From NCBI GenBank assembly GCA_030592345.1, contig JAUVJO010000001.1, positions 1 to 53,925 of the forward strand: 53,925 nucleotides of DNA. The letters run 5' to 3'. How positions within the stretch are numbered: position 1 is the stretch's first letter; the number at the start of each line of letters is the position of its first letter. This DNA comes from Deltaproteobacteria bacterium. Its GTDB lineage: Bacteria > Desulfobacterota > Desulfobacteria > Desulfobacterales > C00003060. Position numbers and translations under genes: made by a program. The notes beneath the pieces are model-generated. The model was not told the DNA's origin. It worked only from the letters and a program-made list of their open reading frames with translations, and made no database searches. Below, piece after piece: positions 1 to 53,925 of this stretch.

Positions 1-27
1 AATGAGTTCGCAGAACTGGCGAGACGC

Positions 28-243
28 CTACTTCTCCCTTTCCTCAAACTCCATGGTTTCGTCATTCAGCAAACCAAGATAGTTGTCGTCTTTGTCAAAC
101 AAAAACCATAACTGACCGACACTAAGAGCAGTTGCCCACACTACCTCTGCTTCCATTTCAAGGAAAACACTTTCTGGTGAGACAGGTGAACTTTTGATCC
201 CGACTTCCTTGAAAAAATCCAAAAACCTCTCTTTGTCTGACAT
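28..243 (-). CDS. hypothetical small acidic protein (71 aa)
   Basis: ATG-started ORF (MSDKERFLDFF...). No motif recognised. The overlapping 141..389(-) ORF is judged spurious. Confidence 0.3.
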   Translation of the reverse strand: MSDKERFLDFFKEVGIKSSPVSPESVFLEMEAEVVWATALSVGQLWFLFDKDDNYLGLLNDETMEFEEREK

Positions 244-346
244 CTCTTCTTCCTTTTGGTATACGTAAACAGTTGAGTGGTTGAGTGGTACTTAACCATT
301 TGACCCAGTCCGCACTCTAAAAAAAGCTGTGCTGAAACTGATCGGT

Positions 347-499
347 TATACCTCGGAAGGTTGCAAATTGCGTTTTTTTCGGTGAGCAATGAGCATCAAG
401 AGCAAGGCGCGGAATAGCAGGCTATTGCAAGCCTGAGCAACACAGCTATTGGTGTTCATGGCCAGCGAAAAATCGTTATTTGTGGCCTTTCGAGGTATA
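347..499. repeat. imperfect inverted-repeat element (~153 bp)
   Basis: Left arm tatacctcggaaggttgcaaattgcg (347-372) matches the reverse complement of the right arm cgttatttgtggcctttcgaggtata (474-499) at 20 of 26 positions. An inner palindrome caggct-attgca-agcctg lies at 418-435. Confidence 0.4.
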
Positions 500-524
500 G
501 TTCACTTTAGCTCACTTTTCCACC

Positions 525-684
525 AGCTTTGAGCTTTCAGCTTTGAGCCTTCAGCTTTGAGCCTTCAGCTTTGAGCCTTCAGCTTTGAGCTTTCAGCTTT
601 GAGCCTTCAGCTTTGAGCTTTCAGCTTTGAGCTTTCAGCTTTGAGCCTTCAGCTTTGAGCCTTCAGCTTTGAGCCTTCAGCTCC
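525..684. repeat. 14-bp tandem repeat, 11 full copies plus a partial copy
   Basis: The unit is agctttgagcYttc. Copies start at 525, 539, 553 ... 665. The Y position reads T,C,C,C,T,C,T,T,C,C,C. The array ends 49 nt before the gmd ATG. Confidence 0.95.
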
Positions 685-732
685 CATCTCAGTCTGTGTG
701 GATCTGTGGCTAAAAAACAGATCGGAGTTGCT

Positions 733-1896
733 ATGTCATCCAACGATAAAATCGCTTTATTAACCGGAATCACCGGCCAGGACGGCGCTTACCTGGCTGA
801 ATTACTCCTGGAAAAGGGCTATGAAGTCCACGGCCTCATCCGCCGATCCAGCACCTTTAACACGGATCGCATCGATCACATCTATCAAGACCCTCACCTT
901 CCGGATGCAAAACTCCACCTCCACTATGGCGATCTGTCCGTCTCCGGCCAGATAACAGACCTGATCTACAACATCCAGCCTGCTGAGATTTACAACCTTG
1001 GAGCACAGAGCCACGTACGGGTTAGCTTTGACATGCCGGAATATACCGGGGATGTCACAGGCCTTGGCACAGTGAGACTCCTGGAGGCAATCAGAAAGAC
1101 TGGAGTTAAAACCAAATTCTACCAGGCATCATCCAGCGAAATGTTCGGTAGCGCCCCAGCACCCCAAAACGAGCAGACCCCTTTTGAGCCTCAAAGTCCC
1201 TATGCAGCAGCAAAAGTCTACGCTTACTGGCTGGTCAAGAATTACCGTAAAGGATACAATATCTTTGCCAGTAACGGCATCCTTTTCAACCACGAATCAC
1301 CTCTTCGCGGTGAGACATTCGTGACACGCAAGATTACTCGCGCTGTCGCAAGAATCAGGTATGGTTTCCAGGAGAACCTTTATTTGGGAAACCTTGAGGC
1401 AAAAAGAGATTGGGGTTACGCACCGGACTATGTAAAAGCCATGTGGCTTATGCTCCAAAAAGACCGCCCTGGGGATTATGTCATTGCCACCGGTGAATCC
1501 CACAGCGTTCGCGAATTCTGCGAACTGGCATTTAAAGAAGCCGGCATGGAACTGGAATGGCGTGGCTCCGGCACCTCAGAAGTAGCCGTCCTTACCGGGT
1601 TTAATAGAGATCAAGTCGCGTCTGATGCTACCTTTGAGCCTGATACCTCAAGCAGTGCGATCCTTATGCCTAAGACAGGCAACGAGGTCGTGCGCATAGA
1701 CCCTCGCTACTTCCGTCCCACAGAGGTTGAATATCTTCTCGGTGATGCATCTAAAGCCCGTGGAGAAGTGGGGTGGGAGCCAACGGTTACGTTCAAACAA
1801 CTGGTTCAAATTATGGTCAACGCAGATATTCAGGACCTTCAAAACCTGCACCGTTGCCAGGACGTGATTCAGCGTATTATTAACCAAAAAAAATAA
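733..1896 (+). CDS. gmd: GDP-mannose 4,6-dehydratase
   Basis: The N-terminus [38 protein letters not shown] and [17 protein letters not shown] are typical Gmd motifs. ATG 733 has a GGAG 5 nt upstream. The ORF track starts at an upstream GTG (706). Confidence 0.9.
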
Positions 1897-2007
1897 TGGC
1901 AACAGGCAGACAAAGCAAAAAGGGCCTAACCCTCTCCCGGTTGCCCCAACTGTTAAAAAAATACAAAACACCAGAAAAATTATGTTGACAACGTTTTTTG
2001 TTGTGTT

Positions 2008-2592
2008 ATGAGTAGTTATCTTACTCGTAACGGGGTAATTTTGGATAATCTATTTACAGGCATCATATCATCAAAGACCAGGATCAAGCTTTTGATCAGG
2101 TTTTTCTTTAACCCGAATACAAGGTCATACTTGAGGGAACTGGCCAAGGAGTTCGATGTTTCCACGAACTCGGTTCGGGAAGAGCTCAACCAGCTTACAA
2201 AAACAAACCTCCTCAAATCCGAAAAAAACGGCCGTCATGTCTTTTATGCGGCTAACCAAGAACATCCACTGTTTCCGGAACTCAAATCCATGGTTAGTAA
2301 AGTCATCGGCATTGACCAGGTCATAGACGGTGTTGCCAGCAGGCTGGGTGATCTGGAACTGGCCTATTTGATCGATGATTACGCTGAAGGCAAAGATACT
2401 GGAATCATTGATCTTTTATTGGTAGGAAATATTGATCAGTATCATCTAAACGATTTGAGCAGAAAAACTGAACGATATATCAAGCGGAAGATTCGATCTC
2501 TGGTCCTCAGTCAGGAGGAGTTCGAAAGAATGAAACCCAAGTTACAACAGAAACCGCAACTGCTTGTTTGGGAAAAAAGTCAAATTCCCTAA
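2008..2592 (+). CDS. winged-helix (ArsR-like) transcriptional regulator
   Basis: SYLRELAKEFDVSTNSVREELNQLTKTNLLKSEKNGRHVFY is a wHTH signature. The C-terminal ~90 aa is of unknown function. Confidence 0.6.
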   Translation: MSSYLTRNGVILDNLFTGIISSKTRIKLLIRFFFNPNTRSYLRELAKEFDVSTNSVREELNQLTKTNLLKSEKNGRHVFYAANQEHPLFPELKSMVSKVIGIDQVIDGVASRLGDLELAYLIDDYAEGKDTGIIDLLLVGNIDQYHLNDLSRKTERYIKRKIRSLVLSQEEFERMKPKLQQKPQLLVWEKSQIP

Positions 2593-2834
2593 CGTATTCC
2601 ACTGGAACTGGCCGAACAAAAAACTTTGAATACAAACGATCCTGTATAGCCAGCGAAATCCAGGGTTACGGTTTGCGGGTGGCTTAATCTTGGGCTGGCC
2701 GAGTGTCAATTAGGACTTACGCCTTGGGCTTGGGCGGCAGATTCAAAACAACATAAAAGGCTAGTATCTCAGTAGGCTACGTTAACGTTTGCCGAGTAAC
2801 TGAACGGGCGGAGCTGGGTGTACAGTATTTCGAA

Positions 2835-3365
2835 TTGCGGATTGCGGAGTTTAACAATGAGCCAAAATTTTTTAAAGGCCGTATTTGGGGATTATCCCCA
2901 GTTCCAGGATTACAATTCCATACGGTCCGCATTGCAAAACACCAGGGAAAAGAACGATATTCAAAGATTTCGCTGGATACTGGGACGCTTTCTCGGCCCC
3001 ATGCTCCATGCCTATTACAAGGCAGAACCCTTGAGTTTAAAAGGGAACTTCCCAGAAACAGAAAGAATATACTAAGAACGATAGTTGCATTTTCCAATGG
3101 TTCAGGCGGCACGGTGTGCCTTGGTGTTGATGACGACCGAACAGTGGTTGGCGTCCAGGATGATCCCTTTATCCTGGAAGAACGACTTTCCAGCGTTATT
3201 TATGATTCAATCTCGCCCACTCCCAATGTGTTTTTCCAGACAAATATTGACTTTCAGAAAAAAATTTTGGGCTGCGTTATCAGTCGAAATCCTCGACGAC
3301 GTACTGTCAGTACGCCTTACTCGGAAGTCAGATATCATAAAACAGGGATCAGTGTTGTTTACTGA
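2835..3365 (+). pseudogene. fragment of an AlbA_2 (Schlafen-like) DNA-binding-domain protein
   Basis: RTLEFKRELPRNRKNILRTIVAFSNGSGGTVCLGVDDD matches the start of AlbA_2-type ATP-dependent DNA-binding regulators. There is no plausible start near the domain N-terminus. The ORF stops after ~110 aa of domain, abutting the TA pair. Confidence 0.45.
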
Positions 3366-3676
3366 TAAGCAGAATCATGGTCAGGATGTAACGACAGCAG
3401 GCGCAGCCATGAGCCGTCACGATATGCCACTCCACGAAACCCCTTGCTGATTCGGACACTGTAAAGCTTGTTACCGCTTGGACCTTTTTGTGATAGAATA
3501 AGCTCCCATTTTAAACCATAATCTGCATATACCTGTTGCCATGTCATGTTCGCTAATTTTCGCAAGGTATTTAGAATGTTGCACTGATCGCTTTTGGTGA
3601 GGTTGAAAAGCTGTCGTTGAAAGACGGGGTTGTTCAAATCCAAACGTATGTGTTGATGTGTTTTCTGGTTCATCAT
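3359..3676 (-). CDS. putative RelE/ParE-superfamily toxin (105 aa)
   Basis: The size, the C-terminal LYSVRISKGFRGVAYRDGSWLRLLSLHPDHDSAY pattern and the 4-nt overlap with the upstream antitoxin ORF support the call. Confidence 0.5.
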   Translation of the reverse strand: MMNQKTHQHIRLDLNNPVFQRQLFNLTKSDQCNILNTLRKLANMTWQQVYADYGLKWELILSQKGPSGNKLYSVRISKGFRGVAYRDGSWLRLLSLHPDHDSAYQ

Positions 3677-3924
3677 TTGATCCGGGCTTCTAATTCCTCA
3701 AAGTTTGTCTCTTTGGGTGAATTTTCTTCTGCCCAGGCAACAGCTTCATTGAGATCGGTCTGAACATCCGGCCTGTGAAGCCATTTTTCATTATCGGGAA
3801 TGAAGCGCCCCAGCTTGACGATCCAAACGCCTATGTCTATCTCATTTAACATTACGGTTTGACCCGCGTATTTTTTACCCAGGGAGATCTGCCCGCTACT
3901 GCCGACGGTTTTTATAATGTTCAT
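3673..3924 (-). CDS. AbrB/MazE (SpoVT-AbrB) type antitoxin (83 aa)
   Basis: The N-terminal VGSSGQISLGKKYAGQTVMLNEI looped-hinge-like segment fits this family. The ORF is translationally coupled to 3359..3676. Confidence 0.6.
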   Translation of the reverse strand: MNIIKTVGSSGQISLGKKYAGQTVMLNEIDIGVWIVKLGRFIPDNEKWLHRPDVQTDLNEAVAWAEENSPKETNFEELEARIK

Positions 3925-4375
3925 AACTACTCCTAAAATTAATGTTGTGATTTAAGATAGCACGAATGCATGATAAGTCAAGGATAAAATCAGGGTAAAA
4001 TCAGAGATCAGAGGACAGATTTGAAGGGTTGATGAGCTTTTTCATCATTAACAAAGACGAATTCGTAAAAAGTTGTCACTCCGGTGAAAACCGGAGTCCA
4101 GATGGTCTGCAACTGCTTAAAAGGACTGTACTGCGCAGTGAAGAAGCGAATAAAGTCAAACTCTGGGAATCCCCCGGCAGAGCCGTGGGTTTACTCATGA
4201 TTATTATTTGAAGGTCAAACAGTGGATACGCTTTATGACAAGACTGTAGATGTGGTAAATCAAGAATGGGTTCAACAGTGCAAAAATGTGCGGCAGAAGG
4301 CATTAAGAATTCAAAAATACATCCTTTGAAAGACGCAAAAATATTATCTTCAACTCCGTAGTGAGAGGAACAGGT

Positions 4376-5377
4376 ATGGATATTCGCGGCAAGAAAATCC
4401 TGGTTATCGGCGGGGCCGGACTTATCGGCTCGCATGTGGTGGAGGAGCTGCTTAAGGAAGACGTGGAAGAGGTTATCGTCTATGATAATTTTTGCAGGGG
4501 AACATGTGAAAACCTGGAAGAAGCTCTGAAAGATCCACGTTGCCGGATCTTTGAAATCGGAGGCGATATCCTTCAGACGGACGTACTGGATGCAGCCATG
4601 AAAGGCGTGGACGGCGTTGTTCATCTGGCAGCTTTGTGGCTTCTTCAGTGCTATGAATTCCCGAGAGCGGCCTTTGATGTGAATATCCGTGGCACCTTCA
4701 ATGTACTGGAGGCGTGTGTGGCCAATAAAGTAGCGCGGCTGGTTTACTCTTCTTCCGCATCTGTCTATGGGGATGCCGTCGAGGAACCAATGACAGAAGG
4801 TCATCCTTACAACAACTGGACATTTTACGGTGCTACAAAAATCGCCGGGGAACACATGTTCAAATCTTATCACACGCGTTATGACCTTAACGGTGTGGGC
4901 TTGAGATATATGAACGTCTATGGGCCTCGCCAGGATTATAAGGGCACCTATATTGCTGTTATGATGAAGATCCTCGACAACCTCGATAAGGGATTTCCCC
5001 CGGTTGTTTTTGGAGACGGCAGCCAGGCCTATGACTTCATTTATGTTGGTGATGCGGCCCGCGCTAATGTGTGTGCACTTAAAAGCGATGTTCCTTTTGG
5101 CTTTTACAATGTGGGCCGAGGCATAAAGACTTCCATCAAGGAATTGACGGATTTGATCTTGAAAATCACTGGTTCGGATTTGAACATTCAGTATGAACCT
5201 GCGGGCCAGACCTTTGTGACCAATCGTGTGGGGGATGCAACTGCAGCCGAAAATGATCTCGGGTTTAGATGGACAGTGGACCTGGAAGATGGTCTGGGGC
5301 GGCTTATCCAATGGCGAAAATCGCATATCAAAGAAGTGGAAAAGAGACGCAAGAAAGCAGGAATAGAAGAGGCGTAG
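4376..5377 (+). CDS. NAD-dependent epimerase/dehydratase (extended SDR)
   Basis: GKKILVIGGAGLIGSH Rossmann motif, YGATK (YxxxK) and SSSASVYG are present. ATG 4376 is preceded by GAGGA. The track starts at GTG 4361. Confidence 0.85.
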   Translation: MDIRGKKILVIGGAGLIGSHVVEELLKEDVEEVIVYDNFCRGTCENLEEALKDPRCRIFEIGGDILQTDVLDAAMKGVDGVVHLAALWLLQCYEFPRAAFDVNIRGTFNVLEACVANKVARLVYSSSASVYGDAVEEPMTEGHPYNNWTFYGATKIAGEHMFKSYHTRYDLNGVGLRYMNVYGPRQDYKGTYIAVMMKILDNLDKGFPPVVFGDGSQAYDFIYVGDAARANVCALKSDVPFGFYNVGRGIKTSIKELTDLILKITGSDLNIQYEPAGQTFVTNRVGDATAAENDLGFRWTVDLEDGLGRLIQWRKSHIKEVEKRRKKAGIEEA

Positions 5378-5445
5378 GTTATCAGTTATCAAAAAAGCCC
5401 ATCCCGGATTGCCGAAATCTGATATAAGAAATTTGGGGGAATGTA

Positions 5446-5733
5446 ATGAAGGCGATTATCGAGGGGAATACCATCAGGTTAGAAGAGAACATATTACCAC
5501 AAGGATCTCCGCCGATTGAAGGCGAGGTCGAGTTAAACGGGGAAACGATTTCCATATGTATGGCAAAGAAACCATATGGGAACATGTCAGATATAGTCAG
5601 GGCTCTGGTAAATGAAGGATATTTGGAAAAGACCTCTGCCGTAGTGACGACAAAAAAGACTCGCAGGAGGCATCCCTTGGTAGAGGCGCATGGCAGACCG
5701 GTTTCAGAAACCATAATTGAGGATCGGAGATAG
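5446..5733 (+). CDS. VapB-like antitoxin (95 aa)
   Basis: The MKAIIEGNTIRLEE N-terminus and the ...SETIIEDRR C-terminus resemble PIN-associated antitoxins. A GGGGGA RBS is present. The stop lies 5 nt before the PIN ORF. Confidence 0.55.
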   Translation: MKAIIEGNTIRLEENILPQGSPPIEGEVELNGETISICMAKKPYGNMSDIVRALVNEGYLEKTSAVVTTKKTRRRHPLVEAHGRPVSETIIEDRR

Positions 5734-5738
5734 TCAGA

Positions 5739-7457
5739 TTGATTTATTATTATCTTGATTCAAGCGCTATCGTAAAAAGATATATCCGAGAGCAGGGCTC
5801 TCAATTCATAGCCGATATAATTACTAAACCAGACTGTCACTTTTCAACTGTATCTATCAGTAAAACGGAAGTCATATCCGCCTTGAGCAAGAGATATAGG
5901 GAAAAAGAGCTTTCAGATGACGATTATGGGGCTGTATTGGATAGGGTATTGTTGGATTTTGATGATGAATACAGTATAATACCAGCAAGCCAGGAACTTG
6001 TCAGTCTATCTGCGAGGCTGGCCCAAGTCTACCCGTTGAAAGGTTATGATTGTATTCAGTTATCTGCTGCCATATCTTTGAAAACCAGGCTCAAAGATTT
6101 CAACGTTAGAACGGTATTGATATCATCAGACTCACAAGTGTGCAACGCGGCAGCAGACGAGGGGTTTGAGGTCATAGACCCCAACAAGATCACCAAAGAA
6201 GGCAAGCAGAAACCTCCCGTACAGCCTCAAATGCAAATACCCGTAACAAGACCAGTCTTTGATTATTCAGACAGGGAGGCCATTCTCAGACCGCTGTCAA
6301 TTGGTTGGGTAGTACAGGGACCAAATGTGAAGAAATTCGAGGAGCTATTTGCTGAATTCACAGGAGTAAAACATGCTGTTGCTACGAATTCTTGCACGGC
6401 TGCTCTACATCTTGGGCTTCTTTCTTTGGGAATTGCACCTGGAGATGAAGTCATTGTCCCCTCATTCACATTCATTGCAACCGCTAATGCAGTAGAATAT
6501 TGCGGGGCTAGACCGATTTTTTGTGACGTTGATCTGGGAACGTTCAACATAGATATTGAAAAAATAGAAGAGGTTTGTGAGCACAATGCTCAAAACGGAA
6601 ATCTCAAGGCTATCATGCCTGTCAGCCTTTTTGGCCTAAGCGCTAATATGCCCGCAATATGCGAGATTGCCGGCAGATATGGCTTCAGAGTGCTGGAAGA
6701 CGCCGCGTGTGCGCTCGGTTCAGGAATATCTCATCCTTCAGCTTCGGACTTTGGGCTGAAGCATTCCGGTACCTGGGATGATGCGGCAGCATTCTCTTTT
6801 CATCCGAGAAAGGCGATGACCACCGGGGAAGGGGGGATGTTTACCACAAACTCTGATGAACTGGCTGACAGAGTCCGTTCGCTCCGTGACCATGGGGCTT
6901 CAAAATCTGATCTGCAAAGACACATCGAGAAGGGCGGATCGCTCTTGCCTGAATATAATGTCCTCGGCTTCAATTACAGAATGACAGATATACAGGGATC
7001 GCTTGGAACTACACAGGTGCAAAAGGCAGATGAGATAATCAGAAACAGGATGGCGAGGGCAAACAGGTACAATGAACTGCTCAAAGGGATAGAGTGGCTG
7101 AAAATCCCGTATGTGCCACAGAATTATGTCCACGCTTATCAATCATACGTCTGTTTGGTCGTCAGCAATAAGTTGACAGTTGATGGCAAAATAGACTGGG
7201 ATGAAGTCAACAGGTTGAATCTGCTCAGAAACCGGCTAATGGCCAAGCTCGAGGATAGAGGGGTTTCAACCCGGCAAGGGACACACGCAGTTCACACACT
7301 CGGTTATTACAGGGACAAATATCGAATCAAGAATCATGATTATCCAAACTCATTCGTTGCTGACAGACTGAGCATTACTCTACCTCTGTATCCCCAAATG
7401 ACAGAAGATGAGCAGAAATATGTAGCCCAACAGCTTTTGAAAGCTCAAACACGATAA
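5739..7457 (+). CDS. PIN-domain (VapC-like) N-terminus fused in frame to a DegT/DnrJ/EryC1/StrS sugar aminotransferase
   Basis: TTG start. Residues 1-150 have the PIN acidic quartet D7 (YLDSS), E44, D104 (GYDCIQL) and D131 (ISSDS). From M165 (nt 6231) the sequence is MQIPVTRPVF...NSCTAALHLGL...SFHPRKAMTTGEGG, typical of DegT. There is no stop codon between the two parts. Confidence 0.7.
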   Translation: MIYYYLDSSAIVKRYIREQGSQFIADIITKPDCHFSTVSISKTEVISALSKRYREKELSDDDYGAVLDRVLLDFDDEYSIIPASQELVSLSARLAQVYPLKGYDCIQLSAAISLKTRLKDFNVRTVLISSDSQVCNAAADEGFEVIDPNKITKEGKQKPPVQPQMQIPVTRPVFDYSDREAILRPLSIGWVVQGPNVKKFEELFAEFTGVKHAVATNSCTAALHLGLLSLGIAPGDEVIVPSFTFIATANAVEYCGARPIFCDVDLGTFNIDIEKIEEVCEHNAQNGNLKAIMPVSLFGLSANMPAICEIAGRYGFRVLEDAACALGSGISHPSASDFGLKHSGTWDDAAAFSFHPRKAMTTGEGGMFTTNSDELADRVRSLRDHGASKSDLQRHIEKGGSLLPEYNVLGFNYRMTDIQGSLGTTQVQKADEIIRNRMARANRYNELLKGIEWLKIPYVPQNYVHAYQSYVCLVVSNKLTVDGKIDWDEVNRLNLLRNRLMAKLEDRGVSTRQGTHAVHTLGYYRDKYRIKNHDYPNSFVADRLSITLPLYPQMTEDEQKYVAQQLLKAQTR

Positions 7458-7459
7458 GT

Positions 7460-9349
7460 ATGTGCGGAATCTGCGGAATATTTAACTTGAACGGCGAACC
7501 AGTATCTCCGGTGAACTTGCGGAAAATGACCGATGCCATCGCCCACCGCGGGCCAGATGGAGAGGGGTTCTACATCGATAGCTTCATCGGGCTGGGTCAT
7601 CGAAGGCTGGCCATCATTGACCTTTCTCCTGCTGGCCACCAGCCCATGCTTTCACCGGACGGTAATCATGCCTTGACCTACAATGGTGAAGTATACAACT
7701 TCCAAGAACTGCGCATGGAATTGGAAAGCCTGGGCCATCAGTTCCGCTCCCGGACCGATTCCGAGGTGGTGCTCCATGCTTACGCCCAGTGGGGAGCTAA
7801 TTGCTTAAACCGCTTCAACGGCATGTTCGCTTTTGCCGTGTGGGACAAGACCAGACAGGAGCTTTTCCTGGCCCGGGACCGCTACGGAATTAAACCGTTG
7901 TACTACACCTTTACAGGCAATTACTTCATTTTTGCTTCAGAGCAAAAAGCAATCCTCACCCATCCTGCTGTTCGTCGGGACATCGACCTGGAGGCTCTGC
8001 TTGAATACTTCACGTTCCAAAATATTTTCACTGACAAAACTCTGCTCAAAGGCATCAAACTTTTCCCTCCTGGCCACTACTCCAGACTCCCTCTTGGCTC
8101 TGCCCTTGTGCCTGACTCCTTCAGCCTTAAGCCTGTCCAATATTGGGACTTCGATTTCCGCGAACCCGAACATCCCGCCACTGAAGCCGAATATATAGAG
8201 GAACTCGACCGCCTTTTCCGTCAGGCAGTAAATCGTCAGCTTATAAGCGATGTGGAACTGGGCTCCTATCTAAGCGGTGGTATGGATTCGGGTTCAATCA
8301 CTGCCATTGCTGCCACCCAACTACCTTATATAAAAACCTTCACCTGTGGCTTTGATCTGCACTCGGCGTCGGGCCTGGAACTAGGCTTTGATGAGCGTCA
8401 GAAATCTGAGTTCATGTCCTATCTCTTCAAGACGGAGCACTACGAGATGGTGCTCAAGGCCGGGGATATGGAACGGGTTTTGCCCAAATTGGCCTGGCAT
8501 CTGGAAGAACCCCGGGTGGGTCAAAGTTATCCGAACTTCTACGCGGCACAATTGGCTTCCAAGTTTGTCAAGGTGATCTTGACCGGCTCAGGTGGCGACG
8601 AATTGTTTGCTGGCTATCCCTGGCGCTATTACCGTGCTATTGTTAATGATAGTTTTGAAGGCTACATTGACAAATATTACGCATTTTGGCAACGCCTGAT
8701 TCCTAACAGAACTATCCACAACGTGTTTCGGCCTGTGTGGAACGAAGTTGGACACGTTTGGACCCATGATATCTTCCGCGATGTTTTTCGGGAACAGGCA
8801 CACAATCTCGCGACGCCTCAAGACTATATAAATCATTCACTGTATTTTGAGGCAAAAACTTTCCTTCACGGCCTTCTCGTCGTTGATGATAAACTGAGTA
8901 TGGCCCACAGCCTGGAAACACGGGTGCCTTTTTTAGACAATGACCTTGTCGATTTTGCTATGCAGGTGCCTGTAACCCTGAAGCTACAGAACCTTAAAGA
9001 AGTCATCCGCATAAGCGAAAACGAGCCCGGCAAGGTCAAAAAGCATTTTGAAAAAACAAGAGACGGTAAATTAGTCCTGAGAAAAGTCATGGGACGCTAT
9101 GTGCCCGAAACCATTACCAGCGGTATCAAGCATGGCTTTTCCGCACCTGACGCGTCCTGGTTCAAAGGTGACAGCATTGAATATGTGCAGAAGATTATCT
9201 TTAAAGATAATGCTCATATTTACAACTACCTGGATCGAAAGGCGTTACAAGAACTGGTACAGGAACATCTCGATGGCGCGATTAACCGGCGATTGCTCAT
9301 CTGGTCAGTGCTGAATTTTGAATGGTGGCTGAGGAAGTATCTTGCTTAA
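7460..9349 (+). CDS. AsnB-family glutamine-dependent amidotransferase, paralogue 1 (629 aa, short class)
   Basis: MCGICGIF (Cys2 nucleophile), HRGPD, HRRLAIIDLSPAGHQPM, YNGEVYN, SDSEV and the PP-loop LSGGMDSGS are present. The start lies 2 nt after the DegT stop. Confidence 0.9.
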   Translation: MCGICGIFNLNGEPVSPVNLRKMTDAIAHRGPDGEGFYIDSFIGLGHRRLAIIDLSPAGHQPMLSPDGNHALTYNGEVYNFQELRMELESLGHQFRSRTDSEVVLHAYAQWGANCLNRFNGMFAFAVWDKTRQELFLARDRYGIKPLYYTFTGNYFIFASEQKAILTHPAVRRDIDLEALLEYFTFQNIFTDKTLLKGIKLFPPGHYSRLPLGSALVPDSFSLKPVQYWDFDFREPEHPATEAEYIEELDRLFRQAVNRQLISDVELGSYLSGGMDSGSITAIAATQLPYIKTFTCGFDLHSASGLELGFDERQKSEFMSYLFKTEHYEMVLKAGDMERVLPKLAWHLEEPRVGQSYPNFYAAQLASKFVKVILTGSGGDELFAGYPWRYYRAIVNDSFEGYIDKYYAFWQRLIPNRTIHNVFRPVWNEVGHVWTHDIFRDVFREQAHNLATPQDYINHSLYFEAKTFLHGLLVVDDKLSMAHSLETRVPFLDNDLVDFAMQVPVTLKLQNLKEVIRISENEPGKVKKHFEKTRDGKLVLRKVMGRYVPETITSGIKHGFSAPDASWFKGDSIEYVQKIIFKDNAHIYNYLDRKALQELVQEHLDGAINRRLLIWSVLNFEWWLRKYLA

Positions 9350-9393
9350 AGCTTAAGCCTATAACCTGTGCCCGTAACCATTAGGGGGCTATC

Positions 9394-10006
9394 ATGAAAT
9401 TGAACTCGCAAATCCAGCAAATCGATGAGGTCTACCATGCAATCCTTTTTGACGACCGGCAGCATGTGTGTGGCTTCTTTGCCCGAAGCGCGTGAACGCA
9501 CTTTACTCATTAATAGTTTCTCCAAAACCTATGCCATGACCGGGTGGCGTATCGGGTATCTGGCCGGTCCGGAAGCGGTGAGCTCACAGGCTCTCAAAGC
9601 CAGTCAATACACTATCACCAATGTTTCTGCATTCGTCCAGAAGGCGGCTTTATGTGCCCTTACTAATTCTGACGTTGCTCCTGCCGTTAGCCAGATGGTT
9701 GTTCGCTACCAGAGGCGGCGGGACAGGGCCTTGAAGATTCTCAGAAGTCGTTCCGATGCAGGAATCAGCGTGGTAAAACCCCGAGGGGCCTTTTACCCGT
9801 TTTACGATATTCGTAATTTGGGAGAGCCATCTACCGTTATTGCCAGGCGATTGCTTGACGAAGCCATGGCTTCCGTGGTCCCCGGATCGGCTTACGGGGC
9901 ATGCGGGCAAGGGTTTTTGAGGATGACGCTTGCCGCATCTGATGACGTGGTAGAAGCGGGAATTCATAAATTTGGTAGATTGGGTAAATCGGGGATAAAA
10001 AACTAG
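9394..10006 (+). pseudogene. class I/II PLP aminotransferase, C-terminal half, frameshifted
   Basis: The frame from 9394 reads ...IDEVYHAILFDDRQHV. The frame from 9425 continues CVASLPEARERTLLINSFSKTYAMTGWRIGY (PLP-lysine SFSK motif). A frame change therefore lies near 9465. The N-terminal ~200 aa of the family is absent. Confidence 0.7.
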
Positions 10007-10088
10007 AAGATAAATGAATACACATAGAGAACATACGCCTCAGATGGGGTGTTTATCTTAGACTATTTTGAAAGCCTGGACGGGGAAA

Positions 10089-11327
10089 ATGGAAAGTATT
10101 TATATGAGATGTAATCTCTGCGGAGCAAACAAATATGAAACTGTTACGGAAACCTCTCGCACTGTTCAAACATCAGAAGATACTTACGTTTTTAACCTCC
10201 GTGTGGTCTGTTGTAAGAAATGTGGGCTGGTTTACCTAAATCCTCGAAAAACCTCGGAAGAGTTAACCGGATATTATGAAAGCGTTTACCGTGCTCCAAT
10301 CCACTTAGACAATCTGGACGAAGAGCGCCGCAGCCTAATTCAAACACGGACGCAGCTTCTTAAAGAACATATACAGGAAAGAAGAGGAAAATTGCTTGAA
10401 ATTGGGTGTGGTGAAGGTTTCTTCCTCCAGAAGGTAATTCGCGAAGGTTTTGATGCTACTGGCATTGAACCGTCAGTCGAATACAGTAAAGTGTGTTATC
10501 GAATTGCTCCTCAAGCTAACATATTCACAAAATCCTTTGAAGAATTCGAAACAAAAGACCGTTTCGATATAATATGTAGTTTTTTTGTGCTGGAGCATGT
10601 AATTGACGCGACAACGTTCCTTAACAAGTGTCATGAGTTTCTTAACCAAGACGGAATCCTCTATTTGGAGATTCCTGATGTTGAGCTTTATCCAAAGCAG
10701 TTGAGTGATATGATATGGCATGAACATATTTATCACTTTAGCCGAACAACTATTCAAAGATTCCTTATGAAAACAGGCTTCGAAGCTATCGATATTTACT
10801 CCCCTGGACCAAGTTATCAGTTTGGTATAGCTGTTTTTGCAAAAAAAATAAGTGAAAAGGATACGAAATGCCGCACCTATTTGCCAGACTCGCCTGCTCA
10901 CAACCTCGCATTCGAAAGCTTAAGGCGGCACTTGGAAGTTTTAAACTATTACAGATTCAGACTTAAGACAGAGCTTGACTCAGTTCTTAAAAGGGTCCGT
11001 TCTGGCCATCGAAAGATGGCAATTTACGGTTCAGGTATTTTTCATGACAATCTACATACGTACACTAACCTTATGCCAGAGGATGTGACGCTTGTTATTG
11101 ACGATAATCAGAACAAATGGGGCAGGCATACCCACCAGGGATTAGAAATCCAATCACCTGCACGGCTGGCTGAGAGCGGAGCAAATCTCGTATTGATCGC
11201 TAGTGATTGCTTTGAGGCAAAAATGGTTGAAAATGTTATGAGACTTTCCTCAGAACATCGAAAATCGTATGAGCCGATATCTCTCCACACAAAAGCCAAG
11301 GAGTCTATGGGGTTCAATGTGCATTGA
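10089..11327 (+). CDS. SAM-dependent methyltransferase with N-terminal Zn-ribbon and C-terminal extension (sugar C-methyltransferase-like architecture)
   Basis: CNLCG...CCKKCG, then LLEIGCGEGFF (motif I), then a ~140-aa C-terminal domain. This layout resembles TylCIII-type C-methyltransferases. The track start is TTG 10068. Confidence 0.65.
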   Translation: MESIYMRCNLCGANKYETVTETSRTVQTSEDTYVFNLRVVCCKKCGLVYLNPRKTSEELTGYYESVYRAPIHLDNLDEERRSLIQTRTQLLKEHIQERRGKLLEIGCGEGFFLQKVIREGFDATGIEPSVEYSKVCYRIAPQANIFTKSFEEFETKDRFDIICSFFVLEHVIDATTFLNKCHEFLNQDGILYLEIPDVELYPKQLSDMIWHEHIYHFSRTTIQRFLMKTGFEAIDIYSPGPSYQFGIAVFAKKISEKDTKCRTYLPDSPAHNLAFESLRRHLEVLNYYRFRLKTELDSVLKRVRSGHRKMAIYGSGIFHDNLHTYTNLMPEDVTLVIDDNQNKWGRHTHQGLEIQSPARLAESGANLVLIASDCFEAKMVENVMRLSSEHRKSYEPISLHTKAKESMGFNVH

Positions 11328-11339
11328 AATGATTACGGA

Positions 11340-12413
11340 ATGCTTATTTCAAGAAAAATGATGAAGGAAAACATTGGGATCGTTCCTCATTCCAGACCGC
11401 GCCTAACACGCGAAGACCAGATGGTTATCGGTAGTGTTTTGCAATCGGGAATGATTGCAGAAGGAAAGCTAGTAGAAAAGTTTGAAGGCGCTGTAAGTGA
11501 GTACTTGGGATTGGAAGGTGGAATAGCCACTTCCAGCGGAACTAGCGCGCTGTTTCTTTTATTGAAAGGTTTGGATATTGGTGAAGGTGATGAAGTCATC
11601 ATCCCGACGTATGTTTGCCGATCAGTTTGGGACGCTGTAGTTGCGACGGGGGCACAACCGATATTCTGTGACGTTGGTCATGATTGGTGCATGACCTTGG
11701 CCAGTGTAAGACCACATATTACGCCTCAAACGAAGGCCATCATTGTGGTTCATATTTTTGGAATTGTGGCTGCTGTTGAGCCTGTGTGCGCACTCGGTAT
11801 CCCAGTAATTGAAGACTGCTGTCAGGCACTTGGAGCAACGCGTGATGGGAAGCTGGCCGGGACAATCGCCGATTTTTGTATCGCGTCCTTCCATGCGACC
11901 AAACTGCTTACGACAGGCGAAGGCGGAATGGTTCTGACTAAGGATAAAAACCTGTTACCAAAATTGAGAGAGCTTAAACAGGGTAACAGTAATCGGTTGA
12001 GCCCTCGTTTTCGCTATCCGCTGACAGATTTGCAGGCAGCTCTGGGATTGAGTCAGCTCGCCCAGTACGCTATATCCTTAGATTTGAGACGTGCCATTTC
12101 AGATTACTATTTCGCTAAGCTTGAAGGACTACCTGTTCAACTGCCTCATTGCGTACGAGATCATAGCATTTTTTTCCGTTTTCCCATCCGTACCAAAAAA
12201 AAATTTGAGGTGCTTAGGGCATCATTTGATGCAAAAGGAATTCAGGTCCGCAAGGGGGTTGATTCACTTTTGCATAGAGCATGCGGAATAAATTCTGAAC
12301 GCTTTCCTGCTGCTGAGCAGTGTTATGCCGAAACGTTGTCTATTCCAATATACCCAGCTATGACTGAAGAGATACAAAGAAAGGTGATAGGGGCTTGTTG
12401 GCAAATATTATAA
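11340..12413 (+). CDS. DegT/DnrJ/EryC1/StrS sugar aminotransferase
   Basis: SSGTSALFLLLKGLDIGEGDEVIIPTYVC...PIFCDV and SFHATKLLTTGEGGMV (PLP lysine) are present. Confidence 0.85.
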   Translation: MLISRKMMKENIGIVPHSRPRLTREDQMVIGSVLQSGMIAEGKLVEKFEGAVSEYLGLEGGIATSSGTSALFLLLKGLDIGEGDEVIIPTYVCRSVWDAVVATGAQPIFCDVGHDWCMTLASVRPHITPQTKAIIVVHIFGIVAAVEPVCALGIPVIEDCCQALGATRDGKLAGTIADFCIASFHATKLLTTGEGGMVLTKDKNLLPKLRELKQGNSNRLSPRFRYPLTDLQAALGLSQLAQYAISLDLRRAISDYYFAKLEGLPVQLPHCVRDHSIFFRFPIRTKKKFEVLRASFDAKGIQVRKGVDSLLHRACGINSERFPAAEQCYAETLSIPIYPAMTEEIQRKVIGACWQIL

Positions 12414-13303
12414 GCGTCTGTTTGACTTTTGATGTTGACCTTGCAGACTATACAGAAACTTGGCGGACTACCAATGAATTTGCCAAGGCAATCCCTGAAA
12501 TTCTTACAATTCTAGAACGGTATCCCGAGGTTCGTACTACCTGGTTCATTCGCCTTGACCAACAGGTCCGGTCTATCTGGGGGTATGCGGATCACTTCTT
12601 TCGGGAATATAAATCAATCATAAATGAATTAATCGACAGTGGTCATGAAATCGGGTGGCATCCCCATTGTTACATTCAAGCAGGGGGAAATTGGAAACAA
12701 AATGTGGAAGAAGCCATGATATTGGAAGAATTATCACTAGATGCACCTCTCGCTCAATCCTATGGGCTTAAGTGCGTGCGAATGGGTTGGGGTTTTCATA
12801 CAAACAAAACAATGTGCTTGATTTCTGACTTGGGTTTTGATGTGGACAGCAGCGCTATACCACGCCCCCAATATATATGGGAGGAAACGAAAAAAGATTG
12901 GACACTGACGCCACTGGAACCTTATTTCCCATCTGAATCAGATTACCGTGTTCCAGGTCGGCCCGACCTATCCATCCTGGAGGTACCTATTTCCGTGACG
13001 CACGTTAAGGCCCCCTATGATTTGGAGACTGTTCTTCGTTATATTAATCTGGCATACTCTCCTGACCTGTTGAGGAAACCTCTGGAAGATTGGCTAAAAC
13101 AACATAACCACCTGATCACAATTACACACCCATATGAACTGCTCCCAAGAGACAAGGTCCACGGTCTGTTAGCCTTTGACATGAACGCTTTTGAACAAAA
13201 TCTTAATACCGTTCGAGAGCTTGCTCAGATGCAAGTCGGATCAATTTCATTCCTTACAATATCTGAATTTGCAAACCTCCACTGGGAGCGGTCTCATGAG
13301 TAA
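12395..13303 (+). CDS. polysaccharide deacetylase-like (CE4-like fold) protein
   Basis: CLTFDVDLADY, IGWHPHCY and VRMGWGFH resemble the ordered CE4-type motifs. TTG start overlaps the upstream stop. Weak call. Confidence 0.4.
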   Translation: MLANIISVCLTFDVDLADYTETWRTTNEFAKAIPEILTILERYPEVRTTWFIRLDQQVRSIWGYADHFFREYKSIINELIDSGHEIGWHPHCYIQAGGNWKQNVEEAMILEELSLDAPLAQSYGLKCVRMGWGFHTNKTMCLISDLGFDVDSSAIPRPQYIWEETKKDWTLTPLEPYFPSESDYRVPGRPDLSILEVPISVTHVKAPYDLETVLRYINLAYSPDLLRKPLEDWLKQHNHLITITHPYELLPRDKVHGLLAFDMNAFEQNLNTVRELAQMQVGSISFLTISEFANLHWERSHE

Positions 13304-15428
13304 CATAGAAATCCTCGAATGCACCCTCCGCGATGGCAGCTACACCATAGATTTCCAGTTTACAGCTCGCGATACGTCCATCATTGCTTCTGCTTTGGAG
13401 AATGCGGGGTTCAGCCTAATCGAAATAGGGCACGGAGTAGGTTTGAACGCTTCAAACTGCGGCAAGGGTATTGCGGCAGCCACAGACGAAGAGTATATGC
13501 AGGCAGCCGCTAGCACACTCAAGCATGCACTGTGGGGTATGTTCTTTATCCCAGGCATCGGTCGTCACGAGGATTTGGAACTGGGTGCCAAATATGGGAT
13601 GGATTTCATTCGAATTGGCACTAATGTCACCGAGGTCGAGCAGTCCCAGGAGTATGTCGAACATGCCAAGAAACTGGGCATGTTCGTTTCGGCCAACCTG
13701 ATGAAATCTTATGTTTTGCCGCCAAAAGAACTTGCTCAACAAGCGAAGCTCTCGGAAAAGTTCGGTGTTGACCTGGTCTGCCTGGTAGATTCTGCTGGTA
13801 CTATGTTACCCGATGATATCAAAAACTATATCCGGTACATACAAGACATCATCAATATACCTATAGGACTTCATTGCCATGATAACCTCGCCCTTGGCAT
13901 GGCCAACGTGTTGACAGCAATCGATTGTGGTGCCCATCGCATCGATTGTACACTACAGGGGATGGGAAGAGGTGGCGGAAATCCTGCCACCGAAATTCTT
14001 GTTGCCGTTTTGAAAAAGCGAGGGGTTGACCTTGGGATTGGCCTCAATCGTGTGATGGATATCAGCGAACGGCTCATTAAACCAATGTTGCAGGAGAAGG
14101 GTTTTGATTCTATCAACATTATTTCGGGCTATGCAGGCTTTCATTCGAGCTACCTTAAGACAATTCTCAAATATGCTGACCTCTGTGGCGTTGATCCACG
14201 TGACGTGATTATTGACCTATGCCGAGCAGATCAAGTTTATGCACATGAGGAACTCGTCGAACACATTGCCCGGAAGTTACAACATCGCCAAGCAGGCAGA
14301 GCGGGTCTACATATCATTTCCTTGCCGGATTTCACATTCCCTGACAGGAAGATAGGGGAAGTTCCTGACGATTCTCTTCCCGAAGCCGTTAAGAAGGTGG
14401 TCACCACGGTCAGGGCTGCAGCAAAAAAACGCGGCAGGAGGAGTGTTCTTAACATCGTGGCAGCTCCCAGCACCGTCGAAAAGACAACCGTTTCACGATT
14501 CGTACAGGAAGAGTTTGATTACGTCATTGGCAGCGTCGAGGTGGACAGCCCCGTACCACTTGAAAAAATCGTCGAAGTTGCCGATGGCATCGTGGACATC
14601 CTGCTCGTGGATGCAGAACTCAAATCCTATCTTGACGAACCCTTAATCAGCAAAGTGCGTCTCATTACGAAACAGAGTCATGTGGTGGGATACAAAGACT
14701 GTGACGTGTGGGTGCGTAGCGTGGACCAGGGAATCCGAGTCTTATTGCAGGGCATTCGGGGCCGCCATGTCATCGTTTGCGGAACGGATAATCTGGCTTT
14801 AAAGCTCACTCTGTCTATGATGGAACAAAGAGCCAAGGTGACGCTCACTGGAGACGTACGCAATCGACTTGAATTTTGTGCGAAGGTATTAAAACAATTG
14901 TCACTGAGCGGAATGGATTTGGAGATCCAGGTAGATGCTGTTGAAGCGGCACGAGAAGCCGAAGTGCTGGTGGCGTTCTCCAGGCAAGAATCCATGATTA
15001 GCCGTACCATGGTTGAGGTGATGAGAGGCGATGGCCTAGTATTTGACGGCGGAATTGGTTCCGTATCGGCGGAAGTGATTGCCTATTGTAACGAGCATGG
15101 TATCCGGGTTGTCCGGCCGGATATGCGCGCAGCCCTGGCCAGCGAACTTGCATCCTTGTTGGGCACTGAGCGCACAGTCAAGGAGTTGATGGGCCGAACG
15201 GAGATAGCAGGCGTTTCGGTTGTAGCAGGCGGTTTAGTGGGCAGGCACGGAGAAATCGTAGTAGACTCCGTGTCGAATCCCTCTAGAGTAATTGGTGTAG
15301 CTGATGGAAAGGGGTACGTCATTTATGAACCTCGAACGGAATTTTTGGAAAACGTCAGCTTGGTTGAAAAAACCATCATGAAGCGCCAGGCCTTTTTTGA
15401 GATGATTCATTTGGAGTCCTGTGAATGA
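13296..15428 (+). CDS. DmpG-like (HMGL/DRE-TIM) aldolase fused to a ~370-aa Rossmann-like C-terminal region
   Basis: ILECTLRDGSY, GLHCHDNLALGMANVLTAIDCGA and ISGYAGFHSSYLKTILKYA (DmpG communication-domain-like) make up the aldolase part. An HVIVCGTDNLALKLTLSMMEQRAKVTL beta-alpha-beta-like segment follows. ATG 13296 overlaps the upstream stop (ATGAGTAA). The track start is 13191. Confidence 0.7.
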   Translation: MSNIEILECTLRDGSYTIDFQFTARDTSIIASALENAGFSLIEIGHGVGLNASNCGKGIAAATDEEYMQAAASTLKHALWGMFFIPGIGRHEDLELGAKYGMDFIRIGTNVTEVEQSQEYVEHAKKLGMFVSANLMKSYVLPPKELAQQAKLSEKFGVDLVCLVDSAGTMLPDDIKNYIRYIQDIINIPIGLHCHDNLALGMANVLTAIDCGAHRIDCTLQGMGRGGGNPATEILVAVLKKRGVDLGIGLNRVMDISERLIKPMLQEKGFDSINIISGYAGFHSSYLKTILKYADLCGVDPRDVIIDLCRADQVYAHEELVEHIARKLQHRQAGRAGLHIISLPDFTFPDRKIGEVPDDSLPEAVKKVVTTVRAAAKKRGRRSVLNIVAAPSTVEKTTVSRFVQEEFDYVIGSVEVDSPVPLEKIVEVADGIVDILLVDAELKSYLDEPLISKVRLITKQSHVVGYKDCDVWVRSVDQGIRVLLQGIRGRHVIVCGTDNLALKLTLSMMEQRAKVTLTGDVRNRLEFCAKVLKQLSLSGMDLEIQVDAVEAAREAEVLVAFSRQESMISRTMVEVMRGDGLVFDGGIGSVSAEVIAYCNEHGIRVVRPDMRAALASELASLLGTERTVKELMGRTEIAGVSVVAGGLVGRHGEIVVDSVSNPSRVIGVADGKGYVIYEPRTEFLENVSLVEKTIMKRQAFFEMIHLESCE

Positions 15429-16615
15429 AAAAGCGCATATTGATTCTGGGTGCCTCAAGGTATTACGTTCGTTCCATCCTCGCTGCACGGAAACTGGGAT
15501 ACCATGTCATAGTCACTGACAAGAATCCAGCGGCGGATGGGTTCCGATTTGCAGATCATTATGAGGTTATGGATATCTCTAATATCGAAGACACTATCGG
15601 TGTGGCAAAAAAATATGCTGTGGACGGCGTTGTGGCGGTGAATGATTTTGGGGTCATGACAGCGGCAGTCGTTGCAAAAGAAATGGGGCTGATTGGCATT
15701 AGTCCAAAGGTGGCAGAATTCGCAACAAGCAAAGCCTGGATGAGAAGAAAGTGGGAAGAAGCAGTTGTGCCCTCTGCCAGGTTCCGCGTGGTTAAGTCTA
15801 TAGATGAAGCGTATGTGGCTGTGGAAGACTTAGATACATGGCCCCTTATTCTAAAACCGGCTGATAGTCGGGGGGGAGGAAGCCGAGGCGTGTCAAAAAT
15901 CCACAATCGGTGTGAATTGAAGCCGGCACTCGAATTTGCTCAGAGTTTCTACGAAGACAAATCCGTGGTAATAGAAGAATTCCTGAGTGGCATTGAGCAT
16001 AGTGTAGAAACCATTACTTATGCAGGAGAAACCTATGTCCTAGCAGTCTCAGACAAAGAGAAGACACCGCCACCCTACCGGGTAGACAAAAGCGTTATAT
16101 ATCCCACTATATTCACTGGACCGGAGCTACAGAAGGTCCACGAAACAACGAAACAGGCGGTCCAATCAATAGGCATTGATACAGGTGCCGCCCACGTCGA
16201 AATCTGTACGACACCAGACGGGCCGAAGCTATTTGAAATCGGAGCTCGCTGTGGAGGCGGTGGCATTCCAGACCCTATTGTGCCGTTTGTCACAGGTATT
16301 GAAATGTTCAAGGAGGTGGTGCGCATTGCCTTAGGAGAGAGACCTCACAGATTGATCCCTCTCCATACAAGGGGATGTGTCTATAGGTTTCTGACCCCAA
16401 AGCCGGGCATTTTAAAAAAAGTTACCGGGATCGATGATGTCAAGACATGGAAAAATATTTTGGATTGTGGAGTTTTAGTCAATGAGGGGGACGAAGTGCG
16501 CTCCGTGAAAATGGGTGGAGATCGGTCGGGTTTTGTAATTACTGGTAGCGATACTCGACAGTCTGCGATTGCGTTGGCAGATAAAGCGGAAGACTATATC
16601 CACTTTTATTATTAG
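15425..16615 (+). CDS. ATP-grasp ligase
   Basis: The pre-ATP-grasp N-terminus KRILILGASRYY, LILKPADSRGGGSRGV and EEFLSGIEHSVE are present. ATGA overlap with the aldolase gene. Confidence 0.8.
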   Translation: MKKRILILGASRYYVRSILAARKLGYHVIVTDKNPAADGFRFADHYEVMDISNIEDTIGVAKKYAVDGVVAVNDFGVMTAAVVAKEMGLIGISPKVAEFATSKAWMRRKWEEAVVPSARFRVVKSIDEAYVAVEDLDTWPLILKPADSRGGGSRGVSKIHNRCELKPALEFAQSFYEDKSVVIEEFLSGIEHSVETITYAGETYVLAVSDKEKTPPPYRVDKSVIYPTIFTGPELQKVHETTKQAVQSIGIDTGAAHVEICTTPDGPKLFEIGARCGGGGIPDPIVPFVTGIEMFKEVVRIALGERPHRLIPLHTRGCVYRFLTPKPGILKKVTGIDDVKTWKNILDCGVLVNEGDEVRSVKMGGDRSGFVITGSDTRQSAIALADKAEDYIHFYY

Positions 16616-16633
16616 CAAAAAATGAACATCGGA

Positions 16634-16877
16634 TTAGCGGGTGGTGTCGCAAACACCTACTATCAACTGGCACGACTGCTGAATGAAATGAGATTGATGA
16701 AAGATATCAACAAAGACATGAAAGATTTCATTATAGAGGTTTTCGCCTAAACGGATACAGAAGTTGGCCTCCGGCTCGGAGAGAAAAAGTGCCTTCACAT
16801 GGCAGATAATCCATAGAGATTCCCTCTGGGGCATAGGCAGGCATAGGTCCGGCAGGCTCTTCCTCGGTCTTCATCAT
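16634..16877 (-). pseudogene. possible transposase N-terminal (DUF772-like) relic, frameshifted
   Basis: The minus strand reads MMKTEEEPAGPMPAYAPEG in one frame and SLWIICHVKALFLSEPEANFCIRLGENLYNEIF in the next. This resembles the GRPAYxPExxLxxLLLQxLxxLSDxxLEExLRxxLxFRxF N-terminus of IS4/IS5-type transposases. No catalytic domain follows. Confidence 0.3.
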
Positions 16878-17039
16878 GGACGAACTCAAGGAACTGGCTC
16901 ATGTTTTGATTGCCGTCCACGTAGCGAAACAGATCCAGGAAAAACAGGCTGGGGGACCATAACAAGGTGGGCCGTACGCGGAACAGCAGTCCGTTACTAG
17001 AGACCTGATCAACGAATTGGGAGAGGAGCCCATAACATA

Positions 17040-18068
17040 ATGAGTGCCAACCTTACACCTGACAACTATGAGATACAGGCCGTCCCTTATGTTGATCCAC
17101 AGACGCTTCTAAAGCTGAATTGGACAACGCAAGCCCTGATTTGCGAAAATGGAAAATCCTATCCAGTTCGGGATTCGATTCCAGTATTTGTTGAAGGATA
17201 CCAAGAGATTGGGCAAAAGCAGGTGTCAGAATCATTCGAGTATAAATGGAATCGAACAGGTAGATTACACGATGATGGCGTGTTTGAAAGGGTAACTAAA
17301 CCATTAGCAATGGGTTTTCTCGGATTCAAAAATGAGGATGACATTAAAGACCTGTTTTCCAACAAGATCATTCTTGATGCAGGAGTCGGATGTGGACTAA
17401 GCGCACGCACATATGGTCACTATGCACAACAGTTTTATGGTATTGATATATCTCCATTTGTAGCCAAAAATTATCTCTCACACTTTACGAAGCTCTACCT
17501 AGCACAAGCAGATATTTTTTCGTTGCCATATCCCGAAGAAAGCTTTGATGTGATCGTTAGTAGTGGCGTACTCCATCACACACCTAATACTAAAGACGCA
17601 CTTAAAGCCTTAATACCCAAACTTAAAACCAATGGTATAATAATATTCTATGTTTATCGAAAAAAAGCTCCTGTCAGAGAGTTCGTTGACGATTTTATCC
17701 GCGACAAAATTAGTAATCTGCCCCCGGATGAGGCATGGAAAAAACTTGAACCACTTACCCAGCTCGCCAGACAGCTTACTGCATTGAAAGCAAAAGTTGT
17801 TTTGCAAGAAGATATCGACATCCTAGAAATACCTGCAGGAGAATATGACGTGCAGCGTTTATTGTACTGGTTTTTTTTCAAGTTCTATTGGAACAATAAC
17901 CTTGATTTTGATTCTAATAATCATATTAATTTCGACTGGTATCAACCTAAATACGCCCACAGACATACAAAAGCAGAAGTGCTTAGTTGGTTGGAAGAAA
18001 CAGGCTTGGATCTTAAGAGGTTAAGGCTCTCCAAATCAGGAATTAGTGTTATAGCTCAAAAGGCCTGA
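17040..18068 (+). CDS. class I SAM-dependent methyltransferase
   Basis: A Trm112-like N-terminus (SYPVRDSIPVFVEG), motif I ILDAGVGCGLS and DVIVSSGVLHH are present. Confidence 0.8.
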   Translation: MSANLTPDNYEIQAVPYVDPQTLLKLNWTTQALICENGKSYPVRDSIPVFVEGYQEIGQKQVSESFEYKWNRTGRLHDDGVFERVTKPLAMGFLGFKNEDDIKDLFSNKIILDAGVGCGLSARTYGHYAQQFYGIDISPFVAKNYLSHFTKLYLAQADIFSLPYPEESFDVIVSSGVLHHTPNTKDALKALIPKLKTNGIIIFYVYRKKAPVREFVDDFIRDKISNLPPDEAWKKLEPLTQLARQLTALKAKVVLQEDIDILEIPAGEYDVQRLLYWFFFKFYWNNNLDFDSNNHINFDWYQPKYAHRHTKAEVLSWLEETGLDLKRLRLSKSGISVIAQKA

Positions 18069-18137
18069 ATATCGACTGGCCAGCCCAACCAAAAAAGAAT
18101 TTGGCGGTACAAGATCAACCAATTGAAATTAGGAAAA

Positions 18138-18926
18138 ATGCTGAGAAACATGTTCTATTCCATGGTCGAGAATCGCGAACTGGTCTGGGAAATGGCCATC
18201 CGCGATATCAAGCAATTGAACAAAGGGGCCTTTCTCGGTATGTTGTGGACTGTGCTGGGCCCATTGGTACAGGTTGCCGCATATGTTATCGTAGTTTCAT
18301 TTGTTTTTAAAAGCCGGCTAGGAGATAATTCAGGACCGTTCGATTACGGGGTTTATGTTCTTTCAGGCATGATTCCATGGCAGATCATGAATAAGTCGCT
18401 TATGGAAGCTCCCTCGTTAATTCGCAGTCGGATGGAACTTGTCAAACAGGTCATTTACCCCATTGAGACGCTCCCCATCACCAGCCTCATTGTCGGGTCA
18501 ATCGGATCTTTCGTCTCATTTCTGATTTTTTTTGTACTTTCTGCAATTTCCGGAAATCTGAATTGGAGCATCCTACTCTTGCCTGTCCCTTTCTTTTTTC
18601 TGGTGATCTTTCTAATCGGCACTGCGTGGTTTTTTTCTATTGCCGGAATATTGTTTAAGGATTTAAGAGAGGTCGTTTCTGTATTTCTCGGACTACTGGT
18701 TTATTTATCCCCTGTAATAGCCAGCGAAACGATGACTGGTGAAACGATATGGAAAATCATTTTGTGCAACCCTCTTGCCCACGTAGTGATCTGCTTCAGG
18801 GACATATACAATGCCACCTTTCATCCAGCAAGTTGGGGCCTGTTCGTAGGAATGGCTATAACCTCTCTTCTTCTCGGAGGATGGGTGATCACCAAAACCA
18901 AAATGATGATTAATGAACACATTTAG
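18138..18926 (+). CDS. wzm: ABC-2 type polysaccharide export permease
   Basis: The RELVWEMAIRDIK N-terminal motif is followed by about six hydrophobic segments. ATG 18138 has an AGGA upstream. The track start is TTG 18123. Confidence 0.85.
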   Translation: MLRNMFYSMVENRELVWEMAIRDIKQLNKGAFLGMLWTVLGPLVQVAAYVIVVSFVFKSRLGDNSGPFDYGVYVLSGMIPWQIMNKSLMEAPSLIRSRMELVKQVIYPIETLPITSLIVGSIGSFVSFLIFFVLSAISGNLNWSILLLPVPFFFLVIFLIGTAWFFSIAGILFKDLREVVSVFLGLLVYLSPVIASETMTGETIWKIILCNPLAHVVICFRDIYNATFHPASWGLFVGMAITSLLLGGWVITKTKMMINEHI

Positions 18927-18930
18927 GAAC

Positions 18931-19036
18931 TATAGGCTTTAAGATAAAGATTTTGGAAAGGCCAGAGGAAGGAAGGCGTACTCGTCGTACGTTGACGACC
19001 GATAACGCATCCAAAATCTTTATCTTAAAGCCTATA
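18931..19036 (+). repeat. nested-palindrome element, copy A1 (106 bp)
   Basis: Perfect 26-bp terminal inverted repeats: tataggctttaagataaagattttgg (18931-18956) and its reverse complement (19011-19036). The core contains aaggccagagg, the hairpin gcgtac-tcgtc-gtacgt, and cgaccgataacg. Confidence 0.9.
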
Positions 19037-19126
19037 ATCCACGAACGACAGCAAGTGGCACAAGCGAGAAATGTGATCTTCCTGCCCCTCTCGCCAGGTC
19101 GTTAAGTTATTGTAAGAGGCAATCGA

Positions 19127-20380
19127 ATGCCAGAAAACGCCATTGAGCTGCACAATGTCTCCAAGCGATTCAAATTATATCACAATTCCATCAGTGGTCC
19201 TGTTAAAGAATTGCTCTTTTTTTGGAAGAGTCATAATTATTACCAGGAATTTCTAGCCGTTAAGGGTGTGTCTCTCACTATAGAAAAAGGGGAGACTGTT
19301 GGAATCATTGGCCCCAACGGCGCTGGCAAAACTACTTTATTAAAGATGATAGCGGGGTTGCTCGCAGTCGACGAAGGTAAGGTCATCGTCAATGGTAAAA
19401 TTACAGCGTTACTTGCCTTAGGCATCGGTGTCCATCCTGAATTCACCGGCAGGGAAAATATCTATTATGGCGGGATGTTGATCGGAATGTCGAGGGAGGA
19501 GGTGCTACTAAAAACCCCGAATATTATTGAGTTTGCCGAGCTGGGAGATTTTATCGATCGCCCCTTTCGTACGTATTCATCCGGAATGAAGGCCCGACTG
19601 CTTTTTGCCATTTCCATGAGTATCGATCCTGACATATTAATCGTGGACGAAGCACTGGCTAGCGGAGATACATACTTTGTGAACAAATGTTCACAACGTA
19701 TTCGAGAAATCTGTAAAAGCGGAGCGACGATTATATTTGTTTCCCATAACTTGACACAAATTGAACAACTCTGCCAGAGAGCTTTCTTTATGGCAGAAGG
19801 ACAGATGTTAAACGACGGGCATCCGTCAAAGATCGTAACACAGTATCATCGCTGGGTTTTTGATAAGGACGCACAAGCACCACTCATTACAGAGCAGCCG
19901 GAACTAGAATCCATCAGCGGTACAAAAGACGTTATCATTACTGACATTAAACTGAAAAGCGCTAACGGCCGCGAAAGCACAGGTTTCTTCACAGGCGAAA
20001 ACATGTGTATGGAAATTTACTACAATGCAACCGCACATGCGACAAACGAGAAAATTAATCTATTTATTGGATTCAAACTCTGCAATAGTGGTCAGTATGT
20101 TGGAGAAATCCAAACAAGATACAACGTCGATAGTCTAATGTCACAAGCAAAGCAGGTAGTTTTGGATGTCTATCAAAAGGGCATGATAGAAATAACTTTT
20201 AATCCCTTGCTATTGCTCAATAATCATTACGCGTTGTGGATCATAATTGAAAGCCACGATGTCGTGCGCTATTGCGAATATACAAATGTTTCCCCCTTCT
20301 TCGTTTCCAGGAGAGATCGTTCCATTGCACGCGGTCCAATATTTTTGCAACCCGCTAAGATCGCAACCAAAAAGCAGTGA
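19127..20380 (+). CDS. wzt: polysaccharide export ABC transporter ATP-binding protein with C-terminal extension
   Basis: Walker A GPNGAGKTT, signature YSSGMKARL and Walker B ILIVDE are present. About 170 aa lie beyond the NBD, as in Wzt proteins carrying a glycan-terminus-binding domain. Confidence 0.9.
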   Translation: MPENAIELHNVSKRFKLYHNSISGPVKELLFFWKSHNYYQEFLAVKGVSLTIEKGETVGIIGPNGAGKTTLLKMIAGLLAVDEGKVIVNGKITALLALGIGVHPEFTGRENIYYGGMLIGMSREEVLLKTPNIIEFAELGDFIDRPFRTYSSGMKARLLFAISMSIDPDILIVDEALASGDTYFVNKCSQRIREICKSGATIIFVSHNLTQIEQLCQRAFFMAEGQMLNDGHPSKIVTQYHRWVFDKDAQAPLITEQPELESISGTKDVIITDIKLKSANGRESTGFFTGENMCMEIYYNATAHATNEKINLFIGFKLCNSGQYVGEIQTRYNVDSLMSQAKQVVLDVYQKGMIEITFNPLLLLNNHYALWIIIESHDVVRYCEYTNVSPFFVSRRDRSIARGPIFLQPAKIATKKQ

Positions 20381-20441
20381 GAATCATAAGATTCATCTGC
20401 AGAATCGTATCCACAAAATTTATATGTAGTGTAACGCTTCC

Positions 20442-21404
20442 ATGAACCAAGTTACGGTAATAGCTGTCTTGGGGTTAAGCTATTGTGGTAGCACCTTGCT
20501 TAACTTCATGCTTGACTCGCATCCTGATATTTACGGGGGAGGTGAATTACTCTGGCTTCTGCGGAAAAAATACGGGGATGGAGCCACTAACGTACAATGC
20601 ACGCATTGTCATGAACATTGTTCTTTCTGGACACCTGAAGCTCTTTCAGAAGTTTGTGAATCACGTTTTTACGATTATATTGGTGGCTTATTTAACGTAA
20701 GAGTTCTTGTCGATACATCCAAAAACCCAAGTTGGTTTGAAAATATCAGAAAACATCCATCTAACCGAGAGGCTCACTTTGTATATGTGATCCTTACTAA
20801 GCATCCCATACGTCATATAGCTTCCTTTTTTACAAATACACTGTACAGGAAAAGTGACGACTACCTCCTCAATGCTCTAGCCAGACTCTTTTCATATCAA
20901 CTACCCCTCAGCAGCAAAGGTCGTTCCCAAGCTAAGATGTTTATCGATAAGAGGTTGAAAAAACGCTTCCTGTCATCGATTATCAGGCTGATCTACGGCT
21001 ATTATTACAATCTTTTCATGAATATAGCTAGGACTTCAGGGGGAAGTCCGGTCCAGGTAATACAGTATGAAAATCTCGTTGCCTGTCCGGAAGTAACACT
21101 ATCTCCCGTACTTGAACTTTGTGGCTTGGAATATGTATCATCAATGCAACAGTGCTTCAAATATCCACATCATCAAATCGGAGGCAATGCCGGCCCAATC
21201 TACCAGGCTTCACATTCACGTATATGGGGAGACGCAGACGATCCCGGAAACGCTTTACGCAAGAAACAGTACGATCTGCATAGCGGTATTTTTCTTGATA
21301 ATAAGTACCAAAAACTTTTTGACTCTCATGAGATACGTTGGTTAAGTAGCATTAAATCTGTCTCCAGCCTTTGCAAAATGCTTGGATATAATACCCTTCC
21401 TTAG
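20442..21404 (+). CDS. sulfotransferase-family protein
   Basis: The 5'-PSB-like GLSYCGSTLLNFMLDSHPDI, the 3'-PB-like VILTKHPIRHIASF and YENLVACPEVTLSPVLELCGLEY are present. There is a Cys/His-rich insert CTHCHEHC. Confidence 0.6.
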   Translation: MNQVTVIAVLGLSYCGSTLLNFMLDSHPDIYGGGELLWLLRKKYGDGATNVQCTHCHEHCSFWTPEALSEVCESRFYDYIGGLFNVRVLVDTSKNPSWFENIRKHPSNREAHFVYVILTKHPIRHIASFFTNTLYRKSDDYLLNALARLFSYQLPLSSKGRSQAKMFIDKRLKKRFLSSIIRLIYGYYYNLFMNIARTSGGSPVQVIQYENLVACPEVTLSPVLELCGLEYVSSMQQCFKYPHHQIGGNAGPIYQASHSRIWGDADDPGNALRKKQYDLHSGIFLDNKYQKLFDSHEIRWLSSIKSVSSLCKMLGYNTLP

Positions 21405-21702
21405 ATTCACCATCCTCGTGCTGATGGTAAAGGCTTCCTTGCTCTATTTCGTAAACACCCAAGTCGCAGCCATTCCCGACGGTTTTATCAAGTCGGGTAT
21501 CCAAAATATCAGACTTTCCCAGCCTGATTTGTGTGGCTTAAAACTCTTCCCGGCTTCCTCAGATTACTTTTATCCTAATGACATCTGTAACCGCTAATAC
21601 TCCTGAACTTGGTCGTTCCAAGCGGTATATGCACACAAAAAGTTTTTGGGACCGTAGCACGCTCATAAAAATTCCTAAAAAATCCATGGATATTATAGCA
21701 CA

Positions 21703-22995
21703 ATGAAGCCAAAAATCGCGTTCTATGGAAATAATCTGAACTTCGGTTACTTTTTTGTAAAGCATTTCACAGAGTTTGGTTTGCAGGCCAAACTTTTTTT
21801 GATTGAATATCCCTGCGCCCAGGAACTTCATGAGTGGTGGACCGACAAGGAGGTTGACACAAATATTGTACGAATTGTGAACTCTACTGGTTTCAAATGT
21901 GGCGGCAGGAAAAGACTACGAAACATACCTGAAATCAGGCAACTCTATGAAGAGGTGAAAGCCTTTGACGTTATTATGATGATGGAAGACGGCCCTGCGC
22001 TATTTAGTGAGTTGGAGGGTGTCAAAAAAGTCTTTCTGTCAGCGGGAGCTGATCTTCAAATATTCCCCTTTTTATTGAGAGTTTGCTACTCACCTAAAGA
22101 TGTGCTCAAGAAGCTCATGTCCAACTTAGGCCTAGTCCTGCTGGGCAATATGAAGGCAATGTTCAACAGTTATTCCTATATCTGTGAAATTCTCAGTAAC
22201 TTCCGTTTTCAGTCCAGGCAAAGAAAGGGTCTCCATCAATCTGACGCGCTCATTTGTGCTCCCCATCAGAAAGTTTTGATTGATCAGCTCAACCTTTGTC
22301 ATAACAAAATTCATTATTTGACCGCGCCGATGGACACCTCTATTCTAGCCGAAATATATCAAGATATGGTTTGCCTTCTCGAAAAGAAATATGCTGACCT
22401 TGATATATTATTCTTCCATCCTACCCGACAATTTTACCTCAAGGAATATAACGATAAGTTTATGAAGGACAACGATAAATTACTCTATGCCTATGCCCGC
22501 TTTTTGAAAAACACAACCAGAAGAGTCAGGCTCATCTTGATCCTCAAGGGACGAGAAAAAGATATTGCCCATAGCCAGCGATTAATCAGGCAAATGAATC
22601 TCGAAGACTATGTGGAATGGTTGCCCGAGATGCCCAATAAAAAATTGAGAGCTTATTATTCTCTCGAAAAGGTGGTCGTATGTGACCAGTACAGCCCTAA
22701 TTTGGCGACCTTAGGAAATATTGGGCGGGAAGCCACTTTCTATGGCAAGATCCTTATTACTGCTTTTGCTGATTGGAACAAGGCTTATTATGGCCAAGAC
22801 TTACCTCCAAATGTTTTCCCAGCGCATACTATTGATAACATTTTCTCTGCCATGAAAAAAGTGACTTCTTTAAGCCGGGAAGAAATTGAAAAATTACGTT
22901 ATGCGGCCATTCTGTGGTTTCACCGAAACCTGGCCAAAGAAACCTTGCTCCCCAAATATATCGACTTGATATTAACCCTACTAAGGAGCACCTGA
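21703..22995 (+). CDS. putative GT-B fold glycosyltransferase
   Basis: The C-terminal half (ILILKGREKD...NLEDYVEWLPEMPNKKLRAYYS...IGREATFYGKILIT) resembles the GT1/GT4 donor-binding domain. Weak call. Confidence 0.4.
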   Translation: MKPKIAFYGNNLNFGYFFVKHFTEFGLQAKLFLIEYPCAQELHEWWTDKEVDTNIVRIVNSTGFKCGGRKRLRNIPEIRQLYEEVKAFDVIMMMEDGPALFSELEGVKKVFLSAGADLQIFPFLLRVCYSPKDVLKKLMSNLGLVLLGNMKAMFNSYSYICEILSNFRFQSRQRKGLHQSDALICAPHQKVLIDQLNLCHNKIHYLTAPMDTSILAEIYQDMVCLLEKKYADLDILFFHPTRQFYLKEYNDKFMKDNDKLLYAYARFLKNTTRRVRLILILKGREKDIAHSQRLIRQMNLEDYVEWLPEMPNKKLRAYYSLEKVVVCDQYSPNLATLGNIGREATFYGKILITAFADWNKAYYGQDLPPNVFPAHTIDNIFSAMKKVTSLSREEIEKLRYAAILWFHRNLAKETLLPKYIDLILTLLRST

Positions 22996-22997
22996 TA

Positions 22998-23765
22998 ATG
23001 TCTGCCCTAATGGAAGAACCGTATCAGATCTATCAGGGGATACCTTGCTATTTGGAGAATATTCCCCAAAGCCCTTATCGCGATTCTACAAACTTGAAGC
23101 TTTATAAAAATAGATTTCATACCCATATTCAGAAAACTTATATTTATGAAAAAATGTTGCTGCCCAATGCAAAAAGTGCAGCCAACATTCTCTCGGTTGG
23201 CGAAGGGACCGGTGAAGTCATTGCTTCATTGGCAGCAAAATATCCCGAACTCAATTTTTTTGCCTTTGATTACGCACCAGAGCGCGTTATCATAGCTTAT
23301 AAATTGATGAATTACCTGCGACTAACCAATGTCAAGCTTTACATCGGCTCAGTTGAATGGATTCCATTTCCAAAAAACTTCTTCTCCGCAGTAATAGAGA
23401 GAGGAGTATTTCATATCTTGCCAAAAGAGGTTAAATTAAAGAATTTAGCTGAGATCGAAAGGGTGTGCGACGGGCAGGTCGTTATGAGTCATATGACTAA
23501 CGCGAATATGTATATAATCGTTCGATGGTTGCAGAGTAAATATTACAATAATCAAAAGATCTGGGATGACGCTATCGCTACTTACCGAAACATTGATAAA
23601 GAGTGTAACAATCTGACCAAGATGGCCAAATTTGTGCAGGCAAAAACAAGGCACTCAGTTAAAACAATTTATAACTTCAAGCAAAATCGCGAAATTTCAT
23701 ATTCAACAAACCACCTCACCTTTTTTCAATACTTAGGAGGGCTGACCTATTCGACCCGTCATTAA
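22998..23765 (+). CDS. class I SAM-dependent methyltransferase
   Basis: Motif I ILSVGEGTGEVIASLA and AFDYAPERV are present. ATG 22998 has an AGGAG upstream and follows the upstream TGA by 2 nt. The track start is 22914. Confidence 0.7.
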   Translation: MSALMEEPYQIYQGIPCYLENIPQSPYRDSTNLKLYKNRFHTHIQKTYIYEKMLLPNAKSAANILSVGEGTGEVIASLAAKYPELNFFAFDYAPERVIIAYKLMNYLRLTNVKLYIGSVEWIPFPKNFFSAVIERGVFHILPKEVKLKNLAEIERVCDGQVVMSHMTNANMYIIVRWLQSKYYNNQKIWDDAIATYRNIDKECNNLTKMAKFVQAKTRHSVKTIYNFKQNREISYSTNHLTFFQYLGGLTYSTRH

Positions 23766-23823
23766 CCTTATTATACCGAAGACATTATCTAAAGAACTGA
23801 CTCTTACATTACATAATTTGTCG

Positions 23824-25110
23824 ATGCTTTTTCAGGCGGACTTAAATGTTAATATCCAGTATCAACGTGATATTGTAAGTTTAATTTATAAATCGGCAGA
23901 AATTGAACTTATCTCACCTGATCTATTTGAGTGGAGAAATATGCCGCTCCAAATAGTTAAATGGCGTGGAATACTTTTGCCACAGGTCCGTGAAATCAAT
24001 TGTAAATATCCTGATGTACTTGGTCTTCTCTTCTATCTATCTCATGATATTGAGGAACTCAGGCAAGAAGCACTTTATCCCCATGAGCGTTATGATATCA
24101 AGAGATCTTCCTTGCGAGGTGTTTATCATTCCAATTATGTGGACCAACTAATTGCTGTATTGAAGAAAGAGCTAGGTTTATCTACTGCAAATGATTGTGG
24201 TGTCATCCTGACACATGATTTGGACTTCTTGTCAGTAATTGATGTAACGCGATTAGTTTTAATCAAAACGACAGCAAGAGATATGATCGAAAGTCGGCCA
24301 ACTAGAGCCAAAATAGGTTTGTTAATATACCTTGGCGCATTACTGTTGCGCCCTTGGCGATTTATGGAAAACTTTGAATTCTTGGAATGGGCCAAGGAAG
24401 AGAAAAAACTCGGTTTTCGTAGTGTTTTTTTCGTATTCGCACATGATCGAAGAAAAAATTTTCCTGGTGACGCTTGGTATAACTACAACTACAGAGATCG
24501 CAAATTTCCGTTTAGAACTTTGAGAAGATCATTAAAAGCACTGTTGAACCAGGGATTCATCATAGGACCTCATTTTTCTCGTTCTTCCAATTACGAAAAG
24601 GAAGAGATATTAAGGGAGTACAGATCAATCAACCGAGAATTGGATTTTAATGCATATGTAACAAGGAATCATTGGCTATGGATCAAGTATTCAAATTGGT
24701 ATGACTACCTAAAAGAACTCGGCGTAGAATTTGATTTTAATAATTGCGCGATAGGGTATTCAAAAGGAACATCGTACCCATTACTGACCCGGAATTATTC
24801 AACCATGACCTTTCCTACGACGTATTTGGACGATGTCGTATTGAAAACGAAGAATTTATACCTCAATGAGCTGAATGCTCTCAATCTTTTAAAATGTCAG
24901 TTAGATAATCTGCAGAATCTCGGTGGGTGTATTGCTATTTCATTTCACCCTGCCGAAGACGGCCCCACAGGTACATATCAGGTAAAGAACAAATTGGAAT
25001 TTTATAAATCAATATTGATACTGCTACGTCATAGAGGTATACCTGTATATACTCCTAACGAAGCCAAACGTGTCTTTACTCGAAAGGTGATATTTAATTG
25101 TGCTCTTTAG
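23824..25110 (+). CDS. hypothetical protein, deacetylase-like (paralogous pattern to 12395..13303)
   Basis: VILTHDLDFLS, IIGPHFSRSS, VTRNHWLW and AISFHPAED occur in the same order as the motifs of 12395..13303. AT-rich gene. Confidence 0.35.
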   Translation: MLFQADLNVNIQYQRDIVSLIYKSAEIELISPDLFEWRNMPLQIVKWRGILLPQVREINCKYPDVLGLLFYLSHDIEELRQEALYPHERYDIKRSSLRGVYHSNYVDQLIAVLKKELGLSTANDCGVILTHDLDFLSVIDVTRLVLIKTTARDMIESRPTRAKIGLLIYLGALLLRPWRFMENFEFLEWAKEEKKLGFRSVFFVFAHDRRKNFPGDAWYNYNYRDRKFPFRTLRRSLKALLNQGFIIGPHFSRSSNYEKEEILREYRSINRELDFNAYVTRNHWLWIKYSNWYDYLKELGVEFDFNNCAIGYSKGTSYPLLTRNYSTMTFPTTYLDDVVLKTKNLYLNELNALNLLKCQLDNLQNLGGCIAISFHPAEDGPTGTYQVKNKLEFYKSILILLRHRGIPVYTPNEAKRVFTRKVIFNCAL

Positions 25111-25298
25111 TTCTACTTCGTAGATTCTGCTGAAAATCTGTTTTGAAGCTTTTTACACATACTCTTTATTTATTCATTCTGCGAAATGGCTTTTTCTGAT
25201 TCTTAAGTCAGATATGCGCAGCCCTTTTTTCATCCCTCATGACTGGAGCGGGAATTACTGTTTGACGACTAACAACAATTCAACGGCCAATACTTCAA

Positions 25299-26672
25299 AT
25301 GATCAATAGCCGTTGTGGGCCAGTTTGTCGCCATGACAAAATGAGTGAATCAGTTTCAAAATCAGCAATAAAATCAACTCGTGTTCTTTTCCTGGCATGG
25401 GGATTTTCTATTCATGCAAAAAGACGCATTCAGCTTTTTGTTGATGACCCGCATTTCGCAGTCGCCGTTGTCTCAACGCATAATTACAATTTTGAAGATG
25501 CCAAGAATTTCTTGCTGACCGGGAAGAAAGTCGAAAAGCAAACAGATGGGTCTTTTATTTCTCGAAAAGAGCCGCTGCTGGTAAAGGGGCAAGTTGCTGG
25601 TATTCGAGGAAGCCTTCGTAAAATCCTTGATAAGTTAGAACCGCGGCCCAAGGATTTCAAAGTGATTCAACAGCTTTTGTCCACTCTAGGGATTTGTTCT
25701 GAAGTGGGTAAAGCAATTAAGGATTTTCAAATACTCAAATCGGCTGTTGAGGACTTCAATCCTGATGTCGTTTTTTTACAGACCCTCTTTTATCCATGTT
25801 ATCTTGCCTATTTTCTGCCCCAATCAGTTCCCATAATTGTTACCTTTTGGAATGGTGATGTTACTTGGTGGGCCAAATGGACCGGGGTTGAGCGTTTGAT
25901 GAAAAAGCAGTTGGTTAGGCATGGCGTTCACCGAGCAACAGCCATAACAGTTAACTCCCAAAAGGCGCTTGATGCGTGTCTTCGCTACGGCGTGCAAGCC
26001 GAGAAAATTAATCTCATCCGCTATCCTGGTGTAGAACTTAAACGTTTTAAGCCTTTGCCAAAGATGGAGGCAAGGAAAGTCCTCGCAATTGCCTCTCGCA
26101 AAGTGGTCCTCTGCCCACGCGGTCTAGGAGGGTATCTGAACAGCGATATTATTGTTGCGTCGGCCCCCAGCGTGGTAAAACAATACCCTGACACCCTTTT
26201 TCTTTTCATATCGGATGTTGGGGGTGAATCAGAATTGAGAAAACACTACGAAATGGCCCTTGAACTCGGAATAGAGGAAAATGTCAGATGGGAGGGACAT
26301 GTCTCATGGGACACAATGCCAACATACTATGCTTCGTCCGACGTGATGGTTTCCCTTTCGTCAAACGATTCACTGCCCAACTGCATGCTTGAGGCTATGG
26401 CATGTGGGGTCCCGGTAATTATGGGCGATATTCCGCAAATACGCGAGTGGATTCTGGATGGCGTTAACGGCTTTCTTGTGCCCCCCCGAAGCCCGGTTGC
26501 TTTGTCAGAAAAGATCATAGAAGTGTTTGAGGGTTTCAATTGGAATGTTAAAGCCCTTGCTGAAGGAAACCGTGAACGTGTTGGTCATGAAGTCGATAGT
26601 GTAAAAAATGCCAGGCAAGTTAAGAATTTGGTACGTTGGGTTGCAGGATATCAGAACGGTTTAATCGAATAA
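25299..26672 (+). CDS. glycosyltransferase family 4 (GT-B)
   Basis: PNCMLEAMACGVPVIMGDIPQIREWILDGVNGFLVPP is the E-x7-E region. An alternative start is ATG 25341. Confidence 0.85.
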   Translation: MINSRCGPVCRHDKMSESVSKSAIKSTRVLFLAWGFSIHAKRRIQLFVDDPHFAVAVVSTHNYNFEDAKNFLLTGKKVEKQTDGSFISRKEPLLVKGQVAGIRGSLRKILDKLEPRPKDFKVIQQLLSTLGICSEVGKAIKDFQILKSAVEDFNPDVVFLQTLFYPCYLAYFLPQSVPIIVTFWNGDVTWWAKWTGVERLMKKQLVRHGVHRATAITVNSQKALDACLRYGVQAEKINLIRYPGVELKRFKPLPKMEARKVLAIASRKVVLCPRGLGGYLNSDIIVASAPSVVKQYPDTLFLFISDVGGESELRKHYEMALELGIEENVRWEGHVSWDTMPTYYASSDVMVSLSSNDSLPNCMLEAMACGVPVIMGDIPQIREWILDGVNGFLVPPRSPVALSEKIIEVFEGFNWNVKALAEGNRERVGHEVDSVKNARQVKNLVRWVAGYQNGLIE

Positions 26673-26819
26673 TTTTTCAGTCAGCAAGGAAAAACCATCC
26701 GCGACTACAAACGGTCCACTTCAGCGAATGCACAACGAATGCTCTCGCGCGGATAATTGCTGGAATTATTGCCGTATACCAGACGGGCTGGGCATCTGGC
26801 ATGTGTCCTTTAATCCAAT

Positions 26820-26925
26820 AATAGGCTTTAAGATAAAGATTTGGGATGCGTTATCGGTCGTCAACGTACGACGAGTACGCCTTCCTCCCTCTAGCCTTCC
26901 CAAAATCTTTATCTTAAAGCCTATA
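26820..26925 (-). repeat. nested-palindrome element, copy A2 (106 bp, inverted relative to A1)
   Basis: Position-by-position comparison with the reverse complement of A1 gives 5 differences in 106 nt. Confidence 0.9.
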
Positions 26926-26988
26926 GCGAGCTTGAGCTTTTATCGCTAGTGAAACATCAAACATCTAAATCCAAGAGGAGGATACTCA

Positions 26989-27921
26989 ATGACGAAAATA
27001 CTGGTTACCGGCAGTTACGGGACACTTGGGCGGCCATTGGTGCGCGAACTACGCCGACGTGGACATGAAGTGTGGGGGTGTGACTTGCAACATCAAGCCG
27101 ACCAAAATTACATCCGGGCAGATATTGCTTCCTACCGCCAGATAGAGCGAGTCTTTGAGCAAGACTACGACTACGTCTACCACCTGGCCGCTGAGTTTGG
27201 CCGAATCAATGGTGAGGAATACTTCGACACGCTCTGGCACACGAACGTGATCGGCACACGCAACATATTGGAGATACAACGTCAACGTGGTTTCAAACTG
27301 GTCTTTGCCAGTTCGTCCGAAATCTACGGGGACAAACATTGTGAGACCCTCACCGAAGACATAACGCTCCAGGAATCGATCATTCAACAGAATGATTACG
27401 CCATGACGAAATGGGTCAACGAAATTCAATGCCTGAACCTTGCAAAACGGTTTGGCCTGCCAATCGTCCGCCTCCGCTTCTTCAACGCCTATGGGCCGGG
27501 CGAGTCCTATCACAACTATAGAAGCGTGGTTTGCCTGTTCTGCTATCGCGCGCTCCATGGGCTGGCCTACACAGTATACAAAAACTACCACCGCGTCTTC
27601 ATGTATATTGACGATTTCACCCCTACACTTGCCAATGTTATCGAGAACTTCTGTCCTGGCGAGGTGTACAACATCGGGGGCCTGGAATATCGTAGCGTTG
27701 AAGATCTCAGCAACATTATTCTCAACCACCTTGGGCTCAATGATTCACTCCTAACGTACTTGCCTGAAGATGTCCACAATGTCCAGAATAAGCGCCCAGA
27801 TATCTCGCGCGCAGAGAAAGCCTTTGGTCACAATCCGAAGGTGGTGCTAGAAGATGGGGTCATACGAACTATCGAATGGATGAGGCAAATATATGCTGAC
27901 ACTGTGAAATATCCGAGGTAA
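26989..27921 (+). CDS. NAD-dependent epimerase/dehydratase (extended SDR)
   Basis: MTKILVTGSYGTLGRPL, SSSEIYG and YAMTK (YxxxK) are present. An AGGAGGA RBS lies upstream. Confidence 0.85.
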   Translation: MTKILVTGSYGTLGRPLVRELRRRGHEVWGCDLQHQADQNYIRADIASYRQIERVFEQDYDYVYHLAAEFGRINGEEYFDTLWHTNVIGTRNILEIQRQRGFKLVFASSSEIYGDKHCETLTEDITLQESIIQQNDYAMTKWVNEIQCLNLAKRFGLPIVRLRFFNAYGPGESYHNYRSVVCLFCYRALHGLAYTVYKNYHRVFMYIDDFTPTLANVIENFCPGEVYNIGGLEYRSVEDLSNIILNHLGLNDSLLTYLPEDVHNVQNKRPDISRAEKAFGHNPKVVLEDGVIRTIEWMRQIYADTVKYPR

Positions 27922-28098
27922 GGAAATCAATCGACTTCTGCCCGATCAAATCGCCGACACACTCTGTCATTTGGTATTCGCATTTGTTTGCGGCATACGC
28001 CTTGAAAACAGTACGGATTTGCAGCTCACGCCTTGAGAACATCACGATATTCGGATGTTGCCTGAACACGATTTTCCGTTCAGGCACTCGGTAAGAAC

Positions 28099-29010
28099 AT
28101 GAATTCAAATGATTTTGGCCCAAAAGTCTCCATCATAATTCCTGTGTATAATGGATCAAACTATCTTCGCGAGGCTGTCGACAGCGCCCTTGACCAGACA
28201 TACAGCAATATTGAGATCCTTGTAGTCAATGACGGATCAAACGACGGTGGAAAGACGGAAAGGATTGCTAAATCCTACGGCAATAGGATCAAATACTTGT
28301 TTAAAAAAAATGGAGGGGTTAGCTCTGCCCTGAATCTAGGTATTTCAAATATGACCGGCGAATACTTTTCCTGGTTGAGTCACGATGATGTATATTATCA
28401 AAATAAGATTGAGGAACAAATAACATTTCTAGAGAATTTCACTAACGACGATGTGATAATCTATTCTGATTATGAGCTTATAGATGGTAATTCCGAGTTT
28501 ATCAGAAATGTCAGATTAAAAAAGGTCGCGCCCAAAAAGATGCTGACAGCTCTTCTCTATGAGAGTTTCATGCACGCATGCACATTATTGATTCCCCAGA
28601 AGTGTTTTCAGGATGAGAAGCCGTTCAACGAAAGTCTAAAAAGTACACAAGATTATGATTTGTTATTCAGATTGGCTATGAATTACAATTTTGTACACCT
28701 GGATAAAATATTAATTAAGTCCAGACAGCATTCAAGACAGGGGTCAAGGACTTTTGGGAGATCGCATAAGAAGGAATCTAATGATTTCTTTATCTCATCG
28801 ATTAGACATTTAGAAAGAAAGGGAATCGAATACTTTGTGAATAATTCCAAGAGTCTTTACTTTGCTACTCTTTCTTATACTCTTTTCAAAAGGGGTTATT
28901 ATTATCCAACACCCTTCTCTGTGCTAATGTCGATAAAGACCTTTGGTTTTGAAGATATCAGTCGTGCAGCAAGAACAGTCAGGAAAAGTTCAAAGCATTT
29001 GCTACGATAA
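28099..29010 (+). CDS. glycosyltransferase family 2
   Basis: VSIIIPVYNGSNYLREAVDSALDQTYSNIEILVVNDGSNDG and SHDDV are present. AT-rich gene. Confidence 0.9.
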   Translation: MNSNDFGPKVSIIIPVYNGSNYLREAVDSALDQTYSNIEILVVNDGSNDGGKTERIAKSYGNRIKYLFKKNGGVSSALNLGISNMTGEYFSWLSHDDVYYQNKIEEQITFLENFTNDDVIIYSDYELIDGNSEFIRNVRLKKVAPKKMLTALLYESFMHACTLLIPQKCFQDEKPFNESLKSTQDYDLLFRLAMNYNFVHLDKILIKSRQHSRQGSRTFGRSHKKESNDFFISSIRHLERKGIEYFVNNSKSLYFATLSYTLFKRGYYYPTPFSVLMSIKTFGFEDISRAARTVRKSSKHLLR

Positions 29011-29220
29011 GCATTTGCACCTCAGCCTACAAAGGTGCATGGCCTAAGAGACCGGCATTCTTGCACAAGCTCAAAAGCTGAGTCTTTCTGCCATAACGTA
29101 TGGATGGAACTTGACAGCAGATGACCTTTTGGGAGCAACGGTGGCCCTCTTGGCGTATCAAGAGATTGTTGCCTCCGGGAAGTATATTTACAAGAACCAC
29201 GCTATATAGAAGACAAATTC

Positions 29221-30096
29221 ATGAAATATGACAATACAGAGTATTGGACGGGAATACACAAAAAACATAAAGGTCACCTCCAAGCTGTTGGGCACCCAAC
29301 ACTATGCAAAAGGCTGAACGAACTAAAATATCAGAGTGAAGGCAACACGATGCTGGACAGTGTTCGGGGCATCTGCCGCGAATTCAGGCTGATGGGAAAG
29401 AAGAAGCTGTCCATCCTGGATGTAGGAGCAGGCACAGGGTATTGGTCGAAAATGGTGTATGATGCGTTTGACAAAGAACGGTTTCAAGTGAGAGCAACTG
29501 CCTTGGACTTATCCCTGGATGCCCTGGACATCGTGCGAAGACACAGTCAGCACATTGACACGGTCCAGGAAGATCTCAAGACAATCAATCCCGACCTGTT
29601 TGCCCGGGGGTTCGATTTGGTGATTTCTTGTTATTGCCTTCATCACCTTGTAAATCTGGAGGATTTTCTGAATGCGCTCCGCTTTGTGGCGAAAAGTGTA
29701 AGTATTGATGGTTTTCTAATTATCATGGATCCGATTCTGACCTTGCCCTTTTCCAAATTTGACGTCATTGACTTCCCGTCATACCAGGGAAATGGGATAC
29801 CACGCCATTTGTATCTCATTGAGGACGTTTTGGCCAAAGAAGGTTTATGCAAACGAGCAATCCGGCCCGCTGTTTCTTTTCTGCTTAACGGCAACATAGA
29901 AGGGTATGATTGGTTCAGTTACACCGCAGCTAGTACACTTTGGAAGGCACTTTGCATGTTTATATACAAGTCGGATCCTCTTGCCCGATTATTGTCAGGA
30001 GTTTTATTACCATTGGATAAAACCCTGAAGGATTTCTATATGGCCTTCAGTTCAAGCGTCTGTGTTTACAGAAAATCAATGTCCAAGACGTTATGA
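29221..30096 (+). CDS. class I SAM-dependent methyltransferase
   Basis: Motif I ILDVGAGTGYWS and DLVISCYCLHHL are present. Confidence 0.75.
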   Translation: MKYDNTEYWTGIHKKHKGHLQAVGHPTLCKRLNELKYQSEGNTMLDSVRGICREFRLMGKKKLSILDVGAGTGYWSKMVYDAFDKERFQVRATALDLSLDALDIVRRHSQHIDTVQEDLKTINPDLFARGFDLVISCYCLHHLVNLEDFLNALRFVAKSVSIDGFLIIMDPILTLPFSKFDVIDFPSYQGNGIPRHLYLIEDVLAKEGLCKRAIRPAVSFLLNGNIEGYDWFSYTAASTLWKALCMFIYKSDPLARLLSGVLLPLDKTLKDFYMAFSSSVCVYRKSMSKTL

Positions 30097-30184
30097 CTGA
30101 AGGCGTCAGACCATAGCAAACCGGCATGAATCAAATAACAGGCGATGAATTGATTCAACGTAGTTCCCCGCGTCGCTGCGCCCA

Positions 30185-31345
30185 ATGAAAAAAAAAGTGC
30201 TCATCTTGCCATCCTGGTATCCAAGCAAGGCTTCCGAGGTTAGCGGCATTTTTATTCAAGATCAAGCCCAAGTCTTATCCAGGGCATACGATGTCGCTGT
30301 CTTAGTTCCGAGGACAGTTGGTTGGCGAGATGTTGTAAAAGGAAAACGACGCCCAAAATCACAAGTCGAGCAACACGATGGTATCGGGGTTTACGAGGAA
30401 GGGACTGTGGTTCTACCCGAAAGGTTCTTTCGTCTGGGGACTCACCTGTTTGCCAGGTTGGCTCACCGGGGTTTTGGTAAAATCCTCACGAACTGGGGAA
30501 AGCCTGATATTATCCATGCTCATGTGATCTTTCCTGGCGGCTGGATGGCAGTGAACCTGGGACGTAAGTACGCGATACCAGTTGTTCTGACAGAACATTC
30601 TGGTCCTTTTTCTGTGCATTTGGGTTCGGAAGCTCAGCGATGTGTTGTTCGGAAAACACTGACTCAAGTCAACAGCCTGATTGCTGTCAGCCCGGCTATG
30701 GCGCGACAAGTCCATGCTTTTTGTCCCACTGCCACTATCCAAATAGTCGGCAACGTCATAATGACGGACTTATTCACGCCCCTGACAGCCACTCCGGCAG
30801 AAAAACCGCGCTTAACAACGCGGTTTTTGTCTGTGGCATTGTTGAATGAAAACAAAGGGATGCAATATCTTCTTGAGGCCATGCAACTTCTTGTTCAACG
30901 AGAAGCCAAGTCCTTTGAGCTTTTTGTCGGAGGCGAAGGACCGACTCGTCCGGGGCTAGAGAATATGGCAAAGGACTTGGGACTATCAGGCCGGTGCCAT
31001 TTTTTGGGAATGCTGACTCGCTCAGAGTTCAAGCACTGGATGCAAAGCTGCAATGCCTTCGTGCTTCCAAGTCTATGCGAGACTTTTGGCGTAGTGGTTG
31101 GCGAAGCTATGGCCTGCGGGAAACCAGTGATCGCAACCCGTTGCGGAGGCCCTGAGTTCGTGGTTACACCTGAAACCGGCATCCTTGTGGATATCGCTGA
31201 CCCAGCAGCGCTCGCAGACGCCATGGACAAGTTTATCTCTGACCGAGTCACGTTCGATTCCAATGTGATCCGTCGGAGCATCGTCAGCCGCTTTGGAGAA
31301 GAGGCCTTTCTGCATGGTGTTTCCGCAATCTACGAAAAACTCTAA
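30185..31345 (+). CDS. glycosyltransferase family 4 (GT-B)
   Basis: FVLPSLCETFGVVVGEAMACGKPVIATRCGGPEFVV is present. Confidence 0.85.
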   Translation: MKKKVLILPSWYPSKASEVSGIFIQDQAQVLSRAYDVAVLVPRTVGWRDVVKGKRRPKSQVEQHDGIGVYEEGTVVLPERFFRLGTHLFARLAHRGFGKILTNWGKPDIIHAHVIFPGGWMAVNLGRKYAIPVVLTEHSGPFSVHLGSEAQRCVVRKTLTQVNSLIAVSPAMARQVHAFCPTATIQIVGNVIMTDLFTPLTATPAEKPRLTTRFLSVALLNENKGMQYLLEAMQLLVQREAKSFELFVGGEGPTRPGLENMAKDLGLSGRCHFLGMLTRSEFKHWMQSCNAFVLPSLCETFGVVVGEAMACGKPVIATRCGGPEFVVTPETGILVDIADPAALADAMDKFISDRVTFDSNVIRRSIVSRFGEEAFLHGVSAIYEKL

Positions 31346-31681
31346 AAAAGTACGATGATTCCGAGTTCGTATTCCCTTTTTTGGCTGAGGAGGGAGCAAG
31401 GTTTGGGCTGGCCTAACAGAGGGAGCCCTGAATGCCGGACCAGTTATTTAAGCGCCTCGGAATTTCTACAACCTTTTGAACTTACAGATGGTTATCTGCC
31501 CTGTTCCCACCTCGATCGGGGAATAATGGAATGTTGGAACAACGGAATATTGGGTAGGCAACCGGAAGGATTTATTTTTGATTGTTCTTTTTCCTCTGAA
31601 CCCATCATCATTCCACTATTCCATCATTACAATTGCGAAGCGTAGCGTAGCTAAGAGCATAACCACGGAAATCGAATTGGC

Positions 31682-33685
31682 ATGTGTGGAATAGCAGGTA
31701 TTATTGGAAGTCCGGTCAGCTTATCTCTTTTGCCTTGCATAAAAAAAATGACCGACGTCATCCGTCACAGGGGTCCGGACGACGAAGGATTTGTGTTCTT
31801 CAAGCCTGGGCAGGGTAGAATCTGGCTGTACGGCGGCGAAGACACCCCGGACAGTGTGTACAGGGCTGGTTTGGCATATACCCCGGAACGCCCTTTCTCG
31901 GGCCAAAAACATGAAAACGCGACGCTGGCCCTGGGGCATCGGCGTCTTTCGATTTTGGATCTTTCCCCTGCCGGTCATCAGCCCATGTGCACGCCTGACA
32001 GGCGCTACTGGATTGTTTACAATGGCGAAATTTATAATTATCTGGAGATTCGAGATGAACTGATACGCAAAGGGTATCGGTTCCGGTCCAGGAGCGACAC
32101 CGAAGTGTTGCTTGCAGCCTATGTCCACTGGGGGACCGGGGCCCTGAACCGGCTGGTGGGGATGTTTGCCTTTGCCATTTATGACCGGGATGAGGACTGG
32201 CTGTTTCTGGCCCGCGATTTCTTCGGGATCAAGCCTTTGTATTATACGGTTTGGCCCGGTGGCTTCGCCTTCGCCTCGGAGATCAAAGCCCTGCTCACCC
32301 TTCCCCACGTCAGCCGCAAGCTCAACCCTCAGAGAGCCTATGAATACCTGCGCTTTGGCCTTACTGACCATGGAGAGGATACACTATTTAAGGACATCCA
32401 GCAACTCCCAGTGGCTCATTATCTATGTGTGGGCCTTGAAGGAAAAGAAAGCCCCCAGCCTGTCCGTTACTGGGATATTGACCTGAGCAAAAAGGTAGAT
32501 CTTCCCTTTGGCGAAGCGGTGGCCAGAATGAAGAAACTTTTTCTGAAAAACGTAGAGTTGCATTTGCGGAGCGATGTTCCTGTTGGGGCAGCTCTTTCCG
32601 GTGGCATTGATTCTTCGTCCATCGTCATGGTAATGCGGCAACGACATGAACGTAGCCTGGATCTGCATACCTTTTCTTACATTGCTGAGGATTCAAGTGT
32701 AAACGAAGAGAAATGGGTCGACATTGTTGGCAAAGTAGCCAGGGCTTCCACTCACAAGATACGGGCTTCGCCCGATCAACTGCTTTCCGATCTGGATCAA
32801 CTTATCCACATTCAAGACGAACCGTTCGGGAGTACCAGCATTTATGCACAGTACTTGGTAATGCGCCTGGCTGCGGAGAACGGTATCAAGGTAATGTTAG
32901 ATGGCCAGGGAGCGGATGAAATTCTCGCTGGATATCTATTTTATTTTGGTGCCCGCATGGCTTCCCTTGTCAGGCATGGGAAAGTAATTAATGCAGCGCA
33001 TTCTCTCCTGAAAGCTTCGAAATATCCGGGTGTCGGATTAAGGAGCCTCCTTCTTCATTCAGGTGCTTGCCTGTTATCTGAAGCTTTAAGAAATTCAGCC
33101 AGGAGACTCTTTGGCCCCAGCCCGGTTCCCCTGTGGTTAAGCCAATCCTGGTTTTCCACACATGGGATCACATCTCCAAATTACTCAACGGCTTCACGAC
33201 GAGACGTGTTGAGGCAACATCTTTATAGATCCGTCCAAATAGGTCTGCCTTCCCTGCTGCGTTACGAAGACCGCAACTCCATGGCGCATTCCATTGAAAG
33301 TCGGGTGCCTTTCTTGACGCCTGAGTTAGTTCAATTCCTCTTTTCCTTGCCAGAAGAATACCTCATCTCCTCAAACGGAACCACAAAATCCTTATTCCGC
33401 GAAGCGATGCGGGGCATTGTCCCCGACTCCATTCTAAAACGCAGAGACAAAATCGGGTTTGCGACTCCTGAAGAAAAATGGATTCGCCTTCTGCAGCCTT
33501 GGGTGGATTCGCTTTTGAAAAACAACACAACAAGAGGCATCCCTGCATTAAATCTCCCCGGTCTTCATAAGACGTGGCAAAAAGCATTATTGGGCCAGAA
33601 AAAATTTGACTTCACCATGTGGCGGTGCATTAACTTCATCCGTTGGACCGCTCAATATGAAGTCTCACATAGCACATATCCTTAG
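31682..33685 (+). CDS. AsnB-family glutamine-dependent amidotransferase, paralogue 2 (667 aa, long class)
   Basis: MCGIAGII, HRGPDDEG, HRRLSILDLSPAGHQPM, YNGEIYNY, SDTEV, the PP-loop LSGGIDSSSIV and LRYEDRNSMAHSIESRVPFL are present. Confidence 0.9.
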   Translation: MCGIAGIIGSPVSLSLLPCIKKMTDVIRHRGPDDEGFVFFKPGQGRIWLYGGEDTPDSVYRAGLAYTPERPFSGQKHENATLALGHRRLSILDLSPAGHQPMCTPDRRYWIVYNGEIYNYLEIRDELIRKGYRFRSRSDTEVLLAAYVHWGTGALNRLVGMFAFAIYDRDEDWLFLARDFFGIKPLYYTVWPGGFAFASEIKALLTLPHVSRKLNPQRAYEYLRFGLTDHGEDTLFKDIQQLPVAHYLCVGLEGKESPQPVRYWDIDLSKKVDLPFGEAVARMKKLFLKNVELHLRSDVPVGAALSGGIDSSSIVMVMRQRHERSLDLHTFSYIAEDSSVNEEKWVDIVGKVARASTHKIRASPDQLLSDLDQLIHIQDEPFGSTSIYAQYLVMRLAAENGIKVMLDGQGADEILAGYLFYFGARMASLVRHGKVINAAHSLLKASKYPGVGLRSLLLHSGACLLSEALRNSARRLFGPSPVPLWLSQSWFSTHGITSPNYSTASRRDVLRQHLYRSVQIGLPSLLRYEDRNSMAHSIESRVPFLTPELVQFLFSLPEEYLISSNGTTKSLFREAMRGIVPDSILKRRDKIGFATPEEKWIRLLQPWVDSLLKNNTTRGIPALNLPGLHKTWQKALLGQKKFDFTMWRCINFIRWTAQYEVSHSTYP

Positions 33686-34214
33686 CCGTTTGACAAAGGA
33701 ACAATTCTATGCCAAGAAGGCGAGTACTTGCCATCATTTTCGTCGCTGAAGTCTGATCCAATGGTATGCAGACAAACAATGTTTCTTTAGGGTGGGCATG
33801 AAATAATTGCTGCCGGTTTCAGTGATCCTGAGATTGGCAACGTCGGTTTTTTTTCACATACACAAAACTGAGGTTAATCTAAGGGCTCAACAATAAATAA
33901 TTTCACATTTTGGCATCTCATCTTCAGGCCGTCTTCTTACGATTCTCCCTCGCAAAGTCCTCGAAATAGCACGCTATTCCTGTGGCTTTGCTCCATCGGA
34001 TTGCACAAATCCAACCTAAATCTGAGCGCCAATTCTGCGAAATTATTTTTTTTCGAGTCCTAACGTCTCGGAATTTCCTGTAATGTCCTTTTTCGAGAAA
34101 AAAAAGACCATGTAGCTTTGCTCATACAGTCTTTTCCCGAACAGCGCAACTTCATTAGTATATTCGGCATGATGGCTGCATTGTTTCATTGACAAACTCT
34201 TCGATTCTTCACTC

Positions 34215-35450
34215 ATGAAAACCATAGTATCGATTACGCCTCTGCCGATTGCTGCCGATAGTCGGACTTTCAAAATTGCCTCGTCTTTTGCGCGTTTCGG
34301 GTATCACTCTATTGTCATAGAGGGAGAGAAAAGCAATTTGAACCCGGCGGACCTGCTTTTCGAGTTGCGATCAACTGGAAGCGGTCCCCTTGCCAAAGAC
34401 AGAACAGTGACAACTAGGCGGAACGTTTGTTCGGAGAGAAGGCACAATCTTCACGGGCAATTGATAAAGAAGCGAAATCGATTGCCAGAATCAGTAAGGA
34501 AACCTTTGCGAAGATTGATGTTCCTTCCCTGGTACTGGTACTGCTATTTTGGTCCAAGGGGTGTCATACCCAAAGCCTCTCTTTACTATCTCCACGCCCC
34601 GTACCAGTTTCCTGCAGTCTATTGGTTTTCCAGACGCTACGCGACGCCATTCATCTATGATGCACACGATTTCTACCCTGTCGTGAGTCCAAATACCTTT
34701 TACAAAGGACTGGAGAGATGGTGTATCCGGAAAGCCTCGGCAGTGGTCACTGTTTCGGAGGGCATAGCACGGCTCATGGGGCAAGAATTTGGCTGTCAAG
34801 CAGTCGTCTTGCGGAACTGCCACGATTCGCGGATGGAAAGGGAACCGCCTCAGGGTCTGCGCGAAATGTTAGGGCTTTCATCCGACACGTTTTTGCTCGT
34901 GAGCGTCGGCCAAGCCAAAGTAGGGCAAGCCGTTGTCGAGGCATTGGAGGCACTGGCTGTCCTGCCGACCTCAATACATCTTGCGCTTGTAGGCAAGAAC
35001 ACGGAACAGTATCAGGAGATGGTCGAAGCCACCGGACTTCAATCGCGCGTCCATCTCGTGCCACCGGTGAAGCCAGACGAAGTAGTCCCCTTCATCCGTA
35101 GTGCCGACGCCTCTATTATCCTGTATTACCCGTTCTCTGTAAATTATGAACATTGCCTGCCTAACAGGTTCTTCCAATCTGTCTCGGCCGAACTGCCGCT
35201 GCTGTATCCGGAACTACCTGATATAAAAAGACTGGCCGAGCAATACGGACTGGGGATCCCCATCGATCCCAGATCGCCAGAGTCCATCCAGGCAGCCGTG
35301 ATGCACATGCTAAACAATACTGATACCCTGGCTAAGCACAGGCAGAGTCTGCACAGCGCGCGGAAGGTGCTTGGCTGGGAGCAGGAGGAAATCATTGTCC
35401 AAGAGCTTGTCGCTGGCATCCTGAAAGAAAATCCGAAGGCAGTTGGCTGA
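34215..35450 (+). CDS. GT-B glycosyltransferase (GT4-like)
   Basis: The N-terminus IVSITPLPIAADSRTFKIASSFARFGY is followed by a C-terminal donor-domain pattern ...LVGKNTEQYQEMV...HCLPNRFFQSVSAELPLL. Confidence 0.6.
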   Translation: MKTIVSITPLPIAADSRTFKIASSFARFGYHSIVIEGEKSNLNPADLLFELRSTGSGPLAKDRTVTTRRNVCSERRHNLHGQLIKKRNRLPESVRKPLRRLMFLPWYWYCYFGPRGVIPKASLYYLHAPYQFPAVYWFSRRYATPFIYDAHDFYPVVSPNTFYKGLERWCIRKASAVVTVSEGIARLMGQEFGCQAVVLRNCHDSRMEREPPQGLREMLGLSSDTFLLVSVGQAKVGQAVVEALEALAVLPTSIHLALVGKNTEQYQEMVEATGLQSRVHLVPPVKPDEVVPFIRSADASIILYYPFSVNYEHCLPNRFFQSVSAELPLLYPELPDIKRLAEQYGLGIPIDPRSPESIQAAVMHMLNNTDTLAKHRQSLHSARKVLGWEQEEIIVQELVAGILKENPKAVG

Positions 35451-35566
35451 TCTTGTGTGGCATAGCCGGGATCATCGCTCTCAGAGGCATTTAATAGTTC
35501 AGCGGGCACTCTGGACCCGACACACACAGCTCTGCCTCCTCTATTCAACACATCTTGAGATTCTCG

Positions 35567-36862
35567 ATGAAAGCTAAAGCCAAACGTATCTTGGTTCTTT
35601 ATATACATAACGGGTCCATGGACACGATGCTAGTAGCTATCCTGTCTCACTTGCGGGCACTGGAAGCCAGTGACACAGCCCACGAGATTTTTTACTACAA
35701 CGCTATTGACGGCGCTCCTGCCTGGCTCAAGCGTTTCCGGTTTGACATCGTAGTCCTCCACACAACCTTGCTTTGTATGCGCTGGAGCCCTATATTTAAT
35801 TGGTGGAAACGCAAACTGAGGTGGATAAAAGATCTGGATTGCGTAACAATTGCTATGCCTCAGGATGAATACGACCATGCCGAAATCCTGGATGAGTGGC
35901 TGGCTGAGTGGAATGTGCCGATCGTCTTCAGCAACTTCGGGGCGGTCCAGCGCAAGTTACTTTACCCCATCCTGCACGATAAGGCAACCTTTTACCGTTG
36001 CCTTACGGGGTATATCGACCAACGGCTCGCCAAAGACTACGAAGACAAATTGCTCCCCCTCCAAGCCAGGCCTAACGACATTGTTTACCGGGCGAAGCAC
36101 TTGCCCTACCGATTCGGTAGCCACGGCCAGTTTAAACACAAGATTGGAGAAGACGTCTTGGAACGTGCCATCCAGCACGGTCTAAAGTGCGACATCTCGA
36201 CACGGCGCGAAGACACCATCTTTGGCAGCCGCTGGCTGGATTTTTTGGCCTCGGGGAAGGTGGTGATCGGCACTGAGAGCGGCTCCAGTAGCATCGACCG
36301 CCGTGGCGAAATCACAGGGCAGATTCAGCAGATGCTTCGGGACGACCCGACCCTGTCCTTCGAGGCAGTAAGTGCGCGGCTGCCGTATGGCTGGGACAAC
36401 TATCGGTTTTTTGCTATCAGCCCGCGCCACTTCGAGGCAGTAATCACAAAGACGGCTCAGGTGTTGGTCGAGGGAAAATATAACGGCGTGCTTGAACCGC
36501 ACACACATTACATCCCTCTTAAGGCCGATTTCTCCAATCTCGATGACGTACTCGACATGGTGCATGATCATGAGATGCTCCAACGAATGGTTGACCGAGC
36601 CTATAAGGATATTTGTCTCAACGGTGAATATACGTATCGTCGTCTCGCGGCAGATATCGAGCAAGCGTTGGCGACACGGCCAGATAGCGGCAAGGCTATC
36701 ATGCTTCTGTCCCCTTTCGACCGGCTGTTATGGAAATGGGGCCAAGTCTTGCAATATCTCGCGATCAGAAAAATGGTCTCCATGGTTTGTCTCTATCGAT
36801 TCACTAAGAGACTGTTAGGGGCATTTCGGATTCCTCATTACTCCACCAACAAAACTCAATAG
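35567..36862 (+). CDS. hypothetical protein, CgeB-like glycosyltransferase C-terminal pattern
   Basis: SGKVVIGTESGSS...RFFAISPRHFEAVITKTAQVLVEGKYNGVLEPHTHYIPLKADFSNLDDVL resembles CgeB/DUF3880-type GT1 proteins. The track start is TTG 35555. Confidence 0.45.
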   Translation: MKAKAKRILVLYIHNGSMDTMLVAILSHLRALEASDTAHEIFYYNAIDGAPAWLKRFRFDIVVLHTTLLCMRWSPIFNWWKRKLRWIKDLDCVTIAMPQDEYDHAEILDEWLAEWNVPIVFSNFGAVQRKLLYPILHDKATFYRCLTGYIDQRLAKDYEDKLLPLQARPNDIVYRAKHLPYRFGSHGQFKHKIGEDVLERAIQHGLKCDISTRREDTIFGSRWLDFLASGKVVIGTESGSSSIDRRGEITGQIQQMLRDDPTLSFEAVSARLPYGWDNYRFFAISPRHFEAVITKTAQVLVEGKYNGVLEPHTHYIPLKADFSNLDDVLDMVHDHEMLQRMVDRAYKDICLNGEYTYRRLAADIEQALATRPDSGKAIMLLSPFDRLLWKWGQVLQYLAIRKMVSMVCLYRFTKRLLGAFRIPHYSTNKTQ

Positions 36863-36993
36863 TTCTTGCAGGTAACCTTCTTTGGGAAATTCTGATATTC
36901 CCCCAACATTCAATGAAAATATTAGTGATTTATTTCAAAACAGAACTTATTGAAAAACTATGGAATAGGATAAGGAGGAAATAGGACAAACAC

Positions 36994-38913
36994 ATGTGCG
37001 GCATTTCAGGGATTATGTCGTCCGAGGTGATGAATCCGGACATCCTTCGTGAGTGGCTTCAGGGGATGAACTTCCTCCAGGCCCACCGTGGTCCTGACGG
37101 CGTAGGCATTTGGATTCACGAGTCTAGCCGTTTGGGCTTCGGTCATGTGCGCCTAAAAATTATCGACCTTGCAACGGGTGCGCAGCCCATGCGCTCTGAT
37201 GCAGGCTTGATGATCACCTATAATGGTGAAATATATAATTATCAAGAGCTTCGTAAGGAACTCGGGCAGGAAACCTTTCGCACTAACTCTGACACGGAAG
37301 TCATCCTACGGGCATACGAAAGGTGGGGAGAAGACTGCGTCGATCACCTGCGGGGCATGTTTGCCTTTGCCATTTGGGATGAAAAGAATAAAAAGCTCTT
37401 CTGCGCCAGGGACCGATTCGGGATTAAGCCATTCTACTACACTGAAAACGTCAACGGATTTTTCTTCGCCTCCGAAATCAAAGCCATTTTACCCTTTGTG
37501 GAAGCAATTGTTACGGATTACAATGGGCTTAAAGATTATCTGACGTTTCAGTATACCCTTGGAGAAAAAACTCTTTTTGACGGCGTTTCTCAACTCCTTC
37601 CGGCACATATTCTAACAATAATAAATGGAAACATTCGAATTCGAAAGTACTGGGAAGTCCAGTACAAGTTGGACTGGTTTCACACGAAGCTCTATTTTCA
37701 AGACCAAATTCGTAATCTGTTAATGGATTCCATACACTTACATTTACGAAGTGATGTACCTGTGGGTGCGTATCTTAGCGGGGGGCTTGACTCAAGCATT
37801 GTAGCATCTCTGGCCAGAAACAGTTATGTATGCGACTTTCGCACATTCCATGGAAAATTTTCAGTGAGTCCTCTGTACGATGAATCCAGATATGCCCACG
37901 CAGTAAGCGAGTTTTGCGATATGGAACTTCACGAACAGAATATTACTGCTGAGGATTTTGTTTCTAACATTCGAAACGTCATTTATCATCTGGACTACCC
38001 GGTAGGGGGTCCTGGCTCTTTTCCTCAGTATATGATCTCGAAACTGGCGAGCGGGCATTTGAAGGTGGTGCTTGGCGGCACAGGTGGGGACGAGATTTTT
38101 GGCGGGTACGTGAGGTATTTAATTTCTTACTTCGAGCAGTGCATCAAGGGAGCCATTGAAGGAACCATGCATAGCGGCAATTTTGTGGTCACCTACGAGT
38201 CGATTATCCCTAACTTGGCAGCCTTGAGAAATTATAAGCCCCTGCTGAAGGAATTCTGGAGGGAAGGGTTATTTGAGGATCGTGACAAGCGTTACTTCCG
38301 ACTTATCAACAGGGCAAATGGGCTGTCTGGAGAAATAAACTGGGATCGGCTCGAACCATATTCCGCCTTTGAAACTTTCAGGAGTATATTTTGGGGAGAC
38401 AACGTTGAAAAGAAGTCCTATTTCGACAGTATGACCCATTTCGATTTCAAAACGCTTCTTCCAGCACTACTGCAGGTTGAGGATCGCATGAGTATGGCCC
38501 ATGGGCTTGAGTCACGCGTTCCTCTGCTGGACCATCCCCTTGTGGAGATCGCAGCCACAATTCCTTCAAACATCAAATTTGAAAACGGGCAACTTAAACA
38601 CCTGATGAAGAGCACATTTCGTCAAAACTTGCCTGATGTAGTAAACCAGCGAGCCGACAAAATGGGATTCCCTGTACCTCTTTCGGAGTGGATGCAGGGG
38701 GAACTGAAAGACTTCGTACAGGACATCTTCCACGGTAGTAATGCTCGGAACCGCGAGTATCTTAACCCTGATTTTGACATCCAATCGCTGATTGCAACAG
38801 AGGGGAAATTCACACGGAAGGTTTGGGGGCTCTTATCCCTGGAGTTGTGGCAACAGGAATTTCATGATAAGGCTCAAATGTACACAAACTATCGGAAGGG
38901 AATAAACGTATGA
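36994..38913 (+). CDS. AsnB-family glutamine-dependent amidotransferase, paralogue 3 (639 aa, short class)
   Basis: MCGISGIM, HRGPD, VRLKIIDLATGAQPM, YNGEIYNY, SDTEV, the PP-loop LSGGLDSS and SMAHGLESRVPLLD are present. Confidence 0.9.
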   Translation: MCGISGIMSSEVMNPDILREWLQGMNFLQAHRGPDGVGIWIHESSRLGFGHVRLKIIDLATGAQPMRSDAGLMITYNGEIYNYQELRKELGQETFRTNSDTEVILRAYERWGEDCVDHLRGMFAFAIWDEKNKKLFCARDRFGIKPFYYTENVNGFFFASEIKAILPFVEAIVTDYNGLKDYLTFQYTLGEKTLFDGVSQLLPAHILTIINGNIRIRKYWEVQYKLDWFHTKLYFQDQIRNLLMDSIHLHLRSDVPVGAYLSGGLDSSIVASLARNSYVCDFRTFHGKFSVSPLYDESRYAHAVSEFCDMELHEQNITAEDFVSNIRNVIYHLDYPVGGPGSFPQYMISKLASGHLKVVLGGTGGDEIFGGYVRYLISYFEQCIKGAIEGTMHSGNFVVTYESIIPNLAALRNYKPLLKEFWREGLFEDRDKRYFRLINRANGLSGEINWDRLEPYSAFETFRSIFWGDNVEKKSYFDSMTHFDFKTLLPALLQVEDRMSMAHGLESRVPLLDHPLVEIAATIPSNIKFENGQLKHLMKSTFRQNLPDVVNQRADKMGFPVPLSEWMQGELKDFVQDIFHGSNARNREYLNPDFDIQSLIATEGKFTRKVWGLLSLELWQQEFHDKAQMYTNYRKGINV

Positions 38914-39854
38914 AAATTTTGATCACAGGCGGAGCAGGCTTTATTGGATCCCATCTTGCTGACAGACTTCTTCAGCGTGGAGATGAGGTTCTGGTGGTTG
39001 ATAATTATTCGACTGGTCGAAAAGATAATTTGTCACCCCATCCAAAACTGAAGGTTGTCGAGGGGACCATTGCTGATAGCAAGTTGATTTATCGGCTTTT
39101 CGAAGACTTTGGACCCGATTACGTTGTGCACGCTGCAGCCTCTTACAAGGATCCGGGCAACTGGGAGGAAGACGCCCGCACAAATGCTCTTGGGGGGGCT
39201 ATTGTAACACAGGCGTCTTTGAAGTGTGGGGCAAAACGGTTGATCTACTTTCAGACGTCCCTGTGCTATGGCGTCAAACCTTTGGAGCAACCAATTAGCC
39301 TTGATCATCCCATAAGACCTGGTGACAGCAGTTATGCCATAAGCAAAACAGCCGCCGAACAGTATATCGCCCTCAGTGGCATCGATTTTATTTCTTTTCG
39401 CCTTGCCAATGCTTACGGTCCCCGCAATCTGAGCGGCCCGCTGCCCACATTCTATCACCGCCTGACGAATGATCTCAAATGTTTTGTCATGGACACCCGG
39501 CGCGACTTCATCTATGTGCAAGACCTGATTGATATAGTCATGATGGCCTTGGACGGTGAGGGAGAGAGTGGATACTATCATGTATCTTCCGGAAGAGACT
39601 TCGCCATCAAGGAGCTTTTTGATAAGACCGTTGAAGCCCTAGGGGTTACGCTCGATGAAGAGGTCAAGGTTCGTGAACGCAACCCGGACGATGCCTATAC
39701 AATATTGCTGGATCCCTCAAAGACGACCCGGGACTTTGGATGGAGCCCAAGGACGCAACTGTCTGATGGGATTAAGTTAGGTATTGAATGGTACAGGGCC
39801 CATGGGATCAGTCAAACGTATACACATTTGAAGGACATTGGGGATAAAAAATGA
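38910..39854 (+). CDS. NAD-dependent epimerase/dehydratase (extended SDR)
   Basis: [21 protein letters not shown] and YAISK (YxxxK) are present. ATGA overlap with the AsnB-like gene. Confidence 0.85.
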   Translation: [314 protein letters not shown]

Positions 39855-40897
39855 ACCGTGATTGGAGCGAGGCAAGAGTGCTCATAGTAGGAGGAGCAGG
39901 ATTTGTTGGAAGCAATTTGACGAGAAGACTTCTGGATACTCAAGTCAAAGAAGTCCTTATTATCGACAATCTGCTGTCTTCGGAACAGGAAAATATTCCG
40001 GAAAGCGACAGAGTGGTTTTCTTGGAGGGGTCGATTGCAGACGACAGAGTGCTGAAAAAGGTCAATGATGATTTTGATTACTTCTTCCACTTGGCCACCT
40101 ATCATGGCAACCAGAGTTCCATACACGATCCTTTAGCAGACCATGAAAACAACACTTTGACCACTCTTAAGCTGTGCGAGCGGATAAGAGCTTTCAAAAA
40201 AACCAAGAAGGTAGTCTACTCTTCGGCAGGATGCACCATGGCAGAAAAAACTTATGCCACTGCTCATGCTACAACTGAAGACGCTCCAGTATCTCTCTAT
40301 CTGGATAGCCCTTATCAGATTTCTAAGATCATCGGTGAGTTTTACTCGAACTACTATTACAAGCACTATGATCTACCCGTGGTCAAGGCACGCTTCCAAA
40401 ATGTTTATGGCCCTGGCGAGATTTTGGGTGCAGGAAAATGGCGAGGTACGCCAGCAACGGTTTGGCGCAACGTTACGCCAACATTCATTTACCGTGCTAT
40501 CAAGCAAATGCCGCTGATTGTAGAAAATGGTGGAATCGCTACCCGCGATTTTATCTTCGTGGACGATGTTGTGCGAGGATTAATGCTGTGTGCTATATCA
40601 GGTGCGCCGGGTGAGGTCTATAATATAGCAAGTGGTGCTGAAGTCTCCATTTTGGAATTAGCTACACTCATCAACAAGATGACTGATAACGCAGTGCCCA
40701 TCAATCTAGGGCCAAAAAGGCAATGGGATCATTCTGGCAAACGTTTCGGCAGCACAGAAAAATCGAAAAAGGAGATTGGATTTGAGGCGCTAATGAGTCT
40801 TCAAAAAGGGCTAGAAATGACAATCGACTGGACGCGGAACAATTTGTCTCTAATTGAAAGCTGTATCAGGAAACATGCGTCCCATATGCCTCATTAA
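39851..40897 (+). CDS. NAD-dependent epimerase/dehydratase (extended SDR)
   Basis: RVLIVGGAGFVGSNLTRRLL and YQISK (YxxxK) are present. ATGA overlap with the upstream SDR gene. Confidence 0.85.
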   Translation: MNRDWSEARVLIVGGAGFVGSNLTRRLLDTQVKEVLIIDNLLSSEQENIPESDRVVFLEGSIADDRVLKKVNDDFDYFFHLATYHGNQSSIHDPLADHENNTLTTLKLCERIRAFKKTKKVVYSSAGCTMAEKTYATAHATTEDAPVSLYLDSPYQISKIIGEFYSNYYYKHYDLPVVKARFQNVYGPGEILGAGKWRGTPATVWRNVTPTFIYRAIKQMPLIVENGGIATRDFIFVDDVVRGLMLCAISGAPGEVYNIASGAEVSILELATLINKMTDNAVPINLGPKRQWDHSGKRFGSTEKSKKEIGFEALMSLQKGLEMTIDWTRNNLSLIESCIRKHASHMPH

Positions 40898-40919
40898 GTT
40901 GTGGAAATCCCGAAACCCT

Positions 40920-41366
40920 ATGCCGACACATAAAGATATTCTGGAGAACCTGAAGTCTTTGTTTAAAGTCTCTGCTGTCCATTATGGTATTGACATGGCC
41001 TTTCTTTATGGATCGTGGGCTGGCGGTAATCCCCGAGAGGATTCAGACGTGGATGTGGCCGTGTGGTTTCACTCTGATGCCATTAGTAGGGACGAAGTCT
41101 TCGATAGGATCACTGACCTTTCAATAGAGATCTCACGTCTTCTTGGAAAAGAGGTTAATCTTCTTGTACTAACTCGTGATTTTGAACATCCCATGCTCCA
41201 GTACAATGCCATCGTTCTGGGAATACCCGTTTTTATAAGAGAATTTGATCGATACGCATCCTTAAAAATGGAAGCGATCTTTCAGATGGAAGATTTCGGT
41301 ATTTTTGGTCGCAGGTGGCAATTGGAGGTGGGTGAGAGAAGGCTACAGGGGGCATTTCATGGTTGA
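40920..41366 (+). CDS. minimal nucleotidyltransferase (MNT-type antitoxin)
   Basis: LYGSWAGGNPREDSDVDVAV is the GS...DxD NTase motif. 148 aa from ATG 40920. The track start is 40854. Confidence 0.7.
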   Translation: MPTHKDILENLKSLFKVSAVHYGIDMAFLYGSWAGGNPREDSDVDVAVWFHSDAISRDEVFDRITDLSIEISRLLGKEVNLLVLTRDFEHPMLQYNAIVLGIPVFIREFDRYASLKMEAIFQMEDFGIFGRRWQLEVGERRLQGAFHG

Positions 41367-41511
41367 TTTCCAGTATGCAAAGGGGAGGATTGAAGAATCC
41401 GTGGCTTTTATCACAAAGGAGATGGAGGAGTTTGAAAAGGACGGCCTGAGTGGATTATCCACAGGGACACATGGTGCGATTGGCTATCAAAAAATTGACG
41501 CAGACGGCTAG
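41359..41511 (+). pseudogene. truncated HEPN/DUF86-like partner of the MNT gene (51 codons)
   Basis: The ATG overlaps the MNT stop by 8 nt, a typical MNT-HEPN arrangement. The ORF stops after 51 codons with no RxxxxH motif. It ends where the convergent AsnB gene ends. Confidence 0.4.
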
Positions 41512-43532
41512 CTGACTGAACCGAAAAATACCCGTTGCCACATTTCCAGATTTACTATCCGCCACAGGCCCGGAATATTGGCAACGTCATTAGCTGATAA
41601 ACTCCTGAGCTGCTGGATAACTTTTTCACCCAAGTAAGGCGAGCTCAGTATGTCATCATGATTGAAAAGTTGGGCTATTGAGCTTGCTCCTTCTTTTAGC
41701 CACTGTTGCTCGGGCGTGGCAAAACCCAATTTGCTGCGCCTCCACCTGACTTGTTCGGGCAAAAAGCCGTCCATTGCCTGCCGCAGTAACCACTTGGTCC
41801 AGCCATGATGGATAAGCTGTGAAACCGGTAGAGAGAAACAGAACTCGACGAGCCTGTAATCCAGAAACGGTACACGTGCCTCCAGAGAAAAGGCCATCGA
41901 GCTTCGGTCCTCGTAGCGCAAAAGTGCAGGCAGACTATATACGAATAGATCCTGGTGTAATCGCTCCGCCAAGTTGTCATAGCCTTTATGTTTGCCCTGA
42001 CCAGTGCGGCGTTCTGCAAATTGCCTCTCGAAAGATGGGTTGAGCATGTAGGCAGAAACCGTTGGGTTGGTCCGGAATCGGGCATTGCCAAGATTCATCA
42101 TCACTCGTTGTATTGGTCCTGGCAGGATATTATAAAGCCCCAGAGCCAGCAGAAAGGCCATTGAGTTGCCTGTCCCCGCCGACAACTCCCGGACCGTTTT
42201 TAGCGTTGCCCACGGGCCTCGCGTGCGCACGGTCTGTGCCAGGTAGGGCCCAATGTAAAGATGATATCCGGCTAATAGCTCATCCCCACCCTGTCCATCT
42301 AACAGAACCGTGACATCGTGCTGCCGGGCCAGGCGCATTACACTCCACTGAGAATAGATACTGGTGGAGCCAAAAGGTTCCTCCTGGTGCCAGACGAGCT
42401 GTTCCAGGTCATCCCAAAGCCCATCTGCCCCTCGCGGAAATATCCGGTTAGACTCAGCGCCTGTGTACTCGATGACCTGCTGAATATAGGAACGCTCATC
42501 AATGCCTGGATTATCAAAACAGGCGCTGAACGTCTTTTGCCGGTCACCAACCAGTTCGCGCGGCACGGCCCTTTCTTCCAAAAGCAGATAGTTGGCCGCA
42601 GAGACGATGCTGGATGAATCCAGGCCGCCACTCAGGCATGTTCCAATAGGTACATCGCTTCGTAACCGTAAGCGTACTGCATCGATCAGTAGCTCACGGA
42701 ATTGGGCTGCAAGGTCTCGATGATTGTTCTTGGACCCATGTCCATTCAACGAAGCGTCAACTTGAATATCCCACCAGCGTCGGATTTCCAGACTGCTCCG
42801 CCTCAAATCAACAGCAAGGTAGTGGGAAGGGGGCAAGCACTTGATTCTTTCAAAAAAGGTTTCGTCCGTATGACCCAGCGAGCCAAGGGCCAGGTTGTCA
42901 TAGATGATAGCGTCGTTAGGGCGACTGGGAATGGCCGGGTGTGCCAGCAAAGCCTTGATCTCCGAGGCAAAGGCGAAGAGTCGGCCATCCCAATAGTAGT
43001 AAAGCGGCTTGATGCCAAAGCGGTCACGGGCACACAAAAGCCTGTGTTGCCGCTGATCCCAGATGGCAAAGGCCCACATGCCGTTAAAATGACGCAGGCA
43101 GTCGAGCCCCCACTCGGCGTAGGCTGCCAGGATCACTTCGGTATCAGTGCCGGTGCGAAAGGAATAACCTTTTGCTTTCAGCTTTTCACGCAATTCCAGG
43201 TAGTTGTAAACTTCGCCGTTATGGGTGATCCATAGATGGCCATCTAAATAGCTCGTGGGCCCGTGCCCGGCAGCCGAGAGATCCAGAATCGACAGACGAC
43301 GATGCCCCAAGGCGAGATTATATGGTTTGCCCTTGAATTTGGTCAGCGAAGGCAAACCAAGTGCACGAATTGTGTCTTCACCGCCACAGGCGACCCAATC
43401 ACCGGCCAGCATGTCAGCCAAGAGATATCCCTCATCATCCGGACCTCTATGGCACATTAACGATGTCATCTGACCAATGCAACGGCCAGCTTTATGTTCT
43501 GCGAAGTCGACAACACCAACTATCCCGCACAT
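41508..43532 (-). CDS. AsnB-family glutamine-dependent amidotransferase, paralogue 4 (674 aa, long class)
   Basis: MCGIVGVV, HRGPDDEG, HRRLSILDLSAAGHGPT (G where the other four have Q), HNGEVYNY, TDTEV, the PP-loop LSGGLDSSSIV and LRYEDRSSMAFSLEARVPFLD are present. Confidence 0.9.
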   Translation of the reverse strand: MCGIVGVVDFAEHKAGRCIGQMTSLMCHRGPDDEGYLLADMLAGDWVACGGEDTIRALGLPSLTKFKGKPYNLALGHRRLSILDLSAAGHGPTSYLDGHLWITHNGEVYNYLELREKLKAKGYSFRTGTDTEVILAAYAEWGLDCLRHFNGMWAFAIWDQRQHRLLCARDRFGIKPLYYYWDGRLFAFASEIKALLAHPAIPSRPNDAIIYDNLALGSLGHTDETFFERIKCLPPSHYLAVDLRRSSLEIRRWWDIQVDASLNGHGSKNNHRDLAAQFRELLIDAVRLRLRSDVPIGTCLSGGLDSSSIVSAANYLLLEERAVPRELVGDRQKTFSACFDNPGIDERSYIQQVIEYTGAESNRIFPRGADGLWDDLEQLVWHQEEPFGSTSIYSQWSVMRLARQHDVTVLLDGQGGDELLAGYHLYIGPYLAQTVRTRGPWATLKTVRELSAGTGNSMAFLLALGLYNILPGPIQRVMMNLGNARFRTNPTVSAYMLNPSFERQFAERRTGQGKHKGYDNLAERLHQDLFVYSLPALLRYEDRSSMAFSLEARVPFLDYRLVEFCFSLPVSQLIHHGWTKWLLRQAMDGFLPEQVRWRRSKLGFATPEQQWLKEGASSIAQLFNHDDILSSPYLGEKVIQQLRSLSANDVANIPGLWRIVNLEMWQRVFFGSVS

Positions 43533-43566
43533 GAGTCAGTTTCCGGAAGTTGTATTCTCAGTGGGT

Positions 43567-45621
43567 TTATGACACTCCCCCGTATTGCCCCAACCGCAAC
43601 CAGGTTTCCAGATTGACCCACCGCCAACGCCGCCGTGCCTCATCTACAAACGGCACATCCAATCCCAATTTTGATTGCACCACATTAGCATCCAGATACT
43701 TCCCCACCGCCGATTCACTCGTAAAGCGATCCCTCATTACAGAACCAACCTTAGAGAGCAAATCCTGCTCTGGCATCTCAAAACCAACTTTGTCCTTTCG
43801 CCAGGCAATCGCAGGTGGTAAGACGTCTGCCATTGCTTTACGCAACACCCACTTTGTCCATCCGGCATGGATACGCCAGGGTGCAGCAGAACCAAAGGTA
43901 TAATCCACCAGGCGATAGTCAAGAAAAGGAACGCGCGTCTCAATCGAAAAAGCCATGGAGTTGCGGTCTTCATATCGCAGGAGGTATGGCAGGCTACTAT
44001 CAAAGATAGCGTGGTAGGCAAAATCACTCATGCTTCGATCTGTTAATACAATGGCCCGATGATAAAAACGATCTTTGTATGCATGGACAAAGGAAGGGTT
44101 TAAGCAAGTTTGAGTTGTCTCTCCTTTTCGTACTGAAAAAGCGCGTTGAAGCGGAGCAAATATCCTTAGCGGTTGTCTAAAGGTACGTTGAAGTGGAATC
44201 AGTATTTTCGATGGTAATTGCAACATGATTGACAAGATTGATAAGCACAACATCGACCACGCAGAAAGCTCGGTGGCAATCCTGATATCTTTTGCATCCA
44301 ACAAAGCCTGGCGGAATTGTCCTTCTCTGATTTTCTCGGCAAGGTAGACCCCAAAAGGACGATAGCCGGCTAATATCTCGTCTGCCCCTTGTCCGTCTAG
44401 CAACACAGTCACACCACGTTCACTGGCCAGGTGCATAACACACCATTGGGCAAAGATGCTGACTCCTGGGAATGGTTCATCCTGGTGCCAGATCAGACGC
44501 TCAAGGTCCGTCAACAACCGTTCGGCTGTTGGAAACGTAAAACTGGCATGTACACCGGTATGCGCCGCCATGACCTCGATATGCTGGCGCTCATTGAACG
44601 TGCCATCGGCGTGATAGACAGCACTGAAGGTCTCTTGATGCTTGCCAGGGCGCGCTGCCGAGATTCCGTGCTCATGCTGCATCATCCGGTTAACAACCCC
44701 GACGATTGAAGAGGAATCAAGCCCGCCCGACAGGCAGGTGCCAATAGGAACGTCGGCACGTAAGCGAAGGCGTACAACGTCAGTGAAGAGTGCGCCAAAC
44801 TCTTCTACAACCCGGGTTGGCTCTAAATTACCTGACTCTCCACTTGGCTGAATATCCCAATACCGTTGGAGGGTTCGGCCATGGTTGGTTACGGTCAGAT
44901 AATGACTTGCAGGCATCCCTTTTACCCCGCTATAAAAAGTGGTGCCCATCTGCGGGCTTGGCAAAACGCCCATTGCCAGATAGTCAAACACAACTTCGTC
45001 GTTGGGCTGAAATGGGATACCGTGCGGGCCGACCAACGCTTTTATCTCAGAGGCAAAACAGAATCGCGAATTACCATCAACGTAGTAGAGAGGTTTGATG
45101 CCAAAACGATCCCTTGCCAGAAACAGTTTCCTGGCTTCTACTTGCCAAATGGCAAATGCCCACATCCCATTCAGATGGGACAAGCAGTCCTGGCCCCACT
45201 TCTGATATGCAGCCAGGATAACCTCTGTGTCAGTGCCGGTATGGAATCTAAAACCGTAGCCGGTTAATTCGGCGCGTAATTCCAGGTAGTTATAAACTTC
45301 GCCATTGTGGATAATCCAGAAACGCCTATCGGTGCTAGCCATAGGCTGATGACCTGCAGTGGAAAGGTCCAGAATCGCCAAGCGACGAAAGCCCAGCACA
45401 AAATCAAAGTGTTCACCAAAGAATTGGCCGATGTTGGGTAAACCAAGTTGCGGATTGGTGTCCTTACCGCCACAATGCACCGTCTTCCCGCTCTGCGTAT
45501 TGATAAGCAGATAGCCTTCATCGTCTGGGCCACGATGACGCAAAATCGTGGTCGCCGCTTGGACGGCCGAAAGGTCGACCGGTTTGCCATCAAGATGCCA
45601 GATGCCGTAGATACCACACAT
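43567..45621 (-). CDS. AsnB-family glutamine-dependent amidotransferase, paralogue 5 (684 aa, long class)
   Basis: MCGIYGIW, HRGPDDEG, FRRLAILDLSTAGHQPM, HNGEVYNY, TDTEV, the PP-loop LSGGLDSSSIV and LRYEDRNSMAFSIETRVPFLD are present. The start shares one nt with the upstream stop (TAATG). Confidence 0.9.
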   Translation of the reverse strand: MCGIYGIWHLDGKPVDLSAVQAATTILRHRGPDDEGYLLINTQSGKTVHCGGKDTNPQLGLPNIGQFFGEHFDFVLGFRRLAILDLSTAGHQPMASTDRRFWIIHNGEVYNYLELRAELTGYGFRFHTGTDTEVILAAYQKWGQDCLSHLNGMWAFAIWQVEARKLFLARDRFGIKPLYYVDGNSRFCFASEIKALVGPHGIPFQPNDEVVFDYLAMGVLPSPQMGTTFYSGVKGMPASHYLTVTNHGRTLQRYWDIQPSGESGNLEPTRVVEEFGALFTDVVRLRLRADVPIGTCLSGGLDSSSIVGVVNRMMQHEHGISAARPGKHQETFSAVYHADGTFNERQHIEVMAAHTGVHASFTFPTAERLLTDLERLIWHQDEPFPGVSIFAQWCVMHLASERGVTVLLDGQGADEILAGYRPFGVYLAEKIREGQFRQALLDAKDIRIATELSAWSMLCLSILSIMLQLPSKILIPLQRTFRQPLRIFAPLQRAFSVRKGETTQTCLNPSFVHAYKDRFYHRAIVLTDRSMSDFAYHAIFDSSLPYLLRYEDRNSMAFSIETRVPFLDYRLVDYTFGSAAPWRIHAGWTKWVLRKAMADVLPPAIAWRKDKVGFEMPEQDLLSKVGSVMRDRFTSESAVGKYLDANVVQSKLGLDVPFVDEARRRWRWVNLETWLRLGQYGGVS

Positions 45622-46799
45622 TAGGCTGTACTACCTTGCTGCTTTGACGCCATGATGGATTCATACGCCGACTTCAGGCGGGCTGCAATTTTCGCCTGGT
45701 CGTGCCACCTTTCCATATAGCTGCGACCACGCTGACCAAGCTTGGGCAATTCATTACGACGCGTTGTCAGCCATTCCTTCAGCACTGCGTATATTGTGTC
45801 AGGGGTCGCATTGATCACCGGCAAACTCAACCGCATCTGCTCCGGGATGAACTTCAGATCATCGTCTCGTAGATAGCAAATAACCGGCTTACCCAGGGCC
45901 ATGAACTCGACCGCCAAGCCACCATACCAACCGACCAGAAGTTGGTCAACCAACAAGTCTGCTCGATCATATATTCGCTTGGCCTCTTCGTGAGACGTCC
46001 CCTCTACCAGGATGAACTCAAAGTCCAGCCGGTCTTGCTCCTGCAAACGTTTCACCGCCTCCAGTACGTACTGCGTCCCCTTGACTCTGCGATGGCTCGG
46101 GGCGTGCAACACCGTGAGTCGTTCTGATAGCTCCTTCTTCGTCGTTGCAGGAATCCATTCGCGAGGATTTCTGCTGACAGGGAAAAACTCGGCCCTTTCG
46201 GGCAAAACACGCAGCAGGTCCGGACCGGTCGCGTAGATTCGGTCAGCATAACGGGCGAATCTTTCTATATCTCTTCGCTTGTGCGCATCCGAATCTGCTG
46301 AATAGTAAAATGGCTCTACTTCATTTGCGTGGGTAATCTGAAAATTGGCTCGACAAAAATCCCCCTGGCGTGCATCATCTCCCTGATAGGTTACGACAAT
46401 GCCTTTACCTGCTCGCTTCAGCAACGACAGATCACGCATATGTAAACATCGCGCATACACATTGTAGGCCCGGTAGTAAAACCACGGATACTCAAGTCCG
46501 GAGCTGATCATAGACTGACTAAGATTAGGATAATACGCCGGCATAATCGTCTGACCGAAATTGAAATGCACGATGTCAAAGCTACGTATCGCTCGCCCCA
46601 GCAAACGCCAACGCCTGAACTCGCCGTAATACCAAGGAGCACCCGGCCGGAACAGTAATTCGTCGGTCGCGTACTTGAGGTAGGTCTGCTTAAGGGCAAC
46701 CGAGATGCTCTCTAACCCCAGTTCACGCTCGCAATGCGCCAGGCGTTGGGGATTTGCGCCTACGTTTTTAGGACAGTGTAAAACACGAATCGCGCTCAT
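45621..46799 (-). CDS. GT-B fold glycosyltransferase
   Basis: VLHAPSHRRVKGTQYVLEAVKRLQEQ...ILVEGTSHEEAKRIYDRADLLVDQLLVGWYGGLAVEFMALGKPVI is a donor-domain pattern. Confidence 0.6.
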   Translation of the reverse strand: MSAIRVLHCPKNVGANPQRLAHCERELGLESISVALKQTYLKYATDELLFRPGAPWYYGEFRRWRLLGRAIRSFDIVHFNFGQTIMPAYYPNLSQSMISSGLEYPWFYYRAYNVYARCLHMRDLSLLKRAGKGIVVTYQGDDARQGDFCRANFQITHANEVEPFYYSADSDAHKRRDIERFARYADRIYATGPDLLRVLPERAEFFPVSRNPREWIPATTKKELSERLTVLHAPSHRRVKGTQYVLEAVKRLQEQDRLDFEFILVEGTSHEEAKRIYDRADLLVDQLLVGWYGGLAVEFMALGKPVICYLRDDDLKFIPEQMRLSLPVINATPDTIYAVLKEWLTTRRNELPKLGQRGRSYMERWHDQAKIAARLKSAYESIMASKQQGSTA

Positions 46800-46886
46800 C
46801 TTAGCTCATCAATGACAACACATCCTATAGACAAGAGGTGCGCCAGGATTTATCACGTTGAGACTTTTGAGTTTCCTTCTTTCTTG

Positions 46887-47004
46887 TATAGGTTTTCAGA
46901 TAATTATTTTCACAAGGCCAGAGGGAGAAATACGAGTAAGGCATACGTGAGAGTATGTTGTCGAGGATTTCGACCAATAACAAATTTATTTCTGAAAACC
47001 TATA
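46887..47004 (+). repeat. nested-palindrome element, copy A3 (118 bp)
   Basis: Terminal arms are tataggttttcagataattattt / aaatttatttctgaaaacctata. The core is aaggccagagggagaaatacgagtaagg, the hairpin catac-gtgagag-tatg, then gtcgaggatttcgaccaataac. Confidence 0.8.
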
Positions 47005-47059
47005 GCTTGCTGCCGGGAAATTCATTGCTCAAACACCTCACTATTCTCACCACTCATTG

Positions 47060-48094
47060 TCAGGTGGTCGAGTAGTGCTCCAACATATCGCAAACAAAAC
47101 GCGTCACATCAATCTTCTCTGCCAACAGCCTCTCCCTGCGCCCTCCCCATTCAGATTTGGCATCGCCCTGTTCGAGTAGAGACACCGCCTGTTGGAGTGC
47201 GTCAATCGGGCTGTAGTATGAATATACCAATCCGTAACGGTGCATCAACTCCACAAAGTTACCCATGTTAAGCGCAAGCGATGACGAGCGCACCGCAGGC
47301 GTGCCCAGTATACCAGCCTCTGTGGCCATTGTTGCCCCATCACCCATGAAAAGACGAGCGTAATACAGGATATCGTGCATTCTATGAGGCGGGAGATTGA
47401 TACGATAAGGCTCAAATTCCTCAGGCAGGCATGTCTCTGAGGTGATGAAAACTCTTCCATAGCGACTCAATATCTGCAGGATCTTTCGCTTGACTTCGAT
47501 AGAGAAGCCGTATTGGCCTAAGTCATGGCCAGCTTTCCAGGCCACAAAGCGGAGTACGATGAAAGGTTCATCTTTAGAAACACCAAGTTCGTCCAATACG
47601 GTTGGGTCTGGCTGAAAATACTCGGGGTGCAGATACGCAAGTTCATGGTAGCCCGCATAACGAACGTGGAGACTGCCTATATCACGCAAAAAGCAATCAG
47701 GCGTACAGATGATGCTGGCAAAGGGGTAGGTCAAGTATTTATCCAAAGGGACGGGTTCGCTATCTGTAAATACAATCGAAGGTCTTTTCATTAATCGACA
47801 TACAAGGGCGATGAATAGCCCACCAACCTCTGTAACAATGTCAGGCTTAAACTCCCTGATCAGCCGGAGCAATGCCCATTCTCGCTGCAAAAACTCCCTG
47901 GAAAGGCTACAAAGGCCATCTCCCATTGACGACAGAATTCGGTAAGGGAAACCATAGTGATCCAGTAAGCCTAGTGTAACATCTTTATCCCGAGCCGAAA
48001 TCAGGACATCATGACCACACTCCTGCAAGCGCCAGATAACATGCTTGTAGAAATGGACATGCCCCGGATGCCCCACATCAACTAAGACACGCAC
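47060..48094 (-). CDS. DUF354-family protein (GT-B/epimerase-like fold)
   Basis: The N-terminus MRVLVDVGHPGHVHFYKHVIWRLQECGHDVLISARDKDVTLGLL matches the DUF354 signature as I recall it. GTG start. Confidence 0.65.
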   Translation of the reverse strand: MRVLVDVGHPGHVHFYKHVIWRLQECGHDVLISARDKDVTLGLLDHYGFPYRILSSMGDGLCSLSREFLQREWALLRLIREFKPDIVTEVGGLFIALVCRLMKRPSIVFTDSEPVPLDKYLTYPFASIICTPDCFLRDIGSLHVRYAGYHELAYLHPEYFQPDPTVLDELGVSKDEPFIVLRFVAWKAGHDLGQYGFSIEVKRKILQILSRYGRVFITSETCLPEEFEPYRINLPPHRMHDILYYARLFMGDGATMATEAGILGTPAVRSSSLALNMGNFVELMHRYGLVYSYYSPIDALQQAVSLLEQGDAKSEWGGRRERLLAEKIDVTRFVCDMLEHYSTT

Positions 48095-48096
48095 GA

Positions 48097-49074
48097 TTAT
48101 TGAACCTTCAGGTCTTTATTATATTCCATGTCAAACCACATGGCAAAAAACAAAGATTGCAAGCCTGAGACGAAAAGAAAAACAGCGAACAAGGCACTGG
48201 TAGCAGCTACCGGCCCAATGAAAAAACGGTAGCAAGACAAACACAAGCCGGATACAAGCCCGACTGGAAGCAGAATAAGCCCCAATAAATAGAAAAATAC
48301 CAGCGGGTGGAAATCTCGAATAATGTATTTTTCTATGAGCCGCCAAAAAAAATACTTAATCAGCAACCATGACAGGCGCGGAATCACGTTCCATAATCTA
48401 ATACCAGAACGTTCGCCAATGCTATATATTGGACGAATCGGAACATCTTTAACGCGCAAATCGAACACATTCAACATTACCAGCAAGTGGTTGGGATAAC
48501 CGTAACGTGGATAGATCTTGTCCAGGGGTAACAACCGAATGGCCTCACTGGAGATAGCTGTATAGCCCGTCTGTGAATCCGCCACATGCCAATATCCTGA
48601 CGCAATCTTGGTCAACAGTGAGAGAAGAGCATTGCCCAGATAACGACACCTGGGTATCATGCGCCATGCCTCACCAGTAAAGAGCCTGTTACCTTTAACG
48701 TAGTCTGCCTTTCCAGTGGCGACCGGCTGCACAACCCGACTCAGATCCGCCGGATCCATCTGGGCATCGCCGGCCATTACTGCCACCACGTCTATGCCAT
48801 CTTTGATGGCTTTCTGATAGCCGGTAACGATAGTCGCCCCAACCCCACGATTTGTTGTCTGTTGTATCAATTCCAGACGTCCGTTCATCGATGGCCGATT
48901 CAAGTAGGATCGCACCTGGTCACACGTTGCGTCGTGGCTGCAATCGTCGACCACATAAATACGATCCACGAAATCGGGCATTGTCTCAATCACGCGTCCG
49001 ACAAGTTTTTCTTCATTATATGCCGGCACAACGACCCCTATGCGCTTATCTCCTACCATTACAGCTATTATCAC
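48097..49074 (-). CDS. membrane-anchored GT2 (polyprenyl-phosphate glycosyltransferase-like, GtrB/ArnC/DPM1 type)
   Basis: VVVPAYNEEKLVGRVIETMPDFVDRIYVVDDCSHDAT is followed by two C-terminal hydrophobic segments. The GTG start overlaps the wecB stop. An alternative start is ATG 49059. Confidence 0.8.
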   Translation of the reverse strand: MIIAVMVGDKRIGVVVPAYNEEKLVGRVIETMPDFVDRIYVVDDCSHDATCDQVRSYLNRPSMNGRLELIQQTTNRGVGATIVTGYQKAIKDGIDVVAVMAGDAQMDPADLSRVVQPVATGKADYVKGNRLFTGEAWRMIPRCRYLGNALLSLLTKIASGYWHVADSQTGYTAISSEAIRLLPLDKIYPRYGYPNHLLVMLNVFDLRVKDVPIRPIYSIGERSGIRLWNVIPRLSWLLIKYFFWRLIEKYIIRDFHPLVFFYLLGLILLPVGLVSGLCLSCYRFFIGPVAATSALFAVFLFVSGLQSLFFAMWFDMEYNKDLKVQ

Positions 49075-50168
49075 CCCTTTTTGCTGATGCTAAACACATG
49101 CACAATCTTTTCGGCCGCATGGCCGTCGCCAAACACGGGCTCAGGAGCCCCCGTTGGCCAGCTATGACCATTGGCCGCCCGAAGAATGCTCTCTCGATCG
49201 GCATCCACAACCAGGTTCCAGCCAGCTCGCACCGTCTCCACCCATTCCGTTTCCGGTCGCAGAGTAACGCACGGTACTGCCAGGAAGTAGGCTTCTTTCT
49301 GCACGCCCCCGGAGTCGGTCAAAATGAGCTTGGAGTTGTGTTCTAACATAAGCATATCCAAATAGCCAACCGGTTCAATGAGTCGCAAGTTGGAACCCTG
49401 GCAGGTGAACGCCTCATCAAGACCAAACTTTGTCATCTGTTTGCGGGTGCGCGGATGCACCGGCAATACGACTTGCTCTCCAATATCTGCAAATGCCCTT
49501 AGAACGTTTCGCAGGCGTTGTGGCACATCAGTATTGTAAGGCCGGTGCAACGTGGCCAGCACGTAGCCCTTTGGCTGGAGCCCTAAATCGGCCAGAATGG
49601 AACGCTTGCGGGCCAGCTCGATATTGTACAACACGGCGTCAAACATCACATCACCCACCAAATGGACCCCTTTGGTAATCCCTTCCTGCGCCAGCCAATT
49701 CACAGCCGTCTCAGTAGGACAAAAAAGCAAATCAGAGCAATGATCGGTCAGCACTCGGTTGTGCTCCTCTGGCATCTCTCGGTTGAAAGAGCGGAGCCCG
49801 GCCTCAACATGGGCTATAGGAGTGTGGAGCTTCACCGCGGCAAGCGCCCCGGCCAGCGTTGAGTTCGTATCGCCATAAACCAGCACCCAGTCCGGCTGCT
49901 CAATAAGCAACACTTCTTCAATTTGGACCAACATTTGCCCGGTTTGCCAGCCATGAGAGCCTGAGCCTATGCCGAGATTATAATCGGGTTGAGGAAGATC
50001 AAGCTCGTGAAAGAAAATTGCTGACATATCATCATCATAATGCTGACCGGTATTCACAAACACTTCGATATGCTCCTGTCGCAAGGACCGGCTCACTGGA
50101 GCAGCCTTGATAAACTGAGGACGAGCACCAACAATACTAACCACTTTCACATCTATTCTCCAGATCAA
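49071..50168 (-). CDS. wecB: UDP-N-acetylglucosamine 2-epimerase (non-hydrolysing)
   Basis: VKVVSIVGARPQFIKAAPV, VNTGQHYD, GDTNSTLAGALAA and LILTDSGGVQKEA are present. The track start is TTG 50168. GTG 50150 is more family-typical. Confidence 0.9.
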   Translation of the reverse strand: MIWRIDVKVVSIVGARPQFIKAAPVSRSLRQEHIEVFVNTGQHYDDDMSAIFFHELDLPQPDYNLGIGSGSHGWQTGQMLVQIEEVLLIEQPDWVLVYGDTNSTLAGALAAVKLHTPIAHVEAGLRSFNREMPEEHNRVLTDHCSDLLFCPTETAVNWLAQEGITKGVHLVGDVMFDAVLYNIELARKRSILADLGLQPKGYVLATLHRPYNTDVPQRLRNVLRAFADIGEQVVLPVHPRTRKQMTKFGLDEAFTCQGSNLRLIEPVGYLDMLMLEHNSKLILTDSGGVQKEAYFLAVPCVTLRPETEWVETVRAGWNLVVDADRESILRAANGHSWPTGAPEPVFGDGHAAEKIVHVFSISKKG

Positions 50169-50281
50169 CTATTTCAATTGGGCCGAAACCCCTGAGTCCT
50201 ATAGTTCGAAACTTGACGGAAGTCAATCTAAGGGCCCGACAAAAAATAGGCATCCTTCATTTTCCCGTTTACATTTTTTTT

Positions 50282-50357
50282 GTCATTACGAGCGAAACGA
50301 GAAATCTTTATGCGTTTGGGTTATAAGATTTCTCCTCGTTTCACTCCTCGAAATGAC
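50282..50357. repeat. imperfect palindromic repeat
   Basis: gtcattacgagcgaaacgagaaatct ... agatttctcctcgtttcactcctcgaaatgac. The arms pair with small indels. Confidence 0.5.
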
Positions 50358-50620
50358 GATGAAGAGTGTCAACTACTTTTTGTTTATAATGAAAGATGCC
50401 CTCATTTTCTTGCAATCTCTGGACATGGTCTTTAGTATTTACGTTGCCGTTTACGGCTTGAAACTTGAAATTGGACTGAACATGGCTTTGATTTTGGAAA
50501 CGATTGAGCTTATGGGGTCGATGGTGAAGGCGGTCTTTACCATAAGCATCCGGCAGAAGATCCTACCTTTCATGTACCTATCTGGACAGTAGTGAGTTCT
50601 CTCCAATCTACGAAGTTTAG

Positions 50621-50836
50621 TGTAACTTCTCAAAAAGTCCGGGTAATCTCCCGATAACCGCTAATATGTTGCTACGTAGGGCAAGGTGAACCGCTGAACG
50701 TAGGCATCCAGCCATTTCAATTGATACCTAACCAGTCAGCTACTTAAGGCATTGGAGGCCGAAGTTCAGCGGTTCACCTTGCCCGGAGGCTTGTTGTCAT
50801 AACCTCAAGCGTACCCGGACTTTTTGAGAAGTTACA
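50621..50836. mobile_element. MITE-like non-autonomous element (216 bp) with target-site duplication
   Basis: Perfect 25-bp terminal inverted repeats: tgtaacttctcaaaaagtccgggta (50621-50645) and its reverse complement (50812-50836). A perfect inner 21-bp inverted repeat gggcaaggtgaaccgctgaac lies at 50679-50699 and 50764-50784. Direct gtttag flanks the element on both sides (50615-50620 and 50837-50842). No ORF. Confidence 0.6.
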
Positions 50837-50943
50837 GTTTAGTTTGCTAAGTGCTTGAAATCATTAATTCCGGCAGTTTCATGCCCCATTTTTCAGTGTC
50901 AATGATTTCAATAGGTTACGAGAACTCACTTCTGACCAGTACC

Positions 50944-51068
50944 TATAGAGTTTCAGAAAATGATTTTGGCAAGGCCAGAGGGAGAAATCCGAGTAAAGCG
51001 TACTGACAGTACGTCGTCGAGGATTTCGACCGATAACGCAGCCCAAAATCATTTTCTGGAAGTCTATA
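50944..51068 (+). repeat. nested-palindrome element, copy A4 (125 bp)
   Basis: Terminal arms are tatagagtttcagaaaatgattttgg / ccaaaatcattttctggaagtctata. The core is aaggccagagggagaaatccgagtaaag, the hairpin cgtac-tgaca-gtacg, then tcgtcgaggatttcgaccgataacg. Confidence 0.8.
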
Positions 51069-51508
51069 TCAAAGAGAAGGTGGAAATCGAAGAATTTGTC
51101 GTGAGATGTCTCAACATTTTCAAGGACTGACGAATCTTGTAAGATGAAACCAACTCATCCAGAATCTCCAAGATGGACATCTTGAACGGCAAAAGCGAGC
51201 GGAAATCCCAAAACCGTGTCATCCGTGCCAAAAAAACACCCGCCTTGCGCTATGCTACATGCGCATTCATCCGTGGCAGAAAAAATCAGAGACAGGGCAA
51301 TAATGTCTTTACATCAGAGTCAAAATAAGATAAGTAGCGAAATTTCAAAGGAAATCTGGATGGCTTCTCTATGTAACCCAAGGGGCGAAGCCCTGTAACT
51401 TCAGGTCGATTTACCCAGGCGCTACCCTCCCCTATTTATCGAAATATTAATCAATTGTCTTATTCTGTGCAGATGAAAGTTATAATTTCATGGACGTTGT
51501 TTTCTCCA

Positions 51509-51551
51509 CTTTTAACCTTTCACCTTTAACCTTTCACCTTTCACCTTTCAC
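51509..51551. repeat. heptanucleotide tandem repeat
   Basis: cttttaac is followed by ctttcac, ctttaac, ctttcac, ctttcac, ctttcac (51517-51551). The array ends 13 nt before ATG 51565. Confidence 0.8.
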
Positions 51552-51564
51552 AACCACAAAGCTG

Positions 51565-51717
51565 ATGAGTGAAACTGTCATAAAAGTCGAAAACCTCTCC
51601 AAGCGCTACCGCATTGGTACAAATAAACAGGGTTACAAGACCTTCCGGGAGGCTATCATAGATGGCTTCAAGGCCCCATTTTGCAATTTCAGACGGCTTC
51701 GAAACCTAACCTGGTGA
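51565..51717 (+). pseudogene. 5' fragment of a wzt-type ABC ATPase gene (50 codons)
   Basis: MSETVIKVENLSKRYRIG matches the first 18 residues of Wzt2 (MSQIAIQVENLSKRYRIG) at 14 positions. The ORF stops before any Walker A motif. Its TGA overlaps the candidate GTG start of wzm2. Confidence 0.6.
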
Positions 51718-52520
51718 TTCAGCGCACCAGGGGGTGGGGCAAATTGGCTCTGCACGACGTGTGGGAATACCGGGAGTTGCTGTGGTTCCTGACCTCACGG
51801 GATATTAAGGGACGCTATCGCCAGATGGCCCTGGGGCCACTCTGGATTATTATTAGGCCTCTAATCCACATGGTGATTTTCAGCGTGATCTTTGGTGCGT
51901 TGGCTAAACTGCCATCAGATGGATTGCCATATCCTGTTTTCACCTATACGGCCCTATTGCCCTGGACCTATTTCGCCGGTGCTGCTTCTCAATCGGTGGG
52001 TAGCCTTGTCAGTCAAATGCATGTGATATCAAAGGTCTATTTCCCTCGCCTCGTGGTTCCCCTTTCAGCGGTGCTCTCCGGTCTGCTGGATCTTTTCGTC
52101 TCTTTCATAGTCTTGTTTGGCATGATGGCCTATTACGGCTTTGTCCCTGATCTGGTAGTGCTGACCCTGCCTCTGTATATCTTGATGGGCACTGCTACTG
52201 CCCTTGGCGTGGGTCTGTGGGGTGCTACTCTGGCCGTGCGCTTCCGGGACCTTCAATTTGCCATCACGTATGGCATTCAGGTCTGGATGTACGCTACACC
52301 GGTGGCGTACACGGCCAAACTTATTCCAGAGCGTTGGCAGGTACTCTATCAGCTTAATCCTATGTATTGGGTAATCGAGGGCTTCCGTTGGGCCTTGCTA
52401 GGCAAGGGGCATGCGCCCGACTTGCTGATGTTGGTACCTATGGGCTTTGTCGTGCTCTTAGTTATATCCGGTGCTTTTGTCTTCCGGAGGACTGAGAGGA
52501 CGATTGTGGATCTTCTCTGA
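51681..52520 (+). CDS. wzm: ABC-2 type polysaccharide export permease (second copy)
   Basis: GWGKLALHDVWEYRELLWFLTSRDIKGRYRQ is followed by about six hydrophobic segments. The start is uncertain: TTG 51681 or GTG 51714. Confidence 0.85.
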   Translation: MQFQTASKPNLVIQRTRGWGKLALHDVWEYRELLWFLTSRDIKGRYRQMALGPLWIIIRPLIHMVIFSVIFGALAKLPSDGLPYPVFTYTALLPWTYFAGAASQSVGSLVSQMHVISKVYFPRLVVPLSAVLSGLLDLFVSFIVLFGMMAYYGFVPDLVVLTLPLYILMGTATALGVGLWGATLAVRFRDLQFAITYGIQVWMYATPVAYTAKLIPERWQVLYQLNPMYWVIEGFRWALLGKGHAPDLLMLVPMGFVVLLVISGAFVFRRTERTIVDLL

Positions 52521-52564
52521 TTCAGAATTTAGAAATTGGGATTTAGAATTAAGGATTTGAGAAC

Positions 52565-53809
52565 ATGTCTCAGATTGCCATCCAAGTTGAAAACCTGAGC
52601 AAGCGCTACCGTATTGGCGCCCGAGAGAACCAAGTAAACACCCTGCGTGAACGGATCGGGAATCTGCTAGCATCCCCCTTCGCCTATCTGCGCAGCACAC
52701 TGCATGGGCCATCTGAGGAAGAAATGATCTGGGCGATAAAGGACGTTTCCTTTGAGGTCAAACAAGGTGAGGTGGTGGGTATCATCGGCCGCAACGGAGC
52801 CGGCAAGAGCACACTCCTTAAGATCCTCTCCCGCATCACAGAGCCGACAAACGGGCTGGCTGTGATCAATGGACGAGTGGGGTCCTTGCTGGAGGTGGGT
52901 ACTGGCTTTCATCCGGAGCTAACAGGGCGTGAGAATATCTACTTGAACGGGGCAATCCTTGGCATGCGCAAGACTGAAATCGACGGCAAGTTTGACGAAA
53001 TCGTGGACTTTGCGGAGATCGAAAAATTCATAGACACCCCGGTCAAGCGTTACTCCAGCGGCATGTACATGCGCTTGGCCTTTGCCGTGGCCGCCCACCT
53101 GGAGCCGGAAATTTTGCTGGTGGACGAGGTATTGGCGGTGGGGGATGCTGATTTTCAACGTAAGTGCCTGGGAAAGATGGGGAAAATTGGCAAAGAGGGA
53201 CGGACTGTGGCCCTTGTAAGTCATAACATGACTTCAATTGTCAAATTGTGTGGCACTGCTATTTGGATAGATAACGGTCGTGTTAGCACGATCGACGATG
53301 CAAAAAATACAGTTCAGGCCTATCTCGCTTCGGGTTTGTCGGCGATAAATGGGCAGGTGGTTTTCGAAGAACCTCATGAAACAATAAAAGCCTATGTCTC
53401 CTCTATAGAATTGAGAAATGGCAATGATAAAATCGCTTCAGAATTCGATGTGTTATCTCCGATCAAAGTTCGTATAGTGTTTCGTTGCACACGCAGGTTC
53501 ACCAGATTCAGAGTTGCCGTGGTTGTTTCACTGTTCGATGGTGTCCCACTATTCTCAACAACATCGCAAGATTATGACTCAATTCAAGGCCCTTTTGAAG
53601 CAGGGACTTATCACGCTCAGTTGTTCATTCCTGCCCAATTTTTGGCTTCCGGCCAATACTATCTTACAGTTGCCCTAGACGAACCACCTGTCAAGCAACA
53701 TGATTTGCATGAACATATCCTGCGCTTCAAAGTGTTGGGCAATCCCTTCAGACTGGCGAGAAATGTGGGATTTCTTGTCCATCCATTCGAATGGAAGTTG
53801 TTGTCATGA
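52565..53809 (+). CDS. wzt: polysaccharide export ABC transporter ATP-binding protein with C-terminal extension (second copy)
   Basis: Walker A GRNGAGKST, signature YSSGMYMRL and Walker B ILLVDE are present. About 170 aa lie beyond the NBD. Confidence 0.9.
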   Translation: MSQIAIQVENLSKRYRIGARENQVNTLRERIGNLLASPFAYLRSTLHGPSEEEMIWAIKDVSFEVKQGEVVGIIGRNGAGKSTLLKILSRITEPTNGLAVINGRVGSLLEVGTGFHPELTGRENIYLNGAILGMRKTEIDGKFDEIVDFAEIEKFIDTPVKRYSSGMYMRLAFAVAAHLEPEILLVDEVLAVGDADFQRKCLGKMGKIGKEGRTVALVSHNMTSIVKLCGTAIWIDNGRVSTIDDAKNTVQAYLASGLSAINGQVVFEEPHETIKAYVSSIELRNGNDKIASEFDVLSPIKVRIVFRCTRRFTRFRVAVVVSLFDGVPLFSTTSQDYDSIQGPFEAGTYHAQLFIPAQFLASGQYYLTVALDEPPVKQHDLHEHILRFKVLGNPFRLARNVGFLVHPFEWKLLS

Positions 53810-53925
53810 CGTTACGGATATGAGCGCTATGGTTGCGCCTGACGGCTTGAAAACATTACAGTTCGCGTCCATCATTGTTTCTTTGCTAAACACTTGATGT
53901 TCGCTGGCAATCTCAATGAACTTAA

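Follow-up and report, generated by a model that had tools for sequence, protein, structure and literature searches.

We analysed a 53,925-nt stretch of DNA from a Deltaproteobacteria bacterium (contig JAUVJO010000001.1; hereafter, the window), in which a putative toxin–antitoxin (TA) cassette lies between an epimerase gene and an aminotransferase (AT) coding region. The features of this locus are the following.

4376..5377, + strand: NAD-dependent epimerase/dehydratase gene (Pfam Epimerase, E 7e-53), the upstream flank
5378..5445, + strand: intergenic leader of the TA cassette, containing GGGGGA, the Shine-Dalgarno (SD) sequence of the antitoxin gene (-8.4 kcal/mol)
5446..5733, + strand: putative antitoxin gene, 95 aa, 5 nt before the PIN start, with a tail match and an unclassified N-domain
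5739..6188, + strand: PIN (VapC-type) domain, residues 1-150 of the fusion, TTG start, Pfam PIN 25.6 bits
5757-5759 (D7), 5868-5870 (E44), 6048-6050 (D104) and 6129-6131 (D131), + strand: PIN acidic residues, conserved columns
6189..6236, + strand: linker, residues 151-166, including ATG 6231-6233 (M165)
6237..7457, + strand: DegT/DnrJ/EryC1/StrS-family PLP sugar aminotransferase domain, residues 167-572 and the stop
6699-6701 (Asp D321) and 6810-6812 (PLP lysine K358), + strand: AT catalytic residues, aligned to 3bn1
7460..9349, + strand: AsnB-like amidotransferase gene (Pfam), the downstream flank, with synteny in two related loci (L014 and L018)

Both ORFs reported by the first-pass annotation, 5446..5733 (95 aa) and 5739..7457 (572 aa), were found, 5 nt apart. 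The second one starts at TTG and passes in a single frame from the PIN domain through the linker into a DegT-family AT. The claim that no stop interrupts this path into a complete AT was borne out by the ORF, by Pfam and by the linker itself, ITKEGKQKPPVQPQ at residues 151-164, which is followed by M165 at ATG 6231.

The PIN domain scored 21.9 bits against Pfam PIN (PF01850) within the full protein and 25.6 bits when residues 1-164 were scanned alone (cut-off 23.6), and PF01850 was matched by all 44 aligned members of the family. The full acidic quartet described earlier (D7, E44, D104 and D131) agrees with the family alignments. All four columns are invariant among the 44 sequences; in an alignment of 80 sequences this still holds for E44, D104 and D131, and conservation of D7 is 90% or more. 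The same residues are present in the PIN domains of two related lineages, L001 and L006. The AF2 model of the domain (pLDDT 94.6, pTM 0.87) has the alpha/beta/alpha PIN fold, and its Foldseek matches in the PDB (E up to 1e-3) are mostly VapC, FitB and PIN toxins, headed by 2fe1 (E 3e-7) and followed by 7by2, 5h4g, 3zvk and 2bsq. As a single-sequence PDB query the domain gave no match, but the family profile did (2fe1 at 4e-9), as did the fold search. With a dN/dS of 0.15-0.19, the PIN domain, catalytic residues included, is under purifying selection.

Homologues of this domain form a large family of stand-alone proteins of ~150 aa, whose matches stop at query residues ~148-151. Among the best 150 representatives, 149 are stand-alone (117-167 aa), and the top match, P0001 (called as 153 aa), belongs to a remnant of the same fusion in L001. 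A first metagenome scan by PIN C-terminal patterns gave no confirmed locus; at 79 metagenome loci of the PIN family, the ORFs are at most 197 aa long and none carries a second domain. At 572 aa, the fusion ORF is far from the ~130-160 aa of a stand-alone toxin, as against 117-173 aa for the family members.

The AT part matched Pfam DegT_DnrJ_EryC1 (PF01041) at aa 180-566 with an E of 7.5e-100, covering profile positions 9-359 of 360, and matched the perosamine synthetase 3bn1 in the PDB (E 1e-58). The PLP lysine K358 (SFHPRK) and the pyridine-N aspartate D321 (LEDAA) align with their counterparts in 3bn1. All NCBIfam equivalogs compared with it (PseC, ArnB, LegC, WecE and Per) scored under their cut-offs, the best being PseC with 296 bits against 423.5. 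In the tree, the window AT forms a long branch. Among named organisms, Ca. Scalinduaceae has the closest orthologue, and the full protein, run against the GTDB species representatives, matched nothing but one stand-alone AT of a Calditrichia MAG, at 31% identity. The precomputed Pfam annotation of the fusion protein lists aminotransferase families only (PF01041 and PF00155). Elsewhere in the window lie another DegT gene (11340..12413) and a number of gene fragments.

The small gene upstream had been called a VapB-like antitoxin. Its position and a motif in its tail speak for this; no named VapB or other antitoxin family of Pfam or NCBIfam could be attached to it, as the 95-aa protein had no match in either collection even at E 1-10. 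A sequence and profile search of the PDB also found no match, and a BLASTP comparison with an AF2212-like partner was not significant. Some partner antitoxins of homologous PIN proteins have Phd/YefM or AF2212-like N-domains. At 70 of the 79 PIN-family metagenome loci, a preceding ORF, 40 aa or longer, ends beside the PIN start, and with one exception among the loci listed the distance ranges from a 4-nt overlap to a 12-nt gap; it is 5 nt in the window, L001 and L006. A strict tail pattern was present in 27 of these 70 ORFs, and the listed tails resemble G.P.S[ED].II.[ED]R, as does that of the window, GRPVSETIIEDRR. When a profile of 53 partner-antitoxin tails was run against 981 ORF segments of the window, the sole significant match was the extreme C-terminus of the 5446 ORF (E 0.001). 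The AF2 model of this protein is poor (pLDDT 58.8, beta-rich), and residues 71-95 lie below pLDDT 50; the C-terminal tail is probably disordered. We therefore consider the 95-aa protein a putative antitoxin, by its position and by the C-terminal motif that it shares with the partners of homologous toxins. It is under purifying selection (dN/dS 0.20-0.27).

The first-pass annotation had asked whether any homologue shows the same fusion, and one does. P0154, from locus L006, is a second intact fusion of 564 aa (59% identical, 99% coverage, TTG start), with the same antitoxin C-terminus 5 nt before the fusion start. Its AT part has a dN/dS of about 0.11 relative to L015 and is thus under purifying selection. 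L001 holds a remnant of the same junction, which reads ...KKIPITRPDFEG and then stops, the AT being cut off after 10 aa. In L004 the AT carries +1 and -1 indels and ends early at about aa 331. The AT is disrupted in two of the four cassette lineages, and therefore the fusion is not always maintained. The distance from P(N/T) to IP(I/V)T is exactly 17 residues in the window, L001, L004 and L006, and this equal linker length, together with the homologous sequence in the four lineages, shows that the fusion arose once. The PIN-AT fusion is real, rare and lineage-restricted, intact in two diverged lineages and decayed in two others.

Residues 151-164 of the linker have low pLDDT values in AF2 (63/55). 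A similarity between the linker and the 3' end of the epimerase gene, considered with the idea of a duplicated 3' end, is very short. Programmed frameshifting within the linker was also considered and set aside, there being no recognisable slippery site. Both alternative frames run into stops soon past the linker because of the conserved IP(I/V)T codons.

The main competing explanation concerns where translation of the AT begins. In alignments, M165 falls exactly on the initiator Met of the stand-alone AT orthologues (MKIPITKP), and this original Met is kept in the window lineage only; the position is K, G or K in the relatives. If a working AT were made from ATG 6231, the fusion could be translated and yet be functionally irrelevant, PIN-AT read-through being a tolerated by-product of the lost toxin stop. 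The earlier observation that no SD precedes this ATG was confirmed: the anti-SD duplex energy is +0.6 kcal/mol, among the weakest ~10% of positions, compared with -8.4 at the antitoxin start and -6.6 at TTG 5739. An SD is also missing from about half of the window's genes. Against an internal start, the relatives with K or G in place of Met have preserved both reading frame and linker length, and residues 126-185 of L006 contain no in-frame ATG, GTG or TTG, which leaves its intact AT readable from the PIN start alone. Moreover, the site at 6231 would be occupied by ribosomes translating the PIN ORF. Some independent initiation at ATG 6231 may occur in the window lineage; as an account of the whole locus, we find this explanation unlikely.

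The related clusters indicate how the junction could have arisen. In the cassette-free loci L014 and L015, the epimerase stop overlaps the AT start (ATGA); in L017 the two genes overlap by 1 nt, and in L018 they are separated by 6 nt. As the two genes overlap or abut in all four, the TA cassette occupies a junction with translational coupling, exactly at the formerly overlapping epimerase/AT boundary. The AsnB-like gene is kept downstream of the AT in related clusters, and a 333-aa epimerase gene call in L007 corresponds to the start at 4376. In a DNA alignment, positions 5410-5428 (TGCCGAAATCTGATATAA) match the final codons and stop of the L001/L016 epimerase, possibly as a remnant of a donor flank. 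A search of 5300-6300 for direct or inverted repeats (insertion scars or operators) gave only short ones at chance level, and no sigma-70-like promoter was seen in the 5378-5445 spacer. Promoter and terminator counts were close to the shuffled expectation, and no Rfam families or tRNAs were found in the window.

We think it likely that a VapBC-type cassette at the epimerase-AT junction of a surface-polysaccharide cluster has joined its stopless toxin ORF to the AT as one PIN-DegT protein. The proposed course of events is as follows. A VapBC-type type II TA cassette would have come to lie at the stop/start junction of the conserved epimerase-AT pair. Its toxin ORF has no stop and would continue over an unstructured linker of 17 residues into the complete AT, so that a single ~64-kDa PIN-DegT protein is predicted from TTG 5739, translated just behind the antitoxin. 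Through the insertion the AT would have lost its translational coupling to the epimerase, and it would now be translated by read-through out of the toxin ORF. The toxin would still be active and neutralised by the C-terminal tail of the antitoxin. The fusion would also bind a needed enzyme to a selfish module, and a nonsense or frameshift mutation in the toxin would abolish the enzyme too, wherever an internal start is absent.

Comparison of the window with L016 and L004 bears on the mobility of this unit. The epimerases share 55% aa identity with saturated dS, and the antitoxin is 81% and the PIN domain 77-84% identical with a dS of about 0.5; in the tree of AT bodies, the two intact fusions do not pair as sisters (0 of 100 bootstraps). 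The cassette and its junction are far more alike between lineages than the flanking genes, and therefore recombinational exchange is indicated, the TA cassette with its junction behaving as a recombining unit. A further step would be a selfish cassette, made up of the antitoxin, the PIN domain and the junction that links them to the 5' part of the AT, that spreads among related polysaccharide loci via homologous recombination in the epimerase/AT flanks, the fusion acting as a mutational shield. If so, a toxin-disarming nonsense or frameshift mutation would also kill a needed glycan enzyme, so the host could not easily shed the toxin. We regard this extension as doubtful.

The likely reading of a fused, still active VapBC module also has to be weighed against domestication of the PIN domain. 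It could have become a non-toxic oligomerisation, RNA-binding or regulatory domain of the enzyme, the upstream small protein being its partner or regulator and not an antitoxin. A permanent tether between a toxin and a ~45-kDa enzyme is unusual, the solved members of the enzyme's family are dimeric, and PIN fusions in non-toxin roles are known, e.g. PhoH2 and GNAT-like fusions (PMC5499597). Domestication is nevertheless quite unlikely, in our view, given that all four acidic and other family-invariant residues are retained and that the antitoxin, with its family-typical tail, is under purifying selection in every lineage, as expected of a toxin that is still dangerous.

Decay is less probable still. 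A TA insertion that harmed the AT gene could have left a slowly decaying pseudogene as a neutral accident on the path to gene loss, and the truncated or frameshifted AT parts of L001 and L004, the second DegT gene and gene fragments in the window and the long branch of the window AT would fit such a course. The window AT is, on the other hand, full length, with K358 and D321 present and the strong DegT profile match given above. The full-length L006 fusion is 59% identical with saturated synonymous sites and a dN of just 0.33, and across eight assemblies (the window and seven listed) region 5446..7457 differs by two SNPs only (5687 C/T and 7439 G/A) without disruption. These data make a pseudogene very unlikely. 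That an assembly or sequencing error masks a stop or frameshift at the PIN-AT boundary, a reading for which nothing speaks except the rarity of the architecture, is practically negligible: no indel or stop occurs across the region in the seven other assemblies, the 572-aa protein and its junction are identical in one GenBank MAG contig and six Logan assemblies from six different sequencing runs, and homologous in-frame junctions occur in three further lineages.

Besides the assembly error, the first-pass annotation had put forward a toxin that, through loss of its stop, now extends the enzyme at its N-terminus, and a real two-domain protein. Both are favoured by the same observations, namely the 59%-identical fused homologue without an internal start, the common linker length in four lineages and the purifying selection on the PIN domain and antitoxin.

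Nearly all TA toxins are small proteins that stand alone. Here, an apparently catalytically intact VapC-type toxin is joined to a housekeeping-type biosynthetic enzyme and is maintained by selection in diverged lineages. The locus may represent one route by which a selfish cassette is tolerated inside an operon, read-through translation rescuing the downstream gene, and it raises the testable idea that fusion shields a toxin gene from inactivation. With this locus, nature also provides a construct on which one can examine how well a VapC copes with a large C-terminal cargo, and if the activities of toxin and enzyme affect each other. For annotation the fusion is a warning, since precomputed Pfam misses the PIN part. 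No precedent for a PIN-DegT or VapC-aminotransferase fusion turned up in searches of the literature, and the PIN-DegT fusion is a previously undescribed, variant form of the VapBC module.

With the known VapBC type II modules (PAE0151, 2fe1; K. pneumoniae VapC, 7by2; R. felis VapBC2, 3zvk; FitAB, 2bsq) the locus has in common a small upstream antitoxin gene, tight spacing, the PIN fold with four acidic residues and a probably disordered antitoxin C-terminal tail. Unlike in these modules, the toxin is not a stand-alone protein of ~150 aa and extends into a 406-residue PLP enzyme, and the N-terminal domain of the antitoxin matches no known VapB class. Multi-domain PIN proteins were described by Matelska et al. 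2017 (PMC5499597), including PhoH2 (PIN-PhoH) and PIN_15/PIN_17 with GNAT-like or PUA domains. As in the window, a VapC-like PIN domain is covalently linked to another globular domain; those partners are nucleic-acid-related or a degenerate acetyltransferase, whereas the partner here is an apparently intact metabolic enzyme, the neighbouring gene of the operon. The text of that paper, searched for 'aminotransferase', names no such PIN fusion partner.

Stand-alone epimerase/DegT pairs, as in a Candidatus Scalinduaceae MAG (GCA_046759445.1; L014) and in L015, L017 and L018, share the gene order of the window: epimerase, aminotransferase, AsnB-like amidotransferase and methyltransferase. Their AT proteins are 62-64% identical to that of the window and begin with (M)KIPITKP; unlike the window, these loci have no TA cassette and their AT starts at a Met of its own. 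Chromosomal TA loci can stabilise islands or integron cassette arrays. The window resembles these in that a TA module lies within a variable, recombining gene cluster, and differs in that its link to the neighbouring gene goes beyond adjacency to a covalent in-frame fusion.

The antitoxin and fusion reading frames of the window are arranged as follows.

5446..5733, plus strand: antitoxin ORF, 95 aa, ATG start
5739..7457, plus strand: PIN-aminotransferase fusion ORF, 572 aa, TTG start, 5 nt after the antitoxin ORF

We consider it quite probable that the latter encodes a truly translated two-domain PIN-DegT protein, which arose by the insertion of a toxin-antitoxin (TA) cassette at a translationally coupled gene junction. 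In Pfam searches, residues 180-566 gave a full-length DegT/DnrJ/EryC1/StrS match (E 7.5e-100). The PIN match was weak in the whole 572-aa protein (residues 4-117, 21.9 bits) and exceeded the cut-off of 23.6 when residues 1-164 were searched alone (25.6 bits). The linker, ITKEGKQKPPVQPQ (residues 151-164), was modelled by AlphaFold at low confidence, as expected of a flexible linker, and is followed by M165, encoded by ATG 6231. One rival reading is that in the window lineage the aminotransferase is initiated independently at this ATG. We found no Shine-Dalgarno (SD) complementarity there (anti-SD duplex energy +0.6 kcal/mol, against -8.4 and -6.6 kcal/mol at the antitoxin and TTG starts, respectively); an SD is also missing from about half of the window's genes. 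The ORF, Pfam and anti-SD data bear out everything that the first-pass annotation had stated on the ORFs, their spacing, the linker, M165 and the missing SD.

That annotation had also raised an assembly error hiding a stop codon, and this source of the fusion is effectively excluded: the identical 572-aa protein (P0153) is recorded in a GenBank MAG contig (GCA_028572105.1) and in Logan assemblies from six separate sequencing runs, and two SNPs are their only differences from the window over 5446-7457, with no indels and no stops. The SNPs are 5687 C/T, giving antitoxin A81V, and 7439 G/A, synonymous in L567. All four combinations of these alleles are present across eight assemblies of the window population.

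A homologue with the same fusion, proposed earlier as a check, was recovered in a whole-protein search: P0154 on contig L006 is an intact fusion of 564 aa (59% identical, 99% coverage). This contig starts within the antitoxin C-terminus (GKPVSDTIIEDRR, then stop); the TTG start follows after 5 nt, and the junction reads ...SHKKQIPITKP. No in-frame ATG, GTG or TTG occurs at residues 126-185 of P0154, and the L006 aminotransferase can be translated only from the PIN start. Its dN/dS relative to a stand-alone orthologue is about 0.11, in line with purifying selection. In L001, the epimerase 3' end and the antitoxin precede a TTG-start PIN domain that runs on across the linker into ...KKIPITRPDFEG and a stop, with unrelated sequence thereafter. 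In L004, taken with L016 from the same sample, the junction ...PKGQIPITRPVFDY is followed by +1 and -1 indels and a truncation near residue 331. The junction Met is kept in the window only. The spacing from P(N/T) to IP(I/V)T is exactly 17 residues in all four lineages. These junction sequences indicate that the fusion is conserved and of a single origin. Of the 120 best aminotransferase relatives, P0153 and P0154 alone extend over the PIN part, and no other PIN fusion was found among the other 149 of the top 150 PIN representatives or in 79 metagenomic loci.

Homologous sequence breaks off abruptly in the two relatives whose aminotransferase is disrupted: in L001 (987..1049) it gives way to unrelated AT-rich sequence, and in L004 (772..1124) to a small unrelated ORF beginning MDMQAVKIDKDD; either real rearrangement or chimeric assembly would account for these ends. 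At L004 4..6, three bases from the contig end, TAG replaces CAG (Q85 of the PIN domain); either an error at the contig end or a genuine nonsense mutation of this lineage's toxin would explain it.

Searched exhaustively with HMMER, 1.84 billion representatives yielded 3005 PIN relatives at E up to 1e-3. The best 150 of these are stand-alone proteins of 117-167 aa, aside from the top match, P0001, called as 153 aa yet part of the 176-aa L001 remnant; their alignments stop at query residues ~148-151. The acidic quartet D7, E44, D104 and D131, described as retained in the first-pass annotation, is invariant in a 44-sequence alignment; with 80 sequences aligned, each position is either invariant or conserved in at least 90% of them. 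The family profile matches the PAE0151 PIN protein (2fe1, E 4e-9) and a VapC (7by2), and the AlphaFold model (pLDDT 94.6) has VapC, FitB and PIN toxins as its best PDB fold matches. The window's PIN domain is genuine, intact and of VapC type. Because the active site and the antitoxin are both conserved, it is likely still a toxin, the rival being a domesticated, non-toxic PIN domain. Another rival is a decaying locus, as the broken L001 and L004 reading frames might suggest. The dN/dS values of the PIN domain (0.15-0.19) and the antitoxin (0.20-0.27) point to purifying selection.

The 5446..5733 ORF had been called VapB-like. Its position and family tail uphold the antitoxin call; no match was found in Pfam, NCBIfam or PDB. 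Its structure model is poor, with residues 1-70 beta-rich and 71-95 disordered. Of 79 metagenomic loci carrying members of this PIN family, 70 have an ORF of 40 aa or more upstream that ends beside the PIN start; in all but one among the loci listed, the spacing lies between 4 nt of overlap and a gap of 12 nt. Partner tails among these listed loci resemble G.P.S(E/D).II.(E/D)R, as does the window tail, GRPVSETIIEDRR; 27 of the 70 partner ORFs match the strict pattern, and the N-terminal domains vary, Phd/YefM and AF2212-like among them. We made a profile of 53 non-redundant partner tails; run on 981 ORF segments of the window, it matched solely this ORF, at its extreme C-terminus (E 0.001). 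By position and tail, we assign it as the cognate antitoxin, of unclassified type.

The closest stand-alone aminotransferase orthologues share 62-64% identity, are about 405 aa long and start with MKIPITKP; one is annotated as from a Candidatus Scalinduaceae MAG. In cassette-free loci, the epimerase stop overlaps the aminotransferase start (ATGA in L014 and L015), or the two genes have a 1-nt overlap (L017) or a 6-nt gap (L018). Therefore, the TA cassette sits exactly at a tight gene junction, which was probably once translationally coupled. Insertion would have taken away the coupled initiation of the aminotransferase, and reading on from the toxin ORF would have given its translation back. 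Downstream, the order of AsnB-like amidotransferase and methyltransferase is the same as in the cassette-free loci. In the epimerase-antitoxin spacer, the minus strand carries a terminator-like hairpin and T-run at 5401..5418, with no convergent minus-strand gene evident. A gene boundary of this cluster also holds a small insert in the cassette-free Scalinduaceae locus L014, where a 122-aa 23S_rRNA_IVP-family gene (6240..6608) lies between the aminotransferase and AsnB-like genes.

The window overall is a large ABC-transporter-type polysaccharide cluster with GDP-mannose dehydratase, epimerases, two DegT genes, five AsnB-like genes (an unusually high number of paralogues for one 54-kb cluster), methyltransferases, glycosyltransferases and Wzm/Wzt. 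Its other features are listed here.

7460..9349, 31682..33685 and 36994..38913, plus strand; 41508..43532 and 43567..45621, minus strand: paralogous AsnB-like glutamine amidotransferase / asparagine synthase genes
2835..3365, plus strand: short ORF, Schlafen/AlbA_2 domain (E 2e-17), directly upstream of the small-gene pair; possibly a piece of a longer gene
3359..3676 and 3673..3924, minus strand: two small genes (105 and 83 aa; 4-nt overlap) between the AlbA_2 fragment and the epimerase
9425..10006, plus strand: class I/II aminotransferase, C-terminal half only (Pfam 208-353 of 361, NCBIfam 213-377 of 387); apparently a fragmentary gene within the cluster

The layout of the small overlapping genes resembles a second toxin-antitoxin pair; their products matched nothing above curated cut-offs, with weak DUF2080 matches for the 83-aa product only.

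Divergence between the window and the L016/L004 organism is uneven: identity is 55% for the epimerase, whose synonymous sites are saturated, against 81% (dS 0.46) for the antitoxin, 77-84% (dS 0.50-0.65) for PIN and 73% (dS 0.90) for aminotransferase residues 180-297. The L016 epimerase is nearer to those of the cassette-free loci L014 and L015 than to its window counterpart. Relative to L006, synonymous identity is high at residues ~1-200 and saturated over the remaining aminotransferase. The aminotransferase domains of the two intact fusions are not sisters (0 of 100 bootstraps), that of P0154 clustering with stand-alone enzymes. The final codons and the stop of the L001/L016 epimerase align with window 5410-5428, a stretch that may be left over from a donor flank. 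Together, the uneven divergence, the tree and this match, compared over short contigs, suggest that the cassette with its junction, or else the flanks, were exchanged by recombination, in either direction.

No precedent for a PIN-aminotransferase fusion was found in the literature searched. Known multi-domain PIN proteins include PhoH2 and the GNAT-like/PUA fusions, whose partners (PMC5499597) differ from the window's aminotransferase. The window module agrees with type II VapBC systems in fold, active site, profile and gene context, and differs from them in that its toxin is not a stand-alone single-domain protein.

What the first reader, a model, noticed from the sequence alone, without database searches (positions are those of the whole stretch)
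7460..45621. Five intact AsnB-family amidotransferases in one glycan locus, falling into two sequence classes
All five ORFs (7460, 31682, 36994 on +; 41508, 43567 on -) keep the Cys2 nucleophile (MCGI...). They also keep HRGPD, the RLxIxDL arginine, NGE(I/V)YN, (S/T)D(S/T)EV and an SGGxDS PP-loop, so none looks decayed. By eye they split into a short class (629/639 aa, sharing K(T/L)(F/L)L..LL.V(D/E)D(K/R)(L/M)SMAH(S/G)LE(T/S)RVP) and a long class (667-684 aa, sharing LRSDVP(V/I)G..LSGG(I/L)DSSSIV and LRYEDR(N/S)SMA(H/F)S). Single AsnB-like genes are known in O-antigen and EPS loci. Examples are WbpS-type uronamide formation and exosortase-associated amidotransferases, whose substrates are mostly unproven. 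Five copies in about 38 kb, most placed next to a glycosyltransferase, implies several distinct amidation steps or a different chemistry. I saw no uronic-acid-forming dehydrogenase (Ugd/WecC/WbpO type) in the window, so the acceptor carboxylate is not explained locally.
Basis: partly seen in the sequence, partly recalled or inferred. Interest (0 to 1): 0.75.

Follow-up and report, generated by a model that had tools for sequence, protein, structure and literature searches.

The report
Five sugar amidotransferases, Bordetella-like glycan locus
The five asparagine-synthetase-like genes are real and intact, but they sit in a mosaic surface-polysaccharide locus of the kind known from the Bordetella O-antigen, which itself carries three such genes, so they most likely convert sugar acids into sugar amides; this is an unusually dense example of a known theme, not a new system.

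Summary
All five ORFs are full-length class-II glutaminase plus PP-loop synthetase proteins with every glutaminase residue kept.

The two-class split is only half right. AsnB2, AsnB4 and AsnB5 form one clade (38-47% identity, invariant LDGQG(G/A)DE). AsnB1 and AsnB3 are separate lineages, 34% identical to each other.

The missing carboxylate is largely explained.
- The two SDR genes fused to AsnB3 are orthologues of Bordetella WbmF (about 70% identity to PDB 2pzj) and WbmH/WbmG. These enzymes act on UDP-2,3-diacetamido-2,3-dideoxy-hexuronic acids.
- The operon AsnB3-WbmH-WbmF recurs across phyla. In three loci it lies next to a complete WbpA/B/D/E/I pathway.
- AsnB1 belongs to a second mobile cassette: a 4-epimerase-like SDR, a C4 aminotransferase and the AsnB. 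On an Agrobacterium plasmid this cassette directly follows WbpA-B-D-E. That predicts a triamino-hexuronamide like the Bordetella O-antigen cap.
- The Bordetella wbm locus uses Wzm/Wzt export, holds three amidotransferase genes, and has its precursor genes in a separate locus.

The Glu348 equivalent of E. coli AsnB is replaced in all five, so none is a true asparagine synthetase.

Four copies in 14 kb is the extreme of 80 sampled loci. Verdict: new members of a known kind, with modest interest.

The parts
7460..9349 (+). AsnB1, a glutamine-dependent amidotransferase of the S/T/A-type lineage. It is the last gene of the cassette SDR338-DegT-AsnB1.
   Evidence: Pfam and NCBIfam. It is 66% identical to the Agrobacterium plasmid AsnB and 62% to the Lawsonia plasmid AsnB. 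The cassette recurs in L015, L044, L040 and L091.
4361..5377 (+). SDR338, an SDR related to UDP-HexNAc(A)/GlcA 4-epimerases. Proposed role: C4 oxidation.
   Evidence: Its nearest PDB relatives that I recognise by name are the 4-epimerases WbgU, WbpP and MoeE5 (functions from my own knowledge); the very top hits are unnamed epimerase/dehydratases. Orthologues scoring 351-529 bits lie directly upstream of DegT-AsnB1 in four other loci.
6231..7457 (+). DegT_a, a C4-type sugar aminotransferase. Its stop lies 2 bp before the AsnB1 start. The start coordinate 6231 is inferred from the MQIPV methionine in the ORF translation.
   Evidence: The best NCBIfam matches are PseC, ArnB and LegC. Synteny is shown. 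The ORF reads in frame from an upstream PIN-like segment.
31682..33685 (+). AsnB2, an amidotransferase of the Q-type long clade, flanked by GT4 genes at 30185-31345 and 34215-35450.
   Evidence: The nearest relative found is 53% identical (L057).
35555..36862 (+). unk435, a soluble protein with no family match that is co-conserved with the AsnB3 operon. It may be a glycosyltransferase.
   Evidence: No Pfam or NCBIfam hit. Homologues lie next to the operon in L096, L098, L099 and L100. A profile of the family gives a weak hit to POGLUT1, E = 6e-4.
36994..38913 (+). AsnB3, an amidotransferase translationally coupled to the WbmH-like and WbmF-like SDRs. Proposed role: UDP-diNAc-hexuronamide synthase.
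   Evidence: 4-bp overlaps with the next two genes. Orthologues are 63-80% identical across many phyla. The three-gene operon recurs in L009, L098, L099 and L100, and nearby in L096.
38910..39854 (+). SDR314, an orthologue of Bordetella WbmH/WbmG.
   Evidence: PDB 2q1w, E = 1e-107; 2pzk, E = 2e-85.
39851..40897 (+). SDR348, an orthologue of Bordetella WbmF (a proposed 3,5-epimerase acting on UDP-ManNAc3NAcA).
   Evidence: PDB 2pzj, 495 bits, about 70% identity over the full length. The H-G-N and A-G-C active-site motifs are kept (motif definitions from PMC12820599).
41508..43532 (-). AsnB4, an amidotransferase of the Q-type long clade.
   Evidence: Orthologues are 72% (L005) and 56% (L009) identical. 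The AF2 model has pLDDT 86 and a two-domain AsnB fold, with TM 0.79-0.80 to TsnB9 and AsnB.
43567..45621 (-). AsnB5, an amidotransferase of the Q-type long clade. Its start overlaps the stop of the GT4-like gene at 45621-46799.
   Evidence: Its nearest relative found is L013 (55%), closer than AsnB4 (47%), so the tandem pair is not a recent duplication.
45621..46799 (-). GT4-like gene that recurs next to Q-type AsnB genes.
   Evidence: Weak Pfam Glycos_transf_1 hit. Homologues lie beside Q-type AsnB genes in L015, L039, L055, L036 and L084, and probably L014.
47060..50168 (-). DUF354 protein, an AglJ-like GT2, and a WecB/WbpI-type UDP-HexNAc 2-epimerase. This set travels with AsnB3/AsnB4 homologues.
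   Evidence: The same set is present in L009. The epimerase is 56% identical to the WbpI-like gene inside the L096 wbp operon.
18123..20380 (+). Wzm/Wzt pair 1. The Wzt has a C-terminal carbohydrate-binding domain.
   Evidence: Pfam ABC2_membrane, ABC_tran and Wzt_C.
51681..53809 (+). Wzm/Wzt pair 2.
   Evidence: Pfam hits.

Best explanation
The window is a mosaic locus for one or more surface polysaccharides exported by ABC transporters. It is built like the Bordetella wbm O-antigen locus. The five AsnB-family proteins are working glutamine-dependent, ATP-dependent amidotransferases.

Proposed mechanism, inferred from the family: the C-terminal PP-loop domain adenylates a sugar carboxylate; ammonia released from glutamine by the N-terminal Cys nucleophile then displaces AMP to give a primary amide.

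Proposed assignments, inferred from gene context:
- AsnB3, with the WbmH-like and WbmF-like SDRs and a WbpI-type 2-epimerase, makes the uronamide form of a UDP-2,3-diacetamido-2,3-dideoxy-hexuronic acid (L-GalNAc3NAcAN-like).
- AsnB1, with a 4-epimerase-like SDR and a C4 aminotransferase, makes a 4-amino (triamino) hexuronamide comparable to the Bordetella chain-terminating cap.
- AsnB2, AsnB4 and AsnB5, each paired with GT4-type genes, amidate further acidic residues. Their acceptors are not identified.

The uronic acid precursor pathway (WbpA/B/E/D) must lie outside this 54-kb contig, as the wlb genes lie outside wbm in Bordetella. The high copy number reflects the assembly of several independently mobile cassettes, not local gene duplication.
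For: Shown directly:
- Domains, glutaminase residues and PP-loop are intact in all five.
- The AsnB4 model is confident and has the AsnB/TsnB9 fold.
- SDR348 is about 70% identical to WbmF, and SDR314 matches WbmH/G at E = 1e-107 and 2e-85.
- AsnB3, SDR314 and SDR348 overlap by 4 bp each. The same three-gene operon occurs in L009, L098, L099 and L100, and nearby in L096.
- Loci holding an AsnB3 orthologue (L095 Calothrix, L096/97 Jacksonbacteria, L099) carry a UDP-sugar dehydrogenase, GFO/IDH/MocA oxidoreductase, hexapeptide acyltransferase and DegT; L096/97 and L099 also carry a 2-epimerase next to them.
- The Agrobacterium plasmid has WbpA-WbpB-WbpD-WbpE-SDR338-DegT-AsnB1-formyltransferase as one contiguous run.

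From the literature:
- The Bordetella O-antigen is poly-L-GalNAc3NAcA that is partly amidated. It is capped by a 2,3,4-triamino-galacturonamide and exported by Wzm/Wzt. Its locus encodes three candidate amidotransferases, wbmC, wbmI and wbmZ (PMC2615507).
- The precursor comes from the wlb locus (PMC2279256).
- Deleting the AsnB homologue PGN_1234 in P. gingivalis abolishes the uronamide on a diamino-glucuronic acid; that paper also reports that the homologue WbqG was shown to be required for uronamide formation (PMC7468200).

Mosaic origin:
- Each paralogue is closer to genes in other phyla than to its neighbours in the window.
- Per-gene GC content ranges from 0.37 to 0.53.
- Toxin-antitoxin genes and gene remnants lie at cassette junctions.
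Against: - No activity has been measured for any member of these three lineages.
- The three Bordetella amidotransferases have never been assigned individually, and I could not obtain their sequences to test orthology.
- WbpA/B/D/E are absent from the window. The precursor supply is therefore assumed.
- For the Q-type clade, a UDP-sugar 6-dehydrogenase lies within 10 kb in only 8 of 42 full-length loci. A uronic acid acceptor is therefore weakly supported for AsnB2, AsnB4 and AsnB5.
- Whether amidation acts on the nucleotide sugar, the lipid-linked intermediate or the polymer is unknown.
Confidence: 0.65

Rival explanations
1. Some or all of the five, most plausibly the Q-type AsnB2, AsnB4 and AsnB5, act on an acceptor other than a uronic acid C6 carboxylate. 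Candidates are the carboxyl of an amino-acid, pyruvyl or lactyl substituent, or a lipid-linked or polymeric intermediate handled together with the adjacent GT4-like protein.
For: Only 8 of 42 full-length Q-type loci have a UDP-sugar 6-dehydrogenase within 10 kb. GT4 is by far the commonest immediate neighbour, 29 of 121 neighbours against 2 for dehydrogenases. The AsnB5 start overlaps the stop of a GT4-like gene whose homologues recur beside Q-type AsnB genes. The window also encodes an ATP-grasp amino-acid ligase and an aldolase-like protein that could introduce other carboxylates.
Against: Dehydrogenase genes are often encoded away from the glycan locus, as in Bordetella. In L009 and L005 the AsnB4 orthologues travel with the same WecB/GT2 set (plus DUF354 in L009) that accompanies the uronic-acid-type AsnB3 operon. 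No member has been shown to use another acceptor.
Confidence: 0.2
2. The enzymes form acetamidino (amidine) groups on N-acetyl sugars. They would adenylate the amide carbonyl instead of a carboxylate, as has been suggested for the AsnB homologue in the Tannerella O-glycan cluster.
For: The synthetase domain is a PP-loop ATP pyrophosphatase, the same superfamily (from my own knowledge) as the N-acetyl-sugar amidotransferases that make acetamidino sugars. The Tannerella paper proposes this role for its AsnB (PMC6120980). Before the PDB search, the set of amidotransferase, two SDRs and a 2-epimerase looked like fnlABC plus wbuXYZ.
Against: The SDRs proved to be WbmF and WbmH/G orthologues, which belong to uronic acid chemistry, not FnlA/B. 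The Agrobacterium locus carries an AsnB1 orthologue and, separately, a complete set of N-acetyl sugar amidotransferase, HisH and HisF2. The amidine function there is already covered. Genetic evidence for AsnB homologues points to uronamide formation.
Confidence: 0.06
3. They are housekeeping asparagine synthetases, or decaying duplicates with no role in the glycan.
For: All pass the generic model TIGR01536, 'asparagine synthase (glutamine-hydrolyzing)'. Public annotations use that name.
Against: All fail the AsnB equivalog NF006949, scoring 242-296 bits against a cutoff of 499. The residue at the Glu348 position of E. coli AsnB is Ser, Thr or Gln. The genes are translationally coupled to sugar-modifying genes. 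Orthologues are 63-80% identical across phyla in the same operon, which argues for purifying selection. There are no frameshifts or internal stops.
Confidence: 0.03
4. They are peptide-modifying enzymes of the lasso-peptide or macrolactam cyclase branch, or peptidoglycan mDAP amidotransferases.
For: The long proteins score 297-373 bits on the lasso cyclase model NF033535. From my own knowledge, AsnB homologues of Gram-positive bacteria of about 630-650 aa amidate mDAP.
Against: These scores are below the cutoff of 525. From my own knowledge, lasso cyclases lack the glutaminase nucleophile, which all five keep. I recognised no precursor peptide, leader protease or murein genes in the window. 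Every gene with a family assignment is a sugar-nucleotide, glycosyltransferase, export, regulatory or toxin-antitoxin gene.
Confidence: 0.02

Closest known systems
Bordetella bronchiseptica / B. parapertussis wbm O-antigen locus (wbmF, wbmG, wbmH; amidotransferases wbmC, wbmI, wbmZ; wzm/wzt)
   Same: The window has orthologues of WbmF (about 70% identity) and WbmH/G directly beside an AsnB-family gene. It has several AsnB-family genes in one locus and Wzm/Wzt export. The uronic acid precursor pathway is encoded elsewhere. The predicted chemistry, a diacetamido-uronamide plus a 4-amino uronamide, matches the Bordetella repeat unit and cap.
   Different: The window has five amidotransferases, not three, and two transporter pairs. 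It has extra methyltransferases, a sulfotransferase, an ATP-grasp ligase and an aldolase-like gene. The host is an uncultured bacterium whose nearest named relatives are Chloroflexota, Anaerolineales and Zixibacteria. Orthology of the AsnB genes themselves to WbmC, WbmI and WbmZ was not tested. No gene was identified as a WbmE-type deamidase.
WbpS / WbqG / PGN_1234 uronamide-forming amidotransferases (P. aeruginosa O6, E. coli O121, P. gingivalis)
   Same: They have the same two-domain AsnB architecture. They sit in glycan loci beside Wbp-type or UDP-HexNAcA genes. Genetic evidence for PGN_1234 and WbqG shows uronic acid to uronamide conversion. AsnB1 is the window protein closest to the TIGR03108 reference (35% identity, and TIGR03108 is its top NCBIfam hit).
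   Different: Those proteins are reported as best matches to TIGR03108. All five window proteins score far below that model's cutoff (332-461 bits against 817).
XrtA/PEP-CTERM system amidotransferase (TIGR03108)
   Same: AsnB-family enzyme embedded among GT4 genes in an exopolysaccharide locus.
   Different: No exosortase or PEP-CTERM genes were identified in the window. Scores are below the cutoff. The residue at the Glu348 position is Asp in the Vibrio reference but Ser, Thr or Gln here.
E. coli asparagine synthetase B (PDB 1ct9) and TsnB9 hydroxyamidotransferase (PDB 7ylz)
   Same: Same fold (TM 0.79-0.80 to the AsnB4 model), same glutaminase residues and same PP-loop.
   Different: Identity is 26-30% in the trimmed alignment. 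The residue at the Glu348 position is replaced, and MAFFT does not align the Arg of the TTIR segment to a residue in any of the five. There is an extra C-terminal helical region of about 100 residues. The long class also has a structured 35-55 residue insertion in the glutaminase domain.

Membership tests
AsnB-type class-II (Ntn) glutamine amidotransferase / PP-loop synthetase superfamily | N-terminal Cys nucleophile with Arg49, Asn74, Glu76 and Asp98; SGGxDS PP-loop; two-domain fold | tested here: met
   Pfam hits for both domains in all five. All these residues are kept. The AsnB4 model has pLDDT 86 and TM 0.79-0.80 to 7ylz and 1ct9.
Bona fide asparagine synthetase B | Passes the equivalog model NF006949 and keeps the catalytic Glu348 | tested here: not met
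   Scores are 242-296 bits against a cutoff of 499. The Glu348 position holds Ser (AsnB1), Thr (AsnB3) or Gln (AsnB2, AsnB4, AsnB5).
XrtA/PEP-CTERM amidotransferase (TIGR03108) | Score above the curated cutoff and a neighbouring exosortase system | tested here: not met
   Scores are 332-461 bits against 816.9. No exosortase family appeared among the Pfam hits for the window ORFs.
N-acetylglutaminylglutamine amidotransferase (TIGR03104) | Score above the cutoff and an adjacent ngg synthetase gene | tested here: not met
   Scores are 289-396 bits against 570. No ngg gene was found. The reference locus is shown.
Lasso-peptide isopeptide cyclase (NF033535) | Score above the cutoff; no glutaminase nucleophile; precursor and protease genes nearby | tested here: not met
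   Scores are 266-373 bits against 525. Cys2 is kept in all five. No lasso genes were recognised.
WbpS/WbqG-type uronamide synthase | Genomic coupling to a UDP-HexNAc(3NAc)A pathway | tested here: met
   Met for AsnB1 and AsnB3 only, through their orthologues. L091 has WbpA-B-D-E directly upstream of the cassette. L095, L096 and L099 have the Wbp genes next to the AsnB3 orthologue. Not shown for AsnB2, AsnB4 or AsnB5.
WbpS/WbqG-type uronamide synthase | Demonstrated conversion of uronic acid to uronamide, and sequence orthology to WbpS, WbqG or PGN_1234 | not testable with these tools
Genetic evidence for the references comes from PMC7468200.
Bordetella wbm-type O-antigen locus | WbmF and WbmG/H SDR orthologues | tested here: met
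   2pzj at 495 bits (about 70% identity, A-G-C and H-G-N motifs kept); 2q1w at 363 bits; 2pzk at 290 bits.
Bordetella wbm-type O-antigen locus | Several glutamine-dependent amidotransferases together with Wzm/Wzt export | tested here: met
   Five AsnB-family genes and two Wzm/Wzt pairs whose Wzt proteins carry Wzt_C. Bordetella has three plus wzm/wzt.
Bordetella wbm-type O-antigen locus | Supply of UDP-ManNAc3NAcA by a Wlb/Wbp pathway | tested here: inconclusive
   Only the WbpI/WlbD-type 2-epimerase is in the window, 56% identical to the epimerase in the L096 wbp operon. WbpA, B and D are absent from this contig, and only a weak WbpE-like match to the second DegT was seen. The rest of the genome is not available.
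Bordetella wbm-type O-antigen locus | Product is a poly-diacetamido-uronic acid/uronamide with a triamino-uronamide cap | not testable with these tools
   This needs glycan NMR or mass spectrometry.

The most novel reading that the evidence does not exclude
The Q-type clade (invariant LDGQG(G/A)DE; AsnB2, AsnB4 and AsnB5 here) is very large. To my knowledge no member has been characterised. Most members sit beside GT4-type glycosyltransferases, and few have a uronic acid pathway nearby. The clade could be a distinct, still unassigned glycan-modifying activity, for example amidation of a non-uronic carboxylate, or of a lipid-linked intermediate in partnership with the adjacent GT4-like protein. 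With three diverged copies in one locus, this window would be a convenient system in which to test that.
Probability: 0.15. Interest if true: 0.6.

Novelty: new member of a known kind. Interest (0 to 1): 0.3.

Why it matters
The analysis turns an apparent oddity into a testable pathway map. Uronamide sugars are said to be uncommon in bacteria (PMC2615507). However, the AsnB3-WbmH-WbmF operon and the SDR-DegT-AsnB1 cassette are highly conserved, at roughly 50-80% identity, across Chloroflexota, Zixibacteria, cyanobacteria, candidate phyla radiation bacteria, Desulfobacterota, Ignavibacteria, Acidobacteria and Alphaproteobacteria. This suggests that diamino and triamino uronamide glycans of the Bordetella type are widespread in environmental bacteria.

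The conserved operons also offer soluble, orthologous candidates for assigning the Bordetella amidotransferases wbmC, wbmI and wbmZ, which were still unassigned in the 2009 report. The value is incremental: it bears on annotation and glycobiology and does not reveal a new kind of system.

Tried and rejected
1. I first read SDR314, SDR348 and WecB as a 6-deoxy-hexosamine (FnlABC-like) pathway, which would have left AsnB3 without a carboxylate and pointed to amidine chemistry. I rejected this after PDB searches identified them as WbmH/G and WbmF orthologues.
2. I tried to reach the Bordetella wbm locus by searching with the WbmF-like protein, so as to compare WbmC, WbmI and WbmZ with the five. 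Bordetella was not among the 120 hits listed, all of which were about 68-77% identical.
The host taxon is inferred only from named relatives.
4. A single-sequence AlphaFold model of unk435 was unusable (pLDDT 39), so I ran no fold search on it. The profile-profile comparison with GT4 was not significant.
5. The tRNA and Rfam scans of the window found nothing.
6. The idea that AsnB4 and AsnB5 are a recent tandem duplication was rejected. They are 47% identical, and each has a closer relative elsewhere: 72% for AsnB4 (L005) and 55% for AsnB5 (L013).
7. The loss of the Glu348 equivalent was considered as a sign of decay and rejected. Gln at that position is invariant in the 12-sequence long-class alignment. 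It is also present in the annotated NAGGN amidotransferase.

Full report
**Observation**

The five ORFs exist exactly as described: 629, 667, 639, 674 and 684 aa. Each has a full-length class-II glutaminase domain and a full-length Asn_synthase domain. The alignment shows MCGI, HRGPD, RLxIxDL, NGE(I/V)YN, (S/T)D(S/T)EV and SGGxDS in all five. Against E. coli AsnB (fetched, aligned), Cys1, Arg49, Asn74, Glu76, Asp98 and the PP-loop are all kept.

An AlphaFold model of AsnB4, built from a 12-sequence alignment, is confident (pLDDT 86, pTM 0.88). It superposes on TsnB9 and E. coli AsnB with target-normalised TM-scores of 0.79-0.80. The roughly 47-residue insertion in the glutaminase domain of the long proteins is modelled with high confidence, with strands and a short helix, so it is a folded addition.

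**Classification**

Only the generic model TIGR01536 is passed. All five fail the curated models for AsnB proper, the XrtA/PEP-CTERM amidotransferase, the N-acetylglutaminylglutamine amidotransferase and the lasso cyclase.

- AsnB2, AsnB4 and AsnB5 are 38-47% identical to each other. They belong to a very large clade marked by an invariant LDGQG(G/A)DE motif.
- AsnB1 and AsnB3 are 34% identical to each other, no closer than either is to the long proteins. In a neighbour-joining tree of 107 sequences they fall in two separate lineages.
- The glutaminase insertion is patchy even inside the Q-type clade, so protein length is not a good classifier.
- AsnB4 and AsnB5 are not a recent tandem duplication. 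Their nearest relatives found are in other organisms, at 72% and 55%, against 47% to each other.

**Synthetase site**

The residue at the position of E. coli AsnB Glu348, in the motif S-G-E-G-S-D-E, is replaced in all five. It is Ser in AsnB1, Thr in AsnB3 and Gln in AsnB2, AsnB4 and AsnB5. From my own knowledge of the AsnB literature, this glutamate is needed to form beta-aspartyl-AMP.

This is not decay. Gln is invariant across the 12-sequence long-class alignment. It also occurs in the annotated S. meliloti N-acetylglutaminylglutamine amidotransferase. The Vibrio XrtA amidotransferase has Asp at that position. The pattern is retained ATP-binding and glutaminase machinery with altered acceptor-side residues. 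That is what one expects of amidotransferases whose acceptor is not aspartate.

**Locus content**

The window contains:
- Gmd;
- four further SDRs;
- two DegT aminotransferases;
- a C-methyltransferase-like protein and four other methyltransferases;
- a sulfotransferase;
- an aldolase-like protein and an ATP-grasp amino-acid ligase;
- about eight glycosyltransferases;
- a WecB-type 2-epimerase and a DUF354 protein;
- two Wzm/Wzt pairs whose Wzt proteins carry the carbohydrate-binding Wzt_C domain.

**Key result 1: the AsnB3 operon**

AsnB3, SDR314 and SDR348 overlap by 4 bp each.
- SDR348 matches Bordetella WbmF (PDB 2pzj) at 495 bits, about 70% identity over the whole length. It keeps the WbmF-specific H-G-N and A-G-C active-site motifs (motif definitions in PMC12820599).
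- SDR314 matches WbmH at E = 1e-107 and WbmG at E = 2e-85.
- In Bordetella these enzymes are proposed to convert UDP-D-ManNAc3NAcA to UDP-L-GalNAc3NAcA. The precursor is made by the separate wlb locus (PMC2279256).

AsnB3 has orthologues at 63-80% identity in Zixibacteria, Desulfobacterales, Chloroflexi, Jacksonbacteria, Calothrix, Peptococcaceae and Chitinophagales. The operon AsnB3-WbmH-WbmF recurs in L009, L098, L099 and L100, and with a small gap in L096.

In L095 (Calothrix), L096/97 and L099 a Wbp set lies next to the AsnB3 orthologue: UDP-sugar dehydrogenase, GFO/IDH/MocA oxidoreductase, hexapeptide acyltransferase and DegT. L096/97 and L099 also have the 2-epimerase. The window's own 2-epimerase is 56% identical to the one inside the L096 wbp operon.

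**Key result 2: the AsnB1 cassette**

The cassette SDR338, DegT_a and AsnB1 recurs in the same order in a Sericytochromatia genome, an Ignavibacteria genome, a Vicinamibacterales genome and an Agrobacterium plasmid.
- Among the nearest solved relatives of SDR338 are WbgU, WbpP and MoeE5, which I know as UDP-HexNAc(A)/GlcA 4-epimerases.
- The best family matches of DegT_a are C4 aminotransferases.
- On the Agrobacterium plasmid the run is WbpA-WbpB-WbpD-WbpE-SDR338-DegT-AsnB1-formyltransferase.

That run predicts a 2,3,4-triamino-2,3,4-trideoxy-hexuronamide with an N-formyl group. The Bordetella O-chain is capped by a derivative of exactly that sugar type (PMC2615507). Wzt proteins with a Wzt_C domain recognise chain-terminating residues, which I state from my own knowledge of ABC-transporter-dependent O-antigen export.

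**Precedent for several copies**

The 24-gene Bordetella wbm locus uses Wzm/Wzt export. It contains three glutamine-dependent amidotransferase genes, wbmC, wbmI and wbmZ. All three are candidates for uronamide formation and none is individually assigned (PMC2615507). That glycan carries uronamides in its repeat unit, its linker and its cap. Genetic evidence that an AsnB homologue makes the uronamide of a diamino-glucuronic acid exists for P. gingivalis PGN_1234, and that paper reports the same requirement for WbqG (PMC7468200).

**How unusual is five?**

In 80 genome loci retrieved with the long-class profile, 65 hold one AsnB-family gene, 14 hold two and one holds three. Among the 42 loci of at least 18 kb, 8 hold two or more. 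The syntenic relatives L009 and L005 hold two and one.

The window has four copies in 13.9 kb and five in 38 kb, so it is at the extreme of this sample. The arrangement is not conserved in relatives.

The density is best explained by a mosaic origin.
- Each paralogue has closer relatives in other phyla than within the window.
- Per-gene GC content ranges from 0.37 to 0.53.
- A VapC-like PIN ORF lies between SDR338 and DegT_a, two genes that are contiguous in other loci.
- A nucleotidyltransferase toxin-antitoxin remnant follows the WbmF-like gene.
- Gene fragments lie at 9425-10006 and 51490-51717.

**What stays open**

For the Q-type clade, the commonest immediate neighbour is a GT4 glycosyltransferase, 29 of 121 neighbours, against 2 for UDP-sugar dehydrogenases. 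A dehydrogenase lies within 10 kb in only 8 of 42 full-length loci. The AsnB4 orthologues in L009 and L005 do travel with the WecB/GT2 set (plus DUF354 in L009) that accompanies the AsnB3 operon. The acceptors of AsnB2, AsnB4 and AsnB5 therefore remain inferred.

**Verdict**

The interpretation 'several distinct amidation steps' is supported by context and by precedent. The 'unexplained carboxylate' is explained for two of the five genes. The system is a dense, mosaic member of a known kind, not a new one.

Noticed in passing
window 35555-36862 (+); homologues at L096:15478-16809, L098:7512-8828, L099:8638-9963 and 13926-15215, and L100:14014-15279 with two further matches: A soluble protein family of about 435 aa has no Pfam or NCBIfam match but is co-conserved, often in several copies, with the AsnB3-WbmH-WbmF operon. 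A profile of the family gives only a weak hit to protein O-glucosyltransferase 1 (GT90), E = 6e-4. It may be an undescribed glycosyltransferase for diacetamido-uronic acid residues.
   Followed up: partly
window 5446-5733 and 5739 to about 6230 (+): A 95-aa ORF and a VapC-like PIN segment lie between SDR338 and DegT_a, two genes that are contiguous in other loci. The PIN reading frame has no stop codon and runs in frame into DegT_a, giving the 572-aa ORF. Its Pfam PIN hit is weak (E = 3e-4).
   Followed up: partly
window 40854-41511 (+): A nucleotidyltransferase (Polbeta/MNT-type) gene and a 68-aa ORF that could be the remnant of its toxin-antitoxin partner (not tested) lie between the WbmF-like gene and AsnB4. 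A complete MNT/HepT pair interrupts the wbp operon of L099 in a similar way.
   Followed up: no
window 9425-10006 (+): This ORF matches only the C-terminal part (about 40%) of a class I/II aminotransferase, so it looks like a gene remnant. The Lawsonia plasmid cluster that shares an AsnB1 orthologue has a full-length class I/II aminotransferase beside an ATP-grasp gene.
   Followed up: no
window 51490-51717 (+): A 75-aa ORF upstream of and overlapping the Wzm2 start contains the stretch VIKVENLSKRY, which looks like the N-terminus of a Wzt-type ABC ATPase. It may be a remnant of a rearranged transporter gene.
   Followed up: no
window 10068-18068 (+): A run of a C-methyltransferase-like gene, a second DegT, a deacetylase-like gene, a 745-aa 4-hydroxy-2-oxovalerate-aldolase-like protein (its last 375 aa or so gave no Pfam hit), an ATP-grasp L-amino-acid-ligase-like gene and a methyltransferase. 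This suggests an elaborate N-acyl or branched decoration of an amino sugar. Several of these families also occur on Lawsonia intracellularis plasmid 2 (L092).
   Followed up: partly
window 18123-20380 and 51681-53809: There are two separate Wzm/Wzt pairs, both with Wzt_C domains, and a sulfotransferase at 20442-21404. The contig may therefore encode two polysaccharides, not one. It ends 116 bp after Wzt2.
   Followed up: no
window 47060-49074 (-); L009:6511-8528: A DUF354 protein directly beside an AglJ-like GT2 is conserved with the Chloroflexi genome L009. In L074 a DUF354 gene lies directly upstream of an AsnB3-like gene. DUF354 may belong to the same pathway.
   Followed up: partly
whole window, per gene: GC content varies from 0.37 (GT2 at 28099-29010) and 0.375 (23818-25110) to 0.53 (AsnB4, WecB), against a window mean of 0.466. 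This fits assembly from horizontally acquired cassettes.
   Followed up: partly
L084 (Bacteroidetes MAG, 20.8 kb) and L095 (Calothrix sp. 336/3): L084 holds three AsnB-family genes of three different lineages (AsnB1-like, Q-type and XrtA-like) among GT4-like genes. The Calothrix locus holds an AsnB3 orthologue, a second AsnB gene, the Wbp genes, Wzm/Wzt and a glucuronyl C5-epimerase-like protein. Both are further examples of multi-copy loci.
   Followed up: partly

Follow-up and report, generated by a model that had tools for sequence, protein, structure and literature searches.

A dispersed family of TA-bounded, hairpin-forming repeats with an asymmetric core in Desulfobacterales genomes

Copies of the element in a polysaccharide cluster

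The DNA analyzed here, called the window, is a 53,925-nucleotide stretch of a deltaproteobacterial contig (JAUVJO010000001.1). Its copies of a short palindromic element lie in a polysaccharide/O-antigen-type gene cluster. The initial annotation had described four such copies, and all four were recovered with the coordinates and orientations it gave. The element is non-coding: no open reading frame is confined to any copy, and every copy in the window lies between called genes, in agreement with the intergenic placement first proposed. It occurs in a short form of 106 bp and a long form of 118-137 bp. The copies, including a fifth, truncated one, and the parts of copy A1 are as follows.

18931-19036, plus strand: copy A1, short form, complete; 106 bp; covariance model score 117 bits
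18931-18957, plus strand: 5' terminal inverted repeat of A1, TATAGGCTTTAAGATAAAGATTTTGGA
18958-18968, plus strand: 5' core block of A1, AAGGCCAGAGG, running on as a purine-rich strand
18976-18992, plus strand: inner hairpin of A1, GCGTAC-TCGTC-GTACGT
18996-19006, plus strand: 3' core block of A1, CGACCGATAAC
19010-19036, plus strand: 3' terminal inverted repeat of A1, TCCAAAATCTTTATCTTAAAGCCTATA
26820-26925, minus strand: copy A2, short form; 106 bp; covariance model score 110.5 bits
46887-47004, plus strand: copy A3, long form; 118 bp; covariance model score 46.5 bits
50944-51068, plus strand: copy A4, long form with extra helix GAAATCC/GGATTTC; 125 bp; covariance model score 92 bits
3244-3325, minus strand: fifth copy, long form, truncated; 82 nt, 93% complementary to 50988-51069

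A1 lies between wzm (18123-18926, ABC-2 membrane) and wzt (19127-20380, ABC_tran and Wzt_C). A2, which is 95% identical to A1 and in the opposite orientation, is located between a glycosyltransferase gene (25299-26672) and an NAD-epimerase gene (26989-27921). A3 is flanked by two minus-strand genes, 45621-46799 and 47060-48094 (DUF354), and A4 is positioned in a 1.4-kb spacer that reaches from a UDP-GlcNAc 2-epimerase gene (49071-50168, minus strand) to a pair of ABC-transporter genes. A 7.8-kb segment of low-GC genes lies between two copies in inverted orientation. Short-read contigs from the same organism as the window break off inside A1, A2 and A3.

Copies A1 to A4 all carry the shared core blocks AAGGC(C/T)AGAGG and CGACC(G/A)ATAAC (the 5' block of A2 reads AAGGCTAGAGG). 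Their central hairpins are as first described, CGTAC/GTACG in A1, A2 and A4 and CATAC/GTATG in A3, with the loops TCGTC, TGACA and GTGAGAG. The account of the ends, in contrast, needs amending. Terminal repeats of 23-26 bp describe A2 (25 bp at 96%) and A4 (26 bp at 92%), but the repeat of A1 is a perfect 27 bp, and that of A3 matches cleanly in the outer 14 bp only. Likewise, TATAG...CTATA termini are shared by the family, but one end of A2 reads CTATT. A3 is the most decayed copy; its 3' arm is partly deleted and its 3' block reads CGACCAATAAC. The fifth copy is complementary to the 3' two-thirds of A4. Its 5' arm and 5' core block are missing; all that remains is the inner hairpin together with the 3' core block CGACTGATAAC and 3' arm, whose terminus has decayed to ..GTCAATAT.

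Spread, insertion sites and the search for a parent element

The core pattern AAGGCYAGAGGN{25,50}CGACCRATAAC matches the window four times, compared with 0.00 matches expected from 100 shuffles. In public genome contigs it matched at least 91 stretches, and among the matches listed nearly all belong to Desulfobacteraceae, namely four Desulfosarcina species, SEEP-SRB2 and Desulfococcus. The DNA retrieved from public genome loci holds 109 core-pattern matches, to which a covariance model adds copies with 1-5 core mismatches as well as truncated ones. The description as a four-copy family is thus superseded: the window holds a fifth copy, and the sampled public genomes well over 100. Complete genomes in which the element occurs include those of Desulfosarcina alkanivorans (AP021874), D. 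widdelii (AP021875) and D. variabilis (CP159846), besides OY771548. A cyanobacterial repeat of the Nezha/SDR/STRR type, suggested by base composition and a heptamer-like tandem repeat, was ruled out, as the matches of the scan are from Desulfobacterales.

Individual genomes carry at least 14 loci (MAG H1H2.bin.5) and at least 8 loci (Desulfosarcina chromosome OY771548.1), with copies dispersed within the genome and flanks unrelated to each other. Intergenic placement holds for 95 of 103 copies. Relative to co-directional genes, 17 copies are sense and 26 antisense, indicating no bias, and the distance to genes is not fixed. Subfamilies are genome-specific, with near-identical copies in E20SeepSRB2 and in YD0425bin50, and many copies are decayed or truncated. 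The 5' arm and core also recur together in tandem arrays. We ruled out that these arrays form a dedicated system, such as an RNA antitoxin, because the genes beside them are unrelated housekeeping genes. A Fodinibius MAG harbors the same core with quite different arms, an unrelated 18-bp stem and an extra 5' hairpin; the core is common to several genera and crosses a phylum boundary, the arms differing. At another locus, L045:7057-7193, a closely similar terminal repeat encloses a different interior.

Examination of the flanks of 76 copies revealed a C|TA...TA|G context: position -1 is C in 32/76 and A in 25/76, and position +1 is G in 35/76, A in 16 and T in 13. The window also contains a site corresponding to that of a long-form copy in a related genome (L049).

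415-416: unoccupied TA, ..CGGAA-TA-GCAGGCTATT.. (GAA-TA-GCA)

The filled site in L049 reads ..GTCA-TA-[TAG..CTA]-TA-GCTGGCTATT... The right junction is exact, the left flank shows an 8-nt length difference, and the flanks are ~75% identical. The pair of sites fits duplication of the TA, in one comparison between species-level relatives with an 8-nt indel by the left junction. At a further locus (L018) two abutting copies share a single TA. TA is its own reverse complement, and a TA duplication is therefore indistinguishable from an outermost hairpin pair; among outer dinucleotides that deviate, seven are arranged as inverted repeats and one as a direct repeat.

Among near-identical strains, no strain-level presence/absence difference was found for A1, A2 or A3, and contigs with exact copies of their flanking genes all contain the element or end in it. 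The epimerase gene beside A4 is absent from the public records searched. None of 80 metagenome loci with GDP-mannose dehydratase relatives shares the window's upstream region or contains the element, and the upstream regions of four closer Gmd orthologues from the protein database also differ from that of the window.

We searched ~0.7 Mb of retrieved loci and found no autonomous element or transposase with these terminal repeats. When all loci were scanned for lone terminal repeats and for inverted TAG...CTA pairs separated by 160-3500 bp, two unrelated inverted pairs without transposase genes emerged (L022:1753-3939 and L047:3185-4627), and otherwise only pairs of MITE copies. Nor does the family match a catalogued one in the sources covered. 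Rfam 15 gave no matches over the whole window at gathering thresholds; with E up to 10, A1 and A4 retrieved only generic long-hairpin microRNA precursor matches far below threshold. The element was not matched in PLSDB plasmids, in IMG/VR viral contigs or in 5,426 E. coli genomes, and no description of these Desulfobacterales repeats was found in the open literature.

The initial annotation had pointed out that the TA-bounded ends would fit a MITE. This reading is supported by the dispersal and random orientation of the copies, by decay and truncation among them, by the C|TA..TA|G context and by the one empty site. We conclude that the element is probably a MITE, a non-autonomous DNA transposon whose copies have multiplied in genomes of Desulfobacterales. 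A trans-acting transposase would bind the inverted repeats and insert the element at TA, preferably in the context C-TA-G, duplicating the TA as is the habit of IS630/Tc1-mariner-type enzymes. The terminal-repeat consensus of the family is TATAGGCTTTAAGATAATG.TTTTGGC, and its conservation peaks at TAG, AGA and TTT (columns 8-10, 17-19 and 27-29), ~9.5 bp apart. The spacing of these triplets corresponds to a helical turn, which is what would be anticipated for a protein that contacts a single face of the duplex.

Fold, conserved core and alternative readings

Fold energies of A1-A4 lie well below those of shuffled sequences, with z-scores of -5 to -10. The G:C to A:U change in the inner hairpin of A3 had been taken initially as an argument for a selected fold, in the shape of a structured RNA or a DNA cruciform. 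A lone change of this kind among four copies is insufficient as proof, but the larger alignment bears the argument out. In 76 short-type copies, 26 of the 27 outer-stem pairs show changes on both sides, and 93.7% of cells are paired, compared with 79.1% in shuffles, a control that ignores the relatedness of the copies, and 36-42% with slid partners. Family-wide, the inner hairpin displays GC/AU and UA/CG swaps. Likewise, the extra helix of the long form covaries (GGAATCC/GGATTCC, GGAATCG/CGATTCC and CCTCCCT/AGGGAGG). Single genomes hold at least nine arm variants, each fully complementary, around one core. Together the results show that the fold is clearly maintained. Beyond the inverted repeats themselves, the element in its entirety is preserved as a rod-like hairpin, and changes are compensated at the variable arm positions, in the inner hairpin and in the extra helix of the long form. 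Covariation between terminal repeats is no proof of an RNA.

On one strand only, the two invariant blocks, AGAGGGAGG on the 5' side and GACGACCGAU on the 3' side, pair in a predicted helix in which tandem G·A/A·G pairs are interspersed among Watson-Crick pairs. Positions 47/73 and 48/72 alternate between G·A plus A·G and G-C plus A-U, and at one locus (L073) G44·A76 is replaced by C44-G76. G·U outnumbers A·C in the stems, 81 vs 43 in the curated alignment, and in 77 of 101 copies the core-sense strand has the more stable fold, with a mean advantage of 3.75 kcal/mol. The core is more conserved than the arms, the opposite of a typical MITE, although its invariance is partly a matter of ascertainment because the collecting pattern demands the core. 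Readings of the core as a K-turn, a sigma-54 promoter, an IHF site or an attC site were dropped, since the order or spacing of their motifs is unsuitable.

As the invariant blocks pair on one strand only, the fold most likely matters while the element is single-stranded. We favor the view that it acts as RNA upon co-transcription with neighboring genes; the long double-stranded stem of a co-transcribed element could then be processed by RNase III-type enzymes, by analogy with Correia and ERIC elements. The alternative is a single-stranded DNA form arising during replication or transposition.

A further proposal, which we regard as unlikely, is that the invariant asymmetric core is a self-standing functional module rather than transposon debris, either a new structured RNA or a protein-binding motif in single-stranded DNA, coupled to different arms in each lineage. 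The layout of the core is 5' AAGGCY-AGAGGGAGG, a variable hairpin and CGACCGAUAAC-GC 3', forming a one-strand helix with two to three tandem G·A pairs. The arms concerned are the TATAG arms in Desulfobacterales and the 18-bp stem with its extra 5' hairpin in the Fodinibius MAG; conversely, TATAG arms enclose the other interior in L045. If the proposal is true, the element would either carry a regulatory or decoy RNA from place to place or serve as the site recognized by a new mobilization machinery.

It is rather improbable that the element is a structured non-coding RNA in the first place, an sRNA gene or a cis-acting mRNA element whose functional core came first and whose multiplication was secondary. 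Such an RNA would account for an asymmetric core that is the best conserved part, for the regular tandem-G·A helix on one strand only, for the excess of G·U over A·C and the better-folding top strand, for the recurrence of the core with quite different arms in the Fodinibius MAG and for the tandem arrays of 5' arm and core. However, the unbiased orientation (17:26), the lack of a fixed distance to genes and the unrelated housekeeping genes beside the arrays argue against it. Neither promoter-like nor terminator-like sites were found within or beside the copies of the window, and no Rfam family matches. Decayed and truncated copies are common, and the invariance of the core is in part a product of the search pattern.

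Similarly improbable is a single-stranded DNA hairpin moved or copied by a structure-specific enzyme instead of a DDE transposase acting on duplex ends. The candidates would be an HUH/Y1 transposase, as in REP-RAYT and IS200/IS605, or a tyrosine recombinase, as for integron attC sites and Xer-dependent elements. Against such enzymes, the element is 3-5 times as long as a REP and has no GTAG/CGTC head, and it lacks the complementary RYYYAAC/GTTRRRY sites of attC. The one TA at the empty site and the TA shared by abutting copies are as in TA-duplicating cut-and-paste elements, and the conserved triplets at helical spacing in both arms fit recognition of duplex DNA. On the other side, complementarity is kept at positions without sequence conservation, the non-canonical helix is confined to one strand, covariation of the outer dinucleotides follows an inverted (7) rather than a direct (1) arrangement, and no DDE parent element was found in ~0.7 Mb of loci.

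The least probable reading is a functionless hairpin, with complementarity as a by-product of gene conversion or mismatch repair between the arms, or of a few masters with perfect repeats, and with a core that is merely young; genome-specific subfamilies do resemble recent bursts (E20SeepSRB2, YD0425bin50, and A1/A2 at 95%) and the shuffle control ignores relatedness, but the nine or more arm variants within single genomes are all fully complementary around the same core, the core crosses genera and a phylum boundary while the arms differ, and G·A pairs inside the core helix are replaced by Watson-Crick pairs.

Returning to the favored reading of the copies as a MITE, the element is of an ordinary kind but of a new family, and what sets it apart is the unusually strong conservation of its hairpin fold and asymmetric core. 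Desulfobacteraceae are the main complete-oxidizing sulfate reducers in marine sediments. Their genomes are large and repeat-rich (PMC2702500). The family accounts for assembly breaks in these genomes and offers a marker with which strains can be typed and genome rearrangements reconstructed. Its copies flag possible cutting or re-wiring of operons, between wzm and wzt and elsewhere in the surface-polysaccharide cluster. Conservation of the core exceeds the apparent needs of mobility, which makes the element a tractable case in which to study why elaborate folds persist in bacterial MITEs.

Comparison with known repeat families

IS630 inserts at CTAG and duplicates TA. MITEs of the IS630/Tc1-mariner group, among them plant Stowaway and bacterial IS630-type elements, share with the Desulfobacterales element a TA target, here a putative one in a C-TA-G context, a hairpin-forming sequence and a size within 100-300 bp. 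A further likeness lies in two or three conserved patches of the repeat at helical spacing, as for a bipartite helix-turn-helix transposase. We know of no Tc1/mariner repeat that matches its terminal sequence. ERIC/IRU of enterobacteria and bcr1 of the Bacillus cereus group are imperfect palindromes of ~125-155 bp, dispersed and intergenic, with an RNA fold backed by compensatory changes, and they alter the stability of mRNAs containing them. Their sequences are unrelated to that of the Desulfobacterales element, and their target sites and hosts differ.

REPs and BIMEs with their RAYT are likewise abundant intergenic palindromes, sometimes in arrays, and REPs are recognized as single-stranded hairpins. 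REPs are 20-40 bp long with a GTAG or CGTC head (PMC3733652). In contrast, the element described here measures 106-137 bp, has no GTAG/CGTC head at either end and is bounded by TA-flanked inverted repeats. Integron attC sites require complementary RYYYAAC/GTTRRRY end sites beside gene cassettes, whereas ..CGATAAC of the element has no GTTATCG in the 5' half, and the genes beside its copies are ordinary ones.

The closest likeness in design is to the Correia elements of Neisseria (CREE/NEMIS). These are ~100-155-bp, non-coding elements with ~26-bp inverted repeats that begin TATAG, a target duplication, a directional core and two main size classes differing by an internal segment (PMC2649163). 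They number hundreds of copies, mostly intergenic, with single repeats and length variants that include tandem duplications; they have no known transposase, and their transcribed stem is an RNase III substrate (PMC2649163). Both families combine ~26-bp repeats, a directional core and short and long forms, a likeness of design and not of membership. The Correia repeat reads TATAG[CT]GGATTAA(CAAAAA/ATTTAAA).. (PMC5039591), and when TATAGTGGATTAA... is set against TATAGGCTTTAAGATAA... of the Desulfobacterales element only the first five bases, TATAG, are common. The hosts belong to different phyla, and no IHF site or end-promoter was recognized in the window copies. The Desulfobacterales family is a second, independent Correia-type element without a known transposase, and one in which, unlike in Correia, the core and not the repeat is most conserved, forming a G·A-rich predicted helix.

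Copies in the window and in public genomes

Reading of the sequence confirmed the four copies of a palindromic TATAG...CTATA element (A1-A4), with the coordinates and strands given by the initial annotation, and added a fifth, which that annotation had overlooked in describing a family of four.

18931-19036, + strand: A1, short form, 106 bp
26820-26925, - strand: A2, short form, 106 bp
46887-47004, + strand: A3, long form, 118 bp, with an extra inner helix
50944-51068, + strand: A4, long form, 125 bp, with an extra inner helix
3244-3325, - strand: fifth copy, 93% to A4, 5' half missing

The fifth copy retains the inner hairpin, the 3' block and the 3' arm. Aligned over their full length, A1-A4 show a mean column identity of 77%. 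A core pattern, in which the 5' block AAGGC(C/T)AGAGG and the 3' block CGACCRATAAC are separated by 25 to 50 nt, matched the window four times vs 0.00 expected, and every copy has a fold 5-10 standard deviations more stable than those of its shuffles, indicating that the repeats are not due to chance. Both blocks are present as described (AAGGC(C/T)AGAGG, with T in the 5' block of A2, and CGACC(G/A)ATAAC). Likewise, the central hairpin (CGTAC/GTACG, CATAC/GTATG in A3) and the three loops (TCGTC, TGACA, GTGAGAG) were recovered. The TATAG...CTATA design also stood; the claim of long terminal inverted repeats in every copy had to be narrowed, as one end of A2 reads CTATT and the repeat of A3 is clean over 14 bp only. 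Relative to neighbouring genes one window copy is sense, two are antisense and one is ambiguous, and short-read contigs of the window's organism end within A1, A2 and A3.

A1 and A2, which are 95% identical, form an inverted pair enclosing 7.8 kb (18931-26925) with wzt, a sulfotransferase-like gene, glycosyltransferases and a methyltransferase, at a G+C of 0.39-0.41 vs 0.44-0.49 on both sides; the interval may have been acquired as a block bounded by MITEs, or may be able to invert. Two small overlapping ORFs (105 and 83 aa; 3359-3924, minus strand; no Pfam match) directly adjoin the break point of the fifth copy. They look like a small two-gene cassette, such as a toxin-antitoxin pair, and that copy may have been cut when the cassette arrived.

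The window holds other repeats. At 50621-50836, 108 bp upstream of A4, is an unrelated MITE-like element of 216 bp. Its terminal inverted repeats (TGTAACTTCTCAAAAAGTCCGGGTA) are perfect over 25 bp, it contains a nested 32-bp inverted pair, and a perfect 6-bp direct repeat, GTTTAG (50615-50620, 50837-50842), flanks it; no other copy of it was found in the fetched DNA. A 14-nt unit composed of two related heptamers (CAGCTTTGAGC(C/T)TT; 496-696) is repeated in tandem about 14 times in a 700-bp non-coding stretch upstream of a GDP-mannose 4,6-dehydratase gene (706-1896). Several paralogous asparagine-synthase-like genes (7460-9349, 31682-33685, 36994-38913, 41508-43532, 43567-45621) have common YNGEIYN-type stretches, mutual 70-80% DNA repeats and an Asn_synthase match, an unusual number for a single polysaccharide locus.

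The family proved far larger than the four window copies. In bacterial and archaeal contigs (one genome per species) the core pattern occurs in at least 91 stretches, and nearly all carriers among the matches listed are Desulfobacterales, the two exceptions being contigs of a Fodinibius MAG; copy numbers and host range are thus lower bounds. Carriers include Desulfosarcina cetonica, D. alkanivorans, D. widdelii, D. variabilis, SEEP-SRB2, Desulfococcus, a Desulfobacterium scaffold and many Desulfobacteraceae MAGs, with at least 8 loci on one uncultured Desulfosarcina chromosome and at least 14 in a single MAG. The window has a match in a contig of assembly GCA_028572105.1, and its proteins are similar to those of Thermodesulfobacteriota MAGs. 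Searches of PLSDB plasmids, IMG/VR viral contigs and E. coli genomes did not turn up the element.

DNA fetched around the matches (stretches designated L) contained 109 pattern matches, of which 103 were distinct copies with full flanks (87 short, 16 long). A covariance model built on 76 short copies found additional copies with core mismatches, truncated copies and tandem units. Some 20 further copies, not in tandem, turned up in ~0.7 Mb fetched for other copies and suggest a density, roughly estimated rather than counted, of ~1 copy per 35 kb in carrier genomes.

The stem and its core

Short-form consensus, core-sense strand, 5' to 3'
5' arm: TATAG-GCTTTAAGATAATG.TTTTGGC
5' core block: AAGGCY AGAGGGAGG
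Central part: variable hairpin, mostly ..GTAT-loop-ATAC..
3' core block: (N)CGACCGATAAC GC
3' arm: AG(T)CCAAAA.CATTATCTTAAAGC-CTATA

The arms pair as a 27-bp stem whose conservation is uneven, peaking at TAG (columns 8-10), AGA (17-19), AA (21-22) and TTT (27-29), that is, about every 9.5 bp. Positions in the troughs vary freely, yet are compensated; pair 11/110, for example, is GC in 27 copies, AU in 24, UG in 8, GU in 7 and CG in 6. Of the stem cells in the alignment, 93.7% are paired; shuffling the columns lowers this to 79.1%, and sliding partners by 1-3 columns to 36-42%, although such shuffle-based controls overstate significance because the copies are mutually related. The proposal that the fold is selected gained support well beyond the window: 26 of 27 outer pairs have changed on both sides, the inner hairpin covaries (GC 66/AU 10 and UA 59/CG 11), and the extra helix of the long form occurs as GGAATCC/GGATTCC, GGAATCG/CGATTCC, CCTCCCT/AGGGAGG and GAAATCC/GGATTTC.

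On the core-sense strand, which reads the 5' block first, the conserved blocks form an unbroken, irregular helix with one another (A39-U81, G40·A80, A41·G79, G42-C78, G43-C77, G44·A76, A45·G75, G46-C74, G47·A73, A48·G72), in which Watson-Crick pairs alternate with tandem G·A/A·G pairs. Judging from the known behaviour of tandem G·A motifs, these purine pairs would be sheared. The register is supported by replacements: the third tandem pair becomes G-C plus A-U in 10-14 copies and a Watson-Crick helix in the long form, and in the divergent copy L073 G44·A76 becomes C44-G76. The opposite strand would have C·U/U·C at the tandem positions, so the core structure belongs to one strand. An excess of G·U over A·C in the stems (81 vs 43) and better folding of the core-sense strand in 77 of 101 copies (mean 3.75 kcal/mol) agree with this, as indications rather than probabilities given the relatedness of the copies.

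The alignment was gathered with a pattern fixing 22 core positions, whose invariance is therefore built in. Their unconstrained neighbours (G44, A45, G46, C32, GC 85-86) are 87-99% conserved, and copies found without the pattern mismatch at 1-5 of the 22. The arms are less conserved than the core, in part since copies were collected through the latter.

Probable mobility and the form under constraint

Flanks are unrelated from copy to copy, 95 of 103 copies lie outside long ORFs, and between co-directional genes 17 are sense and 26 antisense. Subfamilies are genome-specific, pointing to bursts within lineages, and copies decay (L053:7185, L003:3962, L059:7764) or are truncated (window 3244-3325; L031:111). 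Of 76 copies, 32 have C and 25 have A directly ahead of TATAG, and 35 have G directly behind CTATA, giving a target context C-TA...TA-G. A copy in a related MAG (L049:5820-5944) sits inside a conserved non-coding stretch that lacks the element in the window (347-499). The empty site reads ..CGGAA-TA-GCAGGCTATT.. and the filled one ..GTCA-TA-[TAG...CTA]-TA-GCTGGCTATT..; at the right junction the match is exact, at the left an 8-nt length difference obscures it, and flank identity is only ~75%. Furthermore, L018 holds two abutting copies with a single common TA (..AATTTA-TA-TAGGC..). Since TA is palindromic, and deviating outermost dinucleotides complement each other 7 times and match once, these dinucleotides may also be read as the last hairpin pairs. 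A TA target duplication, resting on a single distant filled/empty comparison, is thus supported, but not proven. Together, dispersal, decay, TA context and the empty site fit a MITE inserting at TA, as had been suggested, with random orientation and subfamily bursts alongside.

The stretch shared by the window (347-499) and the distant Desulfobacteraceae MAG (L049:5735-6030), ~75% conserved, lies upstream of a polysaccharide cluster, runs from ..TTTTTTCGGTGAGCAATGAGCAT.AAGAGCAAGGC.. to ..TTTCGAGGTATA, ends in L049 with a TATAAT-like box, and may be a promoter or leader.

Tandem arrays consist of units of ~97-99 nt (5' arm, core, shortened 3' arm), 2 to at least 5 in number, with a full 3' arm in the last unit only.

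L036:6971-7544, tandem array
L083:2731-3044, tandem array
L001:1308-1601, tandem array
L043:1-187, tandem array
L060:9-223, tandem array
L080:2940-3151, tandem array
L053:2522-2824, tandem array

Junction sequences differ between arrays, which arose independently in several genomes; no constant neighbour gene of the arrays was found. The Fodinibius MAG, of a different phylum, carries the same core (L034:330-470, L069:1408-1555; unit ~100 nt) with an extra 5' hairpin (CCCGAAGCAUCGGG). Its copies are near-identical over ~100 nt with diverged flanks, and in L069 the outer stem is 18 bp and unrelated to the family arms. The gene ~190 nt downstream of the L034 copy encodes a membrane protein, and a globin-like gene comes after it. 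Two copies 2.3 Mb apart on chromosome OY771548.1 (L044:2369-2506, L082:1020-1157) have in common 16 nt past the 5' end (ATTTCTGGATGAACAC) and ~5 nt past the 3' end; they may belong to a longer mobile unit of that genome or have inserted into another repeat, or the extra bases may be a preferred target motif.

Small size, inverted repeats, dispersal, random orientation, decay, bursts and the TA insertion difference make a non-autonomous transposon the best-supported explanation. A transposase supplied in trans would act on the duplex ends, consistent with triplets conserved in both arms about one helical turn apart, and would probably be of the IS630/Tc1-mariner type, given the TA and C-TA-G context; IS630 targets CTAG. 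No autonomous element with these ends was found in the ~0.7 Mb fetched, nor a transposase adjoining any copy at the fetched loci. A transposase reading patches of the arms leaves unexplained the complementarity of the unread positions, the covariation of the inner helices and the one-strand, purine-rich core helix, suggesting constraint on a single-stranded form.

We favour RNA as that form, because most copies lie inside or beside transcription units; the fold would act within transcripts. Transcripts with a perfect 27-bp stem are classical targets of RNase III, and the arms may provide such a target. For Correia elements, RNase III has been shown to act on the transcribed stem (PMC2649163). 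The alternative is single-stranded DNA, on the lagging-strand template or as a transposition intermediate. Modest weight goes to a free-standing RNA gene (no promoter-like or terminator-like sites were found in the window copies), to a single-stranded DNA mobilisation system recognising the hairpin, and to a functionless palindrome homogenised by conversion.

Relation to known elements

No Rfam family matched, and the open literature, searched by host, MITE terms and core sequence, does not mention the element; the genome paper of Desulfobacterium autotrophicum notes an exceptional number of repeats, nothing more specific (PMC2702500). REP/BIME is ruled out by size and lack of a GTAG/CGTC head, and identity with attC sites and ERIC was likewise rejected. 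Hairpin elements of 105-137 bp with TATAG/TATAA...CTATA/TTATA ends, namely L045:7057-7193 (a closely similar arm, TATAGATTTTCAGATATTAATTTCA.., with a different interior), L075:2081-2185 and L026:1375-1491 (other arms and interiors), suggest that TA-bounded MITEs form a wider group in Desulfobacterales.

Of known elements the nearest in design is the Correia element, which has TATAG-initiated repeats of ~26 bp (PMC2649163, PMC5039591), a target duplication (supported, not proven, in ours), a directional core, short and long forms, length variants with tandem duplications and an intergenic bias; no transposase is known for it, and none was found for ours in the fetched DNA. Identity is ruled out, as the repeat sequences agree over their first five bases only and the two groups of hosts are unrelated. 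Within the scope of Rfam, the open literature, PLSDB, IMG/VR and E. coli, the element is a new family of an already known type. Three features go beyond the usual MITE picture: a core more conserved than the arms, the same core in Fodinibius, and the independent tandem arrays.
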